Below are positions 1 to 64,000 of a stretch of 64,000 nucleotides of DNA, in pieces. The notes beneath the pieces were generated by a model. It was not told the DNA's origin, did no database searches, and worked only from the letters and a program-made list of their open reading frames with translations. The stretch spans positions 47,152 through 111,151 of the IMG/VR virus record IMGVR_UViG_3300038393_001027, one strand, 5' to 3'. Source of the DNA: a virus. How positions within the stretch are numbered: position 1 is the first letter of the stretch; the number at the start of each line of letters is the position of its first letter. The translations under genes and the position numbers were made by a program.

Positions 1-153
1 CCCTTGAAAGTCGCCCTCAGCCACATTCAGCCCGTCGATCAGGGATTGAAGCGGATCCGCTTCAACCTGTACAGGTTGGGCTGGGGCCAGAAACGCCATG
101 ATCCGGGCCTCAACCGCCGCATAGTTCCCCGTCAGCCACTCCAGCGTCTTCAT
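1..153 (-). CDS. hypothetical protein, runs off the window end
   Basis: ATG at 153 overlaps the stop of 150..419 and follows an AAGGAG RBS; frame stays open to position 1 (MKTLEWLTGNYAAVEARIMAFLAP...). Confidence 0.6.
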   Translation of the reverse strand, partial: MKTLEWLTGNYAAVEARIMAFLAPAQPVQVEADPLQSLIDGLNVAEGDFQG

Positions 154-419
154 CGCCCCGCCGCTCCTTCCGCATCGTCCTCGATGGTACCCAGCATCCA
201 GCCCATCAACTCGCACAACCGGAAGAGCCGCTTCAGCGCCCGGATGTTGCGCCTCGCCACGGGCAAAACCCGCTCGAAGTTCCGCCGCTTCAGTTCCAAT
301 TCCGGAGACAAGGGCTGGGGCAACGCATTCAGGTCCCGGATGCCCAAGAGCAGAGAGTTCTCCCGACTCTCTGCTCTCCTCAGCGCCCACTCCAAGGCCT
401 CCAGCAAGTCTTCGTTCAC
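150..419 (-). CDS. hypothetical protein
   Basis: 89-aa ORF tightly packed between its neighbours. Confidence 0.6.
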   Translation of the reverse strand: MNEDLLEALEWALRRAESRENSLLLGIRDLNALPQPLSPELELKRRNFERVLPVARRNIRALKRLFRLCELMGWMLGTIEDDAEGAAGR

Positions 420-421
420 GA

Positions 422-1438
422 TTACATCCCGACTCCCGTCCAGTAGTAGATCGGATTTGCGTCAGCCGGGACTTCGTGGGGCCGCTCTGACCAGCTTGCA
501 TAGACCGGAACAAGCCGCTTGAACCACTCGATGTTGATGCCTGCCGCCTCATCCACGTTGTAGGTGTCGATGTACTGGAAGATCTGGCTACCCTCGTAAC
601 CACCGTAGAAGGTACCATAGATGCTCTGCCTGCGCTGGAAGAGTTGATCCATTCGCACAGCTTCGCCCTTCATGAGCCGCAGGCCAAACTCCTTTGCCTC
701 CGGATCAATCTCCTTGTGCTGGTCAACATACGTCTGGATCCACGCTGAATTGACCAGCGTCGCATGATGCCACGGGTTACCCATGCGGGCGAAGAGCAAC
801 TCAGCCCGCTGGTAGTTCAGTACATTCAGCCCCGTCCGTGACTGGACAATCGTACGCCACACCTTAGGGCCAAAGTCGTAAATCCGAGGGTTCATGGCGT
901 AGCCTGCAATCGCCTTCTCGCCTTTCTGCCCGAAGATGGTCACCCGCTTCGGCTCCTGATGCTTGAGCAGGGCCTCGCCAAACGGCCGCAGGAGTTCCCG
1001 CCGGGCCGCCGCTTCCCCCTCTACGCCGATGGCGCTCCAGCTAAACCCGAAGGAAATCTCCCGACGCCACGCCTCGGGCGTCATCCACTGGGCAAAAGAT
1101 CGCTCGTCGATCAGCCGCATGAACGCCCGGCCCAGATCAGTCGGCACGGGCGCCGGGCAGTTGCGCTTGTCACGGTCGTAGTGACACTCGTGCTCACCTA
1201 CGTACTCGATCAGCCCCAGCCGCTTCAACTGCTTGATCTGCTTCAGGTCAAGGCTGAGTTCGTCTTCAAAGTAGTGCTTGCAGACACCACTGCCCCAGCC
1301 GTCCAACAGCCGATAGAACATGCCATACAAGGCATCCTTGGTGGTCGGCGTCAGCTTGATCATGTAGTCAGCTTCCGTCACCGGGTTCTGATACAGTAAG
1401 GGCGCCGGGGCCTTATGCGACCAGATCTGCATGGACAT
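422..1438 (-). CDS. hypothetical protein (possible winged-helix N-terminus)
   Basis: 338-aa ORF; AAAGGAG RBS preceded by a GC hairpin; LKRLGLIEY resembles a wHTH helix-wing. Confidence 0.75.
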   Translation of the reverse strand: MSMQIWSHKAPAPLLYQNPVTEADYMIKLTPTTKDALYGMFYRLLDGWGSGVCKHYFEDELSLDLKQIKQLKRLGLIEYVGEHECHYDRDKRNCPAPVPTDLGRAFMRLIDERSFAQWMTPEAWRREISFGFSWSAIGVEGEAAARRELLRPFGEALLKHQEPKRVTIFGQKGEKAIAGYAMNPRIYDFGPKVWRTIVQSRTGLNVLNYQRAELLFARMGNPWHHATLVNSAWIQTYVDQHKEIDPEAKEFGLRLMKGEAVRMDQLFQRRQSIYGTFYGGYEGSQIFQYIDTYNVDEAAGINIEWFKRLVPVYASWSERPHEVPADANPIYYWTGVGM

Positions 1439-1481
1439 GAGGAATCGCGCTCCTTTTGATTGGGGCGGGCGCCCCGTGGTG

Positions 1482-1769
1482 TTAGGCCTCGATCAACGGG
1501 ACCTTAATGATACTGACGGTTGTCACCCAATAAAACGACACGTCAACACCCTTGAAGCCATGGCGCCGAAGCACTGTTTGCACAGGATTCCGGCCACCCG
1601 CCAGCCGCTTCTGCAAGATACGCTCACTGTAGTCGCAGTTGTACAGGTCCTTCTGTAGCGCATCCGCCTTTGCCTCAGCCTGTGGTCCGGCGAAGACACC
1701 CACGATGTCTAGCCGCTCGTGGGGATCATCGCCTGCCATGACCACGTAAGCCAACGTGAACTTTGCCAT
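1482..1769 (-). CDS. hypothetical protein
   Basis: AAGGAG RBS before ATG 1769 (MAKFTLAY). Confidence 0.7.
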   Translation of the reverse strand: MAKFTLAYVVMAGDDPHERLDIVGVFAGPQAEAKADALQKDLYNCDYSERILQKRLAGGRNPVQTVLRRHGFKGVDVSFYWVTTVSIIKVPLIEA

Positions 1770-1820
1770 GATCTTCACTCCTTGGGGGCCGGGTGGTCCG
1801 GCCCCCCCTCGCCGCTTGGT

Positions 1821-2507
1821 TTAGAAGCTGAAGTCGTAGTACTCACTCCGGGCGCCCAGCCCGATGGAGTAGTTGCGATCCTTGATCGTACCCTTGATCC
1901 AGTAGATCCGCCCGTTACGCTCGACCCGCCGGGCGTCGTAGGTCTGGCCCTCCGGGTCCCGCTCGAAGCGGTAATCCTGCGATTCGCTCATGCCGTTCGT
2001 GTCAATGCGCTCGGCTCGGTCCTGCTGGACCTCGACGCCCTTGACCCGGCCGTCCTTGGTGAACAGGACCTTGCTGACCGTGGCCGCATGGCGGTCGCTG
2101 AACATGATGACCGTCGCCGGGGCGCCCACCACCGGGCCGATGACGTCGTAGATCATGGAGAGGATGCCGCCCTCACCGTGCGGGTAGTCCGTCCGGTTGT
2201 CATAGGGGACCACGTTCCCTGCCGGGTCTACGATCTGGTAGTGCCGCTCGATGCGCTCCTCCGGGGCCTTGCCGGGCGGGCGCACCGTGAAGGTATGCGT
2301 GTCGGTCAGGTAGAGCTTGTAGCCAGCCGCATGGAGCTTTGCCATGGTCTCGGCCAGCACCTCCGGCACCATCTCGGTGGAGTCGGTCGGATGCGGGCCG
2401 TTCGGTAGCTCAGTCCACGTGGAGCGGTCACGACGGTTCGGTAGGTTGGCGATGACGGTCTGCAGGCGGGAGCTAGTCTGCTGGGTGCTCATACGTTCGG
2501 TGGTCAT
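1821..2507 (-). CDS. hypothetical phage protein
   Basis: Start moved to ATG 2507 after AAGGGGG RBS; downstream of promoter motif copy 1; C-terminal GARSEYYDFSF. Confidence 0.8.
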   Translation of the reverse strand: MTTERMSTQQTSSRLQTVIANLPNRRDRSTWTELPNGPHPTDSTEMVPEVLAETMAKLHAAGYKLYLTDTHTFTVRPPGKAPEERIERHYQIVDPAGNVVPYDNRTDYPHGEGGILSMIYDVIGPVVGAPATVIMFSDRHAATVSKVLFTKDGRVKGVEVQQDRAERIDTNGMSESQDYRFERDPEGQTYDARRVERNGRIYWIKGTIKDRNYSIGLGARSEYYDFSF

Positions 2508-2563
2508 GTGGTTATCCCCCTTGTTGTTGATGGGGGGCGGGGTTGCGCCCCCCTCATTACTCT

Positions 2564-2591
2564 CGTACACCGGGCCTCTGGCGCTGTGACA
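2564..2591 (-). promoter_or_regulatory. promoter-like motif TGTCACA-N16-GTAC, copy 1
   Basis: Minus strand TGTCACAgcgccagaggcccggtGTACG; one of six copies with identical spacing. Confidence 0.8.
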
Positions 2592-2596
2592 GTCCT

Positions 2597-2619
2597 AGTG
2601 TAGCCGGGTCCTTGGACAA
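2597..2619 (-). promoter_or_regulatory. second promoter-like motif TTGTCC-N11-TACACT (variant spacing)
   Basis: Resembles four TTGTCC-N9 copies elsewhere; lies directly upstream of motif copy 1. Confidence 0.4.
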
Positions 2620-2656
2620 ATATGCACAATCAGAAGCCCACAAAGCCGGGGCAGGA

Positions 2657-3055
2657 CTAGAATGGATGCTCCGGCAGGGCGCCCTCAAGACCCAGCGTCT
2701 CGATGACCCGCTCAACAGAACCTACCCGGTCACCCTCTTCCAGACCCTCGAAGATGGCGTCACGCACTGCCTCAGCCTTGGACTTGGCCGCTAGGCAGGC
2801 GTCGTCGCTCTTTTTGCCAACACCGACGAAGAAGCACAGGACTTCGGTTTCCGGTCCGAAGTTGTCGCTGTACCCACCGCTGACCGTAGAGACAGCCAAC
2901 ACTTGGTACCCCACGATGATCTTGCCGTCCGGAGCATTCTTCAGCCCCACAGACCGCGCCTGTGCATCCGTCAACCCGTGCCACAGGGGCAGGACCTCGA
3001 TCTTGAAGCACTGATCCGTATTAACCGGGGTCCCGTCTAGCGCTCTAATCCACAT
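2657..3055 (-). CDS. hypothetical protein
   Basis: GAGGAGG RBS before ATG 3055 (MWIRALDG). Confidence 0.75.
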   Translation of the reverse strand: MWIRALDGTPVNTDQCFKIEVLPLWHGLTDAQARSVGLKNAPDGKIIVGYQVLAVSTVSGGYSDNFGPETEVLCFFVGVGKKSDDACLAAKSKAEAVRDAIFEGLEEGDRVGSVERVIETLGLEGALPEHPF

Positions 3056-3401
3056 CTTCCACAGCCTCCTCGTGGGTGACGCCAGCCGCCCGCTGGATCT
3101 GTTCAATGAAGTCCTGCCGGAACCGCCCGTCCTCGTCATAGTTGGCCGGGTCGGCGCCGGGTACGTGCCAGCCGAACATGGACCCTGCACTCATCGCCTC
3201 AGCCTGCCCCTTGGTGATGCCCATCTCCGCGTTCAACTCGTCGGCCGGGAGCTTGCGCATGTGCTCATCCTTGAGCGGGTAGAAGCCCATCTCACCCCGG
3301 CGGATGCCGATCGTCTCCCCGGTCGTCCGGTTGGTACCGTAACAGGCCGCCGGAAGTCCTCCGAACGTCGGATGCACCTTGTACAGATCCTGCTCAGACA
3401 T
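3045..3401 (-). CDS. conserved mobile-element protein (AQAEAMxxGSMFGWxVPGADP motif)
   Basis: AAAGGAG RBS; motif recalled from Bacillota ICE/phage proteins often linked to YodL domains. Confidence 0.75.
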   Translation of the reverse strand: MSEQDLYKVHPTFGGLPAACYGTNRTTGETIGIRRGEMGFYPLKDEHMRKLPADELNAEMGITKGQAEAMSAGSMFGWHVPGADPANYDEDGRFRQDFIEQIQRAAGVTHEEAVEDVD

Positions 3402-3442
3402 GTGTACTCGCTCTCCTTTCAGATGTGGGCCGGGGCCGGGGG

Positions 3443-4066
3443 TTACCCGGCCTGCTTCTTGTTCTTGGTACCTTCAGCCTTGCCTGCCGACTTGCCACGG
3501 GCGCCGCTGGCGCCCTTCTTGGCGTCATGTGACACCTTAGGCGTCTTCGACGTCTTGGGCGCCGCCTTGGTCTTGCTGGGGGCCTTGGGCGGGGTCTCAG
3601 GGGCGGCGCGTTCAGCAAGCTCCGCAAGCTGGCGCCGATCCGCCCGTGCCGCCCGGCCCGCCGCTCGTTTGGCCTGCGTATCGGCCTGCACCTTATCCCA
3701 CCCGGTCAACTCCCGTTTGGCCGGGGTCTGCGCCTCAAACACGATGGGGGTCTCAGCCTTGGCCTTAGCTGGCTTGGCCGGGCGCTCAGGCTTGGTGGGC
3801 GCCTTGTACTCGACACCCTTGAGCTTCCCAAGGATGCCCTCGAACAGATCAGCCTCCAGAAGCTGGGGCTTCTCAAAGCCCGGCTTCCCGTCAGCACCGA
3901 TGGAGCGCTGGGCAATCTTCACGAAGTGCTTCGTGATGCCGTGCGCAACCATCGTCGATTCAACGACTCGAACCTCCGTCTGGGTCTCCGTGTTCTGCCG
4001 GATGAAGCTCGCCAGCGTACGGCCCTCGATGAATTCGTAGTCCGTCTTCTGCTTATCGTCTGCCAT
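3443..4066 (-). CDS. putative DNA-binding protein (PC4-like N-terminus, Lys/Ala-rich tail)
   Basis: Start ATG 4066 after GAAGGG; beta-rich N-terminus, very basic PAK/KA-rich C-terminus. Confidence 0.65.
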   Translation of the reverse strand: MADDKQKTDYEFIEGRTLASFIRQNTETQTEVRVVESTMVAHGITKHFVKIAQRSIGADGKPGFEKPQLLEADLFEGILGKLKGVEYKAPTKPERPAKPAKAKAETPIVFEAQTPAKRELTGWDKVQADTQAKRAAGRAARADRRQLAELAERAAPETPPKAPSKTKAAPKTSKTPKVSHDAKKGASGARGKSAGKAEGTKNKKQAG

Positions 4067-4125
4067 GTGTGATGCAACCCCTTCGGTTTGATTGGGGGCG
4101 ATAGTCGCCGCCCCCTCATTATTTC

Positions 4126-4153
4126 CGTACACCGGGCCTCTAGGCCTGTGACA
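4126..4153 (-). promoter_or_regulatory. promoter-like motif TGTCACA-N16-GTAC, copy 2
   Basis: Minus strand TGTCACAggcctagaggcccggtGTACG. Confidence 0.8.
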
Positions 4154-4355
4154 CAGCCTTTATCAGCAGGCTTGCGGCATAGCCGTGCCAGCGCTCGTCA
4201 TCAAGTTGGGTCTCCGTGAAGACCACCATCGTACGGCCACGCCGGACAATCCGGCGCACCTTGCCCGGCCGGGATGTTCCGGCCGGGCGCCGCAAGGCTA
4301 CCATGTCACCGATGACCACCCGGCCATCCCAGATCGTGGCGCTTTTGCAGTCCAT
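4140..4355 (-). CDS. hypothetical small protein
   Basis: 71-aa ORF coupled to the upstream gene. Confidence 0.55.
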   Translation of the reverse strand: MDCKSATIWDGRVVIGDMVALRRPAGTSRPGKVRRIVRRGRTMVVFTETQLDDERWHGYAASLLIKAVSQA

Positions 4356-4356
4356 G

Positions 4357-4824
4357 CTAGGCGCCCTGCTTCCAGTAACGGTTCTCGATGGGGCCGTGGT
4401 TCATGACCGTATCACAGTCGTACATGGCCCAGCGTCCGGTTGACACCGACTCAAAGCTGAATGGAGCCACAATCTCAATCTTCTCGATGACCTTACCGCT
4501 GACATCCATGTCTACGATCAGATCACCTACCGATAAGCTGTTCATGTTGTAGCAATCATACCCTGCCTGCCGAGCCTCCTCATCCAGATGCTCCAACACA
4601 CCAACCGGATCCTCTTCAACCCGGTTGAACTCACGGAAGATGTGCTGATCACGCTGAAGCGGAGTTAGCTCACCTTCCCAGACCATGCGGTAGAGGGGCG
4701 CTGTCTTCTCGGTGAAGCATCCCTTCCGTGCGTCAAAGTAGGCCTTCAGCGTCTCCGAGTCAATTGGCTGACCTGCCCCATCGAAAACCTTATTCATGTC
4801 GATCTGGTAGATGCGAACCATCAT
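4357..4824 (-). CDS. YodL-like domain protein
   Basis: RIYQI...YRMVWEGEL...IFREFN...SLSVGDLIV matches the YodL pattern; AAAGGTGG RBS. Confidence 0.7.
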   Translation of the reverse strand: MMVRIYQIDMNKVFDGAGQPIDSETLKAYFDARKGCFTEKTAPLYRMVWEGELTPLQRDQHIFREFNRVEEDPVGVLEHLDEEARQAGYDCYNMNSLSVGDLIVDMDVSGKVIEKIEIVAPFSFESVSTGRWAMYDCDTVMNHGPIENRYWKQGA

Positions 4825-4881
4825 GCTGATGACCACCTTTCGTTTGATGGGGGCGGGGTGGCCGCCCCCGTTGTGCCTTAG

Positions 4882-5559
4882 CTACGCTGAGACAACTACC
4901 ACGGCGTGCTCCAGCGTCGGGATCTCCTGCCGACGGTTCCGGTCGTAGCCTTGCGATGCCCACAGCAGGTAGAACCGATCGTAGATCTTCTCGACCATGG
5001 CCGTTTGCACCCCAGCCTTGTAGACGTACCACTGGTTCTCGTTCTCCTGCAGGATCTCGATGGCCTCCGGGTCGGTCACCTTGAAGGGGACGTGATCGAA
5101 CAGGGAAACACGCTTCAACTTACCGCCTACGCAGATGTAGGCCTCATGATCCGACTTCAGCGTTCCATTCGGGAAGTAGCACTTCGTCCACGCGATGGCG
5201 TGTGCCACCTGCTGAGGCTTACCCGTCAGTCCATGGAGGTGGGTACCCATATCCCGAACCACCCAGACGAAACCGTTTGTCAGATAGTCAGGGTGCTTCG
5301 CCAGCGCCTCTAAGTCATGCAAGAAGTCCTCGTGGTAGGCGTTGATCTTCTTCGATGCGATCTCGGCCATCTGCTGGACCACCGGGTTGGCGCCCAGCTT
5401 GCGCCACAGACGCTGGATGCTCTTCAGCCGGGCCTCGTACGTGCGAAGCTCTTCCATACGGAACTCGGTAGAGCCGTGCTCCTCGATGCAGGCCTTCATG
5501 CTCTGAATGCCGTCTTTGCACTTGGTCTCGATCACGGTCACAATGGCAGGCTTCGTCAT
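4882..5559 (-). CDS. hypothetical protein
   Basis: ATG 5559 after AAGGGGG RBS, downstream of motif copy 3. Confidence 0.8.
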   Translation of the reverse strand: MTKPAIVTVIETKCKDGIQSMKACIEEHGSTEFRMEELRTYEARLKSIQRLWRKLGANPVVQQMAEIASKKINAYHEDFLHDLEALAKHPDYLTNGFVWVVRDMGTHLHGLTGKPQQVAHAIAWTKCYFPNGTLKSDHEAYICVGGKLKRVSLFDHVPFKVTDPEAIEILQENENQWYVYKAGVQTAMVEKIYDRFYLLWASQGYDRNRRQEIPTLEHAVVVVSA

Positions 5560-5612
5560 GGTGGGGTCCCCCTTGGTTTTGTTGGGGGCGCAGGGCGCCC
5601 CCTCATTTCTCT

Positions 5613-5640
5613 CGTACACCGGGCTACTGAAGCTGTGACA
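5613..5640 (-). promoter_or_regulatory. promoter-like motif TGTCACA-N16-GTAC, copy 3
   Basis: Minus strand TGTCACAgcttcagtagcccggtGTACG. Confidence 0.8.
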
Positions 5641-5953
5641 CCTTGGTATAGATGGCGTTCAGCCGCCGCAGGTACTCATCCGCCCGGCCACGGAGCCAGT
5701 CGATGCGGCCAGCCTCGTCCTCGGAGAAGACCGGGCCGTAGCTGTTAAGACCGTCGATGAAGTTCAGTACGCCAATCGCCCGCGCCAGCCAGCGGCTGGC
5801 ATTCTTGTAGTACTCCGCTAGACGGCGCCCAGCCGCCGGGTTGGAGAATGCGTACTCAGCAACGTTTTCAGCCGCCTTTAAAATCTCTAAGGTCTTGTCG
5901 ATGTCCTGCGTCAGCGCCGCGATGCCTGCCTGCTGGGCCTTGATGTCAAGCAT
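5624..5953 (-). CDS. hypothetical helical protein
   Basis: GAAGGAG RBS before ATG 5953 (MLDIKAQQ). Confidence 0.7.
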   Translation of the reverse strand: MLDIKAQQAGIAALTQDIDKTLEILKAAENVAEYAFSNPAAGRRLAEYYKNASRWLARAIGVLNFIDGLNSYGPVFSEDEAGRIDWLRGRADEYLRRLNAIYTKVSQLQ

Positions 5954-5975
5954 GCCGATCCGCTCCTTCGCTATC

Positions 5976-5996
5976 ATTATGGACGATCTTGGACAA
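5976..5996 (-). promoter_or_regulatory. second promoter-like motif TTGTCC-N9-CATAAT
   Basis: Intergenic; same spacing as copies at 9715, 11043 and 13048. Confidence 0.5.
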
Positions 5997-6026
5997 CTAC
6001 ACACATGGGAAAGGCAGGGAGCGCTT

Positions 6027-6224
6027 CTAACCGAAGCGCTCCGTCGTCTTGAAACGGGCCTCAGCTTCAAGATAGGCCTCGTCAGGGTCTCTGGGATGGG
6101 CCAGAACCGTTAGCTCCGTGCCATCCTTGAACCAGAAGGTCATGCTGTCGTCCCAAAGCTCAACGCGGTCGATCAACTTACCTTCGAAGACCTCAGTTAG
6201 GCGCTTGGATGCCTGCTCCTTCAT
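6027..6224 (-). CDS. hypothetical small protein
   Basis: ATG overlaps the upstream stop (ATGA). Confidence 0.6.
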   Translation of the reverse strand: MKEQASKRLTEVFEGKLIDRVELWDDSMTFWFKDGTELTVLAHPRDPDEAYLEAEARFKTTERFG

Positions 6225-6622
6225 TCCAAACCCCACCTTTTCCGCAGTTCAGTGTGCAGGGCCTTGTAGATGGTCCGGGTCTTCAACCACTCCACCGGGT
6301 CAGCGTTCATTAACGCCTCCATCTCACGTTCGAAAGCGTCCTGCGCTCCATCACCGTGGGGCCGCGTACCAAAGACGTAGTAACGCAGGATGAACGCATC
6401 TAGGTAGCGCTTTGCGTTCCGCTCCAACATACACACGGTGTTGTGCAAGTGGTTGGTATCCATCTGCGACGGAACCAGCTTGCGTCCGTCACGGGTTACC
6501 CAGATCGTGGAGTCCAACCACGTCAGGTCATCGTCAGACACCACCTGCTTAGGCGCCACCCGCTTGGATGGCGCCTTCGGCGCAGGCTTCAGCCAGCCGA
6601 ACAGCTTCTGCCACAGGTTCAT
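6221..6622 (-). CDS. hypothetical phage protein
   Basis: 133 aa; WVTRDG...MDTNHLHN motif seen in phage proteins. Confidence 0.75.
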   Translation of the reverse strand: MNLWQKLFGWLKPAPKAPSKRVAPKQVVSDDDLTWLDSTIWVTRDGRKLVPSQMDTNHLHNTVCMLERNAKRYLDAFILRYYVFGTRPHGDGAQDAFEREMEALMNADPVEWLKTRTIYKALHTELRKRWGLE

Positions 6623-6624
6623 TC

Positions 6625-6882
6625 CTACTTACCCCCCACGTAGATGCTGTAGACCTCGACCGGGGCCATGGCCCGCTCGTTCCCCTCCGGGTAAACGTTC
6701 AGGTGGTAGCCTGTGCCTGCCCCGCTCAGGGCATCCATCGAAGTAGAGACCCCGCACGGCTCGTTTGTAGGATCCCCGGTGCCGTGGTAGTGTCGGACGC
6801 CGTACTCAGCACAGATGTCTTGTACGATCTCCCAAGCCTTGGACCACGTGGCCGCCTTGTGCACCTTGCGTTCCTTCAGCAT
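6625..6882 (-). CDS. hypothetical protein
   Basis: ATG 6882 after AAGGGTGGAG RBS, downstream of motif copy 4. Confidence 0.7.
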   Translation of the reverse strand: MLKERKVHKAATWSKAWEIVQDICAEYGVRHYHGTGDPTNEPCGVSTSMDALSGAGTGYHLNVYPEGNERAMAPVEVYSIYVGGK

Positions 6883-6933
6883 GATCACTCCACCCTTCGT
6901 TTGATTGGGGGCCGGGCGCCCCCTCATTATTCT

Positions 6934-6961
6934 CGTACACCTGCCCACAAAGGCTGTGACA
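6934..6961 (-). promoter_or_regulatory. promoter-like motif TGTCACA-N16-GTAC, copy 4
   Basis: Minus strand TGTCACAgcctttgtgggcaggtGTACG. Confidence 0.8.
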
Positions 6962-6964
6962 GGT

Positions 6965-7335
6965 TATTATTTTAGAAAATTCTGGCACACTTCCCCATAT
7001 ATCTATATATAGATATAGATATAGATAGATATAGATAGATATTTAAATAAATCATCATTCATATCATTATCATCATCTAGATCAATCTCAAGCCTTTTGG
7101 TTTCCGGCCGGGGCCGCTGGGGCAACTACCCTTTTTGTGGGTCGCAACTCGTTATCCTTTGAAAGGCTATCAACTCGGTGACTCTGAAAGTAACACACTT
7201 CACCGCCGCTGAGCCGCGAAAAAATAAAAAGAAAAACACCCGGCGATTTTTATTTTTACTTTTGGGGGAGGGGGGGCCTCTTTTGAAAATGTAATGCGTG
7301 AAAGGCTACCAGTTGATAGCCTTTCACGCATTTGA
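6965..7335. repeat. non-coding element A (AT/ATAG microsatellite plus inverted repeats); inverted homologue of 51745-52130; candidate origin or structured element
   Basis: Colinear blocks shared with the reverse complement of element B; 16-bp inverted repeat 7160-7175/7311-7326; hairpin 7293-7332. Confidence 0.8.
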
Positions 7336-7350
7336 CGTTGCCGTCGGGTT

Positions 7351-7947
7351 TCAGGTGGTCTCGATCTCGTCAATGATGATCAGTTCAGCGTCAAGTCCAG
7401 TACCCAAATACTCGGGGTGCCCGTTTGTCGTCCGGTAGTATAGGTAGCTGGTTGGCTGTGTCTGCGCTTTGGGCTTCCGGTTCCGGGATCGGAACTTGGG
7501 GCGTCTGCATCGCTCGCCAAGGCGCTGTATGAGGGATTTAGCGCCCCCGATCCCTGCGGGCCGCTCACCCTTCGTCCGGATCAGTGCGTAGTCGCCCCAG
7601 CTTCCCAGCCGCAGGAACCGCTCGGACTGGATGAACAGGTTCGCTTCACGGCGGCTGGGCGCCCATGCGATGCTCTGCCCGATCACTCGGTCGAAGATGC
7701 GCCAGCCGGGTCTGGTTACGTCCTTCAAGAGCTTGCGGTACTGTTCATTCATCCGGGACACCTCCCGCGGGTTCCGGAAATACCGGGTCGGGATGCCTGA
7801 CGCCTCACACAACTGCATCAGCAGACGCTTCTCGTATTCTGCCATGTTCACTTCGAACGTACCACGCAACGGCATGATCTGTACACCGTTGCGGCCGATC
7901 GTCTTGCCCTGTGCATGGGCCTTCAGCGCTTCTTCAAAGCTTGCCAT
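7351..7947 (-). CDS. hypothetical mosaic protein
   Basis: GGAGG RBS; DUF2829-like start (SFEEALKAHAQGKTIGR); C-terminus resembles a terminase Walker B. Confidence 0.7.
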   Translation of the reverse strand: MASFEEALKAHAQGKTIGRNGVQIMPLRGTFEVNMAEYEKRLLMQLCEASGIPTRYFRNPREVSRMNEQYRKLLKDVTRPGWRIFDRVIGQSIAWAPSRREANLFIQSERFLRLGSWGDYALIRTKGERPAGIGGAKSLIQRLGERCRRPKFRSRNRKPKAQTQPTSYLYYRTTNGHPEYLGTGLDAELIIIDEIETT

Positions 7948-8511
7948 CTAACGGGCCTCCTTTAGGTAGTACGTGTCGCCCCGCTCCAGTGCCGCTTTGA
8001 CCGCCGCTTCTAGTAAGTCGGTTGTTCCAGCCTCACCACTCGCCCGGTCAAGGTATTTGAGCGCGGCGGCTTCGTCTAGGCGCACAAGTGGTTGAACTTT
8101 GCGGTAGCTGTTCAGCATCAGGATCTCGCCTGAAGGCTCATAGGTGAAGTAGACCTTGTTGGGGTCCAGCTTCATCAGGCTCACGTAGCTCCGAAAGACG
8201 TGACGGCCAACGTTGCTTAGGATGGTGTAGAACCACGGCCGGGCGCCCGGCGGGGCCGTCTGGGGCGGAATTCGGCGCCCCAGACGAAGGTGCCCCGTCA
8301 GTGGCCGCTCCGGGGGAAACCACTCATAGCCGTCTTCGTCAGGCATGAAAACCTGAACCATGGTAATGTCGTGGTTGGTGTGGAACTTCGCCTGCGCGTG
8401 CGCATACAGCCAATCGAAGTTCTCAGCAGTGTTAGGCGTTGGGACCGGGAGGCGCGTTTCCCATGGACGCCCCCGGTCGCCAAACCACTTGAAAGTTGCC
8501 TGATGGCTCAC
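7948..8511 (-). CDS. hypothetical protein
   Basis: GTG 8511 overlaps the upstream stop; AAGGAGG RBS. Confidence 0.7.
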   Translation of the reverse strand: MSHQATFKWFGDRGRPWETRLPVPTPNTAENFDWLYAHAQAKFHTNHDITMVQVFMPDEDGYEWFPPERPLTGHLRLGRRIPPQTAPPGARPWFYTILSNVGRHVFRSYVSLMKLDPNKVYFTYEPSGEILMLNSYRKVQPLVRLDEAAALKYLDRASGEAGTTDLLEAAVKAALERGDTYYLKEAR

Positions 8512-9662
8512 TTCCGGCGTTCCTCCTTGCCCTTGGCCCACTGCTCCATCTGCTCCAGCGTTTTGAAGAAGGTGGCCTCTTGCTTGTCACTGGCAAACTC
8601 GCCGTACTGCACGAGGCGCCCCATGATGTCGTCCAGCATGGCGAACTTCTCAGCTTGGCTGGGCATCCACTGGCCCAAGCTGGGATTGAAACCCTTCTTC
8701 TCGCTCCACTTGATGTGTGCGATGGCCTCCACCCGGCTGATCACGCCCTGCCACTTGTTCACGTTGGAGGCCTCATCCTGTGGCTGGGACCGCTTCATCT
8801 GCTTCTCGACGGCGGCGATCATGCCCTCGGTGGGGATCCAACCTGTGACGTCGCTCAGGTAACGGCCGAACTTCTGGCGCATGGACGCCCAGAACTCGTT
8901 GCCCGGATCCTCAGCGGCCTTTTGCTGGATGAACTCCATGTGGGTACCGAACTTAGCCTTGCGCTCCGCAAGCTGGGCGGCCTCGGCCGCCTTACGCTCG
9001 GCCTGCAGGCGTTGGATCTCTGCGTCGGCGGTCTCTTTGGCTTCCGCCAGCTTGCCGATGGGGTTATCCAGCATGTGCCTACGGGCAAACTCGATGATGC
9101 CGCCCATCTTCTTCTCGCCATGCTCACCAGACTCGATGGCCCGCCGGGCCTCGAAGAGCGGGTGTGGCAGGAAGGCGTTCTCACCGTTCAGGGCCTTGAA
9201 GGCCTTGATGTAGTCCAGTACGTCCTTAAACCGCTCAACATAGGTGACCTTACGCTCAGCGGCACGAGCCTCCTTCTGCTTCTTCTGGAACTCCTTTTGA
9301 AGCTCGGCTGTCTTCAGTTCCGCCAGCCGGGCCTGCGACGGGTTCACGATGGCGTAGTTACCCAGACAGTCGCACCCAAGCACACGCTCCCGGAAGATGT
9401 CGCCGGGTCCCGTCTGCCAGCACACCTGCTTGTAAATGATCGGGTGCCCGCAAAGCTGGCAGGAGACCGGGATCGGGATGCCGTTGGGTAACCGTGACTC
9501 TTCCGTGTGGCCGTACTTGATGTATTTGGCCGGGTCGTCACCGTCAGGGATCCCCCAAGCCTGTAGCTGTTCGATGATGCGTCGTTCGTAGTTCCGGGCC
9601 TGTGCGCTGTTGCCGAAGGTACCCTCGATCTTCTGCGCCGCCGCCGTTGCCTTCTTAGGCAT
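8508..9662 (-). CDS. hypothetical Zn-finger/coiled-coil protein
   Basis: 384 aa; CQLC...GCDC; GGGAGGG RBS. Confidence 0.8.
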   Translation of the reverse strand: MPKKATAAAQKIEGTFGNSAQARNYERRIIEQLQAWGIPDGDDPAKYIKYGHTEESRLPNGIPIPVSCQLCGHPIIYKQVCWQTGPGDIFRERVLGCDCLGNYAIVNPSQARLAELKTAELQKEFQKKQKEARAAERKVTYVERFKDVLDYIKAFKALNGENAFLPHPLFEARRAIESGEHGEKKMGGIIEFARRHMLDNPIGKLAEAKETADAEIQRLQAERKAAEAAQLAERKAKFGTHMEFIQQKAAEDPGNEFWASMRQKFGRYLSDVTGWIPTEGMIAAVEKQMKRSQPQDEASNVNKWQGVISRVEAIAHIKWSEKKGFNPSLGQWMPSQAEKFAMLDDIMGRLVQYGEFASDKQEATFFKTLEQMEQWAKGKEERRK

Positions 9663-9714
9663 GTGAAACCCTCCCTATTGCTGTTGGGGCCGGGTGGGTC
9701 CGGCCCCTACCTCT

Positions 9715-9735
9715 ATTCTAAACGAAACTGGACAA
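9715..9735 (-). promoter_or_regulatory. second promoter-like motif TTGTCC-N9-TAGAAT
   Basis: Intergenic, upstream of a leader hairpin and RBS. Confidence 0.55.
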
Positions 9736-9737
9736 TC

Positions 9738-10193
9738 TTACTCAATCGGCGCGTAGAAGGCAACAGGCTCCCCTGTCACGTTGTCATGGCGGCTGATGAC
9801 TGTGAAGCCCTTCGTGTCCAGATCCTTTTGGCGGGACTGTCGGACGACTTCCATGTACTCAGCGCCCCGGTCCCGGTAGCGGTCCCGCTTGTAGTAGCGG
9901 TTCATGAACTCTTCCAGCGTCTTGACGTCGGTCACCCTGTACTTGCGGGCGCTCTCATAAGCGCCCCAGTACTCCTCCACCTTGCCGTTTCGCCGGAAGG
10001 TCATGAAGGTATAGTCACCCCGCGTGACCTTCAGGACATGCGCGGCGGCGTTCGAGGCATCCGGGTTGTCGATGAGGAACTGCCGAGCGGCGGCGACGGC
10101 CTCCTCTTCGGTCTCGAAGAAGTGATCCTTGTTTAGGGGCTTGGTCGCATCAAAGCTGTCAATCACAGTCTGCAGGCCGTAGGGCTTCGTCAT
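9738..10193 (-). CDS. hypothetical protein
   Basis: AAGGAGG RBS; 151 aa. Confidence 0.8.
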   Translation of the reverse strand: MTKPYGLQTVIDSFDATKPLNKDHFFETEEEAVAAARQFLIDNPDASNAAAHVLKVTRGDYTFMTFRRNGKVEEYWGAYESARKYRVTDVKTLEEFMNRYYKRDRYRDRGAEYMEVVRQSRQKDLDTKGFTVISRHDNVTGEPVAFYAPIE

Positions 10194-10229
10194 GGTGATA
10201 GCCTCCTTGGGTGTGGTTGGGGATCGGGT

Positions 10230-10772
10230 CTAGTCAGTGAAGATCGATCGGAACTTGACGACCCAGCAGAGGCGCTGGTGCCGATCTGCAAAGTAGTGGC
10301 CGTCCAGATAGGTTTGGCCGATGCCGTCAAAACCGCTGGAACCCAACTGCGGAAACCGCTTCATGGCCTCCGGCCACACCGTCTTGGCCCACTCCTCAAT
10401 CTGAGCCTTCGTGACCACCTGCGGGTCTACCATCACGGCATAGAGCGTCTCACTGTCGGCATAGGGACGGGGCTGGCCTGCGGCGATGCAGACCACGTAG
10501 TTGCCCGATAGCAGTTGTGGCTTACGGTCAAACTGGCCGTAGCCTTCGAGTCGGGGCGTATAGCTGGAATCAGGCGCCGGGGCCGAGGCGCCATTAGCTA
10601 CGTAGCCGTTCATAGCAAAGTTCCGGGCCGTGTCCATCGCCGCCTTGAAGTCCAGTCGCATGAAACCCTGCATGGGAAGCCCGTTCTCACAGACGTCGTG
10701 CTTGTCACGCTGATCAGGATTCCGTCGTACGCTAAACCGATGCGCCGTGTAAGGATAAGTCACTTCAGTCAC
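10230..10772 (-). CDS. hypothetical protein
   Basis: 180-aa ORF coupled to the upstream gene; start may be GTG 10763. Confidence 0.7.
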   Translation of the reverse strand: MTEVTYPYTAHRFSVRRNPDQRDKHDVCENGLPMQGFMRLDFKAAMDTARNFAMNGYVANGASAPAPDSSYTPRLEGYGQFDRKPQLLSGNYVVCIAAGQPRPYADSETLYAVMVDPQVVTKAQIEEWAKTVWPEAMKRFPQLGSSGFDGIGQTYLDGHYFADRHQRLCWVVKFRSIFTD

Positions 10773-10974
10773 CCTCCTTGCTGTTGGTCGGCGGCTTCAG
10801 CGGCTGGAAGTTGGTGTCGATGCCCAACCGGGTGCACTCCTTCTCAATGGCCGCATGGGCAAGGTTCAACTTCTCCTGCAGGTCGGCGGCCTCCACCGGA
10901 TCAGTGGTTCGGCGCGGGGCATCTTTCAGATTCCGAGCCTCGATGTTCAGGAAGCAAAGTCGGTTTGTGTCCAT
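10765..10974 (-). CDS. hypothetical small protein
   Basis: GAGGAGG RBS; first gene after motif copy 5. Confidence 0.7.
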   Translation of the reverse strand: MDTNRLCFLNIEARNLKDAPRRTTDPVEAADLQEKLNLAHAAIEKECTRLGIDTNFQPLKPPTNSKEGD

Positions 10975-10998
10975 AGTGGTATCCCTCCTCATTATTGT

Positions 10999-11026
10999 CG
11001 TACACCGGGCTACATGGGCTGTGACA
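10999..11026 (-). promoter_or_regulatory. promoter-like motif TGTCACA-N16-GTAC, copy 5
   Basis: Minus strand TGTCACAgcccatgtagcccggtGTACG. Confidence 0.8.
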
Positions 11027-11042
11027 ACAGCTTTTCTGGACT

Positions 11043-11063
11043 AGTTTACCCGACTTTGGACAA
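11043..11063 (-). promoter_or_regulatory. second promoter-like motif TTGTCC-N9-TAAACT
   Basis: Directly upstream of motif copy 5. Confidence 0.55.
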
Positions 11064-11064
11064 A

Positions 11065-11090
11065 TTAAACCCCGGCGCCCGGCCGGGGTT
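11065..11090 (-). terminator. intrinsic terminator after the lysis cassette
   Basis: AACCCCGG/CCGGGGTT stem followed by T-rich sequence on the minus strand. Confidence 0.55.
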
Positions 11091-11145
11091 CAGCGGTTGC
11101 CCGGCGCCCAGCCGGGGTGCATATGGGTGAAGCGACCGGGGTATC

Positions 11146-11574
11146 CTAGTTCTGCGGAGGTACCGCCGCCGATGGTGCCGTCTTGGGTTTGTTCCAGTGC
11201 ACTGCCGCTTCAAGGGCCGTCTCGATGGCGGTGCGCATCGCCTTCAACTCGTTGTCGTCAACATCAATATCAACCTTCAGTAGATCTTCCACCATCTCAA
11301 CGGCCCGATCGAGCCGTTCCTCAGGTGCCAACTGACCTGACTTCCACAACTGTTCGACCGCCGCGTAGGCCGTGTGTGCGTGCTGGATGATCAACTCTGC
11401 GATGTTCCTGTGCTGGGGGTCCTTGTCCAGCTTGGCCGCTAGTCGATCGGCCGCCCCAATAACAGCCTGCGCAACCTGAAGAACCGGATCAAGGCTCTTA
11501 CCACGCTTCAACAGCGCGGAAAACACTTCCACGACGACAACGATGATAAACACAACCACAAAGTCTTGCCACAC
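11146..11574 (-). CDS. holin, LL-H-like
   Basis: One N-terminal TM helix; AYAAVEQL and AIETALEAAV motifs; next to the endolysin. Confidence 0.7.
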   Translation of the reverse strand: MWQDFVVVFIIVVVVEVFSALLKRGKSLDPVLQVAQAVIGAADRLAAKLDKDPQHRNIAELIIQHAHTAYAAVEQLWKSGQLAPEERLDRAVEMVEDLLKVDIDVDDNELKAMRTAIETALEAAVHWNKPKTAPSAAVPPQN

Positions 11575-11703
11575 AGTAAGACCTCCCTAATCAATCTTGG
11601 ACAAAACGAGTTTCCACGTTCAATCTAAAAGCTCCTGCTTCTGAAAGAAAGTTGACTTTGAGAATCCCAACATAAGCCGCCTACTACAGGCGTTTACATA
11701 GCA

Positions 11704-11736
11704 GAAGGGTGTTGCGTTTTAAGCGCAACACCCTTC
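11704..11736. other. 13-bp perfect stem-loop between endolysin and second holin
   Basis: GAAGGGTGTTGCG-N7-CGCAACACCCTTC. Confidence 0.6.
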
Positions 11737-11743
11737 AAAACAC

Positions 11744-12460
11744 CTATCGGGACTTGATCACCCGCTGAAGCATTAAGGCAAACTCCCACCACTGCACAGG
11801 CTGGTAAGGATGCCGGACCGTCTGCAGGAAAGACTGTTCCTTTCCATCGATGGTCACCTTGATCTGCGTTAGGTCCTGCACAGCCTTGTACTGCCAGTCG
11901 TCAGCCTTCCCGTAAGCTGTGGACCACTCCACAAGCTTAGCACTAACGGCGCCCCGGAAGTCAGGGAAGCTCTTACCGTACCGGGCGAAGAAGGCGATCG
12001 GATCCTGATGATCGGTCTCACTCGGGTAAAGCTTGGAGATGTCAGCATGGCTCTTGAGCTTCTCCGTGGCCCAGCCCATCCGCCAGCAGATGTCAGCGGC
12101 CAGCCAAACTGCCCGGTTCCATGCCTCAGTGAACTGCCGAACCTGCTCAGCCCAAGCGAGCTTCGTGTCAGGCTCACAGATCTCCATGGAAAGGGCCTTC
12201 TTGTTGGCTGTTGGACCCTGTGCTGGGGCCAGCATGCCTTCAGGTACCACGCAGGAGATGGAATCCCAGTCAAGGTAGTAGTTGGCCCAGCCGTGCTGGC
12301 GGGCGCTGTTCAGCCACTTGTAGTGAGCCTCATCACCTACGCCGGGGTTGGCCGTGCTGTGGATGACCAGATACTCAGGCTGAATCGGAATTCGCTCCTG
12401 AATGGCATCGTCCAGCAGACGCTGAAAGACCGGGTACTCGGGCCGCAACGGGTACGTCAT
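11744..12460 (-). CDS. endolysin, N-acetylmuramoyl-L-alanine amidase (Amidase_2) with SLH-like C-terminus
   Basis: VIHSTAN, SMEICE, SHAD and DHQDP zinc-amidase motifs. Confidence 0.9.
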   Translation of the reverse strand: MTYPLRPEYPVFQRLLDDAIQERIPIQPEYLVIHSTANPGVGDEAHYKWLNSARQHGWANYYLDWDSISCVVPEGMLAPAQGPTANKKALSMEICEPDTKLAWAEQVRQFTEAWNRAVWLAADICWRMGWATEKLKSHADISKLYPSETDHQDPIAFFARYGKSFPDFRGAVSAKLVEWSTAYGKADDWQYKAVQDLTQIKVTIDGKEQSFLQTVRHPYQPVQWWEFALMLQRVIKSR

Positions 12461-12993
12461 GGCTGACTCTCCTCCTTGTTCCGGGGCTTCAGCTTTTCAA
12501 GGGCCATGTCCTTTAGACGCTGAATGCGCCAAACTAAGAGCACCTCCAGCGCCTTGTGACCGTACCACTTCATGTTGATCCACGTCTCAGCGATGCTGGC
12601 GGCCTCGAAGACGTTGTAGCCAATCACCAGCGCATCCCGGACCATGTGTCCTTGCCCGAGGGACATATCGATCTGATGCACAAGCCAGATCCAGCCCCAC
12701 ATGGCGGCCTTCTTCGACAGGCCTTTGATGCCGATGTCGCTCCGGAACGTTGGATAGTGCTTACCCCGCCCCATCAGAGCGGCCAACACCCCAAACAGGA
12801 AGCCAACACTCTGCAACCGAATAAGAATTCCCATCTGGTTCGTTACCCCCCCTAGGTGGCGGTCCACTAATGAGAGGGCAAGCATTCCAGCACCGACGAA
12901 CAGACCCCCAACGGTCTGCAACTTCGCTATAACGCCGGAAAATAGCTGGATCTGCTCATCGGCGAACTCTGCAAGACCTGTCAGCAGTTGCAT
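12457..12993 (-). CDS. holin, Phage_holin_4-like
   Basis: Hydrophobic helices; SDIGIKGLSKK...IDMSLG...VRD...EAASIAE; GGGGGAG RBS. Confidence 0.8.
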   Translation of the reverse strand: MQLLTGLAEFADEQIQLFSGVIAKLQTVGGLFVGAGMLALSLVDRHLGGVTNQMGILIRLQSVGFLFGVLAALMGRGKHYPTFRSDIGIKGLSKKAAMWGWIWLVHQIDMSLGQGHMVRDALVIGYNVFEAASIAETWINMKWYGHKALEVLLVWRIQRLKDMALEKLKPRNKEESQP

Positions 12994-13047
12994 GATTGAA
13001 ACTCCCCCTGCCATGTGTCATGTGAATATTGGGGGTCAGGAGGAGGA

Positions 13048-13068
13048 ATTTTAGGTCACTAAGGACAA
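13048..13068 (-). promoter_or_regulatory. second promoter-like motif TTGTCC-N9-TAAAAT upstream of the lysis genes
   Basis: Same spacing as three other copies. Confidence 0.5.
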
Positions 13069-13179
13069 TTTGGCCGTTTTCTCCGGAAAACCTTCTTGGG
13101 CGCTCAAAATCCTTGGCGGAGCACTATTTGAAGGGAAAAATAAGAGCAGATGGAATTAAACTCCATCTGCTCTTATGTG

Positions 13180-14061
13180 TTAGGCAACGAGCTTGCGACC
13201 TACGTAAGCGACTGTGGCCGCGCTGGGCAGGTTCAAGCGAATGTAGTTGGTGTTATCGATGCGGTATGGTCCATAAGCGGACATAAACATGGAATTAGCA
13301 CCCTGCACACCGTTCGCCATCGTATATACAGACAGAGACGAGGGCGAGTCGGTATAAATCCCATCAATAATCCAGTCCTCACCAACGGGCGGGCGGATGT
13401 CGAAGTTGCCTGCACCAAGCGCTTGTGAGGCAAATACCCGTGAGCTAAGGAAGTCAGCTTCGTCAAACTCAAGTACGTACGCCGTCAAGGTTACTGTTGA
13501 ACCTGAGTTATTTCGGATTGACAGCGGCTTATCGCGCCAACTCCACATATCCATGCGGCCGTTGGCACTCGCACTCGAACCAAGCATGGCACCAAGATGT
13601 AAACCACCGCCGGAGTTCAGCCACGTAGTGCCGCCATTCAGTGAGATGTCTGCGACAAAATTCACTTGCGATGCGCCACTGTTATTAGCCAAATACAAAA
13701 AGCGCCACAGTTTATTTACAGGCGGCTGAAGTAGCAATCTACCGCCATTAACCACACTGGCCGAAGGACGTTGAGGGATATACGGTGCGGTTGATGTTGT
13801 AAACTTATGGCCTGACAAGTAGATCGCGGAAGTACCTGCAGGGGTGATGATCAAAGGTACGGCACTGGTGAAGGCGGGTGCCAAGGTCGCTCGGGAACCT
13901 GCTGTAAGTTGTCCAAAACCTACAATACTTGCGATGCCTGTTGTACCCAGCGACACGTTGTTATTGTTAGATATGGCAGAGTTCAAGATCCAAACTTCAT
14001 TAGCAGGGATCGTGGGTGTTACAGCAACAGACCCGTTAAACATATATTGCCATGTAGCCAT
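13180..14061 (-). CDS. putative receptor-binding or tail fibre tip protein
   Basis: GGAGGTG RBS; beta-rich; follows the tail fibre gene; visibly lower GC. Confidence 0.7.
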   Translation of the reverse strand: MATWQYMFNGSVAVTPTIPANEVWILNSAISNNNNVSLGTTGIASIVGFGQLTAGSRATLAPAFTSAVPLIITPAGTSAIYLSGHKFTTSTAPYIPQRPSASVVNGGRLLLQPPVNKLWRFLYLANNSGASQVNFVADISLNGGTTWLNSGGGLHLGAMLGSSASANGRMDMWSWRDKPLSIRNNSGSTVTLTAYVLEFDEADFLSSRVFASQALGAGNFDIRPPVGEDWIIDGIYTDSPSSLSVYTMANGVQGANSMFMSAYGPYRIDNTNYIRLNLPSAATVAYVGRKLVA

Positions 14062-14062
14062 A

Positions 14063-16525
14063 CTATGCACCTCCAATCTGCAGAGCGATGATCTTAGCTC
14101 GTGCATCAACCTGTGACTGGGTTAGGCCGGGCGATGACCAGTTTACCCCGTCTGAAGACGTTAGAATGGCACCTGTCGCCAGATCAAAGGTCACACGAGC
14201 GCCCACAACCACTCCAGCGGCTGTGATTTCAATGAAGCGCACAAGTGACCCGCTGATCTCCAGTCGAAAGGACTTTGCCCCTGCTGTGGTGTCGATCACA
14301 TCAAGCTGAGGTGCCGCCGCTGTGACAACATGGCCTGTAGCGGCGATCTCGCCAGTTGCATCACGCTGAACGATGGTGTTTGCCGTACCTGTCGTGCTGG
14401 GAGACTGCCCTCCAAGCTTAGCAGAGTCACCCACCCGGCCGTTGGGGTCTGTGACGGCTACGGAGTTGGCTGTTGTGCCGCCTGCAGAGGTTGCAGTGCG
14501 GTAGGTACCACCGGAGTCCTTCAGGGCGTTGGCCCGCCCAACGGCTCCGTTGGGGTCTGTGACGGCTACGGAGTTCGCTGTTGTGCCGCCTGCCGTCGTA
14601 GGTAGGAAGCCCCCCAGCGTCTTAGCGTCCTGCACGAGCTTACCAGCGCCGTCCAGTGTCGCCACACCACTGTTGGAGCCTTTATCTGTAGTCGGGATGT
14701 AGCTAAGCGGCGGGATTTGCGCCACTGGGATGAGCGATGAGCCATCCAGCGTTGCCACACCACTGGCGGCGCCCTTCTGGCTGGTCAGGATGTAGCTCGA
14801 CAGGTCGCTCGTGCGTGCGATTCCTGCCGGAATCTGCGCATCTGGGATCTTCGTCGTGGCGTCCAGCGTCGCCACACCGCTGGCCGCGCCTTTGGCCGTG
14901 TTGGGTACATAGCTGGACAGATCGCTGACGCGGGCGATGGTGGTTGGGATCTGCGCTACAGGAATGAGCGTTGATGCATCCAGCGTCGCTACACCGTTGG
15001 CGGCGCCCTTCTGCGCGGATGGGATGTAGCTGAGCGGTGGAATCTGCGCCACTGGGATGAGGGTGCTGGCATCCAGCGTCGCTACACCGTTGGCGGCACC
15101 CTTCTGAGTGGTTGGGACGTAGCTAGATAGGGCGGTCGTACGGGCAATTCCAGCCGGGATCTGCGCGTCCGGAATTAGCCCAGTCCCATCCAGTGTAGCC
15201 ACACCATTTATGGCGCCGCGCTGGCTCGTTGGGACGTAGGCCAGCGTCGGAATCTGGGCAACTGGGATGAGGGCGCCCGCATCCAGCGTTGCTACACCGT
15301 TGGCGGCACCCTTCTGAGTGGTTGGGACGTAGCTGGACAACCCAGTCGTGCGCACGATGTTGGCGGGAATCTGGGTGTCAGGGATCAGTCCAGATCCGTC
15401 CAGAGAGGCAACACCGTTGACAGCGCCCCGCTGTGCCGTTGTCAGGTAGCTTCCCAGCGCCGTGGTAAGCTCCGAGTCGGTCACATAGGCGGCAGGAATC
15501 TGGCTGGTCGGGATCAAACCAGACCCATCCAGCGACGCAACACCGTTGACTGCACCGCGCTGGCTGGTCGGGATGTAGCTGAGGGCCGGAATCTGCGCCA
15601 CTGGGATCTTCGTCGTCGCATCCAGCGTCGCCACGCCGTTAGCGACGCCCTTATCACTGGTCGGGACGTAGTTCATGGCGGGCAACTGGGCCGAAGGCAC
15701 CTTACCCGTGCCGTCCAGCGTCGCCACGCCGTTAGCGGCGCCCTTGGCGGTCGCTAACACGAACCGGGCGTCCAATTCGGGCATCGTGCCATCCTGCTTG
15801 ACCGAAAGGAGGGTTGTCCCAGCAAAGTTCTGCACGTCGATGATCTTGTCAGTCGTCAACAAATCCCCGATCGGTCTCACAACGAGACCGGGCGCCCGGT
15901 GCGCTACATAGGGCCGGGCCTTGGCGATGTTGACGTCCGGGATGGTCGTGGCGTTGGCGGGAACCGTAATCACAGCCAGCTTCTGATAGCCAGCAGGCAG
16001 AGAAGGTTCAGCAGGAACAGCGGCCGCCACACCGTGCACAACCGTGATGCTAAAGTGGTTTTGCTTCCGGGTCGCAACGCTCTGGGTGTAGGACGTGCTT
16101 GTGCCCGTGTTCCAGAACGTCCGGCTCGCCACATCAGTATCCTGTGTGGCGAACTTGATACCAACCACGGTCTTGCGCGGGTTGGTAGCGTTGGCGGCCT
16201 GACCAGTACCCCAGATGCCAGCGCCTTGGTTCTCAGTGCCGGACAGGATGTTGAGGGTCTGGTCGGCCGTCACTTCGATCAAACCCAGATTCACACCGTC
16301 GATGGCGGCGCCCGCCTTCAGGGCCACGGTGGCGGCACCGGACCCCAGCACGTTCAAACCCCAGAGGGGCTGGAAGACGTTCGTCGTCCCATTCTGCACA
16401 GCACCGCCGAGGGCGATGAGGCCAACAGTCGTGTTGGAAAGGGCGAGCGTTTCACCTGCGGTCAGGTCACCTACAGTGATCTGCTCCAGATCAGAGAAGG
16501 CGATCACCTTTTGATTCCCGGCCAT
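14063..16525 (-). CDS. long tail fibre protein
   Basis: 820 aa; 11 (K/R)GxxxGVA(T/S)LD repeats; located after the baseplate wedge genes. Confidence 0.85.
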   Translation of the reverse strand: MAGNQKVIAFSDLEQITVGDLTAGETLALSNTTVGLIALGGAVQNGTTNVFQPLWGLNVLGSGAATVALKAGAAIDGVNLGLIEVTADQTLNILSGTENQGAGIWGTGQAANATNPRKTVVGIKFATQDTDVASRTFWNTGTSTSYTQSVATRKQNHFSITVVHGVAAAVPAEPSLPAGYQKLAVITVPANATTIPDVNIAKARPYVAHRAPGLVVRPIGDLLTTDKIIDVQNFAGTTLLSVKQDGTMPELDARFVLATAKGAANGVATLDGTGKVPSAQLPAMNYVPTSDKGVANGVATLDATTKIPVAQIPALSYIPTSQRGAVNGVASLDGSGLIPTSQIPAAYVTDSELTTALGSYLTTAQRGAVNGVASLDGSGLIPDTQIPANIVRTTGLSSYVPTTQKGAANGVATLDAGALIPVAQIPTLAYVPTSQRGAINGVATLDGTGLIPDAQIPAGIARTTALSSYVPTTQKGAANGVATLDASTLIPVAQIPPLSYIPSAQKGAANGVATLDASTLIPVAQIPTTIARVSDLSSYVPNTAKGAASGVATLDATTKIPDAQIPAGIARTSDLSSYILTSQKGAASGVATLDGSSLIPVAQIPPLSYIPTTDKGSNSGVATLDGAGKLVQDAKTLGGFLPTTAGGTTANSVAVTDPNGAVGRANALKDSGGTYRTATSAGGTTANSVAVTDPNGRVGDSAKLGGQSPSTTGTANTIVQRDATGEIAATGHVVTAAAPQLDVIDTTAGAKSFRLEISGSLVRFIEITAAGVVVGARVTFDLATGAILTSSDGVNWSSPGLTQSQVDARAKIIALQIGGA

Positions 16526-16538
16526 TCATATTCACCCC

Positions 16539-17141
16539 TTACTGCTTCTGGTAGACGACGCGGGTACCCGCGAGCTTCGTCTCTTCGGTGATCTCCCGCA
16601 CAAGGCTGTCGATCGTACCAAGAGCGCTGATGACCGGGGCGATGAAGCCTTGATTGGCCTGCCCTAAGTAGGTCTTGCCTACGAAGAGGCCGTTTGAGTT
16701 GGCGGAATCACCTTGGTAAGAAAGCTTGATCAGGAAAGAGTTCTGGAAGTCGTTGTACGCGCCTACCGTATAATCCTTGTCAACGGCGGTTCCGACTCCG
16801 TACTCCGTCACCGTTGCGTTGTTGGCAACTCCCTGTAGGGCCTTTACGATGGCCCCGGCCGTTGTCCGGGGGAGCATGACCGTTCGGGCGATGCGTCGTG
16901 CATAGCTGGCGTCAGTCTCAGTCGTACCCAGCCGTTTCACATTCAAGAGGTAACCCCAGAAGGTTAGGTAAATGCCCCGGCTGGTTAGCACATTTACCTG
17001 CTGGACGGCGGCGATGAAGTCTTCATCGAAGTCCCCCAGCACCCGTGCGCAAGCCGCGAGAAGAGCATACAGGACGCCCCCTACTGCAGGCTTATAAACA
17101 CGTGGCAGAAGTGCCTGCAGGCGCTCGAAAAATGTAGGCAC
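16539..17141 (-). CDS. baseplate wedge protein (P2 gpI/T4 gp7-like)
   Basis: LTFWG...R..ETDASYARRI...T...I..AL; follows baseplate J. Confidence 0.8.
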   Translation of the reverse strand: MPTFFERLQALLPRVYKPAVGGVLYALLAACARVLGDFDEDFIAAVQQVNVLTSRGIYLTFWGYLLNVKRLGTTETDASYARRIARTVMLPRTTAGAIVKALQGVANNATVTEYGVGTAVDKDYTVGAYNDFQNSFLIKLSYQGDSANSNGLFVGKTYLGQANQGFIAPVISALGTIDSLVREITEETKLAGTRVVYQKQ

Positions 17142-17156
17142 GGCGTCTTCACCACC

Positions 17157-18608
17157 TTAGTTCGTGACCAGAACAGTCACGATGCCGGGACGAACAATCT
17201 CGCCGCTTGAGGTAAGAATGTCCGTGATTGGCGTCGTCAAGGTCACATTTTGAACAGCACCACGGCTAACACGGATGATCTCCGCTTTCAGCATCTCGGT
17301 GTACAGGTTCTCACCCAGCATGAAGGCGTTCAGGTAGTCAGTGACGCCTGCTTCGAGGGCATCAGCAGTCTGACCTTTGTCGTAGCCCTCCGCAACCACC
17401 ACGTTGGCGGTCACGTTAATAGCCCGAATGCTGGGCGCCCGCACGTTGACACTGATGCCGTGGCCCCGGTAGTCAGTCAGAGCGGTTTGTACCGCGCTCT
17501 TGAGGGTGGCGTCAGCCGTGGCGTTCACGTCTTGGATGTAAAGATCCACCCAGCCCGGCACAGGCGGGGCGAACAGGTGGTAGGCCTTGGGGACGATCGT
17601 GAAAGTGGTCGTCAGACGGTACCGCGCCCAGAAGCAAAAGACGTTGTTGACCTTGTTGGCCGCCCAGTCGCCGGGCACCGTGATGATCAGAGCGCCCGAA
17701 GTGGTGAACTTGGTCGTGTTGTCCGTGACCGTCAAAGCGGCCCAAGTGGTGCCGTTGTAGTACTCCCACACACCAGCCCCGCCTGTGCTGGCCTGCTGAA
17801 TCTGAAACCAGATCATGTTGAACTTGCTCAGTGCGCCAACGTAGAGTGCCTCACCGACACTTGTAGCGGCGATGTCCACGCCCGTTCCAAATGGCAGGTT
17901 GCACTCCCCAGAGACGTCCTGATAGGACCCTGCGCCGCTGATGAGGACCGTCAGGGCTGGGTTTTCGACCACTTCAGCCGCCACGACACCGGGTACCTGC
18001 ATGGCCGCCAGCTTCAGGGCGGCTGGGGTGCCTCGGCTGAATCCGGCCACATAGTCCTGAAAGCGCTTTTGTCGTTGCTCGCGGGTCTCAGTGTCCTTAC
18101 CGTTGATGACCGCCGCTGTGTTGGTCACCGCCTCAATTCCAGCAGGCTTCATCTTTAGCACACTGATGGCGCCCGCCTGTACGTTGTACTTTCCACCCAC
18201 AGCGACGGCCGTTGCCGTGGCTGTGATGCTGGTCGTACCAATCGCAAGGGTGACCGTGCTGTCAGTTTCGAACAGTACATCGTCGCTGGTTCCGATCAGG
18301 GTCCCGGCGGCGATGACGTAGTTCTGGGTGGCGTTGGTGCTCCGGCTGAACGTGACCGAAGTCGTCGCCTTGCGGCCCGGATCGGCTGGGAAGTTGAAGG
18401 CGTTGTAGATGGCGTCCTCGATGGCATCCTTAATGGCCTTGTGGACTTTGTGGTAGAGGGTCGCCACAACGCCGCTTACTGCCCGCAGGATGCTCCGAGT
18501 ACTGGATCCTTCGGTGAAGTCGTTGATCTTGTCGGTGTTGCCGGAAACCGTGTCTACCATGGTTTGCAGTAGCTCAGCTTCCGTCTGCGGCTTAAAATCC
18601 ATCATCAT
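17157..18608 (-). CDS. baseplate J-like wedge protein with an inserted beta domain
   Basis: DFTEGS..RSIL, ATTSVTFSR, G.YNV.AG.I, GKDTET...R.RF, PGWVDLYI. Confidence 0.9.
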   Translation of the reverse strand: MMMDFKPQTEAELLQTMVDTVSGNTDKINDFTEGSSTRSILRAVSGVVATLYHKVHKAIKDAIEDAIYNAFNFPADPGRKATTSVTFSRSTNATQNYVIAAGTLIGTSDDVLFETDSTVTLAIGTTSITATATAVAVGGKYNVQAGAISVLKMKPAGIEAVTNTAAVINGKDTETREQRQKRFQDYVAGFSRGTPAALKLAAMQVPGVVAAEVVENPALTVLISGAGSYQDVSGECNLPFGTGVDIAATSVGEALYVGALSKFNMIWFQIQQASTGGAGVWEYYNGTTWAALTVTDNTTKFTTSGALIITVPGDWAANKVNNVFCFWARYRLTTTFTIVPKAYHLFAPPVPGWVDLYIQDVNATADATLKSAVQTALTDYRGHGISVNVRAPSIRAINVTANVVVAEGYDKGQTADALEAGVTDYLNAFMLGENLYTEMLKAEIIRVSRGAVQNVTLTTPITDILTSSGEIVRPGIVTVLVTN

Positions 18609-18617
18609 GTCACCTCC

Positions 18618-20153
18618 TTAAATAGAGAAGCGGAGTGCGTCGGGTTCATCCCGCCCTACCAAGGTGACAAGAGCCTCAACTTCGAGCACTGTTCCTGTCT
18701 GGGTAAGGGCTGTGACCTGCGCTGAGGCAACACGTGGGTCGGCCTGCAGGGTGTTGATGATCTCCAGTTCGATCAGCTTCGTGATGAATGGGAGATTCTT
18801 TCCTACATAGCTGTCCAAATTTGAGCCATAGGTAGGGTGCTGTGGGATCTCGCCCTTTGCCGTCGCCAGCCGATTCTGAAGCGCCTGCGCGATGTTGGCA
18901 AGACCAGCACAAGTGGCGATGTCAGCGTTGGCAAGCAGATTCGCCCCCAACTCGCCGTCATCCTGCAAGAACAGGTCACGGCCCCCCAACAGAATGAGAT
19001 AATCGTCCTCGTTCTGCATGATGGTCACGGCGTCATCAATCGGAATGACGATCGTCTCACCAACGAGCTTAACCGCCCAGATGCGGCCGTTCGTGAGGTC
19101 ATCGGGGTTTGTCACCATGTCGATGATGGTAGCTGTGAAGGCATTGATGACCACATCGACCTTGATAAAGTCGGTATAGATCGTGCTGGCGATGGTGCCG
19201 TTGCTGGGGTACGTGGCATGGGCGAGGAGGTGAACGAAGCCGTTAGCGTCGATGTAGTCCGTGATGGGCAACGGGGCGAACGAGAGCGACGACGCCGCCG
19301 ATGTCGAGTTGGACCAGTTGCGAGTCCACGCGCTCACAGACGCCTTCCAAGCACCCAACGTCGCTCCGTTCGTACTCACCCCGCCGTTGCTACCAACGCC
19401 GTAGCCCACCCACGTTACGGTAATCGACTTCAGCGCCGCCTTCAACTCCGTCGCCGTCCACGACTTGGGGATCAGGCCCCGGTTCTTCAGGTCGTTGAGG
19501 AGGTCGAAGGAGTAAATATAGCTGGAAAAGGACCCACTGGATGTGGTTCCAGCGTTACCGTCGTTACTACCGTCTTGCACGCTTAGAGCGTTATAGCCAG
19601 ATTGCGGCTCTTCTGTGCCTGCGCCCGGTGCAGGTGGGGATGCTGTCCAGTAGGCACGCCTTGCCACATGTGGCACATCGGACGTCTGCCCCGCAGTCTT
19701 CCCTGCGAACGTCATCGACGGTGCCACCGTCTCCGGGTAGGTCTTCACAAGTGGGATGGGCAGAACCGTGATCATGTCAGCGGCCACGTTGCCAAAGGTA
19801 CCTGCGTCAAGGCAGGTCACTCCAGCGTTGACACTGCTCGCACCACTCGTCAACGTAACGGTTGTGTCCGTCGTGTAACGGCGCTGGATGCCGAAGGGAT
19901 CAACGGGCGTTGCGACAATCGTCCCTGCCGGGATGTCAAAAGAGCCGGGCACGCCAGTCTTGCGAGTGAAGGTCACAGTGCCGCTGGCCGGAATCTCCCG
20001 CTGGAAATTGACGTCTTCAGGCACGAAATAGGGCGCCTCAAGCTGGTTCGCATCGACGATGCGCGGCCAGAGCGCGGCGTCCCGGTACATCGCAAGGGCG
20101 ATGCGCTGTGGGGTATCCCCCTGCTGAACACGGTACTCCTTGAAAGAGGCCAT
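18618..20153 (-). CDS. LysM plus gp25-like baseplate protein with inserted domains
   Basis: N-terminal YRVQQGDT..IA...Y (LysM); C-terminal NIAQAL.NRL.T.KGE...HPTYGS...DPRV (gp25). Confidence 0.85.
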   Translation of the reverse strand: MASFKEYRVQQGDTPQRIALAMYRDAALWPRIVDANQLEAPYFVPEDVNFQREIPASGTVTFTRKTGVPGSFDIPAGTIVATPVDPFGIQRRYTTDTTVTLTSGASSVNAGVTCLDAGTFGNVAADMITVLPIPLVKTYPETVAPSMTFAGKTAGQTSDVPHVARRAYWTASPPAPGAGTEEPQSGYNALSVQDGSNDGNAGTTSSGSFSSYIYSFDLLNDLKNRGLIPKSWTATELKAALKSITVTWVGYGVGSNGGVSTNGATLGAWKASVSAWTRNWSNSTSAASSLSFAPLPITDYIDANGFVHLLAHATYPSNGTIASTIYTDFIKVDVVINAFTATIIDMVTNPDDLTNGRIWAVKLVGETIVIPIDDAVTIMQNEDDYLILLGGRDLFLQDDGELGANLLANADIATCAGLANIAQALQNRLATAKGEIPQHPTYGSNLDSYVGKNLPFITKLIELEIINTLQADPRVASAQVTALTQTGTVLEVEALVTLVGRDEPDALRFSI

Positions 20154-20168
20154 CGGGGACACCCCCAG

Positions 20169-21191
20169 CTACATGATGGTGCGGAACAGATTCACATAGG
20201 GCTGGAGAATACCAGTAGCCTGCACAGCGTCCTGCAAGAAGCTGATGAAGCTGATAGGCTTTACCTGAAGATTCTCCAGTGCTGTTAGAAGGCTTCGACA
20301 GGCTGAAATTAAATCCTGCGCGGCAGTCAGCCGCAAGTTGATCGTGGCGTTCGCCCCATCCAGATAAGGCTTCAGGGCGCCCAGCAACTGGTCCTGCAGG
20401 ACCAGTACGGACTGCATCTGGCTGTTCAGGGCGTTTGTACCGGGGTAGTTCGTCTCGTTGAAGAGTTCGGGCTGGGTCACGTTGTCCACATGGGCGGCTA
20501 CGGTGGTACTGGTAGAGCGCCACGTCGCCCGCCATGCCGTTAGGGTTGCAAACCGGGCGCCCAGTTCAGACCGCAGTAGCTGATTGGCCGTCAGCAGGTC
20601 ATCGTAGGCACGCTTCACCTGCATCCCGGCGTTCTGCTGGGTAGACGTGATGGGATCTCGCTGAGCCAACGTCGCCGCATGGTTTTGCGCCTCAGCCGTG
20701 CTGACGGGCGCATCCAGCTTACGCAGACCTAGAAGGCGGATGGTGTACCGATAGAGGAGAGGTTTGGACACGTTCCGCTGAAGATCGAACTGAGTTGGGA
20801 AGACCTCCCAAAACTCAGCATCTTCCCACTGGTAGAGGAACATCTGCCAGTGATCGTCGCCCAGCGGCCCGTCACTGAAGAACTTCCGGAAGACTTCCCG
20901 GCGCAGGGTATGGAAGCGCTCGTAGCCGTCCACCTGACCGCCGCCGGGTAAAGTCTTCACGTTGAAGCCAGTCGTACCGCTGAAGCTGATCTCAGGCAAC
21001 CCCAGCCCAAACTTATTGACGTAGGCCGATGTAAGCGTCTGCGTGACGGGCGCCCGTGGCTTCTCGGACTGTGTGAGGTCTTCAGGATTCAAGATGAAGG
21101 TGTAGAAGCTCACAAAAGCCCCGTTCTTGCGCAGTTCGATGGAGATATGGCGGATGGCACGCGCGGCTTCGGACTGGGCGCTTTGCGGCAT
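20169..21191 (-). CDS. baseplate hub or tail tube initiator protein
   Basis: F.LNPE...P...VTQT, ISFSGTTG, RNVSKPLLYRY as in SPO1/Twort-like hub proteins. Confidence 0.75.
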   Translation of the reverse strand: MPQSAQSEAARAIRHISIELRKNGAFVSFYTFILNPEDLTQSEKPRAPVTQTLTSAYVNKFGLGLPEISFSGTTGFNVKTLPGGGQVDGYERFHTLRREVFRKFFSDGPLGDDHWQMFLYQWEDAEFWEVFPTQFDLQRNVSKPLLYRYTIRLLGLRKLDAPVSTAEAQNHAATLAQRDPITSTQQNAGMQVKRAYDDLLTANQLLRSELGARFATLTAWRATWRSTSTTVAAHVDNVTQPELFNETNYPGTNALNSQMQSVLVLQDQLLGALKPYLDGANATINLRLTAAQDLISACRSLLTALENLQVKPISFISFLQDAVQATGILQPYVNLFRTIM

Positions 21192-21204
21192 CTGGGGTCA
21201 CCTC

Positions 21205-21624
21205 CTAGCTGTACAAAATGGATCCGCCGGGACCGGGGATCAGCCGGATGTTCCCGGCGGCGTCCATGATGATCTGGGCACCGCTGGTGGGATGCTTAAC
21301 CGTCAGGGTGTTGCTCTCCCACTGCGTGAAGTCAGCCAGCCCCAGCGCCGGACCCCAGCCCATGACGGGTCCCAAGACAACTGGACTGTCCTTCACCCCG
21401 TCGATGAAGCCTACGACGACGTGTTGGCCTTCCTTATAGGGACATGCCGTCCCGGCCCCCATGACCAGCGCCGGGTTTGGTACTGACCCGTCAGCGGTTT
21501 TGACTTCAATCCGCTTGGTCAGGGCGAAGTCGCTCGTAGAGGTGACCCGACACAGCTTCAGGTCCCGCGCCATGGGTGACTGAAGCGGTCGGGGATATCC
21601 AAGCCCACTTTGTGGTGTGAACAC
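21205..21624 (-). CDS. baseplate central spike (gpV-like, short)
   Basis: OB-fold GQHVVVGFIDG...PVVLG followed by a short beta-helix segment (HPTSGAQIIMDAAGNI). Confidence 0.75.
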   Translation of the reverse strand: MFTPQSGLGYPRPLQSPMARDLKLCRVTSTSDFALTKRIEVKTADGSVPNPALVMGAGTACPYKEGQHVVVGFIDGVKDSPVVLGPVMGWGPALGLADFTQWESNTLTVKHPTSGAQIIMDAAGNIRLIPGPGGSILYS

Positions 21625-21628
21625 AGTA

Positions 21629-22987
21629 TCAATGCCCCCTCGTCAGGGTCAAACTGGTCGTGAACTCTCCAAGCACGGGGAAGCTGTGCGACACACCTTC
21701 AAGGTAGTAGGCTCGCTTGCGCCACGGCAGGTCCACCCGCTGGCCGATACGGTATTTACCGTTGCCCCGGACTCGGAGCGTGCCTGACTCATGCTTCTCG
21801 TTTTCACCGTACCACGCCTGCAGACGGGTCTGTAGGGTCTGGGCGTACTGGATGGCCTTGGTGACGGTCTCATCGGTCGTCTCCAGCGCCCGGATTGGTA
21901 CTTCCATCACCTTGACGCCATAGCGCCTTCGGTACTCCTCAGGTGCCTTCAGGGGCGGCACGAGGTTCTTCCAGTCCTCATCCATGGGGATTTTGAGGGT
22001 GGGATTCACTGAGAAGACCGATGACACCTCATGATCGTTCTTACCAAGGGCGTACTCCATGACTTCAGCACGATCGATGGTGTGTCCTGAGCGCTTCAGG
22101 GCCTCCCATGCGGCTGTGTCAAAGGGCGTCGGGCGCAAGAACACCCCAACGTTTGCGTCGCTGAAGACGAAGGTCGGCCCGCTGGTGTGCTCAACGGGAC
22201 CAGAGACGGCTACAACGGAGTCAAAAGCGATGGTCTCCCGCACGTCAACGAAAAGCTCGTTGAATGGGCGGTTTACGATGCCCTCCATGAAGTTCCAGAC
22301 CGGGCCTTCGAAGCTGAACAGGCCGGGTGTGAAGGGGATCAGTTCCTTTGTAGAAGCCAGCGAGTACCGCATGAGCCTCTCCAGACCCACCTTAGCCGTC
22401 GTCGTGCCGCTGTAGGCTGTGAACTCCAGCTTCATCAAGGTCTTGCAGAGCAGATCCCGGATGGCCCACTCGATCAGGTACGCTGGGGACCCGCTGGGAC
22501 CCTTCTGTCGGATCAGTTCCTGCTCGTTCTGCAGGATGGACTCAGGGTCGGTTGGGAACCACTTCTGCACGGCCTCCAGCAGAATTTTGCCGAAGTCACG
22601 TCCCTGAATCTGGATGACCCGCCCAGCGCCAACGCTCATCGTGTCCTGTACGTTGTCGATAAGGCCAATCATGACCACCCGGTCTTTCCCGTCCGTACTG
22701 GTCGGGTTGGCCGGATCGAACATCTGCATGCGGATGACCACCAGATCCATGGGGTTCAGGCGATCGTACCATGTCAGCCCATCCGGCCCAGTGCGTCCGT
22801 TCAGCGCTACGTTGAAGGTCCCAGCCGGGGCGGCCAGCGTCTTGCTAACGCTGGCCTGCAGGATGTCCTCCCGAAGTAGGGCTTCCCAGCTGTCTACCTC
22901 AAGCCGTGTTGCCCTGTAGTGGGCTGTCGGTGTGTGAAACTCCACGATGAGACGGGGCCTGAAGACCTTAACACCCGGTAACGACAT
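21629..22987 (-). CDS. baseplate hub protein (T4 gp27-like)
   Basis: PAGTF.V.L, IQGRDFGKIL, PFNELFVD, GTLRVRG..KYRIG, YYLEGVSHSF, TSLTLTRG. Confidence 0.85.
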   Translation of the reverse strand: MSLPGVKVFRPRLIVEFHTPTAHYRATRLEVDSWEALLREDILQASVSKTLAAPAGTFNVALNGRTGPDGLTWYDRLNPMDLVVIRMQMFDPANPTSTDGKDRVVMIGLIDNVQDTMSVGAGRVIQIQGRDFGKILLEAVQKWFPTDPESILQNEQELIRQKGPSGSPAYLIEWAIRDLLCKTLMKLEFTAYSGTTTAKVGLERLMRYSLASTKELIPFTPGLFSFEGPVWNFMEGIVNRPFNELFVDVRETIAFDSVVAVSGPVEHTSGPTFVFSDANVGVFLRPTPFDTAAWEALKRSGHTIDRAEVMEYALGKNDHEVSSVFSVNPTLKIPMDEDWKNLVPPLKAPEEYRRRYGVKVMEVPIRALETTDETVTKAIQYAQTLQTRLQAWYGENEKHESGTLRVRGNGKYRIGQRVDLPWRKRAYYLEGVSHSFPVLGEFTTSLTLTRGH

Positions 22988-23000
22988 CGATGCTCACCCC

Positions 23001-26000
23001 TTACCACTGGGACGCTTGGGCACCAGACCGGGGTCCGGTAAAGGTCTCCTCGTACTTGGCCTGCTCCATGGTCCGGCGTACTTCTTCACGGAGCCTGCGC
23101 TCCAACAGGGCTTCGGCGCGGGGGTCCATCTCCTTGCCGTCCACCTTCACGTTGATGGTTGCCGTTCCGCTGATGGTCACAGCCCGCTCACCCGCTCGGT
23201 AAGCCTGCTGGGCCTTGTACATAGCGTCAGCCAACTGCTCTTCATCGATGGTCAGCTTGCGCATTTCGGGGACCGCTGGACCAATAACCCCAGTGGCGTT
23301 GAAGACCTCCTGATCACGGGCAAGACGGTCCCTATCCCATGTCCAGCCCTTTGGCATGTCGCTGGCATCCACCTTGTAGGCGTCACCGGGGTTGAAGAAC
23401 AGCTTGCTGGGGTCGCCGCCCATGGTCTCCAAGATGTCCCGCACGCCCTTGGACCAGTTGGGGTCCTGCGCATAACGCTTGTTGACGAAGGCGAGGAAGT
23501 CTCCGTACTGGGCCTGTTGCTCCTTGGTCATCTGGTTCCACTTGGTCTGCTCGTCCTTGATCAGGTTGACGGCCAGCAGGAGGTCTTCTGCCCAGACCGG
23601 GTTGGCCCCGTGACCGCCATCGCTGGCCGCCGTCACGCTCAGGTACTTCCCTTGGCTGTGATACTGGGCCAGTCGGGTGGGCGAAAGGGTGTTGAAGGAT
23701 CCAGTGCCTTCGTGCTGAAGGATGGCAAGCAGAAGCTTGGGGTCGATGCCGCTTGACAGGGCCATGTTGTTCAGATCGTCCAGCTTCTTGGCCGTAAAGC
23801 CGAACAGGTCCGAGTTGGCAAGCGTCATCCGGTTGGCGATGAAGCCTGTACCGCCGTTGGAAAAGAGCTTGCTGTTCCGCAGTTGCTCCTGATTCACGTA
23901 GAACTGGTTCTGCTGAAGGCCTGCTGTGAAGGCGCCCGGCGGCAGGAAGGCCTCCAGATGCCCGGCGATGATGTCGTCCAGCCCGTTCTGGCGCAGGTAG
24001 CTCAGCGGGTCGTCTGTCCCAAAGAGGGTGTTTGACCCCTTCATGATGTTGTAGCGGGCCTGCGACATCATGGCCTCTTGGAAGTTCTTGAGCGCTTGCT
24101 CCTGCGGCGCCGACTCAATCCCCTTGATGTCGCCTGTAAACAGCCCCTGCATCATTTGCAGTTGCTCGAAGAGCTTCATGTCTGGGGACCCGTCTGCACC
24201 GCCGAAGCCCCGTAGCATCCCCACGTCATCCTTCAGGTTGAACCAACCCTTGGCGCCCTTGCGGATGCGGGTCATTTCGGCCGCTTCGTCCATCTTGTTG
24301 GCCGCATAGAGACCAACACCTGCGATGGCGAGCGGCGCGGCTACAGCCGCCGCCGTACCCAGACCCGCTACTGAAGCGCCACCGCCTGTCAGTGCACCCC
24401 AAATCCCGGTGCCAGCCGCCCGGCCGCCTGCCCAAACGGCCTGCCCGCCAGCGATGCCCAGCATGTTGGTAAGCCAATTCCCGCCGCCACCACCACCTAC
24501 CCCGCCGCCGGGGGCGCCCGGCATACCCGGCGCACCGGGGGCGCCCGGCATACCACCGCCACCGCCGCCCATGGGCATGTTCCAGAGCGCCGCACCAGCG
24601 GCCATACCGCCGATGGCAAGCGTCGGATGGGCGATTCCCCAGTCAACCACGTCCTGCAGGACCTTCTGCAGGTCACTCAGGCTTGGAATGAGCTTGTCGC
24701 CCACCAAGGTCTGCAGTTCGTCCGTCCGGGCATCCAGCAGGTAAAGCTGGCCGCCCTGACTCTGGGTCCAGTTATCCACCTTGGAGTCGATCCGGCCGCC
24801 GTCCATGTCAAGGGCGCCCCGGATAGCGTCCAGACTATTGAAGTCCACTCCCATCAGGGCCTTCCCCTGCTTGACGCTCAGGCCGGGGAAGAAGCCACGC
24901 AGGGCGAGAAGCATCTGCTCCTCATCACCGCCGTAGTTCCCCCGGATGTACTTCATGGCATCCCGCAGGTTCTCCGGCGAAGCGCCGTCCTCCAGTCGGT
25001 TCACAGCCCCGAAGTAGGATTGGCCTTTGCCCCAGCCAAATGCGGTCAGAAGACCGTGCTCAACTGCTGGATTTGACGGGGAAGCGATCGACTGGTCCAG
25101 CATCGACAGGAACTGGGCGCCACGGGCGCCCCGGAAGCCCTCCAACCCGGTCTGGTTGAAGAGGGTCTGCACTGCCATCAGCCCGGTGCTGTCCAGTAAA
25201 CCGGGGTTGCGCCCGGCCCACTTCTCCAGAATCTGCGCCGTGGCCTCCATGGCTTCGACAGCGCGGCCCTGCATTTTCGAGCGGTCAAGGTAGCTGGCCG
25301 TGACTTCCGCGTACTTCTGCAGGTTCTGGGGGCCGTAACCGAAGGCGCCCTGCTGGTAGGAACGGCCGAAGAACTGGGACGTCTCGCCGCCTTCCAGACC
25401 GAAAGCGCGGGTAAAGCGCTCGGTTGCTTTCAGGCTGTCAGCTTCGGTATAGCCCATCAGGGCCTGCATGGTGCTCGCCATGCCCATGGACTCCAGACCC
25501 TTGAAGCCCAACGGGTATCCGGACTTATAGAGGCTTTCCCGCAGGGCGTCAAAGTTCTCAGGGGAGCGCATGTTCTCCCGAATGCCCAAGTCGGCGGCCA
25601 TCTTGTGCAGATTGGCTGACGTGTTCAAACCAGTCTGCAGGTGCTGGTAGGCGCTGTAGGCACCCAGCAGACCCAGCGCCTGCCCGCCGTAGCGCTTCAT
25701 CCAGTCCGGCATCCAGCTTGTGAGGGCACCGCCCAGCGTCTGCCGGGGGCCGGGGCGCCCGGCGGCGCCCTTCGACTGGGCTTCTTCACCTTCCTTGAAG
25801 CCACCGATCCGGTCTTGCTGATGGCCCAGCATCGCCTTCAAGCGGTCGATTTCCTTCTTGTAGGCGGCGGCCAGATCGTCGTTGTTGTTCATGCGCTGAG
25901 CCAGCGCATCAATCTGGCTTTCCTTCTTCTGAATCATGATTTCCTGCCCGCCAACTTTATGGAGCTTCTGGATGTCGTCGGTCAGGTGGTCAATCTGGTT

Positions 26001-26252
26001 CTGGAACTTGTTGGCCCGGCCTGTGGCGGCATCGAAGAGTCGGGTGAGTTTTCCGATCTCCTGATTCAGACCGTCGATGTGGTGCTTGGCCTCGCGCATG
26101 TCCTTGGGGTCGATGATGCCACCGCCCCGGATGCCCTTCACGGACAACGAGTTTAGGCGACGTAGACCTCCTTCTACGTCGCCTACCATGCGCTTAAAGT
26201 CGCCCGTCTCAGTCTGGGCGTGAACCCGGATGCCTAGCTCCTTGATGCTCAT
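23001..26252 (-). CDS. tape measure protein with C-terminal lysozyme-like domain
   Basis: 1083 aa, helical and Gly-rich; follows the chaperones; GIDPKLLLAILQHEG and RYAQDPNW motifs. Confidence 0.85.
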   Translation of the reverse strand: MSIKELGIRVHAQTETGDFKRMVGDVEGGLRRLNSLSVKGIRGGGIIDPKDMREAKHHIDGLNQEIGKLTRLFDAATGRANKFQNQIDHLTDDIQKLHKVGGQEIMIQKKESQIDALAQRMNNNDDLAAAYKKEIDRLKAMLGHQQDRIGGFKEGEEAQSKGAAGRPGPRQTLGGALTSWMPDWMKRYGGQALGLLGAYSAYQHLQTGLNTSANLHKMAADLGIRENMRSPENFDALRESLYKSGYPLGFKGLESMGMASTMQALMGYTEADSLKATERFTRAFGLEGGETSQFFGRSYQQGAFGYGPQNLQKYAEVTASYLDRSKMQGRAVEAMEATAQILEKWAGRNPGLLDSTGLMAVQTLFNQTGLEGFRGARGAQFLSMLDQSIASPSNPAVEHGLLTAFGWGKGQSYFGAVNRLEDGASPENLRDAMKYIRGNYGGDEEQMLLALRGFFPGLSVKQGKALMGVDFNSLDAIRGALDMDGGRIDSKVDNWTQSQGGQLYLLDARTDELQTLVGDKLIPSLSDLQKVLQDVVDWGIAHPTLAIGGMAAGAALWNMPMGGGGGGMPGAPGAPGMPGAPGGGVGGGGGGNWLTNMLGIAGGQAVWAGGRAAGTGIWGALTGGGASVAGLGTAAAVAAPLAIAGVGLYAANKMDEAAEMTRIRKGAKGWFNLKDDVGMLRGFGGADGSPDMKLFEQLQMMQGLFTGDIKGIESAPQEQALKNFQEAMMSQARYNIMKGSNTLFGTDDPLSYLRQNGLDDIIAGHLEAFLPPGAFTAGLQQNQFYVNQEQLRNSKLFSNGGTGFIANRMTLANSDLFGFTAKKLDDLNNMALSSGIDPKLLLAILQHEGTGSFNTLSPTRLAQYHSQGKYLSVTAASDGGHGANPVWAEDLLLAVNLIKDEQTKWNQMTKEQQAQYGDFLAFVNKRYAQDPNWSKGVRDILETMGGDPSKLFFNPGDAYKVDASDMPKGWTWDRDRLARDQEVFNATGVIGPAVPEMRKLTIDEEQLADAMYKAQQAYRAGERAVTISGTATINVKVDGKEMDPRAEALLERRLREEVRRTMEQAKYEETFTGPRSGAQASQW

Positions 26253-26641
26253 GGCTCGTCATCCCCCTCGATTTCCACGTCTTCCCAGTTTTCCTGAGAT
26301 GGGGGTGATGCGGGCGCCTCCGTGTGCTCCATCCCCTCCAAAATAGCCCGCCGGATGGCCGCCGCCTTCTCCTTGGCGGCCTCATACTCAGCTATTGTGG
26401 GTTGTGCAGACTCCGGCGAAACCTCGCTCGCCTCGTTATCCAGTTCCTGTTCAGCTTCTGCGTAGTTGGGGTCTCGGTAGGCCTCTTCCTTCTTCACCAG
26501 ATGGGGGTTGGCAAGCTTGAAGTTCTCCCACTCCAACTCGATCTGAAGGTCGGTGGTATTCAGGTAGCGCTCATCGGTCGGTGCCAGCTTGTATTGCTGG
26601 CGGTACCAATAGCGCAGACGTTCACTGGGAAGTTCCGCCAC
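26249..26641 (-). CDS. tail assembly chaperone C-terminal extension (probably reached by +1 frameshift)
   Basis: No RBS; +1 frame is open from ACC TTT CGC at 26678-26670; RYWYRQQYKLAPTDERY. Confidence 0.75.
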   Translation of the reverse strand: MAELPSERLRYWYRQQYKLAPTDERYLNTTDLQIELEWENFKLANPHLVKKEEAYRDPNYAEAEQELDNEASEVSPESAQPTIAEYEAAKEKAAAIRRAILEGMEHTEAPASPPSQENWEDVEIEGDDEP

Positions 26642-27047
26642 CTTCGGGAGCAGGCTTCGCGCCTGCGCGGCGAAAGGTGTTCTTGGTCACAACGAAGATC
26701 CGCCACAGGTGGACGATGGCGTCCGGATCCTCGCACTCCAGCGGCTTAAGCGCCCACTTCGGGGCGTCCTCCCGGACCATCAGCATGTCGATCGTGACAA
26801 CAGCTTCGGCCAGATCGGTGATGAACGGCGGGATCAAGGCTGGATCAACCTGACCCACAGCGAAGTTCTGTTGCAGGTGCTTTGCCGTCCGAACGCCAAT
26901 CAGGATCATGTCCTGCGTTTTCGGTACCCGGAACTGGAACGAGCCCTTGTACTCCTGACCGCTCATGCTCTCATAGTTGAAGTTGAATGCGATGGTGTTC
27001 TGGTCGCCAGCCGCTACCTTGGCCTGCATCTCACGGGCCTCATCCAT
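26622..27047 (-). CDS. tail assembly chaperone
   Basis: Between tube and tape measure genes; AAGGAGG RBS. Confidence 0.8.
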   Translation of the reverse strand: MDEAREMQAKVAAGDQNTIAFNFNYESMSGQEYKGSFQFRVPKTQDMILIGVRTAKHLQQNFAVGQVDPALIPPFITDLAEAVVTIDMLMVREDAPKWALKPLECEDPDAIVHLWRIFVVTKNTFRRAGAKPAPEGGGTSQ

Positions 27048-27071
27048 GGTTGTAGCCTCCTTCTAAGTGGG

Positions 27072-27103
27072 AAAAAGGGGCCGGGGCGTCAATCCCCGGC
27101 CCC
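27072..27103 (-). terminator. intrinsic terminator after the tail tube gene
   Basis: GGGGCCGGGG/CCCCGGCCCC stem followed by T5 on the minus strand. Confidence 0.75.
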
Positions 27104-27110
27104 ACAGTTC

Positions 27111-27524
27111 TTACTTCGCCCGCAGGTAGACCCACGTGGCGTTCTCGCCAGAGATGGCGTTCGCCCGGAAGGACTCGGAGTAGTCCTGAAGGCTACACCC
27201 CTCGTAGGTCCGGACGATCTCGTTCGTGATGTTGTCCACCACGACGATGTTGATGATGTTCAGCTTCAGGATCTCCTCGCCCAGTGCGGCCAGCCCCAGC
27301 TTGTCCAAGCTCTTCTTCCGGACATGGAACTTGTCTACGCTGAAGCTACCTTCATAGCGCAGGGCGACATGCTCCTGCGGCATGATGGAGCCGATCTCAT
27401 AGACACCTTCCTGCCCGAATGAACGGCGCCCGTCGCCCGACTGCATGCGGCCGACATCCTGACCTGCAATCAGGATCTTAATGGTATGACCAGCGTGTAC
27501 GGTCTGATTCGCGGCCGTAGCCAT
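27111..27524 (-). CDS. tail tube protein
   Basis: MATAANQTVHAG...GRMQS...GVYEIGSIMPQEHV.LRYEG, the SPO1/Twort tube signature. Confidence 0.95.
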   Translation of the reverse strand: MATAANQTVHAGHTIKILIAGQDVGRMQSGDGRRSFGQEGVYEIGSIMPQEHVALRYEGSFSVDKFHVRKKSLDKLGLAALGEEILKLNIINIVVVDNITNEIVRTYEGCSLQDYSESFRANAISGENATWVYLRAK

Positions 27525-27544
27525 GGCTTTCTACCCCCCTTCAC

Positions 27545-28669
27545 TTAGATCCGGAACTTGGCCCGGATCAGGATGTTGTTGATCGGGTCCACGACGTTGC
27601 CGAAGAACTCGACATTCACCGTGGTACCAACCTGCTGGACGGTGGGCGGCTCATAGGCCGGGGAAATAAGGGTCGAACCAGCCATCTCATCCACCAACCA
27701 GCGCCGTTGGGTCTTGGCGTTCTCCAGAATCGCCACCACGTCGGCGAAGATGGCGGCGTCCTTACCACCCCGCGTACCGACGTACTTGGTCTCCAGCATG
27801 GTCCGGATCTCAACCGTCAGCGCGTCGATGACGGTCTCGGTGGACAGTTCAGTCTTGGCCGTGGTCAGCGACTGGATCAACCGGAAGCCGCCTGCCGGAG
27901 CAGGCTCGAAGCAGATGATCCCCGCCTGCAGAAGCGCGTCGATGTTGGTTGAAGTAAGCTCGTTCTCCAGCCCGGCGGCGTTGATCAGGTCGAAGGTCAG
28001 CGGCTCAGCCGGGTCAGACCCTGCCCACATACCCGCAACCATGGCCGCCGCAAGGTAGCCGGGCAGGGTAACAAGGGCGCCATCAAAGTAGCGCTTAATG
28101 CCGCCGTGTACGAAGCACATCCGGGCGTCAAGCAAGCCCGTGGCCCCGGTAACGCTCGTGGCAACCGTGTCGCCCACCTTCGAACCGACGAAGCCCCGGC
28201 GCTCCCGGCGCTCTTTGGTGCCCGAAGCCGTGGTCACATGGGTCTTCACCAGCGCATGAATGGCCGAGTCACCGCTGGTAACGATGACGCCATCCACGTT
28301 CTTGGTGTTGAGCTTGTCCAGCGCCGTGGTCCAGTCAGTGGTCTGGATGCCGCCGCTGACACCCGTACCCACGACTTCACACAGCAGGATCAGGTCGGCC
28401 GAAGGGCCTTCCTGCGACGGCCGGGCGCTCCACGCCAATTGCATGGCCCGCAGGGTGTCACCCGTCTTTAGGTCCTCGACGGCCTGCGACGGGTTGTTAT
28501 AGTAGGCCAGCACGCCTGTGCCCTTGTTGGTCGCCGTAACATCCAACGGACCAACAACAGCCAGCACGCGGGCCGTACCCGGACTCAGAACCGTCTGCTG
28601 GTCGGCGGACACCTGCGAATAGGCGCCCGGCTTGTAGATCGTCGCTCCATTAAAGCTAATGCCCGGCAT
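27545..28669 (-). CDS. tail sheath protein (compact, 374 aa)
   Basis: F.G..IYKPGAYS, PGYLAAAMVAG, EPLT, L...GII.FE, P.NNILI; directly upstream of the tube gene. Confidence 0.85.
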   Translation of the reverse strand: MPGISFNGATIYKPGAYSQVSADQQTVLSPGTARVLAVVGPLDVTATNKGTGVLAYYNNPSQAVEDLKTGDTLRAMQLAWSARPSQEGPSADLILLCEVVGTGVSGGIQTTDWTTALDKLNTKNVDGVIVTSGDSAIHALVKTHVTTASGTKERRERRGFVGSKVGDTVATSVTGATGLLDARMCFVHGGIKRYFDGALVTLPGYLAAAMVAGMWAGSDPAEPLTFDLINAAGLENELTSTNIDALLQAGIICFEPAPAGGFRLIQSLTTAKTELSTETVIDALTVEIRTMLETKYVGTRGGKDAAIFADVVAILENAKTQRRWLVDEMAGSTLISPAYEPPTVQQVGTTVNVEFFGNVVDPINNILIRAKFRI

Positions 28670-28783
28670 GGTCGTTTCCCTCCTCAACTCAATTGGTTTG
28701 CCAGTTAGGGGTATGGGAGGGGGTAAATCCCTCTCCCATTTCGGTATATCGTAAGGTTTTCCCTTCTGACGGTTCCGTGTTTT

Positions 28784-29359
28784 TTACGGATTTGGACTGC
28801 CAGTGACGCCGAAGGCCTCGATCGTACTGTCAGTACTGACCGTTTTGACCGTCAGGGGGTTCCAGAAATTGATTACGAGGGTGTACCAGTAGAGCGGCAT
28901 CGGGAAGCCGTTCCCTTGAGCCTGCTCGTCGCGCCCACTGCCCAGCCGGATGTTGGTGTAGCCCAGTTCGGCGAGGTAGTTCAGGGACGCATACAGGATC
29001 CCCTCAACAAGTGGGGCCAGTTTGTCACGCTCGTCGGCGTTGGTGTGCCAGACCCGGATCTCCAGCGCCTCATCAAAGAAGGTTGATCGGGTGATCAGCC
29101 ACTTCTGGTACGTGGGACTCGCCGGATCATCGTCATACTGGGCGTCTTCCGACTGGCCGATGGCCTCTCCCTGCAGGTTCTTGCTGGCGATGTTGACCGC
29201 CACACAGGGGATGTTGCCTTCGAGAGTCGGGTCCGAGCCGATGATTTTGAGCATGTTCAAACCGTAGTAGTGGTCTAAACCAAGCTTCAACAGAGCGATG
29301 ATCGCAGACTTCGACGCATGACTCTGAATCTGGATCTGGGCAAAGTCCGGCGTTGACAT
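28784..29359 (-). CDS. tail terminator/completion protein
   Basis: Position in the neck module; P.VAV and WH.N.DERD motifs. Confidence 0.65.
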   Translation of the reverse strand: MSTPDFAQIQIQSHASKSAIIALLKLGLDHYYGLNMLKIIGSDPTLEGNIPCVAVNIASKNLQGEAIGQSEDAQYDDDPASPTYQKWLITRSTFFDEALEIRVWHTNADERDKLAPLVEGILYASLNYLAELGYTNIRLGSGRDEQAQGNGFPMPLYWYTLVINFWNPLTVKTVSTDSTIEAFGVTGSPNP

Positions 29360-29371
29360 GGCAGTACCCCC

Positions 29372-30205
29372 TTACACGCCCAAGGCATCCATAATGTCCA
29401 TTTGGAAGCCCACCCGGATCAGGTTGATGACCTTCTCACTGGTGTTCTCCTTCACAGCTTCCGTGACAGGACGGGGCGGTACACCGGGGAACTGCCACGA
29501 GTTGGGATCGGACTTGACCGACATGCGCCGGAAAGTCAGGTACTCGGTTTGATGGCCGCCGTTCATCTTGACCATGCCCGAGAACTGCCCAGTCTTCCAC
29601 GTGTAGGCGAACTGGCGGGCGTTCTCGCCCGGTCCCTTGGTCAGTTTGGTACGCTGGCCGTCCATAGACTTACCCAGCCTGCCACCCCACTGGTAGCTGA
29701 ACTGGCCGTCCTTCCGGCGGCCTACGATGCTGGATTCGGCCAGACCTTTGGCCTGTTCGTAGACGTGATCAGGCATACTCGACATCGTGGCGGCGCCGGG
29801 CGTTCCGTGGCGGAATGGGATTGTGATGTAGTCCTTCCCACTCGACCGCAGGGCGTCCTTCATATCAAACGGCCGAATGCCGTTCTCCACGAGTCGCCCG
29901 TGCCATGAGGTAGAAATGACTTCACCCATCAGCGGGTCGCCCAGTGCTGGGTATGCCAACCCACTCTGAACCGATCGGACGTACTCACCAGACACACTGT
30001 GCACCTGAAAGGTGCCACCTGACCAGATTACCTGCACCCCCTGCAGGTAGCTGGCCCATGTTGCCTGTACGAACTCCGTCGCCGTGCGCACAGCCTGCGC
30101 CACGTTGGAGTTGCTTCGGGATTGACCCATGGCGTCAAGGTTGCGCATGATCTGCCGCATCGACGCCTGCGCATCCCGCACGTCAACGTCAAGGTTCAGA
30201 ATCAA
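29372..30205 (-). CDS. neck protein
   Basis: PFDMK, YITIPFRH.TP and YLTFRRMS.KS.PNSW, typical of Herelleviridae neck proteins. Confidence 0.8.
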   Translation of the reverse strand: MILNLDVDVRDAQASMRQIMRNLDAMGQSRSNSNVAQAVRTATEFVQATWASYLQGVQVIWSGGTFQVHSVSGEYVRSVQSGLAYPALGDPLMGEVISTSWHGRLVENGIRPFDMKDALRSSGKDYITIPFRHGTPGAATMSSMPDHVYEQAKGLAESSIVGRRKDGQFSYQWGGRLGKSMDGQRTKLTKGPGENARQFAYTWKTGQFSGMVKMNGGHQTEYLTFRRMSVKSDPNSWQFPGVPPRPVTEAVKENTSEKVINLIRVGFQMDIMDALGV

Positions 30206-30216
30206 GCGCTCACCTC

Positions 30217-30954
30217 CTACAGGTCATCCCGATAGCGCAGGATCAGCTTCCGGGGCATGTGCTGACCCTCGATGCCGTCCCGACTCTGTGGCAGTTGGTT
30301 GTAGACGATGTAAACGGGGTTGTGCCAGTAGGTGACGGAGTACTGGGCGCCCGGAACCGGGCCGCGCCCTGCCACCCAGTCAATCTTATTCCCTACCACC
30401 GTGAAGTCGGTTTCTACCGTGTAGTAGGTCACTTCACCAGTGCTGGGGTTGGCCGTCAGCACGAAGTCAACAGCCGGGGTCCCATCATCGTTCGTAGCGA
30501 TACCTTCGTAGCGTAGGGTATCGGCGGGGCGCTTCTGCTGAGCTTCCCCACGAACCAAGGTCTCATGGGACCGGAACATGGCATCAACCAGTGTAAACTT
30601 GTCCCATTCACCCGCCGGAAAGAGCGGGTTGTCTTCGAAGAAGAACGATTGAGCGGTCGGCTGGCGGCGAACTTCAGCGGCGATGGTTGCCACCAAGTCT
30701 CCCATCTTCCAGTCGCCCATTCCGTTAAACTCCTTCGTCAGAACCAAACCCGTCACCAGAATCCCGTCAGCTTCAAAGACGGGTGGCAGGTATGTGTACC
30801 CGGTCCCGTCACAGGCCTTGCAGGTCATGGTAGGTTGGCCGGACTCCAGATTCCAGCAGGTGCACCGATTGGCGCGTTCCCACTTCACCTTGGAAGCATG
30901 GTTGGAGATGGCGCTGGCGAAGCGCCGGGACTCCATCGTTGGGGTGTGCCGCAT
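30217..30954 (-). CDS. head closure/neck protein with Zn finger
   Basis: KWERA..CTC...P...CKACDGTG; start ATG 30954. Confidence 0.8.
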   Translation of the reverse strand: MRHTPTMESRRFASAISNHASKVKWERANRCTCWNLESGQPTMTCKACDGTGYTYLPPVFEADGILVTGLVLTKEFNGMGDWKMGDLVATIAAEVRRQPTAQSFFFEDNPLFPAGEWDKFTLVDAMFRSHETLVRGEAQQKRPADTLRYEGIATNDDGTPAVDFVLTANPSTGEVTYYTVETDFTVVGNKIDWVAGRGPVPGAQYSVTYWHNPVYIVYNQLPQSRDGIEGQHMPRKLILRYRDDL

Positions 30955-30965
30955 AGCTGTGCCCC

Positions 30966-31853
30966 CTACAGGACAGTAAACCGCAGACCACGCAGGCGGT
31001 CCCGGTTCTCTTTGACCCACTCCGTGATCTCGGTCGCATAGATGGCCCGGCGGGCGCCGAAGGCCGCAAAGGACGGGCTGGACGTCTGCGACAGGCTCTC
31101 GGACAGACCGTCAAGGCTGACGCTGTAGCTCGACACACCCGGCAGGAAGGCATCGCCGGAGACGTCAAGCGCCATGATGGCCGCAAACCTTGCACACATG
31201 TCGGCGATGTCGGCGTTCTCCATCAGCGTCAGGTCCATACCCGCATCGTAGTCCACCCAGAAGGCGCCCGGCATGACATTCGCCCAACTCATGTGCGCCA
31301 GCGGGTACCCATTCACAGGGTAGGTGATCCCTGCGTTGGTCCCGTAGGGGACGATGCGCAGAAGACCGCTCTTCTTCGTCAGGTGAAGCCACTCAGCCGG
31401 GTACTCCATGAGCTTCTGGCCGTTGGGCACGCGCAGTTCCACCCTGTGCACCTTCCGCACGTGCCCCTGCCGAAGCTTTAAGGTCATGTGACCCTGCCCG
31501 AAGTCCTCTGGATGCCAGTCGTATGGCTCTTCCTCGATCTCGAAGTCACCTTCAACAACCGTTCCGTCAGCCTTCATCACGGTCTGCGTCAGTCCTTGAG
31601 CCTCACCGTTGCACCGGATCCGCTTCACGTCCATCTTGATCATCAGGTCACGTTCAAACTTCGACACGGCCCGGTTAATGTACCGGGCCAGTGTGTTTAG
31701 TTCCATCGTGGTGCCGAACTCGGTGGACAGAAGTGGCAGACCGAACAAGTAGTCCTTCTTCAGAAGGTCCGGCGTCAGCCATTCCGGGGTGGGAATGGTT
31801 TGACCCGCCGCCCGGTTGCCATCGGTAATGAGGTAGGCCACGGGTCCCACCAT
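30966..31853 (-). CDS. head-tail adaptor protein
   Basis: YLFGLPL, VDYDAG, PGVSSYSVSLDGLSES...T.S...AAFGAR. Confidence 0.8.
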   Translation of the reverse strand: MVGPVAYLITDGNRAAGQTIPTPEWLTPDLLKKDYLFGLPLLSTEFGTTMELNTLARYINRAVSKFERDLMIKMDVKRIRCNGEAQGLTQTVMKADGTVVEGDFEIEEEPYDWHPEDFGQGHMTLKLRQGHVRKVHRVELRVPNGQKLMEYPAEWLHLTKKSGLLRIVPYGTNAGITYPVNGYPLAHMSWANVMPGAFWVDYDAGMDLTLMENADIADMCARFAAIMALDVSGDAFLPGVSSYSVSLDGLSESLSQTSSPSFAAFGARRAIYATEITEWVKENRDRLRGLRFTVL

Positions 31854-31859
31854 CCTTCC

Positions 31860-32336
31860 TTAGATGCCCTTCACCTTGTCGATCTCGGCCTGAATCTTGG
31901 CGATGCCCCAGTTACCCTTGGCCGGGATGCCCAGCGTATGAGCCTCCTCGATCAAGGCCTTCTTCAGGTCAACATCGTTCTCAGCCGGGGTCGGCGGAAG
32001 CGGAGCACCATCGCCATCCGTCTTCTCCGTAACAGGGTCTTCCTGCGCTGGGGCCGGGGTGGTATCTTCAGCGTTCTTCTCAGGCGCCGGGGTCTCCTGC
32101 GCCGGGGCCGGGGTCTCCTGCGCCGGGGCGGGCGGCGGTGCCACCTTCACGGGGGTTTGGGGCGGCGCCGGGGTGTTGTCGTCATCCGGCAGGACCGTGT
32201 AACCAACGGCCTTCGCTTGGTTCAGGACGTTCTCGTCATCGTTCACGGTCCCGGTACCCTGCAGGAACTCGACCGCCGTTCCGGCGATATAGACGATGCC
32301 ACTGAAGGTCTTGTTCTCAAGCTCAATCTTCGGCAT
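31860..32336 (-). CDS. Pro/Ala-rich protein with C-terminal HeH/Rho-N-like helices
   Basis: PAPAQET repeats; LIEEAHTLGI...IQAEI; directly after the capsid gene. Confidence 0.75.
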   Translation of the reverse strand: MPKIELENKTFSGIVYIAGTAVEFLQGTGTVNDDENVLNQAKAVGYTVLPDDDNTPAPPQTPVKVAPPPAPAQETPAPAQETPAPEKNAEDTTPAPAQEDPVTEKTDGDGAPLPPTPAENDVDLKKALIEEAHTLGIPAKGNWGIAKIQAEIDKVKGI

Positions 32337-32360
32337 GTAGGTGTCCTCCTCTCATTATCA

Positions 32361-32395
32361 AAAGAGGGGCAGGGCCTATGACCCCGCCCCTCTTT
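32361..32395 (-). terminator. intrinsic terminator after the major capsid gene
   Basis: AAAGAGGGGC/GCCCCTCTTT stem followed by a T-tract on the minus strand. Confidence 0.75.
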
Positions 32396-32411
32396 GGCGC
32401 CGCTTCCGTTA

Positions 32412-33857
32412 TTAGGCGTTCAGGGCGTCGTGCATGGCGCCCGGATCGAAGCCCGGCACCCAGCCGATGTTCTTGATGACGACAAACCGCTTGGCGTTGT
32501 ACACCACGGGCATGCCGAACATCAGAATCATGAAGCGCTCGGCCGCAGAGATGCGGGCCAGCGGGAGCTTCATGAGCGGGGCAAGCTGGAAGAACCGAGC
32601 GGCCTGCTCCGGATCGAAGTCACCGATCAGGCACCGCGACGTACCGGGGATGTCGAAGTTCCGATCCACGATGACGGTCGTCGCACCCGCAGTGGCCTTG
32701 ATGTCGAAGGCGTGCATGGCCTTGGTCGAACCGCCGATCAGCGAGCGGTAGACCTTGTAGTACCGGACACCCGCCGGGTTGGTGACGGTGATGGTGACCG
32801 CCTGACCAGACGCAACAGCGACGGTACCCGTGACCGGGGTAGACCAGCCCTTGGCGTTGACAGCCACGATGCTGTAGGTGTGCGTACCAGCATCGCCAGC
32901 CGCGAACTTCGAGGTAGCGTCAGCACCCGCCGTGATGGCTCCAGAAAGGGTCGGCGCAGACGGCGCCTCAGCGCTGGAAGCGCTGGTCGGGGCAACCTCG
33001 CCCTTCTGGATGAAGAGGTTGTTCTCGAAGGGGATGGTGCCATGGGCCGATTCGTACTCCTTGATCGGAGCACCAAGCTTCCCGTTGACAGCGCCCCACG
33101 TCGCCCGGCGGAAGTTGGTGGCCGGGTCGGCGCCGTCGCCCATGACGAGGGTCGCCAGAGCGGCCTTGTCGTAGTTGTTGAAGTAGGCGACTTCCGGGGC
33201 GCCATAGCCCTTGGTGGCGATCAGGTAGGCGGCCGCCTCGAAGACGCCTTCGTTGACGAACTTACCCCGCATGTCGATGACGTGATTCGGCTCGTCACGC
33301 TCGATCTGCGCGAAGAGCCCGTCCCACTGAAGCGGATCAAGCTGGGAGTCGCCGTAGAACAGGGCGTGCTCGGTCTGCTTGAGAAGCCACGTGGTGCCGT
33401 CCTGCGACTGCTTGGTGACCATATCGCCCAGCACGTTGCGAACGAGGGTGGCGCCGAGGGTGATGCTCCGGGTAGTACCGAGAAACTTCACCATCGCGCT
33501 CCGGCGCTCCCAAGACGAGTCTTCCTCGTTCGGCAGGCCGCCGTCGATCATAAACGGGCTGGACTTGCCACCGAAGGAGACCATGCGGTTGTACTCCTCA
33601 GTGGTGTTGTAGGCCGGACGCTTGCCCAGCTTCTTGAAGAGCTTCACGTGCCGCTCAGTGGCGAGGGAGATCTTCATGGTAGCTTCCAGCGACTGGGGGC
33701 GCAGGACGCTCATGTCGCCGCCGTACTGGCCGTAGGCCTCACCAGCCTGCCCGGTACCAAGCGCCTTGTTCAGTTCAGCCACGTTTTCGGCAGTATCGAC
33801 ACCCCAACCAGACAGGTTCAGGTGCCCAAACTGCTCAATCCCAAGGACATCAGCCAT
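32412..33857 (-). CDS. major capsid protein precursor
   Basis: LRPQSLE.T, AYNTTEEY, EHALFYGDS, DGL, VIDMRG, L.PLMKLPLA; SPO1/Twort type; predicted cut ELNK31/A32. Confidence 0.95.
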   Translation of the reverse strand: MADVLGIEQFGHLNLSGWGVDTAENVAELNKALGTGQAGEAYGQYGGDMSVLRPQSLEATMKISLATERHVKLFKKLGKRPAYNTTEEYNRMVSFGGKSSPFMIDGGLPNEEDSSWERRSAMVKFLGTTRSITLGATLVRNVLGDMVTKQSQDGTTWLLKQTEHALFYGDSQLDPLQWDGLFAQIERDEPNHVIDMRGKFVNEGVFEAAAYLIATKGYGAPEVAYFNNYDKAALATLVMGDGADPATNFRRATWGAVNGKLGAPIKEYESAHGTIPFENNLFIQKGEVAPTSASSAEAPSAPTLSGAITAGADATSKFAAGDAGTHTYSIVAVNAKGWSTPVTGTVAVASGQAVTITVTNPAGVRYYKVYRSLIGGSTKAMHAFDIKATAGATTVIVDRNFDIPGTSRCLIGDFDPEQAARFFQLAPLMKLPLARISAAERFMILMFGMPVVYNAKRFVVIKNIGWVPGFDPGAMHDALNA

Positions 33858-33899
33858 GCTCGTTCATCTCCTTCCTATTGTCAGCGAGAGTTGGTGGTG

Positions 33900-34589
33900 T
33901 TAGAGGGAGATGCCGATGGCAGACGCCACCTGCGGGCTCAACGCGCCCGTAACCTCGTAGCGGGTTACCTCGGCAGAGTCGATCTTGCCCGCAACAGCCG
34001 CCTCGACCAGCTTGTCCGAAATCTGGGCAGGCGTCAGGCCGGAACCGGACTGGGCGTCCTGTTGGCCGCCGATGGACTTGCGCAGAGTCTGGATTTCGCG
34101 GGTATTAACCACCGCCCGGCGCCCGGTCGGGGCCTCCGTCAGGCTCTTCAGCAGGTCGTGGACCTCAGTCATCTGGGCCTTCAGGGTCGTGTTCTCCTCC
34201 ACGAGACCCTTAACCACCTGACCCACAACACCAAGGCTCTTGGCGAGACTGATGTTGAAGCTCTTCTGGGTGTCCAGCGACTTGCTCAAAGTGGCGCTGA
34301 AGCCGTCCACCGTGTCACCAAGCTGAGTCACAAGGGCTTCAAGGAAGTCGCTGACCTCAAGAGCGGCTGGGACGTCTGCATGGGACTTGATCAGGTCGTC
34401 GGCGAAGGACTTCTCGGACTCATCGTCCTCGTCAGCCTCCTCACCAGCGCCCTCGTCCTCATCCGGCTCCCACTCCTCATCACCAGCGCCCGACTTATCG
34501 CCAGACTCCTGCGACTCGGACTGGTCACCTTCTGCAGACTTCAGAAGCTCATCAAGGCTGACATCAAGGCTCTTAGCCAGATCCTCCAT
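33900..34589 (-). CDS. nested in-frame scaffold protein
   Basis: GGAGGTGA RBS at 34604-34597 before internal ATG 34589; acidic and coiled-coil with many K/S sites. Confidence 0.7.
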   Translation of the reverse strand: MEDLAKSLDVSLDELLKSAEGDQSESQESGDKSGAGDEEWEPDEDEGAGEEADEDDESEKSFADDLIKSHADVPAALEVSDFLEALVTQLGDTVDGFSATLSKSLDTQKSFNISLAKSLGVVGQVVKGLVEENTTLKAQMTEVHDLLKSLTEAPTGRRAVVNTREIQTLRKSIGGQQDAQSGSGLTPAQISDKLVEAAVAGKIDSAEVTRYEVTGALSPQVASAIGISL

Positions 34590-35447
34590 ACCTAGTTCAC
34601 CTCCTGCCAGCCTTTCAGCTAGGCTTTTTAGCAAAACCGCCCGGTCGTAACCGTAGCGGGCCGCTTCCTCTGCTACATCGGGGCTGTCAGCCAGCAAGTA
34701 CAGATCGGTGGCGATCCGCTCTGGCGTGAAAGTCTCGATAGCCTTCTTCAGCCCCATGGCCCGGTGCATTCCACCCAGCCAGCGGCCAACTACCAGACGT
34801 ACCCGCCGGGCAAAGTCGTTGTAGGCGGCGTTGGGGTCGCCGTCGCCTTCCAAGCTTTCCGGCATGATGGCCGCCATCCCCGCGGTGTCCAGCGAGAACT
34901 CCAGCGGGTCCTCCGTCCAGTCAAACGACTTGGCGATACGCGCCCAAGCCCCTGAATCCACCGGGTTCATGGTCAGCGCCACGTTCCGGATGATCGACTT
35001 GGTGACCCGGCCGGGGTCGTTGGGATCCCGCTTCACGGCGCCACCTTCGATGGAGAAGCCCATCCGGCGGCTTGCGCCGGACTTTTCGAGCGTTTCCATC
35101 TGCTCGACAATCTTCTTGGTGTACTTGTGCTTGCCGTAGAGCATCCCCTTGATGAAGAAGCCCTCTGGCGTGATGCGGGCCTCCAGTGGTTCACCAACGA
35201 ACTGATCAGGCTGAACGATGCCCTTTCTGTCGTGGTGCTCCCATTTGATGTGACCCTTCTTTAGGAAGTAGCTGTAGTCAATCCCTTCAGGGACCAACTG
35301 CTCATCCTGCTCGTCCCGGCGCCCGGTGTTGGCGACGCCTTCGACGTAGACGTTGCCCGTCACCGGATCAACGGTGGACTTGGTGATCTCAACGCCCCAT
35401 ACGAGGCGGTCTTCCGGGCGAATTTCGGTCGTTTCCGTCGGACTCAC
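33900..35447 (-). CDS. prohead protease fused to scaffold (start uncertain: GTG 35447, ACG 35438 or ATG 35480)
   Basis: G.A.T...D.Q.E, G.IKWEH, GFSIEG, NVALT.NP. Confidence 0.85.
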   Translation of the reverse strand: MSPTETTEIRPEDRLVWGVEITKSTVDPVTGNVYVEGVANTGRRDEQDEQLVPEGIDYSYFLKKGHIKWEHHDRKGIVQPDQFVGEPLEARITPEGFFIKGMLYGKHKYTKKIVEQMETLEKSGASRRMGFSIEGGAVKRDPNDPGRVTKSIIRNVALTMNPVDSGAWARIAKSFDWTEDPLEFSLDTAGMAAIMPESLEGDGDPNAAYNDFARRVRLVVGRWLGGMHRAMGLKKAIETFTPERIATDLYLLADSPDVAEEAARYGYDRAVLLKSLAERLAGGELGMEDLAKSLDVSLDELLKSAEGDQSESQESGDKSGAGDEEWEPDEDEGAGEEADEDDESEKSFADDLIKSHADVPAALEVSDFLEALVTQLGDTVDGFSATLSKSLDTQKSFNISLAKSLGVVGQVVKGLVEENTTLKAQMTEVHDLLKSLTEAPTGRRAVVNTREIQTLRKSIGGQQDAQSGSGLTPAQISDKLVEAAVAGKIDSAEVTRYEVTGALSPQVASAIGISL

Positions 35448-35460
35448 CCCCTGAGAAAAA

Positions 35461-35541
35461 CATGAAACGGCCTCGCCCATACCCCTGCCGACGCCCCCAG
35501 TTACGGGAGTGAGTGGATGAGGTATGAGCGGGCCGTCCATG
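35461..35541 (-). promoter_or_regulatory. long RNA hairpin in the leader of the protease-capsid operon
   Basis: CAUGGACGGCC-CGCUCAUACCUC pairs with GGGGUAUGGGCG-AGGCCGUUUCAUG; G.U pairs form on the minus strand. Confidence 0.65.
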
Positions 35542-35659
35542 AAGGACACGATTGTGCCGCTGGAACCAAGATACCACAGGTGGCTAATTGTTGACAATAC
35601 ATCAGGAAGGAAAACCCTCAAAGATGCCCGAATTTGTGCATCAGAAGGGGGTTTCCGGC

Positions 35660-36208
35660 ATGTACGACGTCATTCTGACCGATCCACCTTGGAAGTATAA
35701 CGCTGGCTATAAGACCAAAAAGGCTGGTGCCGCCACTGCGCACTACCCTACGATGCGACTAGAAGAGCTAAAAAAGCTCCCTGTTGCCAGTCTAGCGGCC
35801 TCCAACTGCGCTCTGTTCATGTGGGCTACGAATCCCAAGCTGGGTGAGGCTGTTGCACTCATGGAAGCTTGGGGCTTCACATATACCACAGTCGCCTTTG
35901 TCTGGGTCAAGACCTACAAGGACGGGCGCCCCATCTGCGGGCTAGGACACTACACCCGGAGCGCTACAGAGCTTTGCCTGTTGGGCATCCGGGGCAAAAT
36001 GCCCCGTGACGACAACAAGGTTGGGCAGGTCATCTACGATCTGGTCCGGGGCCACAGCCGCAAGCCCGACGCACAGTATGAGCGAATCATGGCTCTCTAT
36101 CAAGGGCGCCGCTACTTGGAGATGTTCGCCCGGCGCCCATGGGAAGGCTGGGATAGTTGGGGGAACCAGATCGAAAGTGCCCTTGATGCAGTTCAGGTGC
36201 TCGGTTAA
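35660..36208 (+). CDS. MT-A70 family N6-adenine methyltransferase
   Basis: DPPW, HYPTM, LFMWAT, WGF.Y...FVWVK, YTRS..E.CLLG, HSRKP, LEMFAR. Confidence 0.92.
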   Translation: MYDVILTDPPWKYNAGYKTKKAGAATAHYPTMRLEELKKLPVASLAASNCALFMWATNPKLGEAVALMEAWGFTYTTVAFVWVKTYKDGRPICGLGHYTRSATELCLLGIRGKMPRDDNKVGQVIYDLVRGHSRKPDAQYERIMALYQGRRYLEMFARRPWEGWDSWGNQIESALDAVQVLG

Positions 36209-36214
36209 AAGAAA

Positions 36215-36236
36215 AACCCCGCCAGATGGCGGGGTT
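36215..36236. terminator. bidirectional terminator between convergent genes
   Basis: AACCCCGCC-AGAT-GGCGGGGTT with an A-tract on the left and T-rich sequence on the right. Confidence 0.8.
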
Positions 36237-36444
36237 ATTTCGTTATCACGTGGCGGATGGTGGGCGCCAGCCGCACCGGGATCTCGACACCCCGTTTGCA
36301 CTGAGGGCACTTTCCGATGGCCTTGCCGTCTGTCCGGAAGGTGGTAAGCCGTGTGAGCAGATGGAGATTCCCTTCCTCATCGCGGGTCATGAGGCTCTTC
36401 CCGCAGTGCGGGCAGGTCTTCTCGTAGTCGCTCACACGGTCCAC
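36235..36444 (-). CDS. small zinc-ribbon protein
   Basis: CPHC...CPQC. Confidence 0.7.
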   Translation of the reverse strand: MDRVSDYEKTCPHCGKSLMTRDEEGNLHLLTRLTTFRTDGKAIGKCPQCKRGVEIPVRLAPTIRHVITK

Positions 36445-36447
36445 CCT

Positions 36448-36699
36448 TTACTTGGAAGTTTGGAGGTACGGGGCCGCCTCAGGCGGCGGGGTGATGTCGT
36501 GCTTCTGCATGGCCGGGGCCAGCTTCTGCCAGATGGCGGCGATCGTCTCTTCACAAGTCTGCGGGTCATGAGCCATTTCCCGCCGGAAGCCGGGGATCCC
36601 CTGCCGGAAGTACTGCACCGTAGCGGCTACTTCCTTGGGACCCTCGTTCTCGATGCCCTTATACATGGCAACGTTGAACCGGGGTTCCTTGTTCGCCAC
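36448..36699 (-). CDS. small hypothetical protein
   Basis: GAGGAGGT RBS; AMYK/G motif near the N-terminus. Confidence 0.7.
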   Translation of the reverse strand: MANKEPRFNVAMYKGIENEGPKEVAATVQYFRQGIPGFRREMAHDPQTCEETIAAIWQKLAPAMQKHDITPPPEAAPYLQTSK

Positions 36700-36705
36700 G
36701 GTGCC

Positions 36706-39700
36706 CTACCTCCTCAGCAAGATAACGTGTGCAAGGTTGCCAAAGGACTTCGCCACGGCCAGTTCCCGTTCCTTCTGGGTGAAGCCGTGCTTCTCTGCCA
36801 GCCGGGCGGCCTGCGCCTCCAACTGGTCGGCCCGGCGGTTCAGGTTCTTCTGATGGACCTTCCAAGCCTGCGTGCTGAGCATTTCCGTGTAGTTCTCGCT
36901 GACCATCTTCCGCTGTTCGGGGTCCCACACCTTGCGGGTGCGCTCCTGATAGCGGTTCTGGGCGTTCTTCCGGACGTCAGCCGCCATCCGGGTCAGCGAC
37001 TCGTGCTTGCGCCGGGCCGCTTCCACCGGGTCAGCCTTGGACGCCTTCTGGGCACCGAAGCGCTTGTGCTCGCCTGCCAGCGCCGCCTTGTAGCCCGGCC
37101 CGGCCGGAACGTCACCGACGAAGCCTTCAGCCGCTCGGGTAGCCTGCTCAACCGCTTGGATGTTGGAAACCTTGCGGTCGTGTGCGTTCAGGATGTCGTT
37201 GTGGATCGTACCCGGAAGGAAGGGTGACTCGACGGATACCGTGTTGTCAGCGCCCAGCGCCGCCCGCTTCCCCTTGGAGTCGGAGCGCCGGGTACGGGCA
37301 ACCTTCTGCGCCGTCTTCTGCGGGTTCCATTCGTGGTCAAGGCTCAGGAACAGTTGGCCTGTACCGAAGTCCTTGCCCTCCTTGGCCGCCGAAGACATGA
37401 TCATAATGTTGGGGCCGTTCCGGTCGTTGAACGTAGCGGCGCCCTGATCACGGGTCACGGCGTCATCCTCACCCGTGTAGGTGGCATGCTTCAGCTTTGG
37501 GTAGTCGCGTTGGATCTCCCGCACGACGTTCTCCAGCACCTTGGTGCCCAGCGCCACGTACTGCGACGACAGGACAATCTTCGGCGGGACTTCTGGCTGA
37601 CCAGCCGCCCGGCGGTTAGCATTTAGCTCTTCAAGGGCGCCCAAGTGCTTGCGGATGCGCTCACCCATCCATTTTGCCATGGGGCTGTTCTTGTGGAGCG
37701 GTACGAACTTCTTGCCATCCATCACACCGTGGAAGCCCGTCTTGGGGTCCGTATGCAGGGCCGCCACAGCCGCCGCCTCAGCGCCTGCGTCAAGCTCGTC
37801 GCCCGCATTCTTGAGCGCCCGTGCGTACTCCGTGTGTCGATGCAGGGCCTCCCAAGCGTCTGGGGCGTTCATGAACTGCTGAAGCTTGTTCACACCAGAC
37901 AGGTAGCCCGTAGCAGATGACCCAGCGGCGTTGTCATAGCCCGTTGCCGCGTCGCCGCGAAGCTTGGAAAGCTCGTTGGCGCCCATCAGGTCCTTCTCAA
38001 GCTTGAAGTACCGCTCGTAGAAGTTCTTGTGGAAGTCGTCTAGCTGGTTCAGATCCGGGGTGTACATGTTGTAGTCGGCGCCCGACTTCAACTGCTCCAC
38101 CTTGGTATTGAAGTGGGGGTGAACCGGGACCTTGGCGCCGTGGAAAGCGTTCGGCTCACCCACAACACCCTCTGGCCGGGCGATGTCAGGGAACTCAACG
38201 CCCACATCCTCACCCTTGCGGAATTGGACGTACTTCGCCAGCGTCTTGCCCAGTTCCTCCATCTTGTCCGGGTGGACCCGGATGACCTTGCCGCCCTTGC
38301 GCTCGAAGAAGTTGTTTAGGAACTCCTCCTTCGAACCAAGCCCGTGCTGGCCCATCGTACCCATGTTGACGAGGTTCCAAAGCTCCGTCGGGTCGTTCTC
38401 CATCGGCGTGCCCGACAGACCCCAGACGTTCTGGACGCCCTTGGCGCCCGCCACATCCTGCAGGGCCGTACCGCGCGAGCCGTCAGGCTTCTTCAGGTTG
38501 TGAACCTCATCCAGTACCATCGTGTCGAAGTCGCCCCCGGTGAACAGGTGGGCGTTCTTGGCGAAGAAGTCCTGCGACACAACGATGACGTCATGGTCCA
38601 CTGTGCTCATGTCCAGTGGAGACTTGTCACTGTGCGCCAGATAGGGCGCCCGCAGGTCCTCTTCTGGTGTCACCGTACCAAACATGCCGCCCCGGCCGCC
38701 GCTAGGACCGCCAACCACGGCGATCTTGACGTTGGTGTGTCGCTTGAACTCCTTCAGCCAGTCCGATCGGATGCCTGACGGCGCCACGATAACGGACTTC
38801 TTCTGGGGCAGACCCGCCGCCTCAGCTTCAGCCATCTTGTCCACGATGCCCAAGACGCCTAGCTGGGTCTTGCCCGTGCCCATGCCGTGTCCAGCGACGC
38901 CACGCTTGCGGGTGCGCAGAAAGTGCACGCCCTGAAGCTGTGTGTCGTAAAACTGCTGGGTGGTCCACTTCTTGGAGTCTTCTTTGAGCAGGCGCTTGAG
39001 CGCTTCCGCCTTCTTCCCGCCCGCCTTGACGATCTCAGCAGGCTGGTACTTGGCCGCACGCTCTTCCTTGGTCAGGAAGCCTTCCGGCCGCGACTGCTCT
39101 TCAAGGTACTTGTTGGTAACCTCGTTGGCCTTGTCGGTCAGGGTGAAGCCGCCAAAGACCTCACGGAACTTGTCGAACTGGGCCAGCGACATCTTGGCCT
39201 GCCCGTTCTTGTCCACGGGGAGCTTCAGGTCCTCCGTGAACGTCTGCCGGAAGGCCTCCGGCACATGGGCAACCAGATGATCCTTGCCCCAGTCCAGAAG
39301 CGGCAGTGAGCCAGTCAGGGTGTCACGCTTGCGCACGTGGCTAAGCTGGGCGTTGTCGGTGCTGACCTTGAAGGTTTGGTCACCAACTCGGACGCGCATA
39401 ACGCCCGTCTTCTCGCCATCATGCACATATTCATGCTCGATGACGCCTTCCTGCCACTTCGACTGGCCCTTCATCCGGAAGCGGATCCCGTTGCCCTCTT
39501 CGTGGGCAACCTTCTTCATGGCCGTGGTCTTGGTCTTTCCCTCAACCAGCTTGCCATTCTTGAACAGGGCCTTTTGCTTCTGCGCCGGGTCAGTTAGATC
39601 CGCTGAATCGGCGTAGAGCATCCCATCCCATGGGCCGCCGACAACGGTTGGGGTCCCCAGACCGTTGAACTGAAGCTGTAGATGGTGGTGGGCGCCCTTA

Positions 39701-42700
39701 CCAGCCTCCCACTGCGAGTTGCTGATCGTCACCCATGCTTTGCGGCCGATCGACTGGGTGATGGCAAAGTCCAGATCAAACTGAGACTGGATCCCGTTTG
39801 GCATGGAAGACGTGTTGAGCAACTGGCGCATCACCGGGTCCGTTAGCTGACCGTCAGCGCCTACATGGTAGGTAGCAATCCGGCCGTCCGGCATGCGCTT
39901 CTTGAAGGTGATCGACCCGTCATCGGCCACTTTGGGTACCAGATCTTCGGCCCGGCTCAGTTCCCGCTTGGCGGCCTTGCGCTGGACGTCGGCGGCGGCG
40001 TTATCCGTCTTCGACAGGACGCCGCTCCATTCATCCTCCGTCAAAACGGCCAGCTTGTGCGTGTCCTTGTCGGCGTAGTCGGCCCCGTACGCCCACTTCT
40101 CCATCAGTTCGGGGAGCATCAAGCCCTTCTTCCCGCCTGTGGTCCCGTGGACCTTATCGTAGGCCTCCTGCCCGCCCTTGGCGTCGTAGAGCATACCCAG
40201 CAGAGCGCCATAGCTCGACTCGTGCTTCGATACACCCTTGCCGCCTGCGTCATCGATGGACCAGACGTCACCCAACTGGGACGTCAAACCCTCGCCGCCC
40301 TTGGCGCCCTTGTCAGCCGCCTTACCCAGCTTGATCTCAAAGGCAACGCGCTTTCCGTTTGGCCCGGTTGCCATGTAGTAGCCGGGCGGCAGATAGCGGC
40401 GGCCTTCTTTGATCTGCTTGAAGTCGTCAGTAGAGCGGAACTGGTCCCGATGCTCCATGAAGCGTCGCCGCAGTTCTTCCACATCGTCCGTTACGTGGGC
40501 GGTCTTGGCGTCACGTGCTGACGCCGCATCCTGCTGGGCAAGCTCTTCCCCAACATCGTCGGTCTTCTCGTGGAAGTCATGCTCGGCCCGGACCTCGCCC
40601 TCATCATCTAGCTCCTGATGCTTGCCGGACTCCGGGTTGTACCCGGAGTCTGCATCACCAGAGTCATAGAGGATGGAAGGATTGTCCCCGCCCTGAATCA
40701 GGATGTGGTGACCGCCCCATGTGATCCACGCAGAACCGGGGTTGTCCTGCAGGAGTTGCTCCGACCAAGTAAGGGCGCCTGACTTCTGGCTGAGCCGCCC
40801 CTGCTGGTCTTTCACATGGGACTCAAATCGTTGGCGGCCTGCACCACGGACCCACTCACGCACCTTCTGGTTGCGCCGGGTCCGATCCACCGCCGACAGA
40901 TGGCCGTTCGTGCCCATCGACTTCTGCAGGAAGTCAGCCGTGCTGATGGCCTTCTCCAGCAGGGAATCCGCCGGGAGGATCGGCTCGCCCAGCGTCAGGA
41001 TGACGCCTTCAGCACCGTGCGCCCGTACAGTCGTCATGATGTACTCAGTTGGACCCAGCCTGTCGGCGATGGCATCCAGCGACTTGACCACGATCTGCCG
41101 GGTGGGCGCCCAGTCACAGACCGACATGTCCAGCCCGTAAGCGGCCAGCGCGTCTTCCAGATCGGACTCAAAGAGCGACTTCAGCAGGGTGTTTCCCAGC
41201 CCAAAGCCCTTCATAACCAGTTCCTTGATGTGGCTAACCGCATCAGGGTTCTTGGTCACGTAGTCCTTCAGCTTCTTCAGACCCCGGCTGTACCGCTGGC
41301 GGGCGTTGTCGTGACTGATGCCCAGCGCCTGCGCAACGGCCGGGAAGTCGATCAGTTCGGCGCTACGCATGCCAGAACCAAGTCCGTGGCGTGCCTGAAT
41401 GACGGCCAGTTCGTTCTTGTCCAGCCCGGCATCGTTCAGGATGGCGTTCAGACCAGCCTTCTGCGCCTTCCGGACCTCGCCCGCCATGGCCTGCCGTTCC
41501 GTGTCGTTCTCACCCGCAACCTGCTCGTGCTTGGCGATGGCCTTGTCGGGGTGATCAGCGTCGGTCACGTTCCGGTCAAGGCTGGTCGTCTTGTTCAGGT
41601 GGTACAGTGACTCCATGGCCGCTACCTTGTCGCCCGTGGCGGTCAGGTACTCACCGCGCTTGCCCGGCTTGAGGAGCTTGACGTCAGCCCACTCAGGCTT
41701 GTTGGCGTCCAGCCAATCCCCGATGTTCGCCCGGTTGGCCGTCTTGCCTTCCTTCTCCAGCGCTGACTTGGCCTGATGGTACATGGCAAGGGGCGCCCGA
41801 AGCTCACGGGGGAGCTTGATCTGGTCGAACATGCCGTTGCCGTAGCGGCTCATCCGCTGTTGGGCTCGGGCGATGGCGTAGTTGGAGGGGTCCCGCAGGG
41901 CCTGCAGGCGCTCCAAGTTGCCGTTTTCCTTGTTCTGGTTCCACTCACGGACGCCTTCCAGCAAACCTGTGCGGAACTCCTGCGCCAAATCGGAGAAGTA
42001 GCCTGTGTCGATGCCGCTGATCTTCTCATAGGTCTGCACGTGGTCCAGACCCTTGGACTGCATGAACTTCTTCGCCATGTGGCGGGTCATGCCTTCCATA
42101 CGGTTCACGAAGTCTTCTTCGGTCACATGTGCCAGCCTCTCGAACTGGATGGGACCGCCTTCATACTCCCGAACCAGCCGGGGAACTTGGCGCCCGGAAG
42201 CGGTCTTTGCCATCTCGATCTTGGGGAGCCTGAAGTCACCCGAGTGCGTGCGGCCTGCGTTCTGCGCGTCGCCGAACATCTCCGCTACCTTGTCCTGCAG
42301 GGTGCCGAAGTCCTCACCTGTGGCCTCCTTCAGGTTGGCAACCTGCTGGGCGGCCTCCTGCTGGATGGTGTCGGGGGTGTTGGTGCCTTGCTTGTACTTG
42401 GCGCCCGTGCCGATGACCTTACCCTCAGCCTTCGTCCGGGTCAGCTTGTTCTCACCCGTCTTCTGGTCGCGGGTCCACGACGCGACCTCGATCGCCGGAG
42501 ACTCCTCGATGCGCTTCTTCTCAGCGGCCTTGCGCTGGCGGGCGGCCGTCTTTTGGGCCTTCTCCTTTGCCGCCGCCGTGCCCTTCTTGTGCGTCTGAAG
42601 CCGCTTGGCCGTCTCCTTGCCCGGCTTCAGCGCTTCAGCGGTCACCTTGGCCGCCTTCTTTACGCCCTTGTCAGCGTTGACCGTCTTGGCGGCGTGCGCC

Positions 42701-42996
42701 TGCTTGATCTCCGTGCGCTTCGCCATGTCAGCCGGAAGCGTCTCCGGGGCGATGGTGCCGTTGGCCCGGATGTAGATGTGGTGTCCCCGCATGGTGCGCC
42801 ACTCACCGCCGGGGTACTTCTGCTCTAAGTTGCTCCGATGTTGCGCTTCGATCTTAGTGGCCGGGGCTGATGCCTTCTTGACTGGGGCCGCCGCCTTCTT
42901 CGCCGGGGTCTTGGTCTTTGACGCAGATTTGGCGGGGGCCTTAGCCCCCGCCTTCTTCGCCGTGACCGCCTTCATCAGGTTGTCAGCGAAACCCAT
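36706..42996 (-). CDS. 2096-aa polyprotein: sigma70-family factor (aa ~290-580) plus SNF2-family ATPase (aa ~1345-1950); putative capsid cargo
   Basis: Sigma: DLAQEFRTGLLEGV, SNYA, IKLP, TSLD, LAVIQARHGL, VAQALGISHDNARQ...GLKKL. SNF2: GMGTGKT, DEVH, LSGTPMEN, EWNP. Confidence 0.85.
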   Translation of the reverse strand: MGFADNLMKAVTAKKAGAKAPAKSASKTKTPAKKAAAPVKKASAPATKIEAQHRSNLEQKYPGGEWRTMRGHHIYIRANGTIAPETLPADMAKRTEIKQAHAAKTVNADKGVKKAAKVTAEALKPGKETAKRLQTHKKGTAAAKEKAQKTAARQRKAAEKKRIEESPAIEVASWTRDQKTGENKLTRTKAEGKVIGTGAKYKQGTNTPDTIQQEAAQQVANLKEATGEDFGTLQDKVAEMFGDAQNAGRTHSGDFRLPKIEMAKTASGRQVPRLVREYEGGPIQFERLAHVTEEDFVNRMEGMTRHMAKKFMQSKGLDHVQTYEKISGIDTGYFSDLAQEFRTGLLEGVREWNQNKENGNLERLQALRDPSNYAIARAQQRMSRYGNGMFDQIKLPRELRAPLAMYHQAKSALEKEGKTANRANIGDWLDANKPEWADVKLLKPGKRGEYLTATGDKVAAMESLYHLNKTTSLDRNVTDADHPDKAIAKHEQVAGENDTERQAMAGEVRKAQKAGLNAILNDAGLDKNELAVIQARHGLGSGMRSAELIDFPAVAQALGISHDNARQRYSRGLKKLKDYVTKNPDAVSHIKELVMKGFGLGNTLLKSLFESDLEDALAAYGLDMSVCDWAPTRQIVVKSLDAIADRLGPTEYIMTTVRAHGAEGVILTLGEPILPADSLLEKAISTADFLQKSMGTNGHLSAVDRTRRNQKVREWVRGAGRQRFESHVKDQQGRLSQKSGALTWSEQLLQDNPGSAWITWGGHHILIQGGDNPSILYDSGDADSGYNPESGKHQELDDEGEVRAEHDFHEKTDDVGEELAQQDAASARDAKTAHVTDDVEELRRRFMEHRDQFRSTDDFKQIKEGRRYLPPGYYMATGPNGKRVAFEIKLGKAADKGAKGGEGLTSQLGDVWSIDDAGGKGVSKHESSYGALLGMLYDAKGGQEAYDKVHGTTGGKKGLMLPELMEKWAYGADYADKDTHKLAVLTEDEWSGVLSKTDNAAADVQRKAAKRELSRAEDLVPKVADDGSITFKKRMPDGRIATYHVGADGQLTDPVMRQLLNTSSMPNGIQSQFDLDFAITQSIGRKAWVTISNSQWEAGKGAHHHLQLQFNGLGTPTVVGGPWDGMLYADSADLTDPAQKQKALFKNGKLVEGKTKTTAMKKVAHEEGNGIRFRMKGQSKWQEGVIEHEYVHDGEKTGVMRVRVGDQTFKVSTDNAQLSHVRKRDTLTGSLPLLDWGKDHLVAHVPEAFRQTFTEDLKLPVDKNGQAKMSLAQFDKFREVFGGFTLTDKANEVTNKYLEEQSRPEGFLTKEERAAKYQPAEIVKAGGKKAEALKRLLKEDSKKWTTQQFYDTQLQGVHFLRTRKRGVAGHGMGTGKTQLGVLGIVDKMAEAEAAGLPQKKSVIVAPSGIRSDWLKEFKRHTNVKIAVVGGPSGGRGGMFGTVTPEEDLRAPYLAHSDKSPLDMSTVDHDVIVVSQDFFAKNAHLFTGGDFDTMVLDEVHNLKKPDGSRGTALQDVAGAKGVQNVWGLSGTPMENDPTELWNLVNMGTMGQHGLGSKEEFLNNFFERKGGKVIRVHPDKMEELGKTLAKYVQFRKGEDVGVEFPDIARPEGVVGEPNAFHGAKVPVHPHFNTKVEQLKSGADYNMYTPDLNQLDDFHKNFYERYFKLEKDLMGANELSKLRGDAATGYDNAAGSSATGYLSGVNKLQQFMNAPDAWEALHRHTEYARALKNAGDELDAGAEAAAVAALHTDPKTGFHGVMDGKKFVPLHKNSPMAKWMGERIRKHLGALEELNANRRAAGQPEVPPKIVLSSQYVALGTKVLENVVREIQRDYPKLKHATYTGEDDAVTRDQGAATFNDRNGPNIMIMSSAAKEGKDFGTGQLFLSLDHEWNPQKTAQKVARTRRSDSKGKRAALGADNTVSVESPFLPGTIHNDILNAHDRKVSNIQAVEQATRAAEGFVGDVPAGPGYKAALAGEHKRFGAQKASKADPVEAARRKHESLTRMAADVRKNAQNRYQERTRKVWDPEQRKMVSENYTEMLSTQAWKVHQKNLNRRADQLEAQAARLAEKHGFTQKERELAVAKSFGNLAHVILLRR

Positions 42997-42998
42997 AG

Positions 42999-44795
42999 TC
43001 AGACCCTCCTCTGCTTGCCCAATTGGGACGGATGGATGATGAAGAGGGATTTCTGGATCCCGTTCTCACCCGTTGTCGGGTTGTAGTAGCGCTGTACACG
43101 GGCACCCGCCGCCTCATGGACCGGGCCGATGAGCAGACCGTGCGGCAGAGCCTGCTCAGCCTTGTAGATGGTCTGAGCGTTCAGGGCGCCCTGCTGGGTC
43201 TGTCCCTTGGCTTGCTTGGCGGCCTTACGTGCTTCATAGCCGCCGGATGCCCCCTGTTGGGACTTCTTCAGGGCGCCGATGTCCTTCCCAGCGGATCCCC
43301 ATGGGTCGCGCTTGTAGTCAGCATCGGACGGGCGCCTGCTGGCGTCAGCCTCCAGCGCCCTCAGGAAGTTCTCCTGTGCCTGCTGATCGAAGACGAACCG
43401 GGTCCCACCCATGTGCTTGGCGCCAACCTTCTGGAAGTAGGGCGCCGTCTCCGTCATGGCGTTGATGACAACCTTCTGACCTTCTGCCTTCTCAAAGACA
43501 GCCGCCAGTAGGCGGGACCCGGCGCCCGGCTGGACGCTCTCGACCCCCCGATGACTGGGTGCCGTCTCCAGATACTCAACAACCATGCCGCTGTAGTTCT
43601 GGTCAGGATGCATCCGGCAGAAGACAAAGCCTGCCCACTCCCCACCTGACTTCAGGCCGATGAAATGATGGGCCTGCTCATAGTGGTCCAAGCTCCCACT
43701 TGCCCGGTCGTCAACCAAATCGACCAGCGCCTTGCCGAAGTGTACTGGGTACTCCCCGGACTCTTCCCAGTCCTCCACAGCCGCGAAGATCTCGTCACCG
43801 CTGGGGTTCTCATAGAGTCCGAAGCCCTTCACCTTGTCGTAGGTTGCCAGTCGCCTACCTTGGGCGCCCTGTTGGGCACTGGAATGGCGGTTGACACCCT
43901 TACCAGTCCCGTCCTTCGGCAGGGTTTTCGGGTCGATGCCGCCTTTGCCGCCATTCACCGGGACCCGGCCCGGCCCGTCCTGTGTCCGGATGGCGCCTGC
44001 GGCGCCCTTACCTGACTGGGCGCCCGGCTTCTGCTTCAGGTCGTCATGCGTCATCATCTGACCCTCTCCGGTCGCCTGCTCTGTTTCCGGCTGGGCCGGG
44101 CCGACTTGGTTGTCAGCCGGGGCCTTCCCGTCGAACTTGGCGGCCTCCTTCTGGGGGTTGGCCGTTTTCTTAACCTGCTTCCACTCGTCTACGTTGCGGT
44201 AGGTCTCGTCGAAGATCTTGCCGTCTACCACCCACTGGTCGCCCCGCAGGCCTTCGACGAGGTAATCCCCGGCCTTGCCGTGCATGACCTCGCCGCCCCG
44301 GTTCTCCAGCGTCTTGACGGTGAAAGGCTCAGTCATCTTCTTCGCCCTGACAACCTCACTGGGGTCCTTAAAGAACTCCTCCCAGCCGTCATCACCTACA
44401 GCAGACCCAGCCGTCTGGCCTCCGCTTCCTGCGCTCTTGTCCGGGCGAAGATCACCTGATTTCGAACCAGAAGCCATTCGACCTCCGGCCGGGGCGCCCT
44501 TGCCTTGGTCCTCATCCGGCGCTTTCTGGGCCATCGACTCTTTTTCCGCCATGCCACGGCGCCCACCCCCCGCCGACTTCAGCAGGTCCACGGTAGCCAG
44601 CGCCTTGATGACGGTCGGGGACCGCAGGTTCATGATGTGGGCCGGGATGTCAGCCCCTGCCTTCTGCAGATCCTGAATGAGCCGGGCCACAACGTGATCT
44701 AGGGCGCCCTGCTCCTCGATCGACTTCACCACAGACGGGGAACGAAGGTAGTCCACCCGCGCTTCCAGATCTGCCTTGCTCGTGCCTACGGCCAT
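42999..44795 (-). CDS. PGDYG-like domain plus GNAT acetyltransferase protein; putative capsid cargo
   Basis: GKAGDYLVEG..G..W.V....F..TY; VEYLETAPSHRG...GAGSRLL...A......YFQKVG. Confidence 0.75.
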   Translation of the reverse strand: MAVGTSKADLEARVDYLRSPSVVKSIEEQGALDHVVARLIQDLQKAGADIPAHIMNLRSPTVIKALATVDLLKSAGGGRRGMAEKESMAQKAPDEDQGKGAPAGGRMASGSKSGDLRPDKSAGSGGQTAGSAVGDDGWEEFFKDPSEVVRAKKMTEPFTVKTLENRGGEVMHGKAGDYLVEGLRGDQWVVDGKIFDETYRNVDEWKQVKKTANPQKEAAKFDGKAPADNQVGPAQPETEQATGEGQMMTHDDLKQKPGAQSGKGAAGAIRTQDGPGRVPVNGGKGGIDPKTLPKDGTGKGVNRHSSAQQGAQGRRLATYDKVKGFGLYENPSGDEIFAAVEDWEESGEYPVHFGKALVDLVDDRASGSLDHYEQAHHFIGLKSGGEWAGFVFCRMHPDQNYSGMVVEYLETAPSHRGVESVQPGAGSRLLAAVFEKAEGQKVVINAMTETAPYFQKVGAKHMGGTRFVFDQQAQENFLRALEADASRRPSDADYKRDPWGSAGKDIGALKKSQQGASGGYEARKAAKQAKGQTQQGALNAQTIYKAEQALPHGLLIGPVHEAAGARVQRYYNPTTGENGIQKSLFIIHPSQLGKQRRV

Positions 44796-44798
44796 GGG

Positions 44799-47700
44799 TT
44801 ACTTCGCCCCCTTCTTGGGCTTGGCGCTGGTGGAAGATTTCTTCGTGGGTGAAGAAGTTCCCTTCTTAGTAGCCGCCGCTTCTGCCATTTCGTAGCCCGT
44901 CTTCTTCGACTTGGTAGTTTTACCCGTTGTGGCGTCTCGGATGATGGGCTTCTTACCCATTACCGAATCACCGAGAGACCCGCTTCCCTTGCCATAGAGC
45001 TTCTCCATGGCCGCCGCGCCCTCAGCCTTGATCTGTGCGTTGCGCTCGGCGTTCAGTTGGCGAGCCGTCTTGGGCTTGGCGGGAGCCTGCTCGGGCGCCG
45101 GGGCCGCCTTACCAGCCTTGACTGGGGCCGCTCCCAGATCCTGTGCCCTTACCTTGGTCCGGGCCGTCTTCGCCATCTCCGACTCAGACTTGGCCGCCGC
45201 CTTGGCGTTCTTGGCGGCCGCCCGCTCGTCAGCCGCCGCCTTGGCCTTGCTGTAGCTCTCCCGCGCCTTCGCCACGGCGCCTGCATCGGCGCCCAGCATC
45301 TCCAACACGTCAGCCACGGTCAGTTTGGAACTCACCTTGTTCGCGTCCACAGACCCATCAGACCCGAACACGTCAGCGATGAGCTTCCCCTTGCGCTCCA
45401 GCACACTCATCTTGCGCTGGTCAATCGAGTCAGCCATCTCAAACTGCTGGTGGTGGAAGTTGCTCTCCTGCCCCTGACGGTAGCCTCGGCCCAGCCGCTG
45501 TTCCATGGCCGCCGGAGTCCACTCGTAGTCCAGATCGATGTGCATGTTGGAGTTGGCCTGCAGGTTCATGCCTTCCGTCCCGGCCTTGGTCATCAGGATG
45601 ACCTTACCTTTGCCCGCGTTGAAGTCGATCTCGGCCTGATCACGGGCCTTCTTCGACGTCGATCCCTGCACATACAGGAAGTCGCTGTCACGGAAGCCAT
45701 GCTCAGCCTTCAACTGCTCCTTCAGGAACTCCAGCGTCCGGGGCGACTGTCCGAAGACGATCGTGCCCTTGCCGCCCTTGTAGTTGTTCTCTTCGTTGGT
45801 ACGTTCCCAGTTTGTGGCGATCTGGTCAGCCGCCTCCGTGATCTTGGGCGATGCATACCCCTTGGTCCGGATCTGCTTCAGGACGGGGTTGGCGGCCTTG
45901 ATGCCCAGCCCTTCCAGCGCCTCCGGGGTGTCGATCAGCCGGGGATCGATGGCGATCTGCTCCAGCCGCATAAGCTGGGTCAGCATGTGCATGTCCACCT
46001 TGGCGGCGCCGTCCATCCCCTGAAGCTCCTCAAGCATGGACCCGCGCAGGTTGCCGTAGAGCTTCTTCTGCGAATCGTCCATGTCCAGAACGGCCACATC
46101 ATGGGTCTTGGGCGGCATGGCGATCTTCACGCGGGGATCCTGCTTCTCCAACATGAAGAAGTAGGGCGCGATGAGCTTGCGCAGGTTCTCGCGCTCGTTC
46201 CCCTTCACGCCGACGACAACCTTGGTCTCGCCGTCACCCTTCAGGTTGGGGATGGTGTCATACTGGGCAAATTTCTGCACGAAGCGCTTCTTTTCACCCA
46301 GTACACCGGGGTTCATGAACTCCATGGCCCGGTAGGTCTCGTCCAGCTTGTTCATCATGGGGGTTGCTGTCAGCCACCATGTGAACTTCGGCGACATGTG
46401 CTCGAAGGCCGCCTTCGACCGGGCGCTCTTGGGATCCTTCAGGTAGTGCGCCTCGTCGAAGATGGCGATGTCGTTCTGCAGGGCGGCCTTGATCTGGGCG
46501 CCCTCGTTGGTCATGATGGCGTAGCTCATGACCACGTAGTCAGCCTTCTTGGCCTCCTTGTACAGGCGCTTGCGCTCCTCCGGGCCGCCGTCGATCTTCA
46601 CAACCTTCTTGCCGTCGAAGAACTTGTGGACCTCACGCTCCCAGCCGCCCAAACGGGACGCTGGGACCACGATGACAGTCGGACCCTTCGCCTTGCCCTC
46701 CTGCTTCAGCTTCTCAGCCGCCAGCAGACTGGTCAGGGTCTTGCCCAGACCCGTACCGAAGCCCAGAACACCCTTCTCGATGGTGTTCAGGTAGTGCACG
46801 CCGGACCACTGGTAGCCATGAGGCTTGATGCCCTTCTTCATGGATTTGATCTTGACCGGATCTTCCACCTGCTGGGCCAACTCGCCCGCCTTCGCCCGGT
46901 CGCCCTGTGACGTCAACTGCTTGTGCAGGGCCGGATGATCCTTCTTCAGGGCGTCCAGCGCCGACTGGTCAAAGCTGAACAGCGGGCCGAACTTATCCAC
47001 CAGCCCGGCCAGTTGCTTGGCGGGGAGCATGTCACCCGGCAACGTCCACCGGGGCTTTGGATAGCTGTCGTAGTAGGCGCCTGTCTTGGCAACGGCGTTC
47101 TTGAAGCTCCGGTGGGTCTTGTCGTTGTTGTTGTAGCCCACCATCTGGATGCGGTAGCTTCCATTTTCGAAGCTGACCGTGGGCCGCAGGCCTCCAGCCT
47201 GCTCTTCCTCGATCTGCTTCCGCTTTTGAGCCAGCCATTCAGCCCCTGAAATACCGCCGGACGGCCCACTTGCGGCCGGGGCGCCCGGCTGGGCCGGACC
47301 ACCTGCAGGCTCGCCCTTGTATGGGGGCGCCTTGGGGTCATGCCGGAAGGCGCCCTTGATGTTGTTCTTGAGCAGGTAGCCCAGTGCCTGCCCCGCATGA
47401 CCGCTGTCGGTCTTGATGGGGATGTGCCAGCCGGGGCTTTCGTCATTCTCCTTCCAGACGCCGCCCATGGCCTTGATCTGGTCCTTGTGCTCGAAGGTGT
47501 TGTTCTTGGCGCCACCCGGCAGAGTCTTTGGGATCACAAGCCAGCCACGGGCGCCGAAGCCATGTTGCTTCTCAACCTGCTTCAGGATGGCCTCAACCTT
47601 GTCACCCATACCAGAGGTGTCCCGAACGGTCGCCGTGGTGCTCGATGACGCCTCAGCCATCACCTCGCGGGCCTTCCGGGCGGCCAGCGTGTGATGCTCG

Positions 47701-47876
47701 TAAGTCATGCCGGGCCATGCGGTCTCGGGCACGATGCGCCCCTTGTGCACGTAGACATGACGCCCGTGCATGGTCACCCAGTGTCCGCCGGGGTACTTGG
47801 ATGATAGTTCCTCACTGATGCCCTTCAGCAGGATGGCGCCCGGCACATAGGTGAGACCTTTGATCAGTAGTTGCAA
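44799..47876 (-). CDS. SNF2-family ATPase with DUF5710/HARP-like N-terminal domains; putative capsid cargo
   Basis: YQ..GV, GTGLGKT, DEAH, LTATPMMN, EGMNLQ, EQRLGRGYRQGQ. Confidence 0.9.
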   Translation of the reverse strand: MQLLIKGLTYVPGAILLKGISEELSSKYPGGHWVTMHGRHVYVHKGRIVPETAWPGMTYEHHTLAARKAREVMAEASSSTTATVRDTSGMGDKVEAILKQVEKQHGFGARGWLVIPKTLPGGAKNNTFEHKDQIKAMGGVWKENDESPGWHIPIKTDSGHAGQALGYLLKNNIKGAFRHDPKAPPYKGEPAGGPAQPGAPAASGPSGGISGAEWLAQKRKQIEEEQAGGLRPTVSFENGSYRIQMVGYNNNDKTHRSFKNAVAKTGAYYDSYPKPRWTLPGDMLPAKQLAGLVDKFGPLFSFDQSALDALKKDHPALHKQLTSQGDRAKAGELAQQVEDPVKIKSMKKGIKPHGYQWSGVHYLNTIEKGVLGFGTGLGKTLTSLLAAEKLKQEGKAKGPTVIVVPASRLGGWEREVHKFFDGKKVVKIDGGPEERKRLYKEAKKADYVVMSYAIMTNEGAQIKAALQNDIAIFDEAHYLKDPKSARSKAAFEHMSPKFTWWLTATPMMNKLDETYRAMEFMNPGVLGEKKRFVQKFAQYDTIPNLKGDGETKVVVGVKGNERENLRKLIAPYFFMLEKQDPRVKIAMPPKTHDVAVLDMDDSQKKLYGNLRGSMLEELQGMDGAAKVDMHMLTQLMRLEQIAIDPRLIDTPEALEGLGIKAANPVLKQIRTKGYASPKITEAADQIATNWERTNEENNYKGGKGTIVFGQSPRTLEFLKEQLKAEHGFRDSDFLYVQGSTSKKARDQAEIDFNAGKGKVILMTKAGTEGMNLQANSNMHIDLDYEWTPAAMEQRLGRGYRQGQESNFHHQQFEMADSIDQRKMSVLERKGKLIADVFGSDGSVDANKVSSKLTVADVLEMLGADAGAVAKARESYSKAKAAADERAAAKNAKAAAKSESEMAKTARTKVRAQDLGAAPVKAGKAAPAPEQAPAKPKTARQLNAERNAQIKAEGAAAMEKLYGKGSGSLGDSVMGKKPIIRDATTGKTTKSKKTGYEMAEAAATKKGTSSPTKKSSTSAKPKKGAK

Positions 47877-47881
47877 CGTTG

Positions 47882-49783
47882 TTACCCCCTTATGCGTTCC
47901 ATACGCTTGCGCCGGGCGTAGCTTGTGTGCCCCATCGACAGGTCAGCCAGCGCCTCTTCTGGGGTCCGGGCGCCCTCGCGTACGTCCCGCGCGGCCTCCA
48001 ACAACGTTCGACGGTTGCTGTTACCCAGCAAGCTGTGCACCTTAGGACCAAGCGCCCCAACGGCGTCCTGATGCAGGGCAGTCGGGCTGTTCCAGAAGTC
48101 CTTCGGGGTCCGGGCGCCCTTCAGCGTGTCCAACACGTGTTGGGCCGCCTCTTGATGCATCTGCCAGCCTTCCTTTGTCGGCAGAGGCTGGAAGTACTCG
48201 TCATCACCACTGTTTCCGACAACATGCGGCATGTCTTCAGCCTGATCATGCAGTGCCTGCAGAACAAACTTCTTCCACGCCACCTTCTCCTTCTTAGCGG
48301 CGTCAGCCAACATGGCCCGGCCATGGGCGCCCGAAGCCTTGGCAGGCTTAACACCAGACACTGCTCCTTGAATCCGGGCAAGCAACCCCTTGGGCGACGT
48401 CGCGTCCTGTAAGAACGTCTGCAGGGATGCCAGTTCCGGATGCCCGGTCACATGTTTAAGCGCCTTGCCCGCCGCCGCCGACACAGCCGCTACGTCCTTC
48501 ATGGGTGCCCGACTGAATTCACCCAGCGCCGCATGAAGTGCTGTGGCCGTCTTCTCTGGGAGCATGTCAGCCGCGTCTGCAATGCTGGCACCCTTACGGA
48601 AGAAGGGCGATCGGGATGCCATGTGCTCCAGCGCCATGGCAAACTTGCCGTGTACAGCGGCTGGTAGGTTGGCGAAAGCCTTGTGTGCGGCCTCTTCGAT
48701 CTGATGCGCATGATTGAACTGGGACTGATCCGCCTTTACCTTGGCCTCACGGGCCTTGGCATCCTGCTGTGCCTCTGCTTCCCGTGCCTTCTGTACCTGC
48801 TCGCGGATCTTCTCAGCGACAGACTCCTTTGGTGTCTTATCAGCTTCAGTCAGAAGACCCTGCTGGCGGGCCAGTGCCCGGCACTTCGAGCACGTTAGCT
48901 GGTGAGCGTCGAACTTTAGACCATACGCCGGGGCTAGGGCGCCAGCGGCATGCACATCAACGCCCCGTACACCGTCAACTTGAAGCGTGCCTACACACGT
49001 GAAGCCGTCCGTGGTCTTGCGTGTCGCCTTGTCCTCGATGCGCTCACCAACCTTGTTACCCTTGGAGTCCCGCAGATGGATGACGTCACGTGAGTCACAG
49101 TACTCCACCTTGATCATGTGGACTTCACTGCCAGCCTTCCCATAGACGCCTAAGAACGTCCCCCGGTGAAGCTCGGGGTAGTTACCGTCAGCGTCTTGGT
49201 AACGCCGCCAACGGCGCCCGCTAACTTCGTCTTCGTACGTGTGCGGATAAGCCTTCAGCTTCAGCTTGCTAAGGTCAGATACACCCTGCAAGGCACCTGT
49301 CGGCCGCTCCTCCGGCTTCAGGTTGGCGAACGGGTCGCCCTTTGCGCCCTTGATGTTGACCTTGGTCGTGACCAGTGCCGTCGTCCCCTTAGACGTGGCT
49401 TTAGCCGGGGCCTTCGTGGCGCCCGGCTTCTTCTTTTCAGCTATGGTCTTCTTGGCCGCCTTGGGGTCCGGGGCCAGTTCAGGCTCGCCCCGGCGCTCGG
49501 CCAGCCGCTGAAGACGTCCCTTGGCCTTGTCTGGCTCCGGTTTGGCGGTCTTTGTCGCGGCCTTGGCCTTGACCGCCTTCGCAGGCTCGGCCTTGGCCTT
49601 GGTAGAGGGCGCCGTCTCCGGCGCCACCTTGCCATTCTTCATGATGTAGACGTGGCGCCCCCGTTCCGTCACCCAGTGCCCGCCGGGGTACTTGGCCTCC
49701 ATCTCCTTGCCGATGCCAGAGGACCGGGCGCCCTTGATGAGGTCCAGAGGGATGGTGTCGAAGCCCTTGATCAGCAGGCGCAC
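47882..49783 (-). CDS. unknown protein with PGGHWVT tag; putative capsid cargo
   Basis: 633 aa; LLIK/G and DLIK/G, then KYPGGHWVTERGRHVYI; Lys/Ala linker; Cys/His cluster. Confidence 0.8.
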   Translation of the reverse strand: MRLLIKGFDTIPLDLIKGARSSGIGKEMEAKYPGGHWVTERGRHVYIMKNGKVAPETAPSTKAKAEPAKAVKAKAATKTAKPEPDKAKGRLQRLAERRGEPELAPDPKAAKKTIAEKKKPGATKAPAKATSKGTTALVTTKVNIKGAKGDPFANLKPEERPTGALQGVSDLSKLKLKAYPHTYEDEVSGRRWRRYQDADGNYPELHRGTFLGVYGKAGSEVHMIKVEYCDSRDVIHLRDSKGNKVGERIEDKATRKTTDGFTCVGTLQVDGVRGVDVHAAGALAPAYGLKFDAHQLTCSKCRALARQQGLLTEADKTPKESVAEKIREQVQKAREAEAQQDAKAREAKVKADQSQFNHAHQIEEAAHKAFANLPAAVHGKFAMALEHMASRSPFFRKGASIADAADMLPEKTATALHAALGEFSRAPMKDVAAVSAAAGKALKHVTGHPELASLQTFLQDATSPKGLLARIQGAVSGVKPAKASGAHGRAMLADAAKKEKVAWKKFVLQALHDQAEDMPHVVGNSGDDEYFQPLPTKEGWQMHQEAAQHVLDTLKGARTPKDFWNSPTALHQDAVGALGPKVHSLLGNSNRRTLLEAARDVREGARTPEEALADLSMGHTSYARRKRMERIRG

Positions 49784-49796
49784 CGGGATCCCCTCC

Positions 49797-50168
49797 TTAG
49801 TACTGCCGATGCACGTACAGCGCCAGCGTGCCTGCCGTAGGCGCCGCCGCCGGAACGAGCTTCAGCCGGATGTACGGATACGCCCGGCCCAGCTTGGGCA
49901 GGTCATCCGTGTCGATGACAGCGATGTTACCTACCGGGTTGGCCTCCACGTTGAAGGCCGCGCCTCGGGATGCCCATGGGCCGTTTACATCATGGGCGGC
50001 CTCCACCGAGACATTCAGGGCCGCATCCAACGTGTCCAGCAGGAAGAGCGAAGCCGCCTTCACGTCAGTGAAAACGATCGGCTGGGTGTAGATGGGGTTG
50101 GTGTTGCGCGGGGAAAGGGTCGTGGTCTCACCGAAGTTGTAGAACGTCTGCAGGACAGTGCTCGACAT
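49797..50168 (-). CDS. small beta-rich virion protein (decoration-like)
   Basis: AAGGAGG RBS; YPYIRLKL...PTAGTL jelly-roll-like pattern. Confidence 0.65.
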   Translation of the reverse strand: MSSTVLQTFYNFGETTTLSPRNTNPIYTQPIVFTDVKAASLFLLDTLDAALNVSVEAAHDVNGPWASRGAAFNVEANPVGNIAVIDTDDLPKLGRAYPYIRLKLVPAAAPTAGTLALYVHRQY

Positions 50169-50170
50169 GG

Positions 50171-51721
50171 TTAATGGCCCTCCTTGTTGGCTAGTTCCGC
50201 TTGGGCGATGGCGCCCGTGTCGTCATTCTCGCCAGCTTCGTCAACAGCCTCTGCGATGCGGGCAGACAGAATAATGATTGGTACATGTTCGATGCCCAGT
50301 TCCAAAGCCGCATACCAGCGATGATGCCCATCTAGGATCATCCGGCTGAAGTCTACCAAGATGGGCGGCATGGCATCTCCTCTCTGGAAGGCCTCACGTA
50401 CCTTTACCAGTTTCGCCGGATTGAGCATCGGGATTTGGTTCTTGTTCGCCCCCAGCGTTTGCGGCGGTACCCAGCAGTTGTAGTAGGGCAGAACAGCCAA
50501 CCGATCTTCAAGATCTAGGTTGTAGTCAAGTCCCTTTACCAGCACGTCCGGGCGCCCGAAGAAGCTCTTGAGGGCCTGCCGCTCCATCAGGATCTCTTCC
50601 GGCGTCTTCAGGTCGATCCGGCCGTCCGGGGTCACCTTCATGAACTTGGGATTGAACCACTGCCAGCGGCAACGGCAGTTGGGGTGGGCCGGAATGCATG
50701 GGATCCAGTCCTTCTTCCGGCGGCCATAGTTGGTCTTGCCGATCCAGACCTCGCGCCACGGGTCGCCGGGCGCCCGGACCACCTTGAAGACCTTGCCGTG
50801 AATGTGCTCCCGGCACCACTCACAGGCGGTCCCGTCCGACTGGCCGATCACCCAGTCGCCCTCTTTGAGGGTAGCAAGGTAGCCGTTCGACATGCACTCA
50901 GCCAGTTCTGTGATGGCGATGCGGCGCCAATCCCGGTTAAACTCGCCCAACTGGTTGAGCAGGGCCTGCCGAAGCTCGTCTGGGGTCCAGCGCCCCCGGC
51001 GGGCCTCGATGACCAGTGACCGCACCTTCTGAATCACGTACTGATTCTGGGTGGCAATCTTTTCTCCTGCATGAAGTTGCGCCCACTTGATGGCTTCTTC
51101 CTCAAGGTTCGTCATGGGCAGTACGGGCTGGTCTGGGGCGCCCTTGTCAGCCCGCAGGCGGTACTCCTTGCCCGGCTGGGGCGCAGGCATCTGCTTGCGG
51201 GCACTGACGGTCACAGGTAGCTCCGGCATGAAGATCTGGGGGAGCTTCCGGCCCGCCCGGTCAAAGGCGCTCATCAGGGCGGCCAGTGCGTCAGCCTTGA
51301 TGATGTAGCGGTCGGCCAGCGTTGCGTTCTTGGCGAGCCCCTTGCGCAGGAGCTTCTCAATCTCGGCCAACTCAGCGGCGGTCCATGCCTTTCCGTCCCG
51401 CAGGTACTTGATGACGGACTTGGGCAGGTACTTGTAGCGCATCAGGTCGTCATGGGCGCCCTTGCTCAGGTTGATGGTGATGCCCTTGCCCAGCGGCTCA
51501 GGGCTGTGCATACCGTCTGAGTCAAAGTGCAGGGCTTCAGGCGGGGCGCCCAGTCCCAACTGATCGATCAAGTGCATGATGGTGACTGTGGTCGCATCCA
51601 TGAACTCCATGTAGGTGGCGTCTTCCAGATCAGCCCATGCAGGGTGCTGGTCGTTGCGTGTCCAGATACCCCCTAGGGTATCATCTAAGGTACTCAACGT
51701 GACTCCAAACGGATATGGCAT
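50171..51721 (-). CDS. MuF/gp7-like head morphogenesis protein with C-terminal ParB-like domain
   Basis: RIAITE, CEWC, PAHPNCRC; PPILVD...ILDGHHR. Confidence 0.88.
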   Translation of the reverse strand: MPYPFGVTLSTLDDTLGGIWTRNDQHPAWADLEDATYMEFMDATTVTIMHLIDQLGLGAPPEALHFDSDGMHSPEPLGKGITINLSKGAHDDLMRYKYLPKSVIKYLRDGKAWTAAELAEIEKLLRKGLAKNATLADRYIIKADALAALMSAFDRAGRKLPQIFMPELPVTVSARKQMPAPQPGKEYRLRADKGAPDQPVLPMTNLEEEAIKWAQLHAGEKIATQNQYVIQKVRSLVIEARRGRWTPDELRQALLNQLGEFNRDWRRIAITELAECMSNGYLATLKEGDWVIGQSDGTACEWCREHIHGKVFKVVRAPGDPWREVWIGKTNYGRRKKDWIPCIPAHPNCRCRWQWFNPKFMKVTPDGRIDLKTPEEILMERQALKSFFGRPDVLVKGLDYNLDLEDRLAVLPYYNCWVPPQTLGANKNQIPMLNPAKLVKVREAFQRGDAMPPILVDFSRMILDGHHRWYAALELGIEHVPIIILSARIAEAVDEAGENDDTGAIAQAELANKEGH

Positions 51722-51744
51722 GGGGTCTTCCTCCTCTGTCTGCA

Positions 51745-52130
51745 GATAAACCCTTGAAAGGCTACGGACTGGTGCGATTTGACGATTTCACTTTTGAAAA
51801 TGGCCCCCCTACCCCCTGAGGTACAAAATAAAAAACGCCGGGGATTTTTATTTTTATTTTTCACGGCTCAGAAGCGACGAAGTGTGCGCCCCTCAAAGTT
51901 GCCGTGTTCGTAGACTTTCAAAGGGTAATGATCTCACCGCTCGCCGAAAAGGTAGTACCGTACCCCGGCCCGGCCCGAAACATACCCCCGGAGGGTACAG
52001 GAAGAGCCTAAGAGAATGCACACTGATGATGATAGATATGAATGATGATCTATCTCTATATCTATCTATATCTATCTATATATATCTATATATATAGATA
52101 TGCTGGAGTGTGTCAGAAAATTCTTGCGTA
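51745..52130. repeat. non-coding element B, inverted diverged homologue of 6965-7335
   Basis: Same ordered blocks on the opposite strand; TA/CTAT microsatellite at 52049-52101. Confidence 0.8.
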
Positions 52131-52141
52131 ATAAGGCAAAG

Positions 52142-52168
52142 GAAAAGGGGGCCGGGCGCCCGGCCCCC
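52142..52168 (-). terminator. intrinsic terminator
   Basis: GGGGGCCGG-GCGC-CCGGCCCCC followed by T4 on the minus strand. Confidence 0.7.
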
Positions 52169-52199
52169 TCCTACTTCGACGGGGTTCGCTTTGGGACCT

Positions 52200-52760
52200 T
52201 TAGACCGTGTGCCACGTGTTGCACTGCCACTCGGCCGGGATTTGGTCACCGCTGTGCCACGTGTGCACGACGGCGCCGCCTTCGTACAGCTTCATGGTCA
52301 GGGCGCCGTTCTCGGTCACATAGATGAGGTACTTCCCGACAGGCCAGCCGTTAGCGGCAACCTTCGTGCCCACCGGGTTGTAGAGCAGACCCAGCAGGGT
52401 GTTGATGCCGTCCGGGCCGTTCGCCACGGTGCCATACTCGTTCACCGTCACCGTTACCCAGCCCTCGTCGGACAGCGGGTAGTTGGTGGTGTCGATGATC
52501 TCATCCGTGGTGTTGGTTGCCGTAGCACTGGCGCCCATCGTGCTCGGCTGGGTACCCGTGTTGATCGGAGCGCAAGGCGTCCACGGGGTGGCGACGTCAG
52601 GCGGGTAGTCGTTCGGGCGCATCCAGATGATCTCGGTGCCCGTGTTGGGGTCGGCGGCGATGTGCAGGACGGTGAAGTTGGTGTTGCAGACCTCACTCGC
52701 GCGGGCCACGGTGGCGCCGTTCTGCATGGCGGCAACGGCGGCAAGGAAGCTAAGGCTCAT
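52200..52760 (-). CDS. divergent DUF2829/Tad2-like protein (two repeats)
   Basis: SFLAAVAAMQNGATVAR...EGWVTV and GTKVAANGWPVGKYL...NTWHTV. Confidence 0.6.
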   Translation of the reverse strand: MSLSFLAAVAAMQNGATVARASEVCNTNFTVLHIAADPNTGTEIIWMRPNDYPPDVATPWTPCAPINTGTQPSTMGASATATNTTDEIIDTTNYPLSDEGWVTVTVNEYGTVANGPDGINTLLGLLYNPVGTKVAANGWPVGKYLIYVTENGALTMKLYEGGAVVHTWHSGDQIPAEWQCNTWHTV

Positions 52761-52808
52761 GGTTCGTTCGACCTCCCTATGTGCTACTTCAGGGGCCGGG
52801 GCGCCCGG

Positions 52809-53339
52809 TTAGCTGATGACCTCAACCCAGTCGGTGGCGATGGTGTCCAGATGGGTGCTGACCCATGGTACGAAGCCGTCATCAGGCGTCTTCAGCCCGA
52901 TGAACGCCTTCTTCGCCAGCGGCGCCGCTGACGCCAGAGTCGTTGACCAGCTTGCCGGATCGACAAGCACGATCCACTGGTTGGGGTTGTTCCAACCCAG
53001 TCGTTTCAGGCGGGATCCACGGCCCAGTCGCCGGATGGCCTCCTGAAAATTGAACTGCTCCGTTGGGGTGGGTGTTGCGTTGGGGTTGGGGATGATCACC
53101 CAGTCTGTGCGCTGGGTGTCCTCCGCTAGGGACTTATCCATGGTTCCGGCCGGAAGGACAACGGCGGTCTGCTCAACGAAGTTGGTCACCTTGGCAAGTT
53201 GGGGCGCTGGGGTGACCCACTGCCCATTCACGAAGACGGGGTTCCCCTGCTTGGCGATGAGGTACGTACCTACGTTCCACGTGGGCCGGGCCACGCGCTG
53301 GCCGCCAAAGACGGAGTTGATGGCTTCAGTCCAGTTCAT
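52809..53339 (-). CDS. tandem DUF2829/Tad2-like anti-defence protein (two repeats)
   Basis: FNFQEAIRRL.RG.RLKRLGWN...FIGLKT.D...VPWVST.LD.IATDW, plus an N-terminal copy. Confidence 0.8.
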   Translation of the reverse strand: MNWTEAINSVFGGQRVARPTWNVGTYLIAKQGNPVFVNGQWVTPAPQLAKVTNFVEQTAVVLPAGTMDKSLAEDTQRTDWVIIPNPNATPTPTEQFNFQEAIRRLGRGSRLKRLGWNNPNQWIVLVDPASWSTTLASAAPLAKKAFIGLKTPDDGFVPWVSTHLDTIATDWVEVIS

Positions 53340-53359
53340 TCGATCGACCCCCTACAACG

Positions 53360-53392
53360 AAAAAAGGCGCCCCGGCCATGCCTAGGGCGCCC
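53360..53392 (-). terminator. probable intrinsic terminator
   Basis: GGCGCCC/GGGCGCC stem followed by T6 on the minus strand. Confidence 0.5.
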
Positions 53393-53432
53393 GTTGTCGG
53401 TAAGTTTCGACCTTAACGACTTTGTTCCTGCT

Positions 53433-54191
53433 TCACTCCACAGGCGAATTTGCTTCAGGGTCGTCTGGCACAGTTTCCCACTGGATGCTATGCCAAGCCT
53501 TGGGCCAGAACTCACCTTCAGGAATGGAGTTCACGATGTCGCCGTTCTCCACAACATCGACGTACCATTTGCCCGTCTCATGACGGAGGCCCAGCCAGTA
53601 GCCACTGGGGCCGCCTGCAGGACGTGCCTTCTTGCCATCCGTCAAGATCTGTCGGAGCTTCTCGCAGTTGGACGCTCCGTCAGGGACAACACCGTTTTCA
53701 TCAGCCTTCACAACATGCCAGCCGCGCCCGTGTAGACTGGGGCCATAGGGGAATAAGCCACGCCATGGCCGCAGTTCGTCGGGGTGGCCGTTCAGGCGCT
53801 CCATGATGATGGGGTAGCCGCCTTCCATGGGTGCCTTGATGCACAAGACGGTGAAGAACTGGTGCACAGACCAGTCCTCGTGGCTGATCAGGGCGCCCAG
53901 CTTCATGGCCTCGATGGCTTCAAGGAAGCTCATGTTCTCGGTGGGCAGGGGCGGTGGCATCTCCTTCAGGAGGATGGGCGCTTGGTAGGCCTCCCAGTCA
54001 CCCGGACCATCCAACAGAACATCCGGGTCGATGGCATAGGCTGATGACCACTCCCAGCAGGCCTTCTCTCTATCATAGAGTCGGACGGCGGAGATGTCGG
54101 TGGCTCGTTCCAGCCGCTTACCGGGCGCCCACGATGTGTGACGGACTGGGGTGCCACTCGATAACAGGTTTCGTGCTTCTTGCCAGTTCAC
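53433..54191 (-). CDS. DUF2829/Tad2-like protein (three repeats)
   Basis: MNWQEA..LL..G..VR...W...DWE; MSFLEAIEAMKLG..I....W...PW...GW; third degenerate copy. Confidence 0.65.
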   Translation of the reverse strand: MNWQEARNLLSSGTPVRHTSWAPGKRLERATDISAVRLYDREKACWEWSSAYAIDPDVLLDGPGDWEAYQAPILLKEMPPPLPTENMSFLEAIEAMKLGALISHEDWSVHQFFTVLCIKAPMEGGYPIIMERLNGHPDELRPWRGLFPYGPSLHGRGWHVVKADENGVVPDGASNCEKLRQILTDGKKARPAGGPSGYWLGLRHETGKWYVDVVENGDIVNSIPEGEFWPKAWHSIQWETVPDDPEANSPVE

Positions 54192-54694
54192 TTGCGCTTA
54201 CCTCCCTGTACTTCTCGGCGGAATCGGAGAGGGACCGCTTCGGCATAGGTCCGGGGCGCCCGGTACTGGGGCTCGAACTCCTTGATCACGGCGGCCTTGC
54301 AGGCGTTCATATCTGAGAATCTCAGCGCGTCCACCTCAGAGCGGCCAACTGCCCGGTGCTTGTAGATAACGCTGGTATGGGTCAGGTTGGCGAGGTCAAA
54401 ACCGCAGAACAGGTCTTCGTGTTGCAGGTTGATGGTACGTGTGTTGCCCATGCGCATCTCACCCGGCGGTAGGCTGGGATCGGTTCGGTAGCTGATGGAG
54501 AAGATGCGGTTCTCTGCGCCAAAGTTGAAGACCGGGATGGCGTCCACGGCCTTGTGCCACATGGCCTGCCACTCCTGCCGGAATCGCTCGCGCTCTTCTG
54601 GGGTCAGCGTTACCTGTACCATGCGCGGATGCGCCATTTCCCGCATGAACTGCTCGATGGGGCTGGGTCCCCAGATGGGTCTGTCCTCGCTCAC
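54188..54694 (-). CDS. hypothetical protein
   Basis: AAGGAGG RBS after a leader hairpin. Confidence 0.7.
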   Translation of the reverse strand: MSEDRPIWGPSPIEQFMREMAHPRMVQVTLTPEERERFRQEWQAMWHKAVDAIPVFNFGAENRIFSISYRTDPSLPPGEMRMGNTRTINLQHEDLFCGFDLANLTHTSVIYKHRAVGRSEVDALRFSDMNACKAAVIKEFEPQYRAPRTYAEAVPLRFRREVQGGKRK

Positions 54695-54749
54695 AGTGTA
54701 GCCTCCTTCATGGTACAGGGGCCGGGTTTGTGCTCGGCCCCTGTGGTGC

Positions 54750-54899
54750 TTAGAGTCGGTGTGCCGCCGCCCAGAAGGCGTACAGGGTGCCTAACCATGG
54801 GGCCTCGGATGATCCACGTCCGGTGACCGGATCCTCCCCCCAGCGCCGCAGGATCTCTGTCTGTTGCGCTGGGGGGAGCAGGGACCAGATGGTTGCCAT
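54750..54899 (-). CDS. small hypothetical protein (49 aa)
   Basis: TAATG stop/start overlap with the upstream gene; below the ORF-track length cut-off. Confidence 0.4.
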   Translation of the reverse strand: MATIWSLLPPAQQTEILRRWGEDPVTGRGSSEAPWLGTLYAFWAAAHRL

Positions 54900-55957
54900 T
54901 AGTCCGGACTCCAGCCCCGGTCCATGTGGCCGCGATCAGGCCGGGCCTCAGCGCCGCAATTGTGTACAGCGTTCTGGCTTGGTGTCCGGGGGCACCGGAT
55001 GGTAATCTCCTCACCGGGCTGGATGCGCAGGGCGCCCACCTTCACCAGTGCGTCCAAGGCACTGGTAGCATACACAGACCTGCCATAGCCTGTGTTGTCG
55101 TTGCGCTCCACGAACACATGGACGCGCAGTTTGTTGCCGCCTTGGTCGCCCACAGTGTTGCAGTTGCAGGGACCGGGGTCCATGGTCGGGCCGTTGGGGA
55201 CGGCGCAGTCATTGGCATGCGGATCAAGGGTGTCCGGCTCGACGGTCACAGAGGCGCCCGGCGCGATCTGCCGGATGAGCACGGAGGCGCCCAGCAGGCC
55301 GATATGCAAATCGGACTTCTCCAGCGCGTCAAGGTGGTCGTTGGCATGGACAACGGTAGCCTTGACGTTGCCGCCCCCGTGGTTGGTCTCTACATAGAAC
55401 TTGGGCAGGTCCGGCAGGCGCTCGATGATGATGCGGTCGCCGGGGCTCATGCTGGGGTTCCAGCCTGACATCTGCAGTGCACGCAGGGGCGTTGGGGCCT
55501 CGTAGGTGTTGCCCTGATCGTAGTCATCGCCTTGAAGCGCGACTACATAGCGGTGGGTGTGGATGACCGGGGCGCCCGTGCGGTTGTGCTCCGGCTGGGG
55601 TGCTCCAGTGCGGCCCGTGCGGTTGTGCTCCGGCTGGGGTGCTCCAGTGCGGCCCGTGCGGTTGTGCTCCGGCTGGGGCGACGGGTCCACAGCCTGCATC
55701 TCAGCCCACTGGGCGCCCGTCTGGTGCTCGGGTACGTCGTCGGCTGGGTACTCGTGGTTTAGCCTAAAAAGGGCCTCCACGTGACGGATGCTGTGCGCGC
55801 CTTCGGCGTAGCGGGTTAGACGGAAGCTATTTGCGGCTTGGTGCTGGCCGTTGGCGTGCAGGCAAGACTGGATCTGGCACTCCAACTGCTCGATCAGGCG
55901 CTCAGTGGCGGCACGTTCAGTCGGATTCGTTGGCTGGAGCTTCAGATGGATGCGCAT
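54899..55957 (-). CDS. hypothetical protein with internal repeats
   Basis: GAGGAGG RBS; 13-aa tandem repeat; three short A...L.AL modules. Confidence 0.7.
   Translation of the reverse strand: MRIHLKLQPTNPTERAATERLIEQLECQIQSCLHANGQHQAANSFRLTRYAEGAHSIRHVEALFRLNHEYPADDVPEHQTGAQWAEMQAVDPSPQPEHNRTGRTGAPQPEHNRTGRTGAPQPEHNRTGAPVIHTHRYVVALQGDDYDQGNTYEAPTPLRALQMSGWNPSMSPGDRIIIERLPDLPKFYVETNHGGGNVKATVVHANDHLDALEKSDLHIGLLGASVLIRQIAPGASVTVEPDTLDPHANDCAVPNGPTMDPGPCNCNTVGDQGGNKLRVHVFVERNDNTGYGRSVYATSALDALVKVGALRIQPGEEITIRCPRTPSQNAVHNCGAEARPDRGHMDRGWSPD
55574..55678. repeat. 39-bp in-frame tandem repeat, 2.7 copies
   Basis: GCCCGTGCGGTTGTGCTCCGGCTGGGGTGCTCCAGTGCG. Confidence 0.9.
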
Positions 55958-55962
55958 GTGGG

Positions 55963-56262
55963 TTAGTCCTCCTCGATGACGCTGGGTTGGGGCGGCTCAA
56001 CGGGCGCCGGGCGGGTGGCCCACAGCAGGACCAAGACGAAGGCCCATGCAAGGATGCCGCCGCTTGCCTTGGTGCCATGGAGCAGGATGACGTCAAGCGG
56101 GATGCTCAGGCCGATCAGGGTAACCCCCAGCCATGGACGGTACTGGGGCAGTCTGGGGCGCCAGCGCCGGGTTGCCAGCGGTCCCCGGTTGCTCAGTGTG
56201 AGCACCCAGAAGACCGGGAACAGGATGGCAAAGGCGAAGCCTGCGATCCTCAGTAGTAACAA
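55963..56262 (-). CDS. small membrane protein (3 TM)
   Basis: Three hydrophobic stretches; GGAGGTGA RBS. Confidence 0.7.
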   Translation of the reverse strand: MLLLRIAGFAFAILFPVFWVLTLSNRGPLATRRWRPRLPQYRPWLGVTLIGLSIPLDVILLHGTKASGGILAWAFVLVLLWATRPAPVEPPQPSVIEED

Positions 56263-56275
56263 GTTCGGTCACCTC

Positions 56276-56491
56276 CTAGCCCAGCTTGAAGCGCTTCTCG
56301 ATCTGGCCGTACAAGCGGTCGGGGCTCAGCCAGCTATAGGCGACGTCTTCGAGGGGCGCGGTTAGCTGGGTTTCCAACTCGATCAGGGCTTCTGGGTAGG
56401 TGTCGCACTCCTTGCCTTCCTTGACGGGCGTGTTGGGGCGCCCCTCATCGGCAATCACATAGACAACAGGAACGAAGATCTCATGTAACAA
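56276..56491 (-). CDS. small hypothetical protein
   Basis: AAAGGAGG RBS; first gene after motif copy 6. Confidence 0.65.
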   Translation of the reverse strand: MLHEIFVPVVYVIADEGRPNTPVKEGKECDTYPEALIELETQLTAPLEDVAYSWLSPDRLYGQIEKRFKLG

Positions 56492-56559
56492 GTCGTTTCC
56501 CTCCTTTCATGTCCTCCATCAAGGATAGGGGCGCCCGGTGGACGCCCCTGTTGGTGGTA

Positions 56560-56586
56560 GTACGCCAGCCTTCAGAGGCTGTGACA
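56560..56586 (-). promoter_or_regulatory. promoter-like motif TGTCACA-N16-GTAC, copy 6
   Basis: Minus strand TGTCACAgcctctgaaggctggcGTAC, immediately after the portal stop. Confidence 0.7.
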
Positions 56587-56590
56587 GATT

Positions 56591-58648
56591 TTACTCCAAA
56601 ATTTCGATGGTGATGGATTTGGTCAGTTTGCGGCCCTTGGGCTTGGTTTTGGCCTTCGCCTTGTCGGCTTCGGCCTTGACCTCGCGGTCCTTGTCCCGCT
56701 GGTGGCCGTCGTGCTCCCGCTCAACGTCACCCTGCTCCATAGCCTGCGCGTGCTGGGCGGCGAGCGTCTCCATGTCCCGGCCGTGCTGGGCTTGGGCGCC
56801 CTTCTCGTCGATGTCCCCAGTGTACTCAGCTTCGGCCTTAGCCTGCTCATGCACCTGTGCCTGCTGTTCGAGCTTGTGCCCGTGCTGGACCTGCGCAAGT
56901 TCGCCCTTGCGGTCGTCGGCCGCCTTGGCGTTGGCGCCCTGCACATGCCCGCCTACGATGGCCTGTTCCAGCTTCTGGCCGTGCTGGAACTGGGCAAGTT
57001 CCTTGACGTGACCGTGCTTCATCTGCTCCATTTCCTTGGCCTGCCCATGTTGCTGGGCCTGCTGTTCCAAGGTCTGCTGGTGCTGTTGGGCGCCCTGATC
57101 AGCCTGCATCTGGGCCTGCTGTGCCCCGGTGACGTACTGGGCGGCGACGGTGTTCACAGGCTTGTAGATCCATGTGATATCCTCACCTTCAGGTACGACG
57201 CCTTCAAGGGTGATGTCCATGGCCTTCTGCTCGATGGCCGGGACGGTGATGCCCGCCTCCAGCCGGAGCTTGGCGAGGTTGATCTTGGCCTCTTCGTCAT
57301 CCGGATCCAGCCCAACCCACTGGAACTCGAAGTCGGGCGCCACGTAGGGCAGGATGTAGCGGTTGAATAGCTCAGCGAGGAAGGTCATCAGGGGCTTGAA
57401 ACCCTTGTCCTTGGCGTTGTCCATCTTGGACTTCTGGGCGTCGCTCTCCACCTTGGAGTTGCCCCCGCCGGAGGAGAAGCCCCGGAAGCCGATCTCGCTG
57501 GGGTCCGTACCGTAGATGGCGCACGTGATCGTGGTCAGGTACTCCAGCCACGATGAGAACTCCATCTCCTTGTTGTTCTGCTTGAACGGGGTGAAGGCGA
57601 TCCCGGCGCCCTCGCTGGCCGCGAAGAAGGGGACCTTGTGCTTGCCAACTACCCCAGAGACCGTGGCCTGCCACTCCCGGCGGAACTCAGCCAACTGATC
57701 GGGGTCGTACTTGCCCACAGCCGACAGGATGCCTTGAGGCAGGTTCGAGTGGGTGAAGTAGCTGGCGTTGTACTTCTCGGCGTTGAGGTGGCTGGTCACG
57801 GTCTCGATCAGCAGTTCAAGTTCAGAGAGGCCGTAGAGGGCGAACTCGATGTCGGTTCTGGGGTTGCGGATCCCGTACACCAGTGAGCCTGTGGGGAACT
57901 CAGCGATGATCTCCCCTTGGTAGCGCTGGACGTACTCGATCTCGGTCGGATGCGCCCGGCCAACACTGGTCTGGGGTTCATAGACGGGGAACTGCCAGTG
58001 ACCCTCACCTGCGTTGTACTTGTTGTCCACCACAGGCTCGATGGTGGCGGCGTCAACTGCCCACCATTCCACCACCCGGCGCCCCAGCCGATCCGTCACA
58101 TTCTCGAAGGTCACGGCGTCCAGCGTGAGCGAATCCCGAACGATTTTGCGCAGGAAGGTGTCAAAGTTATCCCTACGCCGAACATTCACCGCTATTCCGG
58201 TATTAAGAAATGCCTCCTCCAAATTGAAGGCCTGCTTTTCTTCCGCCATCGTGGGCTTGCGCTTTCGATCTTTTAGCGCAATTTTGAAACCAGTATCAGT
58301 GGCATGATAGGGGCGCCGGGAGAACTTGCTGATCTCATTCATCCGGGTCTGGATGATGGCCGCCACGGGTTTTACCTTAGTAGCCATCTGGCGCAGGATC
58401 TGGAAGCCGATCGGTGACGGCTTGGCTTTGGACCCCAGATAGTTGAGCACGTTGCTGGGGTCCACCAAGATGGCGTTGGGGTCAGAGCGCCGGGCCTGCT
58501 CTAACTGGCGCTTCTGTTGTTCGAGCGCGTCATCACGATAGGCCTTGATTAGGTCCATTTCAGACGTGATGCGGCCCCCGGTCTGCTCCCGCAGGCGGGC
58601 GATGTTGGCGAGGTGTTCAGCGACTTGTTCAACCTGCAATTCGGCCAT
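56591..58648 (-). CDS. portal protein with long Gln/His-rich C-terminal extension
   Basis: AII.TR.N, FLRKIVRDSL..D...FE, VDAATI, NPRTD...YGLSELE, FSSWLEYL...CAIY..DPSEIG, DKGFKPL. Confidence 0.93.
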   Translation of the reverse strand: MAELQVEQVAEHLANIARLREQTGGRITSEMDLIKAYRDDALEQQKRQLEQARRSDPNAILVDPSNVLNYLGSKAKPSPIGFQILRQMATKVKPVAAIIQTRMNEISKFSRRPYHATDTGFKIALKDRKRKPTMAEEKQAFNLEEAFLNTGIAVNVRRRDNFDTFLRKIVRDSLTLDAVTFENVTDRLGRRVVEWWAVDAATIEPVVDNKYNAGEGHWQFPVYEPQTSVGRAHPTEIEYVQRYQGEIIAEFPTGSLVYGIRNPRTDIEFALYGLSELELLIETVTSHLNAEKYNASYFTHSNLPQGILSAVGKYDPDQLAEFRREWQATVSGVVGKHKVPFFAASEGAGIAFTPFKQNNKEMEFSSWLEYLTTITCAIYGTDPSEIGFRGFSSGGGNSKVESDAQKSKMDNAKDKGFKPLMTFLAELFNRYILPYVAPDFEFQWVGLDPDDEEAKINLAKLRLEAGITVPAIEQKAMDITLEGVVPEGEDITWIYKPVNTVAAQYVTGAQQAQMQADQGAQQHQQTLEQQAQQHGQAKEMEQMKHGHVKELAQFQHGQKLEQAIVGGHVQGANAKAADDRKGELAQVQHGHKLEQQAQVHEQAKAEAEYTGDIDEKGAQAQHGRDMETLAAQHAQAMEQGDVEREHDGHQRDKDREVKAEADKAKAKTKPKGRKLTKSITIEILE

Positions 58649-58709
58649 GGTTTGGCCCACCCCCAATCTTGTCGTGTGTAAATTCCGTGGGTGGTGGGTG
58701 GATTCCTGC

Positions 58710-59057
58710 TTACTGGCGCAGGCTGTTGGGCTCTTCGGGCTGATCGTCCGTGATCAGGAAGTGGGCCAACTCGCGCAGGCCCTGCCGGATCATGGCCTCC
58801 CATGCAGACGCCTTCATGTAGTAGAACTGGTCGGGTGGTAGTATCACGGAATTACCAATGGGGCGTCCGTTCATGGTGCCTGTGATGCGCACCCGGTAGT
58901 CCTTAATTGGTCCTTGATAGCTGAGTTCAAGGGTCGGTAGGCCTTGATGAACTTGGTAGCACTCGATCAGCCAGCCCTTGGAATGGTTCGTCTGTTTGAT
59001 CAGCTTGCCTTCAAGGCCTTGGTTCAGCAGTCGCATCTGGTAGGCGGTCAGGTTCAT
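58710..59057 (-). CDS. hypothetical protein
   Basis: AGGGGG RBS; 115 aa. Confidence 0.65.
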   Translation of the reverse strand: MNLTAYQMRLLNQGLEGKLIKQTNHSKGWLIECYQVHQGLPTLELSYQGPIKDYRVRITGTMNGRPIGNSVILPPDQFYYMKASAWEAMIRQGLRELAHFLITDDQPEEPNSLRQ

Positions 59058-59070
59058 GTGGTTTTGCCCC

Positions 59071-59274
59071 CTAGTTCAGTGTAACCCACAGGTAGCCAGC
59101 CGTCTTGCAGAGGTTGCATGGCTGGCGCTCTGTGGGCGATAGATGGAAAACCTTGGAACCGTTGCAGTCCGGGCAGACCCGGCGGATGAAGCCCTGCTCC
59201 AGATCCCTCTGGGAGACAAAGCGCCAATCCACAGGGTTGGGATAACTCTGTTGGTAAACGATGGCTAGTTTCAC
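59071..59274 (-). CDS. small DnaJ-type zinc-finger protein
   Basis: CPDCNG...CNLCK..G; GTG overlaps the upstream stop. Confidence 0.6.
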   Translation of the reverse strand: MKLAIVYQQSYPNPVDWRFVSQRDLEQGFIRRVCPDCNGSKVFHLSPTERQPCNLCKTAGYLWVTLN

Positions 59275-59453
59275 AGCCGCACAAGACCCAGCTTTACACG
59301 GGCGTCGCTGATGTGGCTGATTAGCCATGCTCGGCGGGCGATCTTGCGGGCGTTGGAATGGAAGCGCCGGGTTTCGCCCCAGCGATCAATGATGTGAAGT
59401 TGCTGTAGTTCGCGCTCCCAGTTGGCTAAACGAGTCTGCAGTGTTGGGGCCAT
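59271..59453 (-). CDS. small basic protein
   Basis: GAGGAGGAG RBS. Confidence 0.6.
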   Translation of the reverse strand: MAPTLQTRLANWERELQQLHIIDRWGETRRFHSNARKIARRAWLISHISDARVKLGLVRL

Positions 59454-59554
59454 ACTTGCTCCTCCTCAAAGGAAAAGCCCGGCGTCCCCATACGACGCCG
59501 GGCCTCAATATGGGGCGGGCGCTGAGCGGGCGCCCGCTTCTGGGTCTGAGGATC

Positions 59555-59782
59555 TTAGGTCAGGACGCCGACAGCGTTGGGTCGGTTGCCGTCCAGCACC
59601 TTGCCGCACTTGGGGCAGTGCTTGACGGCGGCCATGGTGGCGGGGACCACCACATTACCGCAAAGCTGGCACTGCACGTGCAGGTTAGCGCGTACCGGGT
59701 CGTTCTCGGTGCCCGGCTTATCGCTGGGCCACGTCACGTCAACGTCGGTCGGGTCGGGGACCTGCTTGTGATCGATCGACAT
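59555..59782 (-). CDS. small zinc-ribbon protein
   Basis: GGAGGTGA RBS; CQLC...CPKC. Confidence 0.7.
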   Translation of the reverse strand: MSIDHKQVPDPTDVDVTWPSDKPGTENDPVRANLHVQCQLCGNVVVPATMAAVKHCPKCGKVLDGNRPNAVGVLT

Positions 59783-59969
59783 GTTCGGGTTCACCTCCTT
59801 CGTCGATGGGCGGGGGTTGCCCCTCGTACAGGCCGCAGAAGTACGCTGACCCCAGCCAACCTGCATAGGGGTGCCCGTTTATAATCGGGGTGCTCAGGTA
59901 GACCATGGGGAACTGTGGTTCAGGCTCACTATTCGGGGTCCAGTCGGGGTACTCCTGCTTTGGGTTCAT
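59739..59969 (-). CDS. small hypothetical protein
   Basis: AAAGGAGG RBS but overlaps both neighbours. Confidence 0.4.
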   Translation of the reverse strand: MNPKQEYPDWTPNSEPEPQFPMVYLSTPIINGHPYAGWLGSAYFCGLYEGQPPPIDEGGEPEHVDRSQAGPRPDRR

Positions 59970-60336
59970 CGATGTGAAGTGCCTCCTTTAGCTGGGCCAG
60001 CCGCTTGGCGTCAAAGGCGCAGATGTCGCACCCAGCCGGGCCGCCACAAGTAGCCATGTGCCCGTCTGGCCGGGGAATGACCTGCCCGTGCCCGCTGTTG
60101 CGGTCAAACCAGTTGAAGCCCTCAGCCAGTTGGGTGCCGGGGTCATCAACGTCAGACAGGTCCACGGCGAAGTAACCTTCAGCCTTCATCTGTTCAACTG
60201 CGCGGGCGCTCCACGCCTCTCCAGCCGGGCAATCACAGGCTTCAGCGCTGATGAAGTCGGGGTTGGTGGGGCTGGGCGTCTCGATGTAGCCCCGGTTCTT
60301 GCACTTGAAGCAGGGTGTGGCTACGTTGTCGCTCAT
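59929..60336 (-). CDS. Cys-rich hypothetical protein
   Basis: GGAGGTG RBS; CFKC...CDC; HG.V.PRPDG..A.CGGP..C..C. Confidence 0.7.
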   Translation of the reverse strand: MSDNVATPCFKCKNRGYIETPSPTNPDFISAEACDCPAGEAWSARAVEQMKAEGYFAVDLSDVDDPGTQLAEGFNWFDRNSGHGQVIPRPDGHMATCGGPAGCDICAFDAKRLAQLKEALHIDEPKAGVPRLDPE

Positions 60337-60680
60337 GTGGGGTTGGACACCTCCTGTTGTTGGGGGAGCTTCAGCAGGCGCCCAGCCACAGCCTTCCACA
60401 GGCCGGGCGCCGCCTTGTCGGCTTGGATGGTCAGCAGTTGCAGGCGTGCCCACGACTCGGGGCGCCAGTGCCCATCAGCATCATAGGCGCCCATCAACCG
60501 GGCGTCGCTGGGGTTGTCGTTCCAGACAAAGGCTGTGACCTTGAGCAACTTGGCACGCCCGCAGGCCATGCCTAGGGCGCTGGAAGGGTCGGCAAAGGGG
60601 ACGATGCGAGTGCCATGTGCGAACTGAAAGGTCTTGAAGAACCGGGCCTGTCCTAGGTTGCCGTGCGGGATGGTAGTCAT
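60333..60680 (-). CDS. hypothetical protein
   Basis: AAGGAG RBS. Confidence 0.65.
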   Translation of the reverse strand: MTTIPHGNLGQARFFKTFQFAHGTRIVPFADPSSALGMACGRAKLLKVTAFVWNDNPSDARLMGAYDADGHWRPESWARLQLLTIQADKAAPGLWKAVAGRLLKLPQQQEVSNPT

Positions 60681-60695
60681 GTAGGTATCCGCTCC

Positions 60696-61583
60696 TTATG
60701 CGTTGGTGGTGATCCAGTTCAACCACATCCGGAACAGACTGTCAGCAACAGCGAACATCTCACGTTGGTCGATGGGTGAGCCGAAGGGCCGCAGTAGGCC
60801 GATGGCATCGGCGATGAACTCTCGCCGCTTATCCATCGACAGTCCCTTGGGCCACCAGATGTGTCCACCCCGGCCCGCTTGTTCGGCATGCTCTTCCCAG
60901 CGGTTGCTGGGCCGCCATGGCAGGGCGTTCCGTTCCAGCATCTGTAGGTGCTGGCCTTGGATGGCGCCGGGCGCGTAGGGCAACACCTTGCCGGGTGCGG
61001 ACTGGTGGGTGCTGAACTGGCGCTTGCAGGTGGTGCACGTGTAGATGTGGTAGGCACCGTGGTTGCCTTGATATTGCCCGTAGGCTTCTTGAAGCTCAGA
61101 GCAGTAAGCGCAGGGGAGCCTGTGGGCGGCATTACTGGGGCGCCCAAGAATGGTGGTGGGCGGCTCTGGCACGCGCTGTTTGGCTTCCCCATCCCAGACG
61201 TGGTTGCAGGAGTAACATTCGTAGCGGTGCATGCCCCGGTGATCCATGACGAGACCCCGGTCGATGCCGGACCCCCCACACTTCGGGCACTTGGGCGCTT
61301 GAGGCGGCGGCTCAGCAGGCTTGGTGCTGGTCTGGGTGCTGTTCTGGGGGTAGACCCGGAAGTCCGCCTCGCAGTGCAGGCACTTCAGGTCGCAGTGGGT
61401 ATCGCTGGAATCTACTTCATCCAGCTTGCCGATGGAGCAGTGGGGGCAGTTGCCACCCGGCCTGAGCATGTTCAACCACTCCTTCCGGGGTATCAGGGTC
61501 GCACAGGACACACAGCGCCAGAACATGGACCCGCCCCGACAGACAAAAGCGCCTCGGGACGACTCGCAGTGGGTGCACTTCAT
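60696..61583 (-). CDS. protein with four zinc ribbons
   Basis: CTHC/CVSC, CPHC/CLHC, CPKC/CYSC, CAYC/CTTC. Confidence 0.75.
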   Translation of the reverse strand: MKCTHCESSRGAFVCRGGSMFWRCVSCATLIPRKEWLNMLRPGGNCPHCSIGKLDEVDSSDTHCDLKCLHCEADFRVYPQNSTQTSTKPAEPPPQAPKCPKCGGSGIDRGLVMDHRGMHRYECYSCNHVWDGEAKQRVPEPPTTILGRPSNAAHRLPCAYCSELQEAYGQYQGNHGAYHIYTCTTCKRQFSTHQSAPGKVLPYAPGAIQGQHLQMLERNALPWRPSNRWEEHAEQAGRGGHIWWPKGLSMDKRREFIADAIGLLRPFGSPIDQREMFAVADSLFRMWLNWITTNA

Positions 61584-61605
61584 GTACGCTCACCTCACCT
61601 CAGAT

Positions 61606-63369
61606 TTAGAGCCAGATGATCGAACCTCCTGCCCGGTCGTCCAGTTCTCGCCGTAGGCCGATGCAGAGGTAGTTCCAAGCGTGTCCGAAGTGATCCCCAC
61701 CCGGCAGGGTGCCGATGCGTTCGTTGATGACCTCACGGCCGTCAGCGCCATCCTCGATGTCCATGACGGATACAAGGTTGGTCAGGTGCTTGATGAACAC
61801 CTGAAAGATGGGTAAGTGGCCGCCCTTGTAGGGCGCCAGCGTTGGATCGTCCACAATCCACTTGGGAATGATGATCTTGCGGTCTACGAACATCTTCAGG
61901 GCGACTTTGAGCGTCAGGGTGCGGTCCACGTTCACTCGGAAGTCATTGTCGTTCCATGCGTCCGTGAAGCTCTTGGTGTAGTCCGTCTGGTTGTTGGGGT
62001 AGAAGCAGGAGTAGACCCGCGCGGGGAACTCCTTCAGTAGCTCGTAGTTGCGATCCTTGCCGTAGCCAGCGTCAAAGACGCCGCGCTTGGCGTCCATCAG
62101 CTTGAAGAAAGCCTTGGAGCGCTCAAAGTGCGGATTCTTGTCCTCAGGCTCCTTCATCTTGTCACTGATGTGCTGAATGCCTGTCAGGACGATTCGGCCG
62201 TCGCCGAAGGGCGCCCCGGCGATCTGCCACGAGTCGTTACCCCAGTCGCCGCCAACCTGCACCTTGGTGCGTACAGCAGGGGGCAGGTCATAGGGGTTGG
62301 TCATGCTGTTGTCGATGCACGCCCGGATGTTGCCCTCCGTGATCAGCACGTTCTTGCCCATGTAGGGCAGGCCGATGACATAGTTGGTGTGCAGTTGCTC
62401 CAGCTTGTAGTCAAGGAGCTTGTTGATCACGGAGGTGGCGCTGATCCACGGGGCAATTAACTGGCTGGTCTGGTAACCCCGGACACGCTTGTTCTCAGGG
62501 AACAGGGCGTACCAGAATCCATTCATCCGGGTGAGGTCGCTAACAGGCTCGTGGCACTGCATGCACTGGAAGTAGTGCGTCTGCTCCATGCCTTTGATGT
62601 CTGGGAAACGGTGCTTCAGCCGTGCCGGGATCTCCTGTATGCAGTTCGGCCAGTCATGCACGAGGGTGAAGAAGTGACCGCAGTAGGGGCACTCCATGAA
62701 CCAGTGCCGCTGGTCGGACTTCTGAAAGGACTCGTTGACGCCCACACCGGGCAGGCTTGGGGTGGAGACGTCCCGGCGGTAGCCATAGGTTGATGACGAC
62801 AGTGATTCGTTGAAAGCAACCGTAACGCCCTTGTGCATGCGATCAAGTTCGTCGAAGGTGACCATATCAGCGTCCACACCTTCGCCAGCCTTTGGGGTGG
62901 CGCCGGAGCGGAAGAAGATGAAGCTCGATCGGATCTTCTTCAGCGTCACACGGTCAACGTCGCCCGTTTCGCTCATCAGGCGGCTCAGGTAGGGCGAATC
63001 CTTGATCGTCTCCTCCAAGCGGGTGTTGGAGAAGTCTCGCACCTGATTCTCAGTCGGGAAGGTGTAGACCTGCTTGGTGTGCGGGTGCTGGTCGGCGAAC
63101 CACAGAGCCTCACGAACGGCGTTCTCCGACAGGCCTAGCTGGCGGGCCTTCTGCTGGGCCTTCCATGGATGCTGGTCGTCCATGATCTCCTGCAGAAAGC
63201 GCCGCTGGGCCTGTGGGCGGCTCATATCGTAGATGCCGTTCTCCAGCCGCGCTTCAAAGCGGTAGGGGCGCCCCCGGAGGGTGGTTAGCTCCTGCGCCCA
63301 GATGGAAGGCCGATGCTTGATGTTGTAGGCGACGACTTGGGCTTCGGTCGGTACGGTGGGTGCTGTCAT
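61606..63369 (-). CDS. terL: terminase large subunit (gpA-like, SPO1/Twort type), uninterrupted
   Basis: KARQLGLSE (Walker A), EGVDAD..TFDELD (Walker B), STPSLP..G, CPYC/CMQC, GGDWG, DHFGHA. Confidence 0.93.
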   Translation of the reverse strand: MTAPTVPTEAQVVAYNIKHRPSIWAQELTTLRGRPYRFEARLENGIYDMSRPQAQRRFLQEIMDDQHPWKAQQKARQLGLSENAVREALWFADQHPHTKQVYTFPTENQVRDFSNTRLEETIKDSPYLSRLMSETGDVDRVTLKKIRSSFIFFRSGATPKAGEGVDADMVTFDELDRMHKGVTVAFNESLSSSTYGYRRDVSTPSLPGVGVNESFQKSDQRHWFMECPYCGHFFTLVHDWPNCIQEIPARLKHRFPDIKGMEQTHYFQCMQCHEPVSDLTRMNGFWYALFPENKRVRGYQTSQLIAPWISATSVINKLLDYKLEQLHTNYVIGLPYMGKNVLITEGNIRACIDNSMTNPYDLPPAVRTKVQVGGDWGNDSWQIAGAPFGDGRIVLTGIQHISDKMKEPEDKNPHFERSKAFFKLMDAKRGVFDAGYGKDRNYELLKEFPARVYSCFYPNNQTDYTKSFTDAWNDNDFRVNVDRTLTLKVALKMFVDRKIIIPKWIVDDPTLAPYKGGHLPIFQVFIKHLTNLVSVMDIEDGADGREVINERIGTLPGGDHFGHAWNYLCIGLRRELDDRAGGSIIWL

Positions 63370-63408
63370 GTGGGCTGTCCCTCCTGTCAGTAAGAATAGG
63401 GGCCATGT

Positions 63409-63579
63409 TTACCGCTTGAATTCGGCAAACATGGCCCGAACCCTTCGACAGGCTTCCGAAACGTCAGGAGCGTCACCAATTTGCGTCAGAACCATGGTTA
63501 GCAGGAGTTGGCTGTACTTATCGACAGAAGCGTCCGTGCGTTCCCGAAGCTCTTTCAGGCTCGTAGGTTGATGTCGCAT
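63409..63579 (-). CDS. possible 56-aa protein
   Basis: Short helical ORF upstream of terL; weak AGGGTG RBS. Confidence 0.35.
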   Translation of the reverse strand: MRHQPTSLKELRERTDASVDKYSQLLLTMVLTQIGDAPDVSEACRRVRAMFAEFKR

Positions 63580-63635
63580 ACACACACCCTATGCAGGCCG
63601 TATAATGAGGGTGTTGGTGATAGGGGGTGTGTTTG

Positions 63636-63893
63636 ATGAAAGTAGCGTTCGTTGCGCTGGTGCTGGTTGTGGTAACTGGGTGCGGCCGGGCGGTCCCAGC
63701 GGCGGCGCCTGTACATATGACGCTGGTACCCCGTGGCCCGCATGGGTGCCTGATGCTTCCGCTCTTCACGGCTGATGGGCAGGGCACGGAGTTCTGGGAG
63801 ATTTGCAATCGGGATGACCAGTATCGGGTGCCGCCGAACCGGATCCGCTGGACAGAGGAGCCTGCTGGGGCATGGGCGCCCCAGTATCCCTAG
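63636..63893 (+). CDS. putative lipoprotein
   Basis: MKVAFVALVLVVVTG/C signal with lipobox; AGGGGG RBS; TATAAT at 63601. Confidence 0.6.
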   Translation: MKVAFVALVLVVVTGCGRAVPAAAPVHMTLVPRGPHGCLMLPLFTADGQGTEFWEICNRDDQYRVPPNRIRWTEEPAGAWAPQYP

Positions 63894-64000
63894 GCGCATG
63901 GGTAGGGCGCCCCAGTATCCCTAGGCGCATGGGTAGGGCGCCCCAGTATCCCTAGGCGCATGGGTAGGGCGCCCCAGTATCCCTAGGCGCATGGGTAGGG
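63874..64000. repeat. 31-bp perfect tandem repeat, at least 4 copies, cut by the window end
   Basis: GGGCGCCCCAGTATCCCTAGGCGCATGGGTA at 63874, 63905, 63936 and 63967. Confidence 0.95.

Follow-up and report, generated by a model that had tools for sequence, protein, structure and literature searches.

A phage cassette of DNA- and transcription-handling enzymes with candidate prohead protease sites at protein ends and domain junctions

The cleavage motif of the prohead protease of an uncultured 111-kb soil phage recurs at the ends and domain joints of proteins encoded by a cassette of approximately 16 kb, made up of DNA- and transcription-handling enzymes. From this placement we infer that the head probably takes up the cassette proteins, which are then trimmed and injected along with the DNA. 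On balance, the sequence evidence inclines us slightly towards a cassette that encodes head-internal, ejected cargo of the kind known from polyvalent proteins, distributed across several genes. The earlier note had read these genes as a pre-loaded toolkit matured in the prohead, an interpretation that is partly supported here.

The cassette spans positions 36215-52172 (minus strand) of the window, the 64,000-nucleotide stretch that was analysed, and is a tightly packed operon with a terminator at each end. A strong intrinsic terminator (52143..52172, minus strand; a 13-pair stem with nine GC pairs, then a T run) lies directly upstream and ends the preceding set of small genes. It is followed by a non-coding leader of approximately 400 bp (51722..52142, minus strand) with an AT/ATAG microsatellite, hairpins and no ORF, which presumably contains the cassette promoter. 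An inverted copy of this leader lies at 6950-7350 (78% identity), and the leader lacks the phage-specific promoter motif TGTCACA-N-GTAC. The cassette end is a bidirectional intrinsic terminator (36215..36236; a 9-pair stem, seven of the pairs GC, with a T run on each strand). The block of 36448-51721 delimited earlier holds the genes except for a 66-aa ORF at 36235-36435. The cassette is located between the portal gene and the protease-scaffold-capsid genes, and an opposite-strand MT-A70 methylase gene separates it from the protease gene. That it is a transcription unit of its own counts against its products being cargo. No such cassette is present between portal and protease in the three cultured Herelleviridae and one uncultured relative examined; portal, protease, scaffold and capsid genes are contiguous and in canonical order in SPO1, SP-10, A511, 812 and the uncultured L014. 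The comparative base is thin (two related contigs and five context-free proteins), which also counts against cargo.

The presumed processing enzyme of the cassette proteins is the prohead protease, which is fused to the scaffold (33900..35621, minus strand; phrog_1028, 5e-45; phrog_15087, 5.9e-22). Translation probably begins downstream of the TTG given as its start; in a relative, the gene begins later. Homologues of the protease domain are SPO1 gp3.2 (34% identity, E 6e-24) and 812 Gp94 (39%, E 8e-26). Judged by sequence, hydrophobic-x-Lys↓Ser/Ala/Gly (the arrow marks the cut) is the signature of the SPO1/812/A511 protease family, whose motif-bearing substrates are the scaffold, the protease and the capsid N-terminus. 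The protease-scaffold of this phage shows an 8-fold excess of the motif, and the scaffolds of SPO1, SP-10 and 812 show 6- to 9-fold; across the family, scaffold and protease are enriched for it whereas neck and tail proteins are not. In the major capsid protein (32412..33857, minus strand; phrog_752, 3.9e-84; SPO1 Gp6.1, PDB 9vel, 1.3e-63) the maturation cut is predicted after AELNK31↓A. LNKAL is conserved in SPO1 Gp6.1, and both the sequence pattern and the location of the site agree with A511 K23↓S24 and 812 K24↓S25. In A511 the Lys↓Ser cut, which the earlier note had named, is an annotated mat_peptide in NC_009811.2, and the 812 cut is deduced from structure (the mature PDB chain is 24 aa shorter). 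The portal (56591..58666, minus strand; phrog_12, 8.6e-43) carries LIK41↓A and, at its C-terminus, LTK683↓S with an ITIEILE tail; the SP-10 portal ends similarly (VSK↓S...FLRIEIE).

Motif counts were compared with expectations from composition. The loose motif, [LIVM]xK[SAG], occurs 15 times in the protease-scaffold protein (1.9 expected), the protein on which the motif was trained. The cassette has 36 occurrences against 22.3 expected (1.6-fold; Poisson p=0.005, local-shuffle p=0.002), an excess due to the 598-aa protein (p598; 7 / 2.4) and the MuF-ParB protein (6 / 1.5). Totals in the 2096-, 1025- and 633-aa proteins (p2096, p1025 and p633) are near chance, which counts against cargo; tail and neck proteins have 16 / 14.5 and other proteins 54 / 44. 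At the sequence level, placement rather than the loose-motif total is the real signal. A site lies in the first 25 residues of five of the seven cassette proteins and of 10 of 114 others (Fisher p=2.7e-4, with placement windows picked after the data had been seen, and with the p633 and p1025 leaders not independent because they are paralogous). At the C-terminus the enrichment is not significant alone (2/7 against 7/114, p=0.085). A refined five-position motif, [LIVM]xK[SAG][LIFVM], derived from the scaffold only, is found 10 times in scaffold-protease (0.5 expected) and 20 times in the cassette (4.9 expected; local shuffle P<0.002). Elsewhere it is near chance (tail 5 / 3.8; other proteins 20 / 13.3). 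By itself the motif is weakly specific: approximately ten matches to a scaffold-trained PSSM outside scaffold-protease outscore the capsid's own site, and about half of these are outside head and cargo genes, several in non-structural proteins. P1' is mostly Gly in the cassette leaders and Ser in the scaffold, and an amphipathic helix also gives hydrophobics at i and i+4 around Lys. The weak specificity, the P1' difference, the helix alternative and the non-significant C-terminal excess each count against the cassette proteins being cargo.

The 2096-aa protein (36706..42996, minus strand) combines a sigma-70-like region with an SNF2 ATPase. Its N-terminal half consists of a leader up to K9↓A, a first tag (residues 56-89, described below), a Lys/Ala-rich linker and the sigma-70-like region (~294-580). 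A site-rich junction (594-692), a second tag (~753-780), an intervening region and the SNF2 ATPase (1340-1905) follow, and the protein ends with VAK2083↓S and a hydrophobic tail. The seven refined sites (K9, K596, K606, K638, K682, K692 and K2083), exactly those named in the earlier note, all lie at one of the two termini or at the sigma-like/SNF2 junction. Five of the seven fall inside the approximately 100 aa of the junction (residues 594-693; 40918..41217, minus strand); for five or more of the seven within 100 aa, P=4.7e-4. The refined motif is not present in the helical SNF2 body of approximately 1400 residues. The AF2 model of the junction is poor (pLDDT 47), which counts against cargo; pLDDT is <50 here, between better-predicted flanks. 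In P0157, a 26%-identical homologue, the N-terminal, junction and C-terminal sites persist, and LxK↓A aligns at the junction. Termini and junctions are preferentially marked, as had been claimed, and distant homologues retain the marks; across the cassette, the motif concentrates at N-termini, at two junctions between domains and at two C-terminal tails. In p2096 the sigma-like domain is coherent although it stays below threshold, and in P0157 it exceeds the Pfam cut-off. Pfam, PHROG and further domain searches found no peptidase domain in any cassette protein.

The first cassette gene (50171..51721, minus strand) encodes a 516-aa MuF (SPP1 gp7-like) head protein with a ParB/Srx-like domain. 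The MuF part matches PHROG head morphogenesis/minor head proteins (E 5.8e-7 and 2.8e-5), the ParB-like part has PHROG E 4.6e-7, and the protein carries the HPNCRC and DGHHRW motifs. Sites are found at K79, K87 and K396, plus ALK385↓S, which is outside the [LIVM]xK pattern yet matches the A511 site; ALK385↓S and LVK396↓G stand in tandem between the two domains. The 123-aa protein (49797..50168, minus strand) has no sites and a conserved counterpart, a122, in the relative that has a cassette. The 633-aa protein (47882..49783, minus strand) consists of a leader, MRLLIK↓G..LIK↓G (K6 and K17), a tag (27-59), a Lys/Ala-rich linker and a body without a Pfam, PHROG or Atlas match. AF2 predicts leader residues 1-12 to be disordered and places the second LIKG in a helix. 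The only distant homologue of p633, P0002, has just the first ~150 aa in common with it, which suggests modular swapping behind a constant leader and tag and counts in favour of cargo. The 1025-aa SNF2 ATPase (44799..47876, minus strand) has the leader MQLLIK↓G..LLK↓G (K6 and K18) and a tag (23-55); its matches are SNF2-rel_dom (3.4e-37) and Helicase_C (8.6e-16) in Pfam and phrog_62 (2.9e-80) in PHROG, with a weak DarB-like match (3e-9).

In the 598-aa protein (42999..44795, minus strand; PGDYG, 5.9e-6; Acetyltransf_1, 1.1e-3), a site-rich N-terminal stretch of 75 aa (K24, K45, K64, K73) with two LRSPxVxK↓[SA] repeats is followed by PGDYG, low-complexity linkers, a GNAT-like domain and a C-terminal tail (K511, K545, K582); residues 74 to 508 contain no sites. 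A 67%-identical homologue, P0004, lacks the PGDYG module and keeps five of the seven sites, one with changed residues; the loss of the other two counts against cargo. The last two genes, both conserved in the relative, encode an 83-aa protein (36448..36699, minus strand; MYK14↓G) and the 66-aa zinc-ribbon ORF (36235..36435, minus strand; two CxxC pairs, weak zinc-ribbon Pfam matches). All motifs listed earlier for p2096, p598, p1025, p633, MuF and the portal are present, residue for residue. The listed domains largely hold: both SNF2 matches are strong and the ParB-like one stands, whereas GNAT is borderline (19.7 bits against a cut-off of 20.7) and the sigma-like one in p2096 falls short.

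Three cassette proteins (p633, p1025 and p2096) share a module made up of a leader and a tag, KYPGGxWxTxxGxHxYI, which hmmsearch found in cassette proteins only within the phage genome. The p633 tag (49607..49705, minus strand; 77.6 bits), which continues to PET, is modelled by AF2 as a β hairpin at residues 36-47 (pLDDT ~83). The other copies are in p1025 (47712..47810, minus strand; 70.7 bits) and p2096 (copy 1, 42730..42831, minus strand, 76.4 bits; diverged copy 2, PGSAWITWGGHHILI, 40657..40740, minus strand, 9.2 bits, domain E 0.006), the last of which aligns with the second tag of P0157. No Pfam family matched the tag, LPD families included. It also occurs in five independent metagenomic proteins (P0153 and P0156-P0159) with PARP/ART, GNAT, ParB or sigma+SNF2 domains. 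Seven or eight of ten independent tags have a site within 30 residues upstream (1.6-2.6 expected, P ~1e-4 to 7e-4), and the refined motif is found 19 times in these five proteins against 5.1 expected. Tandem sites are 8-12 residues apart, in linkers of variable length.

If the cassette proteins are cargo, they would be synthesised together with head proteins and drawn into the scaffold core, MuF via the portal and the others via leaders, tags or C-terminal tails. The activated protease would digest the scaffold, take 31 residues off the capsid protein, and trim leaders of 6 to 18 residues from p633 and p1025 and nine residues from p2096. It would part MuF from ParB near K385/K396, cut p2096 between K596 and K692 into a sigma-like part of ~65 kDa and an SNF2 part of ~155 kDa, and clip the short hydrophobic C-terminal tails. 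The products would exit alongside the DNA and be the first to act in the cell, where the sigma-like part may redirect host RNA polymerase to phage-specific promoters, and the SNF2, ParB-like and GNAT parts may act on DNA or host defences.

Alternatively, the cassette may be an accessory module inserted between head genes, coding for enzymes of transcription, DNA remodelling and anti-defence that work inside the cell, with a motif excess that stems from Lys-rich amphipathic helices and shared leader ancestry. In favour of such a module are the flanking terminators, an early-type promoter and opposite-strand methylase that show non-structural genes to have entered this head region by insertion, the site-free genes a404, a154 and a120 in the relative's cassette, and the small loose-motif excess. 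We nevertheless consider it unlikely: the first gene encodes a MuF-type head protein, the refined motif is 4-fold over local-composition shuffles and clusters at the p2096 termini and junction, sites are kept at 26% identity, and sites and tags are coupled in independent proteins. Moreover, if the sigma-like domain reads early promoters, as we infer, a copy encoded only in the cassette needs delivery to start infection. Decidedly unlikely, in our view, is packaging and ejection without cleavage, in which the leader, the tag and the K-S-hydrophobic tail at the C-terminus would dock the proteins to scaffold, portal or capsid interior; their likeness to protease sites would come from short helices that the scaffold uses as well. 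In the A511 and 812 capsid proteins this motif is the annotated or structure-derived cut, the closely spaced tandem sites look like a short linear cleavage motif and not a folded unit, and the capsid-type LNK↓AL site is copied inside P0158 and P0159. Docking does find parallels in uncleaved DarB with its N-terminal packaging signal (PMC9024508) and in N4 vRNAP, which is packaged unprocessed (PMC5512222). The p2096 leader is also similar to the N-terminus of the SPO1 portal, the tails of p2096 and p598 are similar to the portal C-termini of this phage and SP-10, and the helix predicted at the second LIKG of p633 would suit docking. Processing by another protease, host-encoded or autoproteolytic, appears very improbable. 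Zincin-type MPTase autoprocessing was proposed for polyvalent proteins by Iyer et al. (PMC5512222), and the tag relative P0153 has an HExxH motif and LPD1, but the cassette proteins themselves have no detected peptidase domain and their motif is the same as in the scaffold and capsid substrates of the phage itself.

Packaged, ejected cargo is not a new kind of concept: it was preceded by polyvalent proteins, the capsid targeting sequence (CTS) and internal proteins of T4, the Dar system of P1 and the ejection proteins of phiKZ/SPN3US. Polyvalent proteins (Iyer, Burroughs, Anand, de Souza, Aravind 2017, J Bacteriol, PMC5512222) were predicted to be packaged and injected. Like the cassette proteins, they are multidomain, with MuF, SWI2/SNF2, ParB-like and GNAT hub domains, and are encoded beside portal-terminase/head genes; assemblin-like peptidases are fused to some, with a supposed processing role, and the word 'sigma' is absent from that paper (PMC5512222). 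Tag-carrying relatives add ART, HExxH and LPD1, as in polyvalent proteins. The cassette differs in that the cargo is split over several genes, each with its own leader, has no MPTase, methylase or ART domain, and has processing read from cut-site statistics for a trans-acting prohead protease.

T4 gp21 cuts after Glu (L/I-x-E), whereas the cut predicted here follows Lys. T4 IPI-III and Alt are likewise diverse cargo with a common short N-terminal signal into the scaffold core; this CTS is removed at a prohead protease motif, and the injected proteins act on host defences and RNA polymerase (PMC3012670). T4 cargo proteins are small, whereas those of the cassette have 516 to 2096 residues with internal junction sites, and the folded β-hairpin tag would stay on the mature product. 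In P1, the helicase-containing DarB (250 kDa) is packaged via the first 30 residues of its N-terminus and enters the cell along with the DNA (Gonzales et al. 2022, PMC9024508). As with the cassette, darB adjoins portal and protease genes, and p1025 is the weak DarB-like match. Unlike the Dar system, the cassette has no methyltransferase domain and no DarA, Hdf, DdrA/B or Ulx homologues, and its proteins have a common N-terminal consensus that Dar proteins lack. The phiKZ-like giant phages such as SPN3US are comparable in that many head-internal proteins, including transcription machinery, are cut by the prohead protease gp245 and ejected (PMC10052503, PMC7411985). These are jumbo phages with a different cleavage motif that package a multisubunit virion RNA polymerase instead of a sigma-like factor, whereas the present phage has 111 kb and a Herelleviridae-like head and tail. 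With Herelleviridae (SPO1 gp3.2/gp3.3/gp6.1, A511 Cps, 812 Gp94-96) it has in common a homologous protease (34-39%), scaffold and capsid protein, the Lys↓Ser/Ala capsid cut and a motif-rich scaffold and protease. The cultured members examined have adjacent portal, protease, scaffold and capsid genes without a cargo cassette, and in the present phage protease and scaffold are one polypeptide.

Homologues of the protease domain of this phage include SPO1 gp3.2 (34% identity, E 6e-24) and Gp94 of phage 812 (39%, E 8e-26), and the domain matches phrog_1028 at 5e-45. The RefSeq-annotated mature capsid protein of A511 begins at Ser24, after EDALK23 (EDALK23/SFTT; a slash marks a predicted cut), in agreement with the Lys/Ser cut named in the earlier note. 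The mature 812 capsid chain (PDB 9row) is shorter by 24 residues than the full one (5lii), which fits EDVVK24/SFQT. The corresponding N-terminal place reads DALNK/ALEA in SPO1, NLNK/ALEA in SP-10 and AELNK31/ALGT here, and comparison of these patterns predicts that AELNK31/ALGT is cut after Lys at the conserved position. The loose motif, [LIVM]xK[SAG], occurs 15 times in the protease-scaffold of this phage (1.9 expected from composition). It is found 11 times in the SPO1 scaffold (1.2 expected), eight times each in the SPO1 protease (1.3), the SP-10 scaffold (1.3) and the SP-10 protease (1.0), and seven times in the 812 scaffold (1.2); the neck and tail proteins of the compared phages have close to the composition-expected count. 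These counts and the alignment of capsid cuts bear out the premise that the motif is a signature of the capsid protease. A 12-position scaffold PSSM was dropped as a site predictor, being overfitted and giving the capsid site a low rank. The literature on Herelleviridae cleavage proteomics yielded no direct cleavage-site data, and a PDB sequence search with the protease-scaffold returned nothing useful. Protease and scaffold form a single reading frame in this phage and in its relative; SPO1, SP-10, A511 and 812 encode them in two genes. For the fused gene, the listed TTG start is probably too far upstream, as the relative's gene starts just before the conserved EIRPEDRLVWGVEITK/S.

Nearly every gene in the window (bases 47152-111151 of the 111,151-bp IMG/VR record) is on the minus strand. 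In transcription order, the gene of the terminase large subunit (TerL, 61606-63369) comes first, followed by the portal gene (56591-58666), eight small genes (52200-56491) and, 3' of these, a strong terminator (52172-52143). A non-coding leader of 400 bp separates this terminator from the opening gene of the cassette (36215-52172), which encodes a MuF+ParB-like protein of 516 aa. Then come p123, p633, p1025 (SNF2), p598 (PGDYG and GNAT-like), p2096 (sigma-like and SNF2) and p83, all named by residue count, a zinc-ribbon ORF of 66 aa (36235-36435) and a bidirectional terminator (36215-36236). All cassette genes are on the minus strand, and the large ones are spaced just 2-6 bases apart. Beyond an MT-A70 N6-adenine methyltransferase gene on the opposite strand (35588-36208, plus; Pfam 7.3e-32, DPPW motif), the protease-scaffold fusion (33900-35621) is next, followed by the genes of the major capsid protein (32412-33857), neck, sheath, tape measure and baseplate, with fusion and capsid gene again on the minus strand.

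The head and tail proteins are distantly related to those of Herelleviridae; the capsid protein shares 34% identity with that of SPO1-like phages, and a DNA search found no close relative among cultured phages. SPO1, SP-10, A511, phage 812 and the uncultured relative L014 have their portal, protease, scaffold and capsid genes side by side, which marks the cassette as an insertion confined to a small clade. Single-protein searches of IMG/VR found it beyond this phage in two contigs only, both from sample 3300037467. In one of these (IMGVR_UViG_3300037467_000469, L004 5324-9600), MuF-ParB and the p123 homologue are separated by additional genes, whose products are 404, 732 and 154 aa long. The 404-aa product has NWPxGF repeats and the 154-aa product a signal-peptide-like start and an HEVGH motif; none of the three has an N-terminal site.

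The cassette encodes multi-domain polypeptides that join MuF to a ParB-like domain, PGDYG to a GNAT-like domain, and a sigma-like region to Myb/HTH and SNF2. Residues 247-352 of the MuF protein match the PHROG head morphogenesis and minor head proteins, and HPNCRC is found at 345-350, a type of motif that we take to be a mark of the MuF/SPP1 gp7 family; the search of this protein with Pfam Phage_Mu_F did not reach E 0.01. The sigma domain proposed for p2096 stands as a coherent match (residues 294-579 to positions 4-164 of the 165 of TIGR02937, E 3.3e-5) but stays below curated thresholds in p2096 itself (23.6 bits against a cut-off of 42.9). Sigma70_r4 matched at E 0.0016. P0157, a metagenomic homologue of p2096, is above the Pfam Sigma70_r3 cut-off (27.6 > 25.3) and has SigB/FliA/RpoD matches at about 2e-6. 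PDB sequence searches with the p2096 sigma region gave nothing useful, and an AF2 model of residues 200-800 from three sequences was too poor (pLDDT 47) for defining domains or for use in a fold search.

In the cassette, the loose motif is observed 36 times with 22.3 expected (p = 0.005; p = 0.002 with local-composition shuffles), a modest enrichment borne by p598 and MuF-ParB. The motif occurs 16 times in tail proteins (14.5 expected) and 54 times in other proteins (44 expected). It is the placement of the sites rather than their total count that carries the signal. A site falls within the first 25 residues in 5/7 cassette proteins versus 10/114 others (p = 2.7e-4); the C-termini taken alone are not significantly enriched. 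Adding the P2' preference of the scaffold, and of the scaffold only, gives the refined motif [LIVM]xK[SAG][LIFVM]. It occurs 20 times in the cassette (4.9 expected, P < 0.002), 5 times in tail proteins (3.8), 20 times in other proteins (13.3) and 10 times in the scaffold-protease (0.5). The seven refined sites of p2096 (K9, K596, K606, K638, K682, K692 and K2083) are identical to the seven that had been picked out before. Both the sigma-like body and the SNF2 part of 1400 residues are free of refined sites, and five of the seven are inside 100 residues (P = 4.7e-4). The two sites previously placed before ParB, ALK385/SFF (which resembles the A511 and 812 capsid sites) and LVK396/G, indeed lie between the two domains of MuF-ParB.

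A beta-hairpin tag, KYPGGxWxTxxGxHxYI...PET, is common to p633, p1025 and p2096, the only three carriers in a genome-wide profile search; a further, diverged copy lies at about 753 in p2096. AF2 predicts a disordered N-terminal leader and then two helices and the hairpin (pLDDT about 83). The tag profile found only nine carriers among 5.8 billion proteins. Five of them are independent of this clade and have PARP/ART with LPD1 and HExxH, GNAT, ParB or sigma with SNF2 domains, and their tags are frequently internal. A site is present at most 30 residues upstream in 7-8 of the 10 tags of these proteins, often as a tandem pair, with 1.6-2.6 expected (P about 1e-4 to 7e-4). In the same proteins the refined motif is found 19 times (5.1 expected), including a capsid-like LNK/AL in P0158 and P0159. 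A site followed by the tag is a conserved composite module of polyvalent-type proteins, and this coupling in independent proteins is the strongest evidence to come from outside the window. Tag searches returned one 2.4-kb fragment from JGI metagenomes and none from GTDB genomes or from cultured phages and plasmids. The tag and the unknown regions had no Pfam match at E ≤ 1, and the ESM Atlas gave no usable match for the p633 body or the leader plus tag.

The sites are kept in diverged homologues. p2096 and P0157 (sigma region 3 and SNF2) are 26% identical, and both keep the leader site K9, an LxK/A after the sigma HTH, and the second tag, and at the C-terminus both have [LA]AK[SG] ahead of a short hydrophobic tail. 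Five of the seven p598 sites are kept in a 67%-identical relative that is missing the entire PGDYG module, one of them with changed residues (LKK/S to LEK/A). For p633, P0002 is the single homologue found; the leader, tag and linker are common to both and the bodies are unrelated. An exhaustive HMMER search with p598 found two relatives, and every other match was confined to the PGDYG domain. The PGDYG region is matched in 26 separate stretches by P0005, a giant metagenomic protein of 3743 aa in which this little-known domain is repeated. The start of p2096, MGFADNLMK/A, resembles the SPO1 portal start MDFFESLSK/A (L009 1747-3270), and the tails of p2096 and p598, K/S plus a beta-strand-like stretch, resemble portal C-termini (LTK/SITIEILE in this phage; VSK/S..FLRIEIE in SP-10, L008 1681-3435); these cases are too few for statistics.

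Iyer et al. (2017) described polyvalent proteins with these hub domains beside packaging genes and predicted their injection (PMC5512222). The same paper treats processing mainly as zincin autoproteolysis, with assemblin-like peptidases in brief mention, and the word 'sigma' is nowhere in it. Here, likewise, at least two unrelated effector or enzymatic domains share a polypeptide, and the TerL, portal, cassette, protease-scaffold, capsid and tail genes are on one strand, in a late/packaging context. Of the hub domains (MPTase, ART, SNF2, N6A methylase, DdrB-ParB, MuF), this phage has SNF2, MuF and a ParB-like domain but no MPTase, ART or fused methylase; ART, HExxH and LPD1 are found in the tag protein P0153. 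Functional precedents are the T4 capsid targeting sequence (CTS) with its internal proteins (PMC3012670), P1 DarB, with a 30-residue signal and a gene beside those of the portal and protease (PMC9024508), and the ejection proteins of SPN3US and phiKZ (PMC10052503, PMC7411985). As in T4, an N-terminal signal would end at a protease motif, a likeness at the sequence level only, and the p633 and p1025 leaders are alignable. The T4 gp21-type specificity, in contrast, cuts after Glu, and the motif here has Lys at P1. PHROG and Pfam gave no match of the cassette proteins to the T4 IP or Alt families. The likeness to Dar is a weak match of the helicase part (phrog_10089, 3e-9), with no methylase domain in the cargo and no DarA, Hdf, Ddr or Ulx homologues by Pfam and PHROG. 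The putative cargo system would work like these precedents but belongs to neither the T4 nor the P1 family.

From gene anatomy, homologies, motif statistics and conservation we infer the timing of expression, the loading, the cutting and the ejection of these proteins. The best reading, which we hold with somewhat more belief than doubt, is that the cassette encodes head-internal cargo trimmed by the prohead protease. This reading is weakened because the motif alone is weakly specific and because the comparative base is thin, namely this clade's few contigs and the independent tag proteins. It seems unlikely that the cassette proteins are not cargo at all; the modest count of loose motifs would suit such a reading, and the site-tag coupling outside the clade and the setting among packaging genes speak for cargo. 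Packaging of uncut proteins, with the motifs as docking signals, is a decidedly weak contender. Processing by another protease is very improbable; the motif is the one in the phage's own scaffold and capsid substrates.

If the proteins are indeed trimmed cargo, we tentatively suggest a further step, about which we are more doubtful than confident. The sigma-like factor and the SNF2 ATPase would be packaged in the head as one 2096-residue precursor, separated there by the capsid protease and injected, and from the very start of infection host RNA polymerase would be redirected to phage-specific promoters. Such a strategy would add a third way of taking over transcription at once to virion RNA polymerases (N4, phiKZ) and injected modifiers (T4 Alt). 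In the same proposal, a cut site with the KYPGG beta-hairpin may be a portable module for loading and processing any protein in Herelleviridae-like capsids. A pre-made set of a sigma-like factor, two SNF2 motors, a ParB-like nuclease/NTPase and an acetyltransferase would act before any phage gene is expressed. The rules of loading and release could be read from sequence, as a site with Lys before Ser, Ala or Gly, often doubled, and a small beta-hairpin tag about 10 residues on. The general prediction for polyvalent proteins would become a directly testable mechanism, with a means of annotating injected proteins in uncultured phages and a candidate tag for putting foreign proteins into phage heads.

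Several features of the genome were noted in passing. The 'direct terminal repeat' (genome 1-104 and 111048-111151) is only 104 bp long with a 31-bp step (42, 73, 104) and has the look of an overlap left by a circular or permuted assembly, not of a physical terminal repeat. The unique length is about 111 kb versus 132-144 kb for the records of cultured relatives, which is no more than suggestive of spare room in the capsid, the T number being needed to judge this. The MT-A70 gene sits between the bidirectional terminator of the cassette and the protease-scaffold gene, where 000469 has an equal-sized gap; an ORF call at 35942-36310 (minus) was dropped in favor of this opposite-strand gene. A non-coding element of about 400 bp occurs in two inverted copies that are 78% identical, 51745-52130 (minus), which is the cassette leader, and 6950-7350 (plus), which adjoins the 3' end of a minus-strand gene. 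Both have an AT/ATAG microsatellite, conserved hairpins and an A-rich/T-rich block. Six copies of the phage-specific promoter motif TGTCACA-N-GTAC occur in the window versus 0.14 expected, and the copy at 56560-56586 (minus), directly 3' of the portal gene, heads the eight small genes that form an insertion in the head region. For the last one, 52200-52760, Pfam gives a sub-threshold match to Tad2-like Thoeris anti-defence proteins (E 0.004).

Follow-up and report, generated by a model that had tools for sequence, protein, structure and literature searches.

An uncultured soil myophage with a complete genome of 111 kb (DTR) encodes a giant head-module protein of 2096 residues, P0001, which joins a divergent sigma-70-family module to a SNF2 ATPase. 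Within the window, i.e., the whole 64,000-nucleotide stretch of DNA that was analyzed, its ORF lies exactly where a preliminary description had placed it, and the interpretation offered there is partly supported by the present analysis. The sigma2-sigma3-sigma4 module (aa ~293-582) is the sole sigma-like match in the genome; no RNA polymerase beta' was found in the 111 kb and no large ORF corresponds to an RNA polymerase. The best explanation, to which we give a probability of about one half, is that P0001 is a 'polyvalent' head-cargo protein delivering its sigma module to the host.

Table 1. Features of P0001, its operon and the promoter-like elements, in window coordinates.
Feature	Position	Strand	Evidence or context
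P0001, sigma-SNF2 giant protein, whole ORF, 2096 aa	36706..42996	-	ORF list
Leader, nine residues, ending NLMK9/A; candidate head-protease site	42967..42996	-	family alignment
Tag 1, aa 60-81, KYPGGEWRTMRGHHIYI...	42754..42819	-	family alignment
Sigma domain 2, regions 2.1-2.4, aa ~293-392	41821..42120	-	TIGR02937, family alignment, PDB profile, fold
Sigma regions 3.0-3.1 (domain 3), aa ~393-472, with IKLP	41581..41820	-	HMM alignment, fold
Region 3.2-like linker, aa ~473-496, conserved TSLD..N	41509..41580	-	family alignment
Sigma domain 4, regions 4.1-4.2, HTH, aa ~497-582	41251..41508	-	Sigma70_r4, PDB profile, fold
Five phi-x-K/[SAG] sites, candidate protease-cut spacer after sigma4	40918..41220	-	random-placement test
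Tag 2, internal tag copy, aa 743-779, TWSEQLL..NPGSAWITWGGHHILI	40657..40770	-	invariant columns
Middle region, aa ~780-1324, conserved	39025..40656	-	family alignment
SNF2 ATPase core: N-lobe aa 1353-1598, C-lobe aa 1820-1905	37282..38940	-	Pfam, phrog_62
Portal protein	56591..58666	-	
Intrinsic terminator, strong, 13-bp stem, upstream of MuF gene; cargo unit start	52143..52172	-	
MuF-like/ParB-like protein, 516 aa	50171-51721	-	operon 42999..51721
633-aa tagged protein	47882-49783	-	operon 42999..51721
SNF2 protein, 1025 aa	44799-47876	-	operon 42999..51721
PGDYG+GNAT protein, 598 aa	42999-44795	-	operon 42999..51721
Bidirectional terminator, cargo unit end; follows P0001 and two small ORFs	36215..36236	.	
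Head protease-scaffold fusion, leader ending at K/[SA] site	33900-35621	-	
Major capsid protein, leader ending at K/[SA] site	32412-33857	-	
Promoter-like elements, five of 14	2565-2591, 4127-4153, 5614-5640, 6935-6961, 11000-11026	-	
Promoter-like element, sixth of 14	56560-56586	-	

The sigma homology of P0001 rises far beyond chance, but only through profiles and structure. In a single-sequence Pfam search, only one of the three anticipated sigma hits was obtained, Sigma70_r4 (aa 553-577, E 0.014), Sigma70_r2 and r3 being undetected, while NCBIfam TIGR02937 aligned aa 294-579 with positions 4-164 of its 165 (E 5e-5; 22.9 bits for a cut-off of 42.9 bits); every curated sigma model scored under its cut-off. 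Each of the six scanned members of the family (P0001-P0006) matches Sigma70_r4, with E between 0.028 and 1.6e-4 and a score under the 24.1-bit cut-off, and all distant homologues, each taken separately, match RpoD_Cterm with E 1e-7 to 3e-10. A PDB search with an eight-member family profile matched at least 60 sequences, all of them sigma factors, with a best E of 3e-11, sigma2/3 and sigma4 appearing as separate stretches (i-E 8e-6 for the latter).

All the sigma peptides quoted in the preliminary description are present, in the claimed order, at aa ~290-580. Its term 'complete' holds for regions 2.1 to 4.2 but not for region 1.1, which is absent, nor for the W433/W434 pair of E. coli sigma-70, which is replaced by [A/T/S]-R in the family and by A-R in P0001, so that -10 melting would need a mode other than that of group 1 sigmas. 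An [x]-R at this position presumably recalls FliA-type group 3 sigmas. The core-binding residues of region 2.2 (D336, L337, Q339, G344 and L346) are invariant in the family, as are D474 and K485 of the region 3.2-like linker, where model confidence is low, and the HMM alignment to SigA is continuous across regions 2.4-3.1. The sigma4 recognition helix reads ISHDNARQRYSRGLKKL, and the HTH turn carries a 6-10-aa insert in the G002-G005 clade. P0001 thus shares with bacterial sigmas of groups 1-3 (RpoD/SigA, RpoS, SigB/F/G, FliA) the sigma2-sigma3-sigma4 order, the region 2.2 motif and the region 4.2 HTH, but differs from them by an identity of only ~15-20%, a 17-aa insert separating 2.1 from 2.2 within domain 2, and its embedding in a giant protein.

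The sigma module is kept, in order and length, in a family of at least 10 members that are 18-30% identical; full-length relatives have the same architecture at 27-33% identity, with SNF2 fused in every one. An exhaustive search returned no close stand-alone relative of the module, and 50,697 isolated phages gave no match.

An AF2 model of the module, of modest quality (pLDDT 67.5), matched sigma chains in Foldseek, and an unbiased scan of 48,161 chains returned mostly sigma2 or sigma4 domains, which rank first. Domain 2 superimposes on the E. coli sigma-70 fragment 1sig_A (VIA-align; Z 7.8, rmsd 2.6 A, 72 aa), sigma2-sigma3 on the same domains of sigma-28 (Z 8.5, rmsd 5.0 A, 136 aa) and sigma4 on that of CnrH (Z 7.7, rmsd 2.6 A, 67 aa), and SigB matches the fold with Z 8.6. 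The proposed modeling with beta' was carried out on sigma2-3 and residues 200-360 of B. subtilis beta', a host stand-in, using the author's own alignment, and gave a score of 0.58 with a best control of 0.00, at least 77% contact agreement between runs and a partner pLDDT of at least 75. Of 80 solved complexes, 58 attained this mark, as did two of 110 mismatches; only 7 of the 80 attained it with a score of 0.60 or less, where both passing mismatches also lie. The stand-in and the alignment make these counts rough. Since sigma-beta' complexes have already been solved, the pass may mirror likeness alone, and the prediction lends weak support to a docking of sigma2-3 on beta'.

The SNF2 ATPase was located correctly beforehand. 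It is detected as SNF2-rel_dom (aa 1353-1598, E 7e-17), Helicase_C (aa 1820-1905) and phrog_62 (E 4e-38), and its N-lobe carries the family-conserved motifs GHGMGTGKT and DEVH; the analogy with RapA is unsupported past generic SNF2 membership. The middle region belongs to no recognizable family, returned no PDB-sequence, Atlas or fold match and is poorly modeled by AF2. The sole confidently modeled stretch of the P0001 middle is tag 2, an internal copy of the motif PGGxWxTxxGxHxY[IV], which is found in three adjacent proteins: in tag 1 of P0001, whose G63, G64, W66, T68, R70, G71, Y75 and I76 are invariant in the family, and near the N-termini of the 633-aa and 1025-aa neighbors.

In this part of the genome TerL is followed by the portal, small genes, a terminator, MuF/ParB, the 633-aa protein, SNF2, GNAT, P0001, another terminator, the protease-scaffold and the MCP. 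P0001 is the last large gene of a terminator-bracketed, MuF-headed operon set between the portal and the protease-scaffold/capsid genes. Synteny around it is identical in the ~100-kb relatives; in SPO1-like phages the protease directly follows the portal. Weak hexamers of the sigma-70 type occur in a long AT-rich stretch upstream of the operon, which a degenerate element, TGTGCAT-N17-GTAC, may also precede; if real, this element would make early expression without packaging possible.

Candidate head-protease sites are shared across this module. The MCP leader ends in (E/D)L(N/Q)K/ALGTG in all relatives and in the SPO1-like phi18, and phi-x-K/[SAG] likewise closes those of five other proteins, the protease-scaffold, portal, 633-aa, SNF2 and GNAT proteins. 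P0001 has it too: at the leader column, 8 of the 10 members of its family carry a K[SAG] site (IDLxK/[SA]). The five K/[SAG] sites previously said to separate sigma from SNF2 are real: K596, K606, K638, K682 and K692, five of the seven phi-x-K[SAG] sites of P0001, fall inside 97 aa just past sigma4 (p~5e-4 by random placement). Most clustered sites are conserved, the family positions being 597, 606, 615, 645, 682 and 692. Two of them sit in helices in the AF2 model, and instead of cut sites the cluster could represent recurrences of an amphipathic-helix motif.

The genome of P0001 contains 14 elements of the architecture TGTCACAG-N15-GTAC or TGTCACA-N16-GTAC, which are a candidate regulon of the sigma module. 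The TGTCACA-N16-GTAC elements first noticed in this phage have same-architecture counterparts in four relatives, with 6-14 coding-strand copies in each of the five complete genomes; coding/other strand counts are 13/0 (G000), 12/0 (G005), 7/0 (G004), 6/0 (G003) and 6/0 (G002), for an expectation of at most 0.11. In G003, G004 and G005, which were checked against head-module coordinates, every copy lies outside the head module. The -10-like Box B has a core, TGTA[CT], common to all five genomes, and sigma2-3 is 49-63% identical among relatives; the -35-like Box A is genome-specific (TGTCAC, GTAGAG, TAGAAT, TCCACT and TAGAAT) and identity in sigma4 is no more than 33-46%, x-N-R being common to the recognition helices of both TAGAAT genomes. 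What is new here is one promoter-like architecture across five genomes whose -35-like box appears, from sequence comparison, to track the sigma4 recognition helix, a co-variation that is confounded by relatedness among the five. In low-GC relatives Box B resembles the host sigmaA -10 (TATAGT), and a host sigma with a phage activator could therefore read the elements.

To our knowledge, every phage sigma known to date is produced post-infection. As a head-cargo protein, P0001 would be synthesized alongside head proteins from the MuF-headed operon and then enter the prohead, where the head protease would probably cut it at phi-x-K/[SAG] sites into a basic sigma2-3-4 piece of ~587 aa, a middle piece and a SNF2 ATPase piece. 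At infection, the sigma piece would go in with the phage DNA, dock on host core RNA polymerase via region 2.2 and sigma4, and steer it, ahead of any phage protein synthesis, to the 14 TGTCAC-N17-(G)TAC-type promoters, which would head non-structural gene cassettes. We infer packaging, cleavage, polymerase binding and promoter use.

This scheme is reminiscent of the polyvalent proteins of phages and conjugative elements, which have been proposed to be injected (Iyer, Burroughs, Anand, de Souza, Aravind 2017; PMC5512222) and are likewise giant, multi-domain, equipped with a SNF2 module and encoded beside MuF and portal genes. The same paper compares its own SNF2 modules with RapA and does not contain the word 'sigma'. 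Unlike these proteins, P0001 lacks a MuF, zincin peptidase or LPD domain in its polypeptide, MuF being a separate gene at the operon head, and it would be the head protease that processes it, at K/[SAG] sites. P1 DarB, a 250-kDa helicase protein whose gene adjoins portal and prohead protease genes, is packaged in the head via an N-terminal signal and thought to be ejected (PMC9024508); however, it is an anti-restriction methyltransferase-helicase without a sigma module, and the DarB-like PHROG match (3e-9) is the 1025-aa SNF2 neighbor, not P0001. SPO1 gp28 and gp33/34, T4 gp55 and jumbo-phage group 2 sigmas also retarget host core (PMC7824862), but are small, separate and made post-infection, whereas the P0001 sigma lies within a head-module protein of 2096 aa. 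Particle-borne transcription of early genes, ahead of all phage protein synthesis, is known from the virion RNA polymerases N4 gp50 and phiKZ vRNAP (PMC7318152, PMC4666361), which are delivered whole and are independent of host RNAP, whereas P0001 would deliver a specificity subunit only and use the host core. The view that no such example had been described must be tempered: in purified particles of Salmonella phage Arash a sigma-annotated protein, Gp10 (24 unique peptides), was detected alongside the beta and beta' subunits of the phage's own RNAP, although the authors allow for carry-over (PMC10585845). Gp10 is nevertheless a separate protein with no sequence similarity to the P0001 module (no tblastn match in the phage collection).

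A possible, though rather unlikely, alternative is that P0001 is an ordinary intracellular phage sigma, unpackaged, with host holoenzyme transcribing the cargo operon early or mid-infection. Whole or cut, it would serve the 14 cassette promoters as those of middle genes, SNF2 assisting, and its head-module position would be a historical accident. Sigma homology and promoter family fit this equally well; the operon's own terminators, AT-rich upstream region, weak hexamers and degenerate element speak for it, and known phage sigmas are all produced post-infection (PMC7824862). It is at odds with an operon that starts with a minor head protein of the MuF type, is flanked by portal and protease and encodes proteins with a common tag and leaders ending in the capsid/scaffold propeptide motif; 16 kb of giant-protein genes would moreover be an odd first transcription unit. 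Also against it would be the element-driven cassettes, putatively small accessory genes of the anti-defence type, as is typical of immediate-early expression.

We consider it improbable that the sigma part, packaged or not, is an RNAP-docking module and no initiation factor, sequestering host core (shut-off) or tethering the SNF2 motor or incoming DNA to the polymerase, with cassette promoters read by host sigmaA and a separate phage activator as in T4 AsiA/MotA. The core-binding region 2.2 is indeed the best conserved, the melting tryptophans are absent, Box B is sigmaA-like in low-GC relatives and SNF2 is still fused in all full-length members; yet an 18-30%-identical family keeps regions 2.3-2.4, 3.0 and 3.2 as well as the entire sigma4 HTH, which a mere docking role hardly explains, sigma4 divergence parallels Box A, and a search that covered sigmas brought up neither a second sigma nor a MotA-like candidate. 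Decay into a functionless remnant within a SNF2 head/replication protein, the elements being unrelated, is very improbable: sub-threshold scores and modest model quality would agree with it, but the module order and length, invariant residues falling on functional sigma positions and the significance of the PDB profile match would not. If P0001 is head cargo, as we favor, this phage may deliver to the host, inside the particle, a promoter-recognition subunit of its own, both packaging and sigma activity being predicted.

P0001, the giant sigma-SNF2 protein of this phage, can be securely assigned sigma-70-family domains 2 and 4 on the basis of sequence profiles and a modelled fold. Its minus-strand ORF of 2096 aa is as the preliminary description had it, and every peptide string quoted there for the sigma regions is found in it. 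The claimed sigma-70 homology has likewise been borne out by a family profile searched against the PDB, by RpoD_Cterm matches and by a fold scan. The proposed HMM check succeeded in part: SNF2-rel_dom scored above its cut-off, Sigma70_r4 was found below threshold and Sigma70_r2 was unreported. From the single sequence, the Sigma70_r4 match covers 25 residues (E 0.014, 15.3 bits vs a 24.1-bit cut-off), while TIGR02937, the NCBIfam sigma-70 superfamily model, is matched end to end (aa 294-579 on positions 4-164 of 165) at 22.9 bits vs a 42.9-bit cut-off. On their own, these two matches are a hint and nothing further; since the curated cut-offs are missed, membership of the sigma-70 family rests on profile and fold evidence. 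When the sigma module was compared with the PDB as a single sequence by phmmer, no sigma factor came up.

An exhaustive HMMER scan of aa 270-610 against 1.8 billion representatives returned seven proteins only, including four large or truncated relatives at 27-30% identity and a bona fide RpoD-type sigma (E 7.7e-4); another, P0007, is an unrelated HA-domain protein. Additional family members were retrieved from IMG/VR on viral contigs of ~94-105 kb. The full-length alignment has one architecture throughout, consisting of a leader, a tag, a variable basic region, the sigma-like part, a conserved middle and SNF2. Each distant member independently matches RpoD_Cterm (1e-7 to 3e-10) across regions 2-4. 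When the sigma regions of eight members were used as a profile against all PDB sequences, at least 60 matches were obtained, all of them sigma factors. The best reached 3e-11, and regions 2.1-3.1 and 4.1-4.2 were each matched as a stretch of their own. For domain 2 (regions 2.1-2.4), the profile stretches align to region 2-3 of SigA/RpoD. For domain 4 (the helix-turn-helix of regions 4.1-4.2), the PDB stretch has an i-E of 8e-6 and Sigma70_r4 is matched, below threshold, in all six members scanned.

The AF2 model of the sigma module (pLDDT 67.5) has sigma chains exclusively among its top 50 Foldseek matches. When 48,161 representative chains were scanned independently of Foldseek, the leading matches included SigB (Z 8.6), the region-2 crystal fragment of E. 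coli sigma-70, 1sig_A (Z 7.8, rmsd 2.6 A over 72 aa), and CnrH sigma4 (Z 7.7, 2.6 A over 67 aa). Other leading matches are SigE domain 2, RpoS, pro-sigma-K, SigL sigma4 and sigma-28; RpoS, SigE and sigma-K domain 2 fall within the top six chains, and sigma4 of CnrH, SigL, SigD, SigR and SigW gives Z 6.0-7.7 with rmsd 2.1-5.1 A. Such Z values are middling for helical proteins, and it is the specificity of the fold matches, together with the sequence statistics, that makes the assignment secure.

Within the family, the region 2.2 residues D, L, Q, G and L, whose sigma-70 equivalents contact the beta' clamp helices, are invariant. The W433/W434 melting dyad of sigma-70 is replaced by A-R in P0001 and by [A/T/S]-R across the family, a substitution which we take to resemble group-3 rather than group-1 sigmas; R377 is invariant and the position of Y430 is occupied by Y or H. 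Region 1.1 is absent from the sigma module of P0001, and with neither this region nor the dyad, assignment to group 1 (RpoD type) fails. The predicted complex of sigma2-3 with residues 200-360 of B. subtilis beta' scored 0.58 vs 0.00 for the best control, which lends weak support to core binding: of 80 solved complexes, 58 got as far as the pass mark, as did 2 of 110 mismatches, but scores at or below 0.60 comprised 7 of the 80 as well as both passing mismatches. The runs agree in at least 77% of contacts with a partner pLDDT of at least 75; the pass may stem from solved sigma-beta' complexes already known to the predictor. A genome-wide search identified P0001 as the only sigma-like sequence of the phage. 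No beta' subunit or other polymerase-like large ORF (a 738-aa ORF included) was found in the genome; in the PF00940 search for a T7-like enzyme, the control was silent too.

The SNF2 ATPase announced for the C-terminal part is present, SNF2-rel_dom matching aa 1353-1598 (E 7e-17; PF00176, 61.9 bits vs a 24.9-bit cut-off) and Helicase_C aa 1820-1905 slightly below its cut-off (21.4 vs 23.5 bits), and motifs I, II and VI (GHGMGTGKT, DEVH, Q..AR..R) are kept across the family. The analogy with RapA is unsupported beyond general SNF2 kinship: P0001 has no RapA match and two homologues reach PRK04914 at 19-21 bits vs a 576-bit cut-off. The middle region (aa 693-1310) gave nothing under E 0.029 in a PDB profile search, no ESM Atlas match and low-probability Foldseek rows; its AF2 model is poor (pLDDT 52), so the lack of a fold match says nothing for novelty. 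In the relative G004, the P0001 homologue (locus L007, 9041-16913) is split inside the SNF2 region into ORFs of 1605 and 749 aa; a frameshift, misassembly or a genuinely divided gene might each account for this. The phage has three SNF2-type proteins, all matching phrog_62: the 1025-aa protein and the P0001 C-terminus in the cargo operon, and a 716-aa protein among replication genes (genome 42319-44466).

The virus record is a complete genome of 111,151 bp (the window being bases 47152-111151) with 104-bp direct terminal repeats and ~60% GC, and nearly all genes are carried by the minus strand. Sheath, protease-scaffold, portal and large terminase are recognisable, and the major capsid protein shares 34% identity with counterparts of SPO1-like Herelleviridae. 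The other genome half encodes a PolA-type DNA polymerase, a primase-helicase, a ribonucleotide reductase, the third SNF2 helicase and a Cas4-like nuclease. Among 50,697 isolated-phage records, no relatives were found beyond the level of capsid or generic helicase: tblastn gave 0 matches for the sigma module, the 633-aa protein and the GNAT protein, and generic SNF2 helicases only for whole P0001. A sequencing-run search located the phage DNA in soil and rhizosphere metagenomes, three of which may be the source sample, with no RNA run among the runs containing it, and the sole match of a genome-contig scan was a 2.8-kb MAG contig from a PVC group bin.

Features of the head module and proposed cargo operon, in gene order (window positions)
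Feature	Position	Strand	Remark
Large terminase	61606-63369	-	
Portal	56591-58666	-	
Promoter-like element	56560-56586	-	after portal; followed by small genes without assigned family
Strong terminator	52143-52172	-	
Spacer, 420 bp			after strong terminator, before MuF gene; AT-rich TATAGATA-repeat tract
MuF-like/ParB-like minor head protein		-	first cargo gene
633-aa protein		-	
1025-aa SNF2 protein	44799-47876	-	
PGDYG+GNAT protein		-	
P0001	36706-42996	-	
Two small ORFs	36243-36699	-	between P0001 stop and terminator
Bidirectional terminator	36215-36236		after P0001 and the two small ORFs
MT-A70-family adenine methyltransferase	35588-36208	+	PF05063, E 7e-32
Protease-scaffold fusion, then capsid protein			end of order, beyond the methyltransferase

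In SPO1-like phages, the portal is directly followed by protease, scaffold and capsid. As these phages have no genes between portal and protease, the five cargo genes are an inserted, separately terminated unit of the head module, and relatives keep the same synteny for this unit. The two small ORFs after P0001 encode an 83-aa protein without family and a ~60-aa protein in which a CxxC...CxxC zinc ribbon was recognised by eye. The MT-A70 methylase, one of very few plus-strand genes, is wedged between the cargo-operon terminator and the protease-scaffold gene. Two mutually inverted AT-rich tracts of ~130 bp with TATAGATA/GATGAT repeats (window 6960-7100 and 52010-52140), the only two in this 60%-GC genome, bracket the entire lysis-tail-head-cargo region, one immediately upstream of a TGTCACA element and the other between the terminator and the MuF gene; among other possibilities, they could act as an UP element, a site for a regulator or an origin.

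Of the classes described so far, the polyvalent proteins come nearest; they contain SNF2 modules and injection has been proposed for them, with no mention of sigma (Iyer et al., 2017, PMC5512222). As in that class, P0001 combines several parts (sigma, an uncharacterised region and SNF2) in one ORF of a MuF-headed operon between portal and protease. The best experimental analogue is DarB of phage P1, a giant helicase protein that is packaged and whose gene lies beside portal and protease (PMC9024508); T4 internal proteins are a further precedent for packaged cargo of the head-protease type. Virion RNA polymerases (N4, phiKZ) are functional analogues of a delivered sigma. The earlier statement that no example had been described needs one amendment: literature searches for a packaged or co-injected sigma turned up nothing save Gp10 of Salmonella phage Arash, a sigma-annotated protein detected in particles with phage RNAP beta and beta', for which the authors allow carry-over (PMC10585845). 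The reading of the preliminary description is supported in part, at roughly even odds, and would be a variation on known kinds, namely phage sigma factors, polyvalent head cargo and virion-delivered transcription machinery.

Candidate processing signals have been traced from the capsid protein. Its leader closes with (E/D)-L-(N/Q)-K|A-L-G-T-G here, throughout the relatives and also in SPO1-like phi18, whose leader-end Lys is residue 23. Capsid proteins of Herelleviridae lose ~23 N-terminal residues. The candidate head-protease motif phi-x-K|[S/A/G] (K-site) ends the short leaders of the protease-scaffold, portal, 633-aa, SNF2, GNAT and P0001 proteins. P0001 has seven strict K-sites (K9, K596, K606, K638, K682, K692 and K1324), the last immediately preceding the SNF2 core. 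The five sites described after sigma are confirmed, since five of the seven fall within the 97 residues directly following sigma4 (p~5e-4). Of 10 members, 8-10 retain K9, K597, K606, K692 and K1142. After the leader, a 20-residue tag, PGGxWxTxxGxHxY[IV], is shared by P0001, the 633-aa protein and the 1025-aa SNF2 protein, and is repeated inside P0001 at aa 752-767. In the G002-G005 clade (L004-L008), the tag position of the P0001 homologues, and of the giant proteins encoded upstream of them, reads W-(R/K)-E-E-L-H-P-R-D-x-x-G-(R/K)-F, not PGGxWxTxxGxH; the family alignment brings the two forms into register, so a single targeting module may exist in both versions. The pattern of leader, tag and K-sites is as expected of head-protease substrates with a capsid-targeting element, as far as sequence indicates. 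The K-sites could instead be a structural repeat.

A promoter-like element, TGTCACAG-N15-GTAC, occurs in 14 minus-strand copies in the genome; the stricter TGTCAC-N15-17-TGTAC has 13 copies and none on the other strand (0.04 expected). Two stretches of the genome, 7.5-16 kb and 38-58 kb, carry the copies amid non-structural genes, with one more after the portal gene. In 12 of 14, TAATGAG comes next, then a GC hairpin, an A/C-rich leader, an RBS and finally a start codon. The exact TGTCACA-N14-18-GTAC is absent from the four complete relatives and one fragment. Dyad counting alone revealed the four complete relatives' own elements, which share this architecture and are confined to the coding strand: CGTAGAG...CGTATGTAT in G005 (12 copies), TAGAAT...TGTGTATAGT in G004 (7), TCCACT...CTATGTAT in G003 (6) and TAGAAT...CTGTGTAT in G002 (6). 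In G003, G004 and G005, which were checked against head-module coordinates, every copy is outside the head module. The TGTA[CT] core of the downstream box is constant, and ~17 nt away stands an upstream hexamer that is genome-specific. In low-GC phages, the downstream box also resembles the host sigmaA -10. Among relatives, sigma2-3 is 49-63% identical vs 33-46% for sigma4, and where sigma-70 has R588/Q589/I590, both TAGAAT-sharing genomes have x-N-R; R-Q-R, D-K-W and N-K-Y stand there in the rest. This pattern would be expected if the sigma module reads the elements, in a sample of five phages whose relatedness confounds the comparison.

Downstream of each TGTCACA element, at 53-110 nt (e.g. 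6890-6930), lie AATGAGGG, a GC hairpin whose loop varies, and an A/C-rich leader. This segment is conserved in G000 (the present phage), G005 and G004 though the upstream boxes differ, which suggests an RNA-level role at transcript starts, e.g. as a 5' stabiliser or in translation. The palindrome CTTC[G/C]GAAG exceeds 100 copies in each of G002 (36+71, L016-L020) and G005 (72+55, L021-L026), several of them directly upstream of promoter-like elements; G005 has an additional 68 copies of CTTCGAAG, and G000 is without the palindrome.

The main rival holds that the cargo operon is expressed early or middle and that the sigma has an ordinary intracellular role. The operon has no canonical element in front of it, only a degenerate TGTGCAT-N17-GTAC. 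Because the sigma is encoded among head genes while its best candidate regulon consists of non-structural cassettes, delivery in the particle is the simplest explanation. It is proposed, with a probability of roughly 0.45, that in this clade of ~100-kb soil myophages the sigma factor would be packaged in the capsid, cut out of the cargo polyprotein by the head protease and injected together with the DNA, where it would reprogram host core RNA polymerase to phage-specific promoters ahead of all phage gene expression, -35 specificity co-evolving with sigma4 between phages. Such a virion-delivered sigma had already been suggested in the preliminary description; sigma and SNF2 homology, the head-module context, the K-sites and the co-variation of the elements speak for it, and the likeness to RapA is unsupported beyond SNF2 membership.

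Two ways of starting phage early transcription are recognised: the host holoenzyme acts on host-like promoters, or a polymerase is carried in the virion (N4, phiKZ, crAss-like phages). If the proposal is true, a third mode would stand beside use of the host holoenzyme and injection of a whole polymerase. Delivering a sigma would lie between the two and be far cheaper, and it would account for early cassettes with non-host promoters firing at time zero. The list of cargo domains of the polyvalent or ejected type would also come to include a transcription-initiation factor, and the five phages would provide natural orthogonal sigma/promoter pairs, with genome-specific -35 boxes and one -10 box.

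What the first reader, a model, noticed from the sequence alone, without database searches (positions are those of the whole stretch)
40696..49693. Shared PGGxWxTxxGxHxYI tag near the start of four predicted mature cargo products
Seen: KYPGGEWRTMRGHHIYIRANGTIAPET (42740-42819), KYPGGHWVTMHGRHVYVHKGRIVPET (47721-47798), KYPGGHWVTERGRHVYIMKNGKVAPET (49613-49693) and an internal NPGSAWITWGGHHILI (40696-40743). Each lies 8-60 aa after a K/[SAG] site, and the internal copy heads the SNF2 half of the polyprotein, so both halves would keep a tag after cleavage. The proteins are otherwise unrelated in these regions. Inference: a small beta-hairpin sorting signal for packaging, DNA/portal docking or ejection, potentially usable to load foreign cargo.
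Basis: partly seen in the sequence, partly recalled or inferred. Interest (0 to 1): 0.8.

Follow-up and report, generated by a model that had tools for sequence, protein, structure and literature searches.

The report
Hairpin header on phage capsid cargo
Three neighbouring head-region proteins of an uncultured 111-kb phage carry four copies of a small, uncatalogued helix-plus-hairpin peptide that in many other uncultured phages sits just behind likely head-protease cut sites at the start of enzyme modules, so it probably marks proteins that travel in the capsid, but what the peptide does has not been measured.

Summary
The motif PG[GS]xWxTxxGxH[IVL]x[IVL] occurs four times, all on the minus strand, in three ORFs (633, 1025 and 2096 aa). 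These lie between the MuF-ParB gene and the prohead protease/scaffold gene of a complete 111-kb phage with terminal repeats. Chance predicts about 0.015 hits.

The motif is not private to this phage. A profile found 76 protein clusters, most of them large polyvalent proteins with 2-5 copies. The copies sit next to ART, Zeta-toxin, topoisomerase IB, RadC, LPD1, Acb1, SNF2 and sigma-like domains, and just after MuF, portal or protease domains. Pfam, PHROGs, NCBIfam and PDB have no entry for it.

AlphaFold2 predicts a short helix plus a beta-hairpin behind a flexible leader. A hydrophobic-x-K-[SGA] site lies within 35 residues upstream in 55% of instances, against 15% of controls. Other subtypes follow AxE sites.

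Best reading: the folded half of a cleavable junction cassette that heads capsid-carried cargo modules. A pure packaging signal is less likely, because one polyprotein carries several copies, portal and MuF fusions carry it too, and the cargo-slot protein P0006 lacks it. Bdellovibrionota lytic transglycosylases carry it at their C-terminus outside any phage context. Neither cleavage, packaging nor ejection has been measured.

This scan noted the same cassette earlier in other uncultured phages.

The parts
47882..49783 (-). P0005, a 633-aa hairpin-bearing protein with no known domain. It is the first gene after MuF-ParB and a 123-aa ORF.
   Evidence: ORF and translation. GTG start behind AAGGAGG. 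No Pfam or PHROG family.
49733..49783 (-). P0005 leader, aa 1-17 (MRLLIKGFDTIPLDLIK), with two L-I-K|G candidate protease sites.
   Evidence: Sites listed. AF2 pLDDT below 50 across the leader. Cleavage is inferred, not measured.
49613..49717 (-). Module copy 1, P0005 aa 23-57: GIGKEMEAK helix plus the PGGHWVTERGRHVYI hairpin plus NGKVAPET.
   Evidence: AF2 predicts helix 2-9 and strands 14-18 and 21-25, with pLDDT about 80.
44799..47876 (-). P0004, a 1025-aa SNF2 ATPase (SNF2-rel_dom at aa 356-646, Helicase_C at aa 700-802) with the leader and hairpin at its N-terminus.
47721..47822 (-). Module copy 2, P0004 aa 19-52. It is preceded by the leader at aa 1-18 (47823-47876) with sites K6|G and K18|G.
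   Evidence: The leader is 50% identical to that of P0005.
36706..42996 (-). P0003, a 2096-aa polyvalent-type protein. The N-terminal half has a sigma-like HTH, and the C-terminal part has an SNF2 domain (aa 1341-1905).
   Evidence: Relatives carry Sigma70_r3 and a JGI sigma/SNF2 name.
42739..42843 (-). Module copy 3, P0003 aa 52-86. The nearest strict sites are K9|A and K41|A.
40672..40770 (-). Module copy 4 (internal, 'TWSEQLLxxNPGSxWITWGGxxILI' subtype), P0003 aa 743-775. It lies downstream of a cluster of five sites at aa 596-692.
   Evidence: The same subtype sits at aa 700-760 of about 1400-2300-aa relatives.
42999..44795 (-). P0006, a 598-aa PGDYG plus GNAT protein in the same slot. It has nine candidate K-sites but no hairpin.
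50171..51721 (-). MuF-like minor head domain fused to a ParB-like nuclease. This is the upstream border of the cargo slot, and it has no hairpin.
   Evidence: PHROG hits. Its homologues flank the motif ORFs in relatives.
33900..35621 (-). Prohead protease plus scaffold. This is the downstream border of the slot. It has 16 hydrophobic-x-K-[SGA] sites against 2.3 expected.
32412..33857 (-). Major capsid protein (SPO1-like, about 34% identity) with candidate maturation site ELNK31|A.

Best explanation
The four peptides are copies of an uncatalogued module of about 35-45 residues: a short helix, a Pro-Gly-Gly turn, a beta-hairpin W-x-T-x-x-G-x-H-[VI]-[YF]-I, and often G-x-[IV]-x-x-G/P. This module is the folded half of a junction cassette. 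A flexible stretch carrying the head protease's cut site comes first, and the helix-hairpin follows 2-25 residues later, so it becomes the N-terminal cap of whatever is released. Phages place this cassette in front of interchangeable enzyme modules encoded between the portal/MuF genes and the protease/scaffold genes. They do so either on separate genes, as in P0004 and P0005, or inside giant polyproteins, as in P0003. Proposed mechanism (inferred): the proteins enter the procapsid through their leader or through fusion to a head-anchored domain, and the prohead protease then cuts at the junctions. Each freed module keeps a hairpin, which acts after cleavage as a docking handle towards the DNA, the portal channel or the capsid interior, so that every fragment is kept in order and leaves with the genome at infection. 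Shown here: the motif, its family, its predicted fold, its genomic and architectural context, and the enrichment of sites upstream. Inferred: cleavage, encapsidation, and the post-cleavage role. My confidence is about 0.75 that it marks capsid-carried, protease-released cargo modules, and about 0.35 that the hairpin's own job is a post-cleavage retention or ejection handle.
For: The window holds 4 copies against 0.015 expected, and all lie in the MuF-to-protease slot. The profile search found 76 clusters, and a regex finds 120 instances in 69 of them. Median carrier length is 1076 aa, and 36 proteins have 2-5 copies. The carriers hold polyvalent-protein domains: ART-PolyVal, LPD1, Zeta_toxin, Acb1, Phage_Mu_F, Topoisom_I, RadC, PI3/4-kinase, PARP and DRAT. 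The hairpin lies directly after MuF (L031, P0032), after Peptidase_S78 (L013) and after Mu-type or lambda-type portal domains (P0083, P0087, P0098). In ten related 16-105-kb records every motif copy lies between the homologues of the window's MuF and protease/scaffold where both are on the record (the 16-kb fragment G002 holds only the MuF homologue). An unrelated 55-kb phage with an S78 protease shows the same order, and a 40-kb phage has its copy 3.8 kb downstream of an SPP1-type portal. All 35 IMG/VR pattern hits are in-frame true instances. Hydrophobic-x-K-[SGA] lies within 35 aa upstream in 65 of 119 instances against 14.7% of control windows (odds ratio 7, p=4e-22), with a modal spacing of 14 aa; 23 further instances follow [SAG]xE. 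The window's scaffold has 16 such K-sites against 2.3 expected, which marks them as the likely protease motif. AF2 predicts a low-confidence leader followed by a helix and hairpin at pLDDT about 83. One copy per module, and its presence on portal, MuF and protease fusions, fit a need that arises after cleavage rather than at loading.
Against: There is no experimental datum: no virion proteome, mapped N-terminus, packaging assay or ejection assay. P0006 and MuF-ParB sit in the same slot without the hairpin, so it is not required of all cargo. Nine Bdellovibrionota genomes carry it at the extreme C-terminus of an SLT lytic transglycosylase with no phage genes within 8 kb, which a capsid-specific handle does not explain. 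The internal subtype is not basic (net -1) and the mean hairpin charge is only +1, which weakens a DNA-binding version. 27 of 120 instances have no recognisable upstream site. The enrichment statistics treat related sequences as independent, and IMG/VR is viral by construction. Context could not be determined for 3 of the 21 records. No partner was identified.
Confidence: 0.45

Rival explanations
1. Processing determinant. The helix-hairpin is a rigid element on the P' side that keeps the preceding linker exposed, or acts as an exosite, so that the prohead protease cuts at defined junctions. It may also protect the new N-terminus. Under this reading it has no role after cleavage.
For: There is tight positional coupling to candidate sites, with a modal spacing of 14 aa and 2-5 aa for the AxE subtype. 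There is one hairpin per junction, including junctions after portal, MuF and protease domains. AF2 predicts a disordered site region next to a folded module.
Against: The same hairpin follows Lys-type and Glu-type sites and occurs in phages with different protease families (a PHROG_1028-type protease in this phage, Peptidase_S78 elsewhere), so it is unlikely to fit one enzyme. Spacing varies from 7 to 31 aa. 27 instances and the C-terminal SLT copies have no site. T4 needs no such element for CTS processing (PMC9026906).
Confidence: 0.25
2. Primary capsid-targeting signal. The hairpin binds the scaffold, capsid interior or portal of the procapsid and is what loads the protein.
For: It is confined to head-slot proteins in the window. 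It heads many stand-alone small proteins and cargo enzymes in phage head blocks. Precedents exist for short targeting peptides: the T4 CTS (PMC9026906) and the ordered loading of P1 Dar proteins (PMC12810830).
Against: Multiple copies per polyprotein are redundant for loading. It is present on portal, MuF and protease fusions that load by themselves. It is absent from P0006 and MuF-ParB. It would have to recognise very different capsids and scaffolds. The removable N-terminal leader is a better candidate for this role.
Confidence: 0.17
3. General ligand-binding hairpin that acts in or on the host cell after delivery. It could bind the cell envelope or peptidoglycan, a nucleic acid, or a conserved host factor, and it is merely frequent on injected proteins.
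For: It occurs at the C-terminus of chromosomal SLT peptidoglycan lyases in Bdellovibrionota. The only weak structural and sequence echoes are glucan- and choline-binding repeat hairpins: Foldseek top rows at E 0.35-1 over 23 residues at rmsd 0.7, Choline_bind_3 for 1 of 38 members at E 9e-4, and ESM Atlas rows. Trp, Thr, His and Tyr/Phe are conserved, as in sugar- or base-stacking sites.
Against: The matches are not significant, and such repeats work in tandem arrays, not singly. The cargo is mostly cytoplasmic DNA or nucleotide enzymes. The coupling to cut sites and module starts is left unexplained.
Confidence: 0.1
4. No function of its own: a shared ancestral N-terminal segment or a chance similarity.
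For: P0004 and P0005 share their leaders as well, which suggests duplication.
Against: 4 hits against 0.015 expected. W and G are invariant, and T and H nearly so, across 38-120 instances attached to unrelated domains in distant phages.
Confidence: 0.03

Closest known systems
Phage-type polyvalent proteins (Iyer, Burroughs, Anand, de Souza, Aravind 2017, PMC5512222)
   Same: Large multi-domain proteins encoded beside portal, MuF and protease genes, thought to be packaged and injected. The domain repertoire is the same (SNF2, ParB, ART-PolyVal, Zeta toxin, LPD1, RadC, MuF). Processing into units was proposed there.
   Different: That paper's main text attributes processing mainly to built-in zincin or assemblin peptidases. 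It describes neither this helix-hairpin nor a site-plus-hairpin junction. In this window the units are partly on separate genes.
T4 capsid targeting sequence of IPI-III and Alt (Mullaney and Black 1996, as reviewed in PMC9026906)
   Same: A short peptide at the start of unrelated cargo, coupled to a prohead-protease site. The cargo is delivered with the DNA. The CTS has been used to load foreign proteins.
   Different: The CTS is a roughly 10-residue propeptide that the protease removes, and it is N-terminal only. The hairpin lies downstream of the predicted cut, would be retained, is folded, and is often internal and repeated. The window's 17-18-aa leaders are the closer analogue of a CTS.
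Phage P1 Dar system (PMC12810830)
   Same: Head-internal anti-restriction proteins, including the roughly 2000-aa DarB. DarA is cut by the prohead protease. The proteins are co-ejected with the DNA and contact both the DNA and the capsid wall.
   Different: Loading depends on the DarA-Hdf pair bound to the capsid interior. No shared hairpin tag is known there. No DarA, Hdf or DarB family matched the window proteins, apart from one weak partial helicase-region hit of P0004 to a DarB-like PHROG.
MuF polymorphic toxins (Jamet et al. 2017, PMC5576092)
   Same: A MuF head domain followed by variable effector domains. Relatives (P0032, L031) place the hairpin right after MuF.
   Different: The window's carriers have no MuF domain; MuF is a separate gene upstream. 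That paper contains none of six searched words ('motif', 'linker', 'cleavage', 'central domain', 'conserved region', 'hairpin').
Cell-wall, choline or glucan-binding repeats (CW_binding_1 / Choline_bind_3)
   Same: A roughly 20-residue beta-hairpin with the pattern G-W-x-x-x-x-G-x-[WH]-[YV]-Y-[IL]-x-x-x-G. These give the best, though insignificant, fold and HMM echoes.
   Different: Those repeats work as tandem solenoids. Here the copies are single, with a preceding helix, and only 1 of 38 members touches the HMM.

Membership tests
Phage-type polyvalent proteins (Iyer et al. 2017) | One polypeptide combining two or more effector or DNA-handling domains | tested here: met
   P0003 has a sigma-like HTH plus an SNF2 domain over 2096 aa (relatives carry Sigma70_r3). 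P0004 has SNF2 plus extra N- and C-terminal regions. P0005 has no known domain, so the feature is not shown for it.
Phage-type polyvalent proteins (Iyer et al. 2017) | Encoded among late or head-morphogenesis genes of a portal-terminase phage | tested here: met
   The gene order is terminase-like ORF, portal, MuF-ParB, carriers, protease/scaffold, MCP, then a myovirus tail. The record is a complete DTR virus genome.
Phage-type polyvalent proteins (Iyer et al. 2017) | Packaged in the virion and delivered to the host | not testable with these tools
   There is no virion proteome. The phage is uncultured.
T4-type capsid targeting sequence | Located at the extreme N-terminus as a short propeptide | tested here: not met
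   The hairpins start at aa 33-66 or 757. Only 32 of 120 family instances lie in the first 70 aa.
T4-type capsid targeting sequence | Removed by the prohead protease | tested here: inconclusive
   Candidate sites lie upstream of the hairpin, so it would be retained. Cleavage itself has not been measured.
T4-type capsid targeting sequence | Necessary and sufficient for encapsidation | not testable with these tools
   Needs reporter fusions.
Choline/cell-wall-binding repeats (PF01473, PF19127) | Match to the family HMM | tested here: not met
   No window copy matches. 1 of 38 family members matches Choline_bind_3 at E 9e-4.
Choline/cell-wall-binding repeats (PF01473, PF19127) | Tandem array of repeats forming a solenoid | tested here: not met
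   Copies are single and separated by hundreds of residues.
WW domain (considered from memory because of LPPGxW...G.xYY...P) | Three-stranded sheet with two conserved Trp residues 20-22 residues apart, and a Pfam WW match | tested here: not met
   There is one conserved Trp. AF2 shows two strands plus a helix. There is no Pfam hit, and WW structures appear only at Foldseek E above 3.
MuF polymorphic toxins | N-terminal MuF domain in the same polypeptide | tested here: not met
   There is no Phage_Mu_F or MuF PHROG in P0003, P0004 or P0005. MuF is the separate gene at 50171-51721.

The most novel reading that the evidence does not exclude
The helix-hairpin is a universal exit (or retention-and-exit) handle that does not depend on the protease type. 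It would be recognised by a conserved feature of the DNA-filled head or of the portal-tail channel, so that any protein fragment bearing it at its new N-terminus is delivered into the host with the genome. Together with the short cleavable leader it would form a portable two-part address: load, cut, eject. That address could be used to load and deliver foreign proteins from phage capsids.
Probability: 0.2. Interest if true: 0.85.

Novelty: new variant of a known kind. Interest (0 to 1): 0.62.

Why it matters
Phages are known to carry enzymes in their heads and inject them: T4 internal proteins, the P1 Dar proteins, and MuF toxins. How such cargo is addressed, cut apart and expelled is understood for very few model phages. 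A conserved, uncatalogued junction cassette, found in many uncultured phages in front of anti-defence and host-takeover enzymes, would provide three things. It would be a sequence marker for finding capsid-delivered effectors in metagenomes. It would be a rule for predicting the mature products of giant polyvalent proteins. If the hairpin proves to be a handle, it would be a simple tag for loading proteins into phage particles. It also turns the open question of how internal proteins leave the head into a mutational experiment on four conserved residues.

Tried and rejected
- **Plus strand:** reading the given coordinates on the plus strand gives nonsense.
- **Family libraries:** Pfam on the 60-75-aa segments at E up to 10, and Pfam, PHROGs and NCBIfam on 38 module instances, returned no family.
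- **Solved structures:** the PDB profile search gave a best E of 0.11, matching generic BamB propeller hairpins. Foldseek on PDB and VIA-align wide found nothing significant; the best VIA-align Z was 2.5.
- **ESM Atlas:** no feature hit. The structural rows are short hairpins only.
- **Isolated phages and plasmids:** tblastn of small carriers against INPHARED phages and PLSDB plasmids gave no match at E up to 1. Large carriers hit isolated phages only through their enzyme domains. A profile search of two such phages, Tunturi_5 and Dfl-JY45, found no real copy.
- Context came instead from IMG/VR loci and the genome search.
- **Insensitive models:** the Pfam MuF and S78 models run in six-frame mode missed even the window's own genes, so the window's proteins were used as queries.
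- **WW-domain idea:** rejected (see membership test).
- **Autoproteolysis by the conserved Thr and His:** considered and not favoured, because the upstream sites differ in type and spacing. Not testable here.
- **DNA-binding basic tag:** weakened by the charge analysis, with a mean of +1 and the internal subtype at -1.
- **Word-index search:** the search with the module profile returned only 20 proteins, so it gives no family size.

Full report
**Observation.** The coordinates in the finding translate to nonsense on the plus strand. The genes are on the minus strand. Three long ORFs give the quoted peptides exactly: P0003 (36706-42996, 2096 aa), P0004 (44799-47876, 1025 aa) and P0005 (47882-49783, 633 aa). 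A six-frame scan with PG[GS]xWxTxxGxH[IVL]x[IVL] finds these four places and nothing else in 64 kb. 200 shuffles give 0.0 hits for the strict pattern and 0.015 for the core pattern. The window is part of a complete 111,151-bp virus record with direct terminal repeats. A profile of the four copies finds only these four in the whole genome.

**Surroundings.** PHROG and Pfam scans give this gene order on the minus strand:
- a portal-like ORF;
- a MuF-like minor head domain fused to a ParB-like nuclease (50171-51721);
- a 123-aa ORF;
- P0005;
- P0004 (SNF2 ATPase);
- P0006 (PGDYG plus GNAT, no hairpin);
- P0003 (sigma-like HTH, and an SNF2 domain at aa 1341-1905);
- prohead protease fused to scaffold (33900-35621);
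- an SPO1-like major capsid protein (about 34% identity);
- sheath and other myovirus tail genes.

The carriers therefore occupy the classical internal-protein slot of the head module. P0005 starts at a GTG behind a good ribosome-binding site. P0004 and P0005 also share a 17-18-residue leader, M[RQ]LLIKG...L[IL]K|G.

**The motif belongs to a wider family.**
- No Pfam, PHROG or NCBIfam model and no PDB sequence covers it.
- An exhaustive profile search of 1.84 billion representative proteins returned 76 clusters at E<=1e-3. About six of them are spurious beta-propeller repeats.
- A regex finds 120 instances in 69 proteins. The median length is 1076 aa, and 36 proteins have 2-5 copies.
- The consensus generalises to [LY]P(P/G)GGxW[VRI]T[IM]xGxH[VI][YF]IxxGx[IV]xxG/P.
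- Recognisable subtypes include the window's KYPGG...APET type, which is usually preceded by GIGxEM. They also include the internal TWSEQLLxxNPGSxWITWGG type, which sits at about aa 700-760 of roughly 1400-2300-aa relatives of P0003.
- The carriers contain ART-PolyVal, LPD1, Zeta toxin, Acb1, Phage_Mu_F, topoisomerase IB, RadC, a PI3/4-kinase-like domain, PARP, DRAT, DNA ligase, GNAT and Sigma70_r3. This is the repertoire of the polyvalent proteins of Iyer et al. 2017 (PMC5512222).
- The main text of that paper does not describe this peptide. The MuF-toxin paper contains none of six searched words (motif, linker, cleavage, central domain, conserved region, hairpin), and a search combining 'polyvalent protein', 'prohead protease' and 'cleavage' returned only the Iyer paper itself.
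- All cluster members looked up are unnamed metagenome proteins.

**Context elsewhere.**
- A back-translated DNA pattern found 35 loci in IMG/VR. All are true in-frame instances.
- In ten records related to this phage (16-105 kb, proteins 30-47% identical), every copy lies in large ORFs between the homologue of the window's MuF and the homologue of its protease/scaffold, where both are on the record. The 16-kb fragment G002 holds only the MuF homologue. The cargo domains differ from record to record.
- Unrelated smaller phages show the same logic. In a 55-kb DTR phage with a Peptidase_S78 protease, the copies lie between a weak MuF match and the protease. In a 40-kb DTR phage, the copy is 3.8 kb downstream of an SPP1-type portal.
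- The hairpin also sits immediately after a MuF domain (L031, P0032), inside a protease protein after the S78 domain (L013), and after Mu-type or lambda-type portal domains (P0083, P0087, P0098).
- Three records could not be placed.

**One clear exception exists.** Among 185,579 species genomes the pattern hits only 14 places. Nine of them are Bdellovibrionota proteins of about 250 aa. Each has an SLT lytic-transglycosylase domain, no signal peptide, a Lys-rich linker, and the hairpin as the last residues of the protein. A small exported protein is encoded next to it, and no phage gene was found in the 8-kb loci, of which four were read and eight neighbouring ORFs scanned against Pfam.

**Coupling to cut sites.**
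- In the window, the protease/scaffold protein has 16 hydrophobic-x-K-[SGA] sites against 2.3 expected. P0006 has 9 against 3.2 and MuF-ParB has 6 against 1.8. Tail proteins have few. This makes h-x-K|[SGA] the likely specificity of this phage's prohead protease. That is an inference.
- Across the family such a site lies within 35 residues upstream of the Trp in 65 of 119 instances, against 14.7% of control windows from the same proteins (odds ratio 7, p=4e-22). The instances are not phylogenetically independent. The modal distance is 14 residues, as in K|GIGxEMxxKYPGGxW.
- Many proteins begin with an 8-18-residue leader of the form MxLYIDLxK|[SGA]. The same string recurs at internal junctions.
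- Another subtype is preceded 2-5 residues upstream by [SAG]xE, for example HAEE, in 23 instances. From my own knowledge this resembles the Glu-specific sites of T4-type and phiKZ-type head proteases.
- The hairpin therefore follows cut sites of different chemical types.

**Structure.** AlphaFold2 with a 38-sequence alignment predicts a helix at residues 2-9 and a two-stranded hairpin at 14-18 and 21-25. Mean pLDDT is 75, and 84 across the hairpin. With the leader included, residues 1-22, which hold the candidate cut at K17|G18, fall below pLDDT 50, while the helix and hairpin stay at about 83. Fold searches give nothing significant. The top, insignificant rows are single hairpins of glucan- and choline-binding repeats. 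One of 38 instances touches Choline_bind_3 at E 9e-4. The hairpin is only mildly basic: mean +1, the window's three N-terminal copies +2 to +3, and the internal copy -1.

**Interpretation.** The best-supported reading is a junction cassette made of a flexible protease site followed by a folded helix-hairpin, which starts capsid-carried cargo modules. As to what the hairpin does, three facts argue against a pure loading signal:
- several copies occur in one polyprotein;
- it is present on portal, MuF and protease fusions that enter the head by themselves;
- it is absent from P0006 and MuF-ParB in the same slot.

The removable leader is the better analogue of the T4 capsid targeting sequence, a 10-residue propeptide that is sufficient for loading and is cut off by gp21 (PMC9026906). 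One retained hairpin per released fragment points to a need that arises after cleavage. I favour a docking handle for orderly retention and exit with the DNA. Internal proteins that contact both DNA and the capsid wall and are co-ejected are documented for the P1 Dar proteins (PMC12810830).

A processing-determinant role is nearly as likely. A general ligand-binding role is kept alive by the Bdellovibrionota SLT proteins. None of these can be separated without experiments.

**Earlier notes.** After reaching this reading I queried the scan's notes. At least eight follow-up reports on other uncultured 86-106-kb phages describe the same 'cut site plus hairpin header' on cargo modules. They agree with this report, but they are unchecked AI notes and do not count as independent evidence.

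**Verdict.** The feature is an undescribed variant of known capsid-cargo addressing and processing systems. It is widespread in uncultured phages, and its function is unproven.

Noticed in passing
window 33900-35621 (-): The protease/scaffold ORF carries 16 hydrophobic-x-K-[SGA] sites against 2.3 expected from its composition, mostly L-x-K|S in the scaffold half. P0006 has 9 against 3.2, and MuF-ParB has 6 against 1.8. These sites are likely the head protease's cut motif.
   Followed up: partly
L045-L049, L052-L054, L056 (Bdellovibrionota MAG contigs): SLT lytic transglycosylases of about 250 aa, without a signal peptide, end in ...LPxGGHW[IV]T[LI]xGxHIFIE[DE]K. This is the same hairpin at the extreme C-terminus. 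A conserved exported protein of about 155 aa is encoded next to them, and no phage genes were seen within 8 kb.
   Followed up: partly
P0083, P0087, P0098 (metagenome proteins): Portal proteins (Mu-type PF06074, lambda-type PF05136) have C-terminal extensions that begin with the hairpin. One of them continues into an ART-PolyVal domain.
   Followed up: partly
window 41255-42125 (-), within P0003: The N-terminal half of P0003 looks sigma-70-like. There is a weak Myb/HTH Pfam hit at aa 549-576, relatives carry Sigma70_r3, and one has a JGI name combining sigma subunit and SNF2. A virion-carried sigma factor fused to a remodelling ATPase would be unusual.
   Followed up: partly
window 52200-54191 (-): Three adjacent ORFs contain repeated F.EA...G..V.R..W segments that resemble DUF2829/Tad2 by eye. 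They were not tested with a family search.
   Followed up: no
G011:C1:60593-61789; G008:C1:37708-38835; G014:C1:63299-64426: The MuF homologues of three related phages show in-frame stops in the six-frame match: 4 TGA plus 1 TAA in one, and 1 TAG in each of the other two. Possible causes are frame errors, split genes or recoding.
   Followed up: no
window 54899-55957 (-) and 56591-58666 (-): The 352-aa ORF holds three tandem copies of PQPEHNRTG(RTG)A. The portal-like ORF ends in a long Q/H/E-rich repetitive tail.
   Followed up: no
window 42999-44795 (-), P0006: This PGDYG plus GNAT protein has a cluster of four candidate K-sites in its first 73 residues but no hairpin. It is a natural internal control for any tag hypothesis.
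   Followed up: partly
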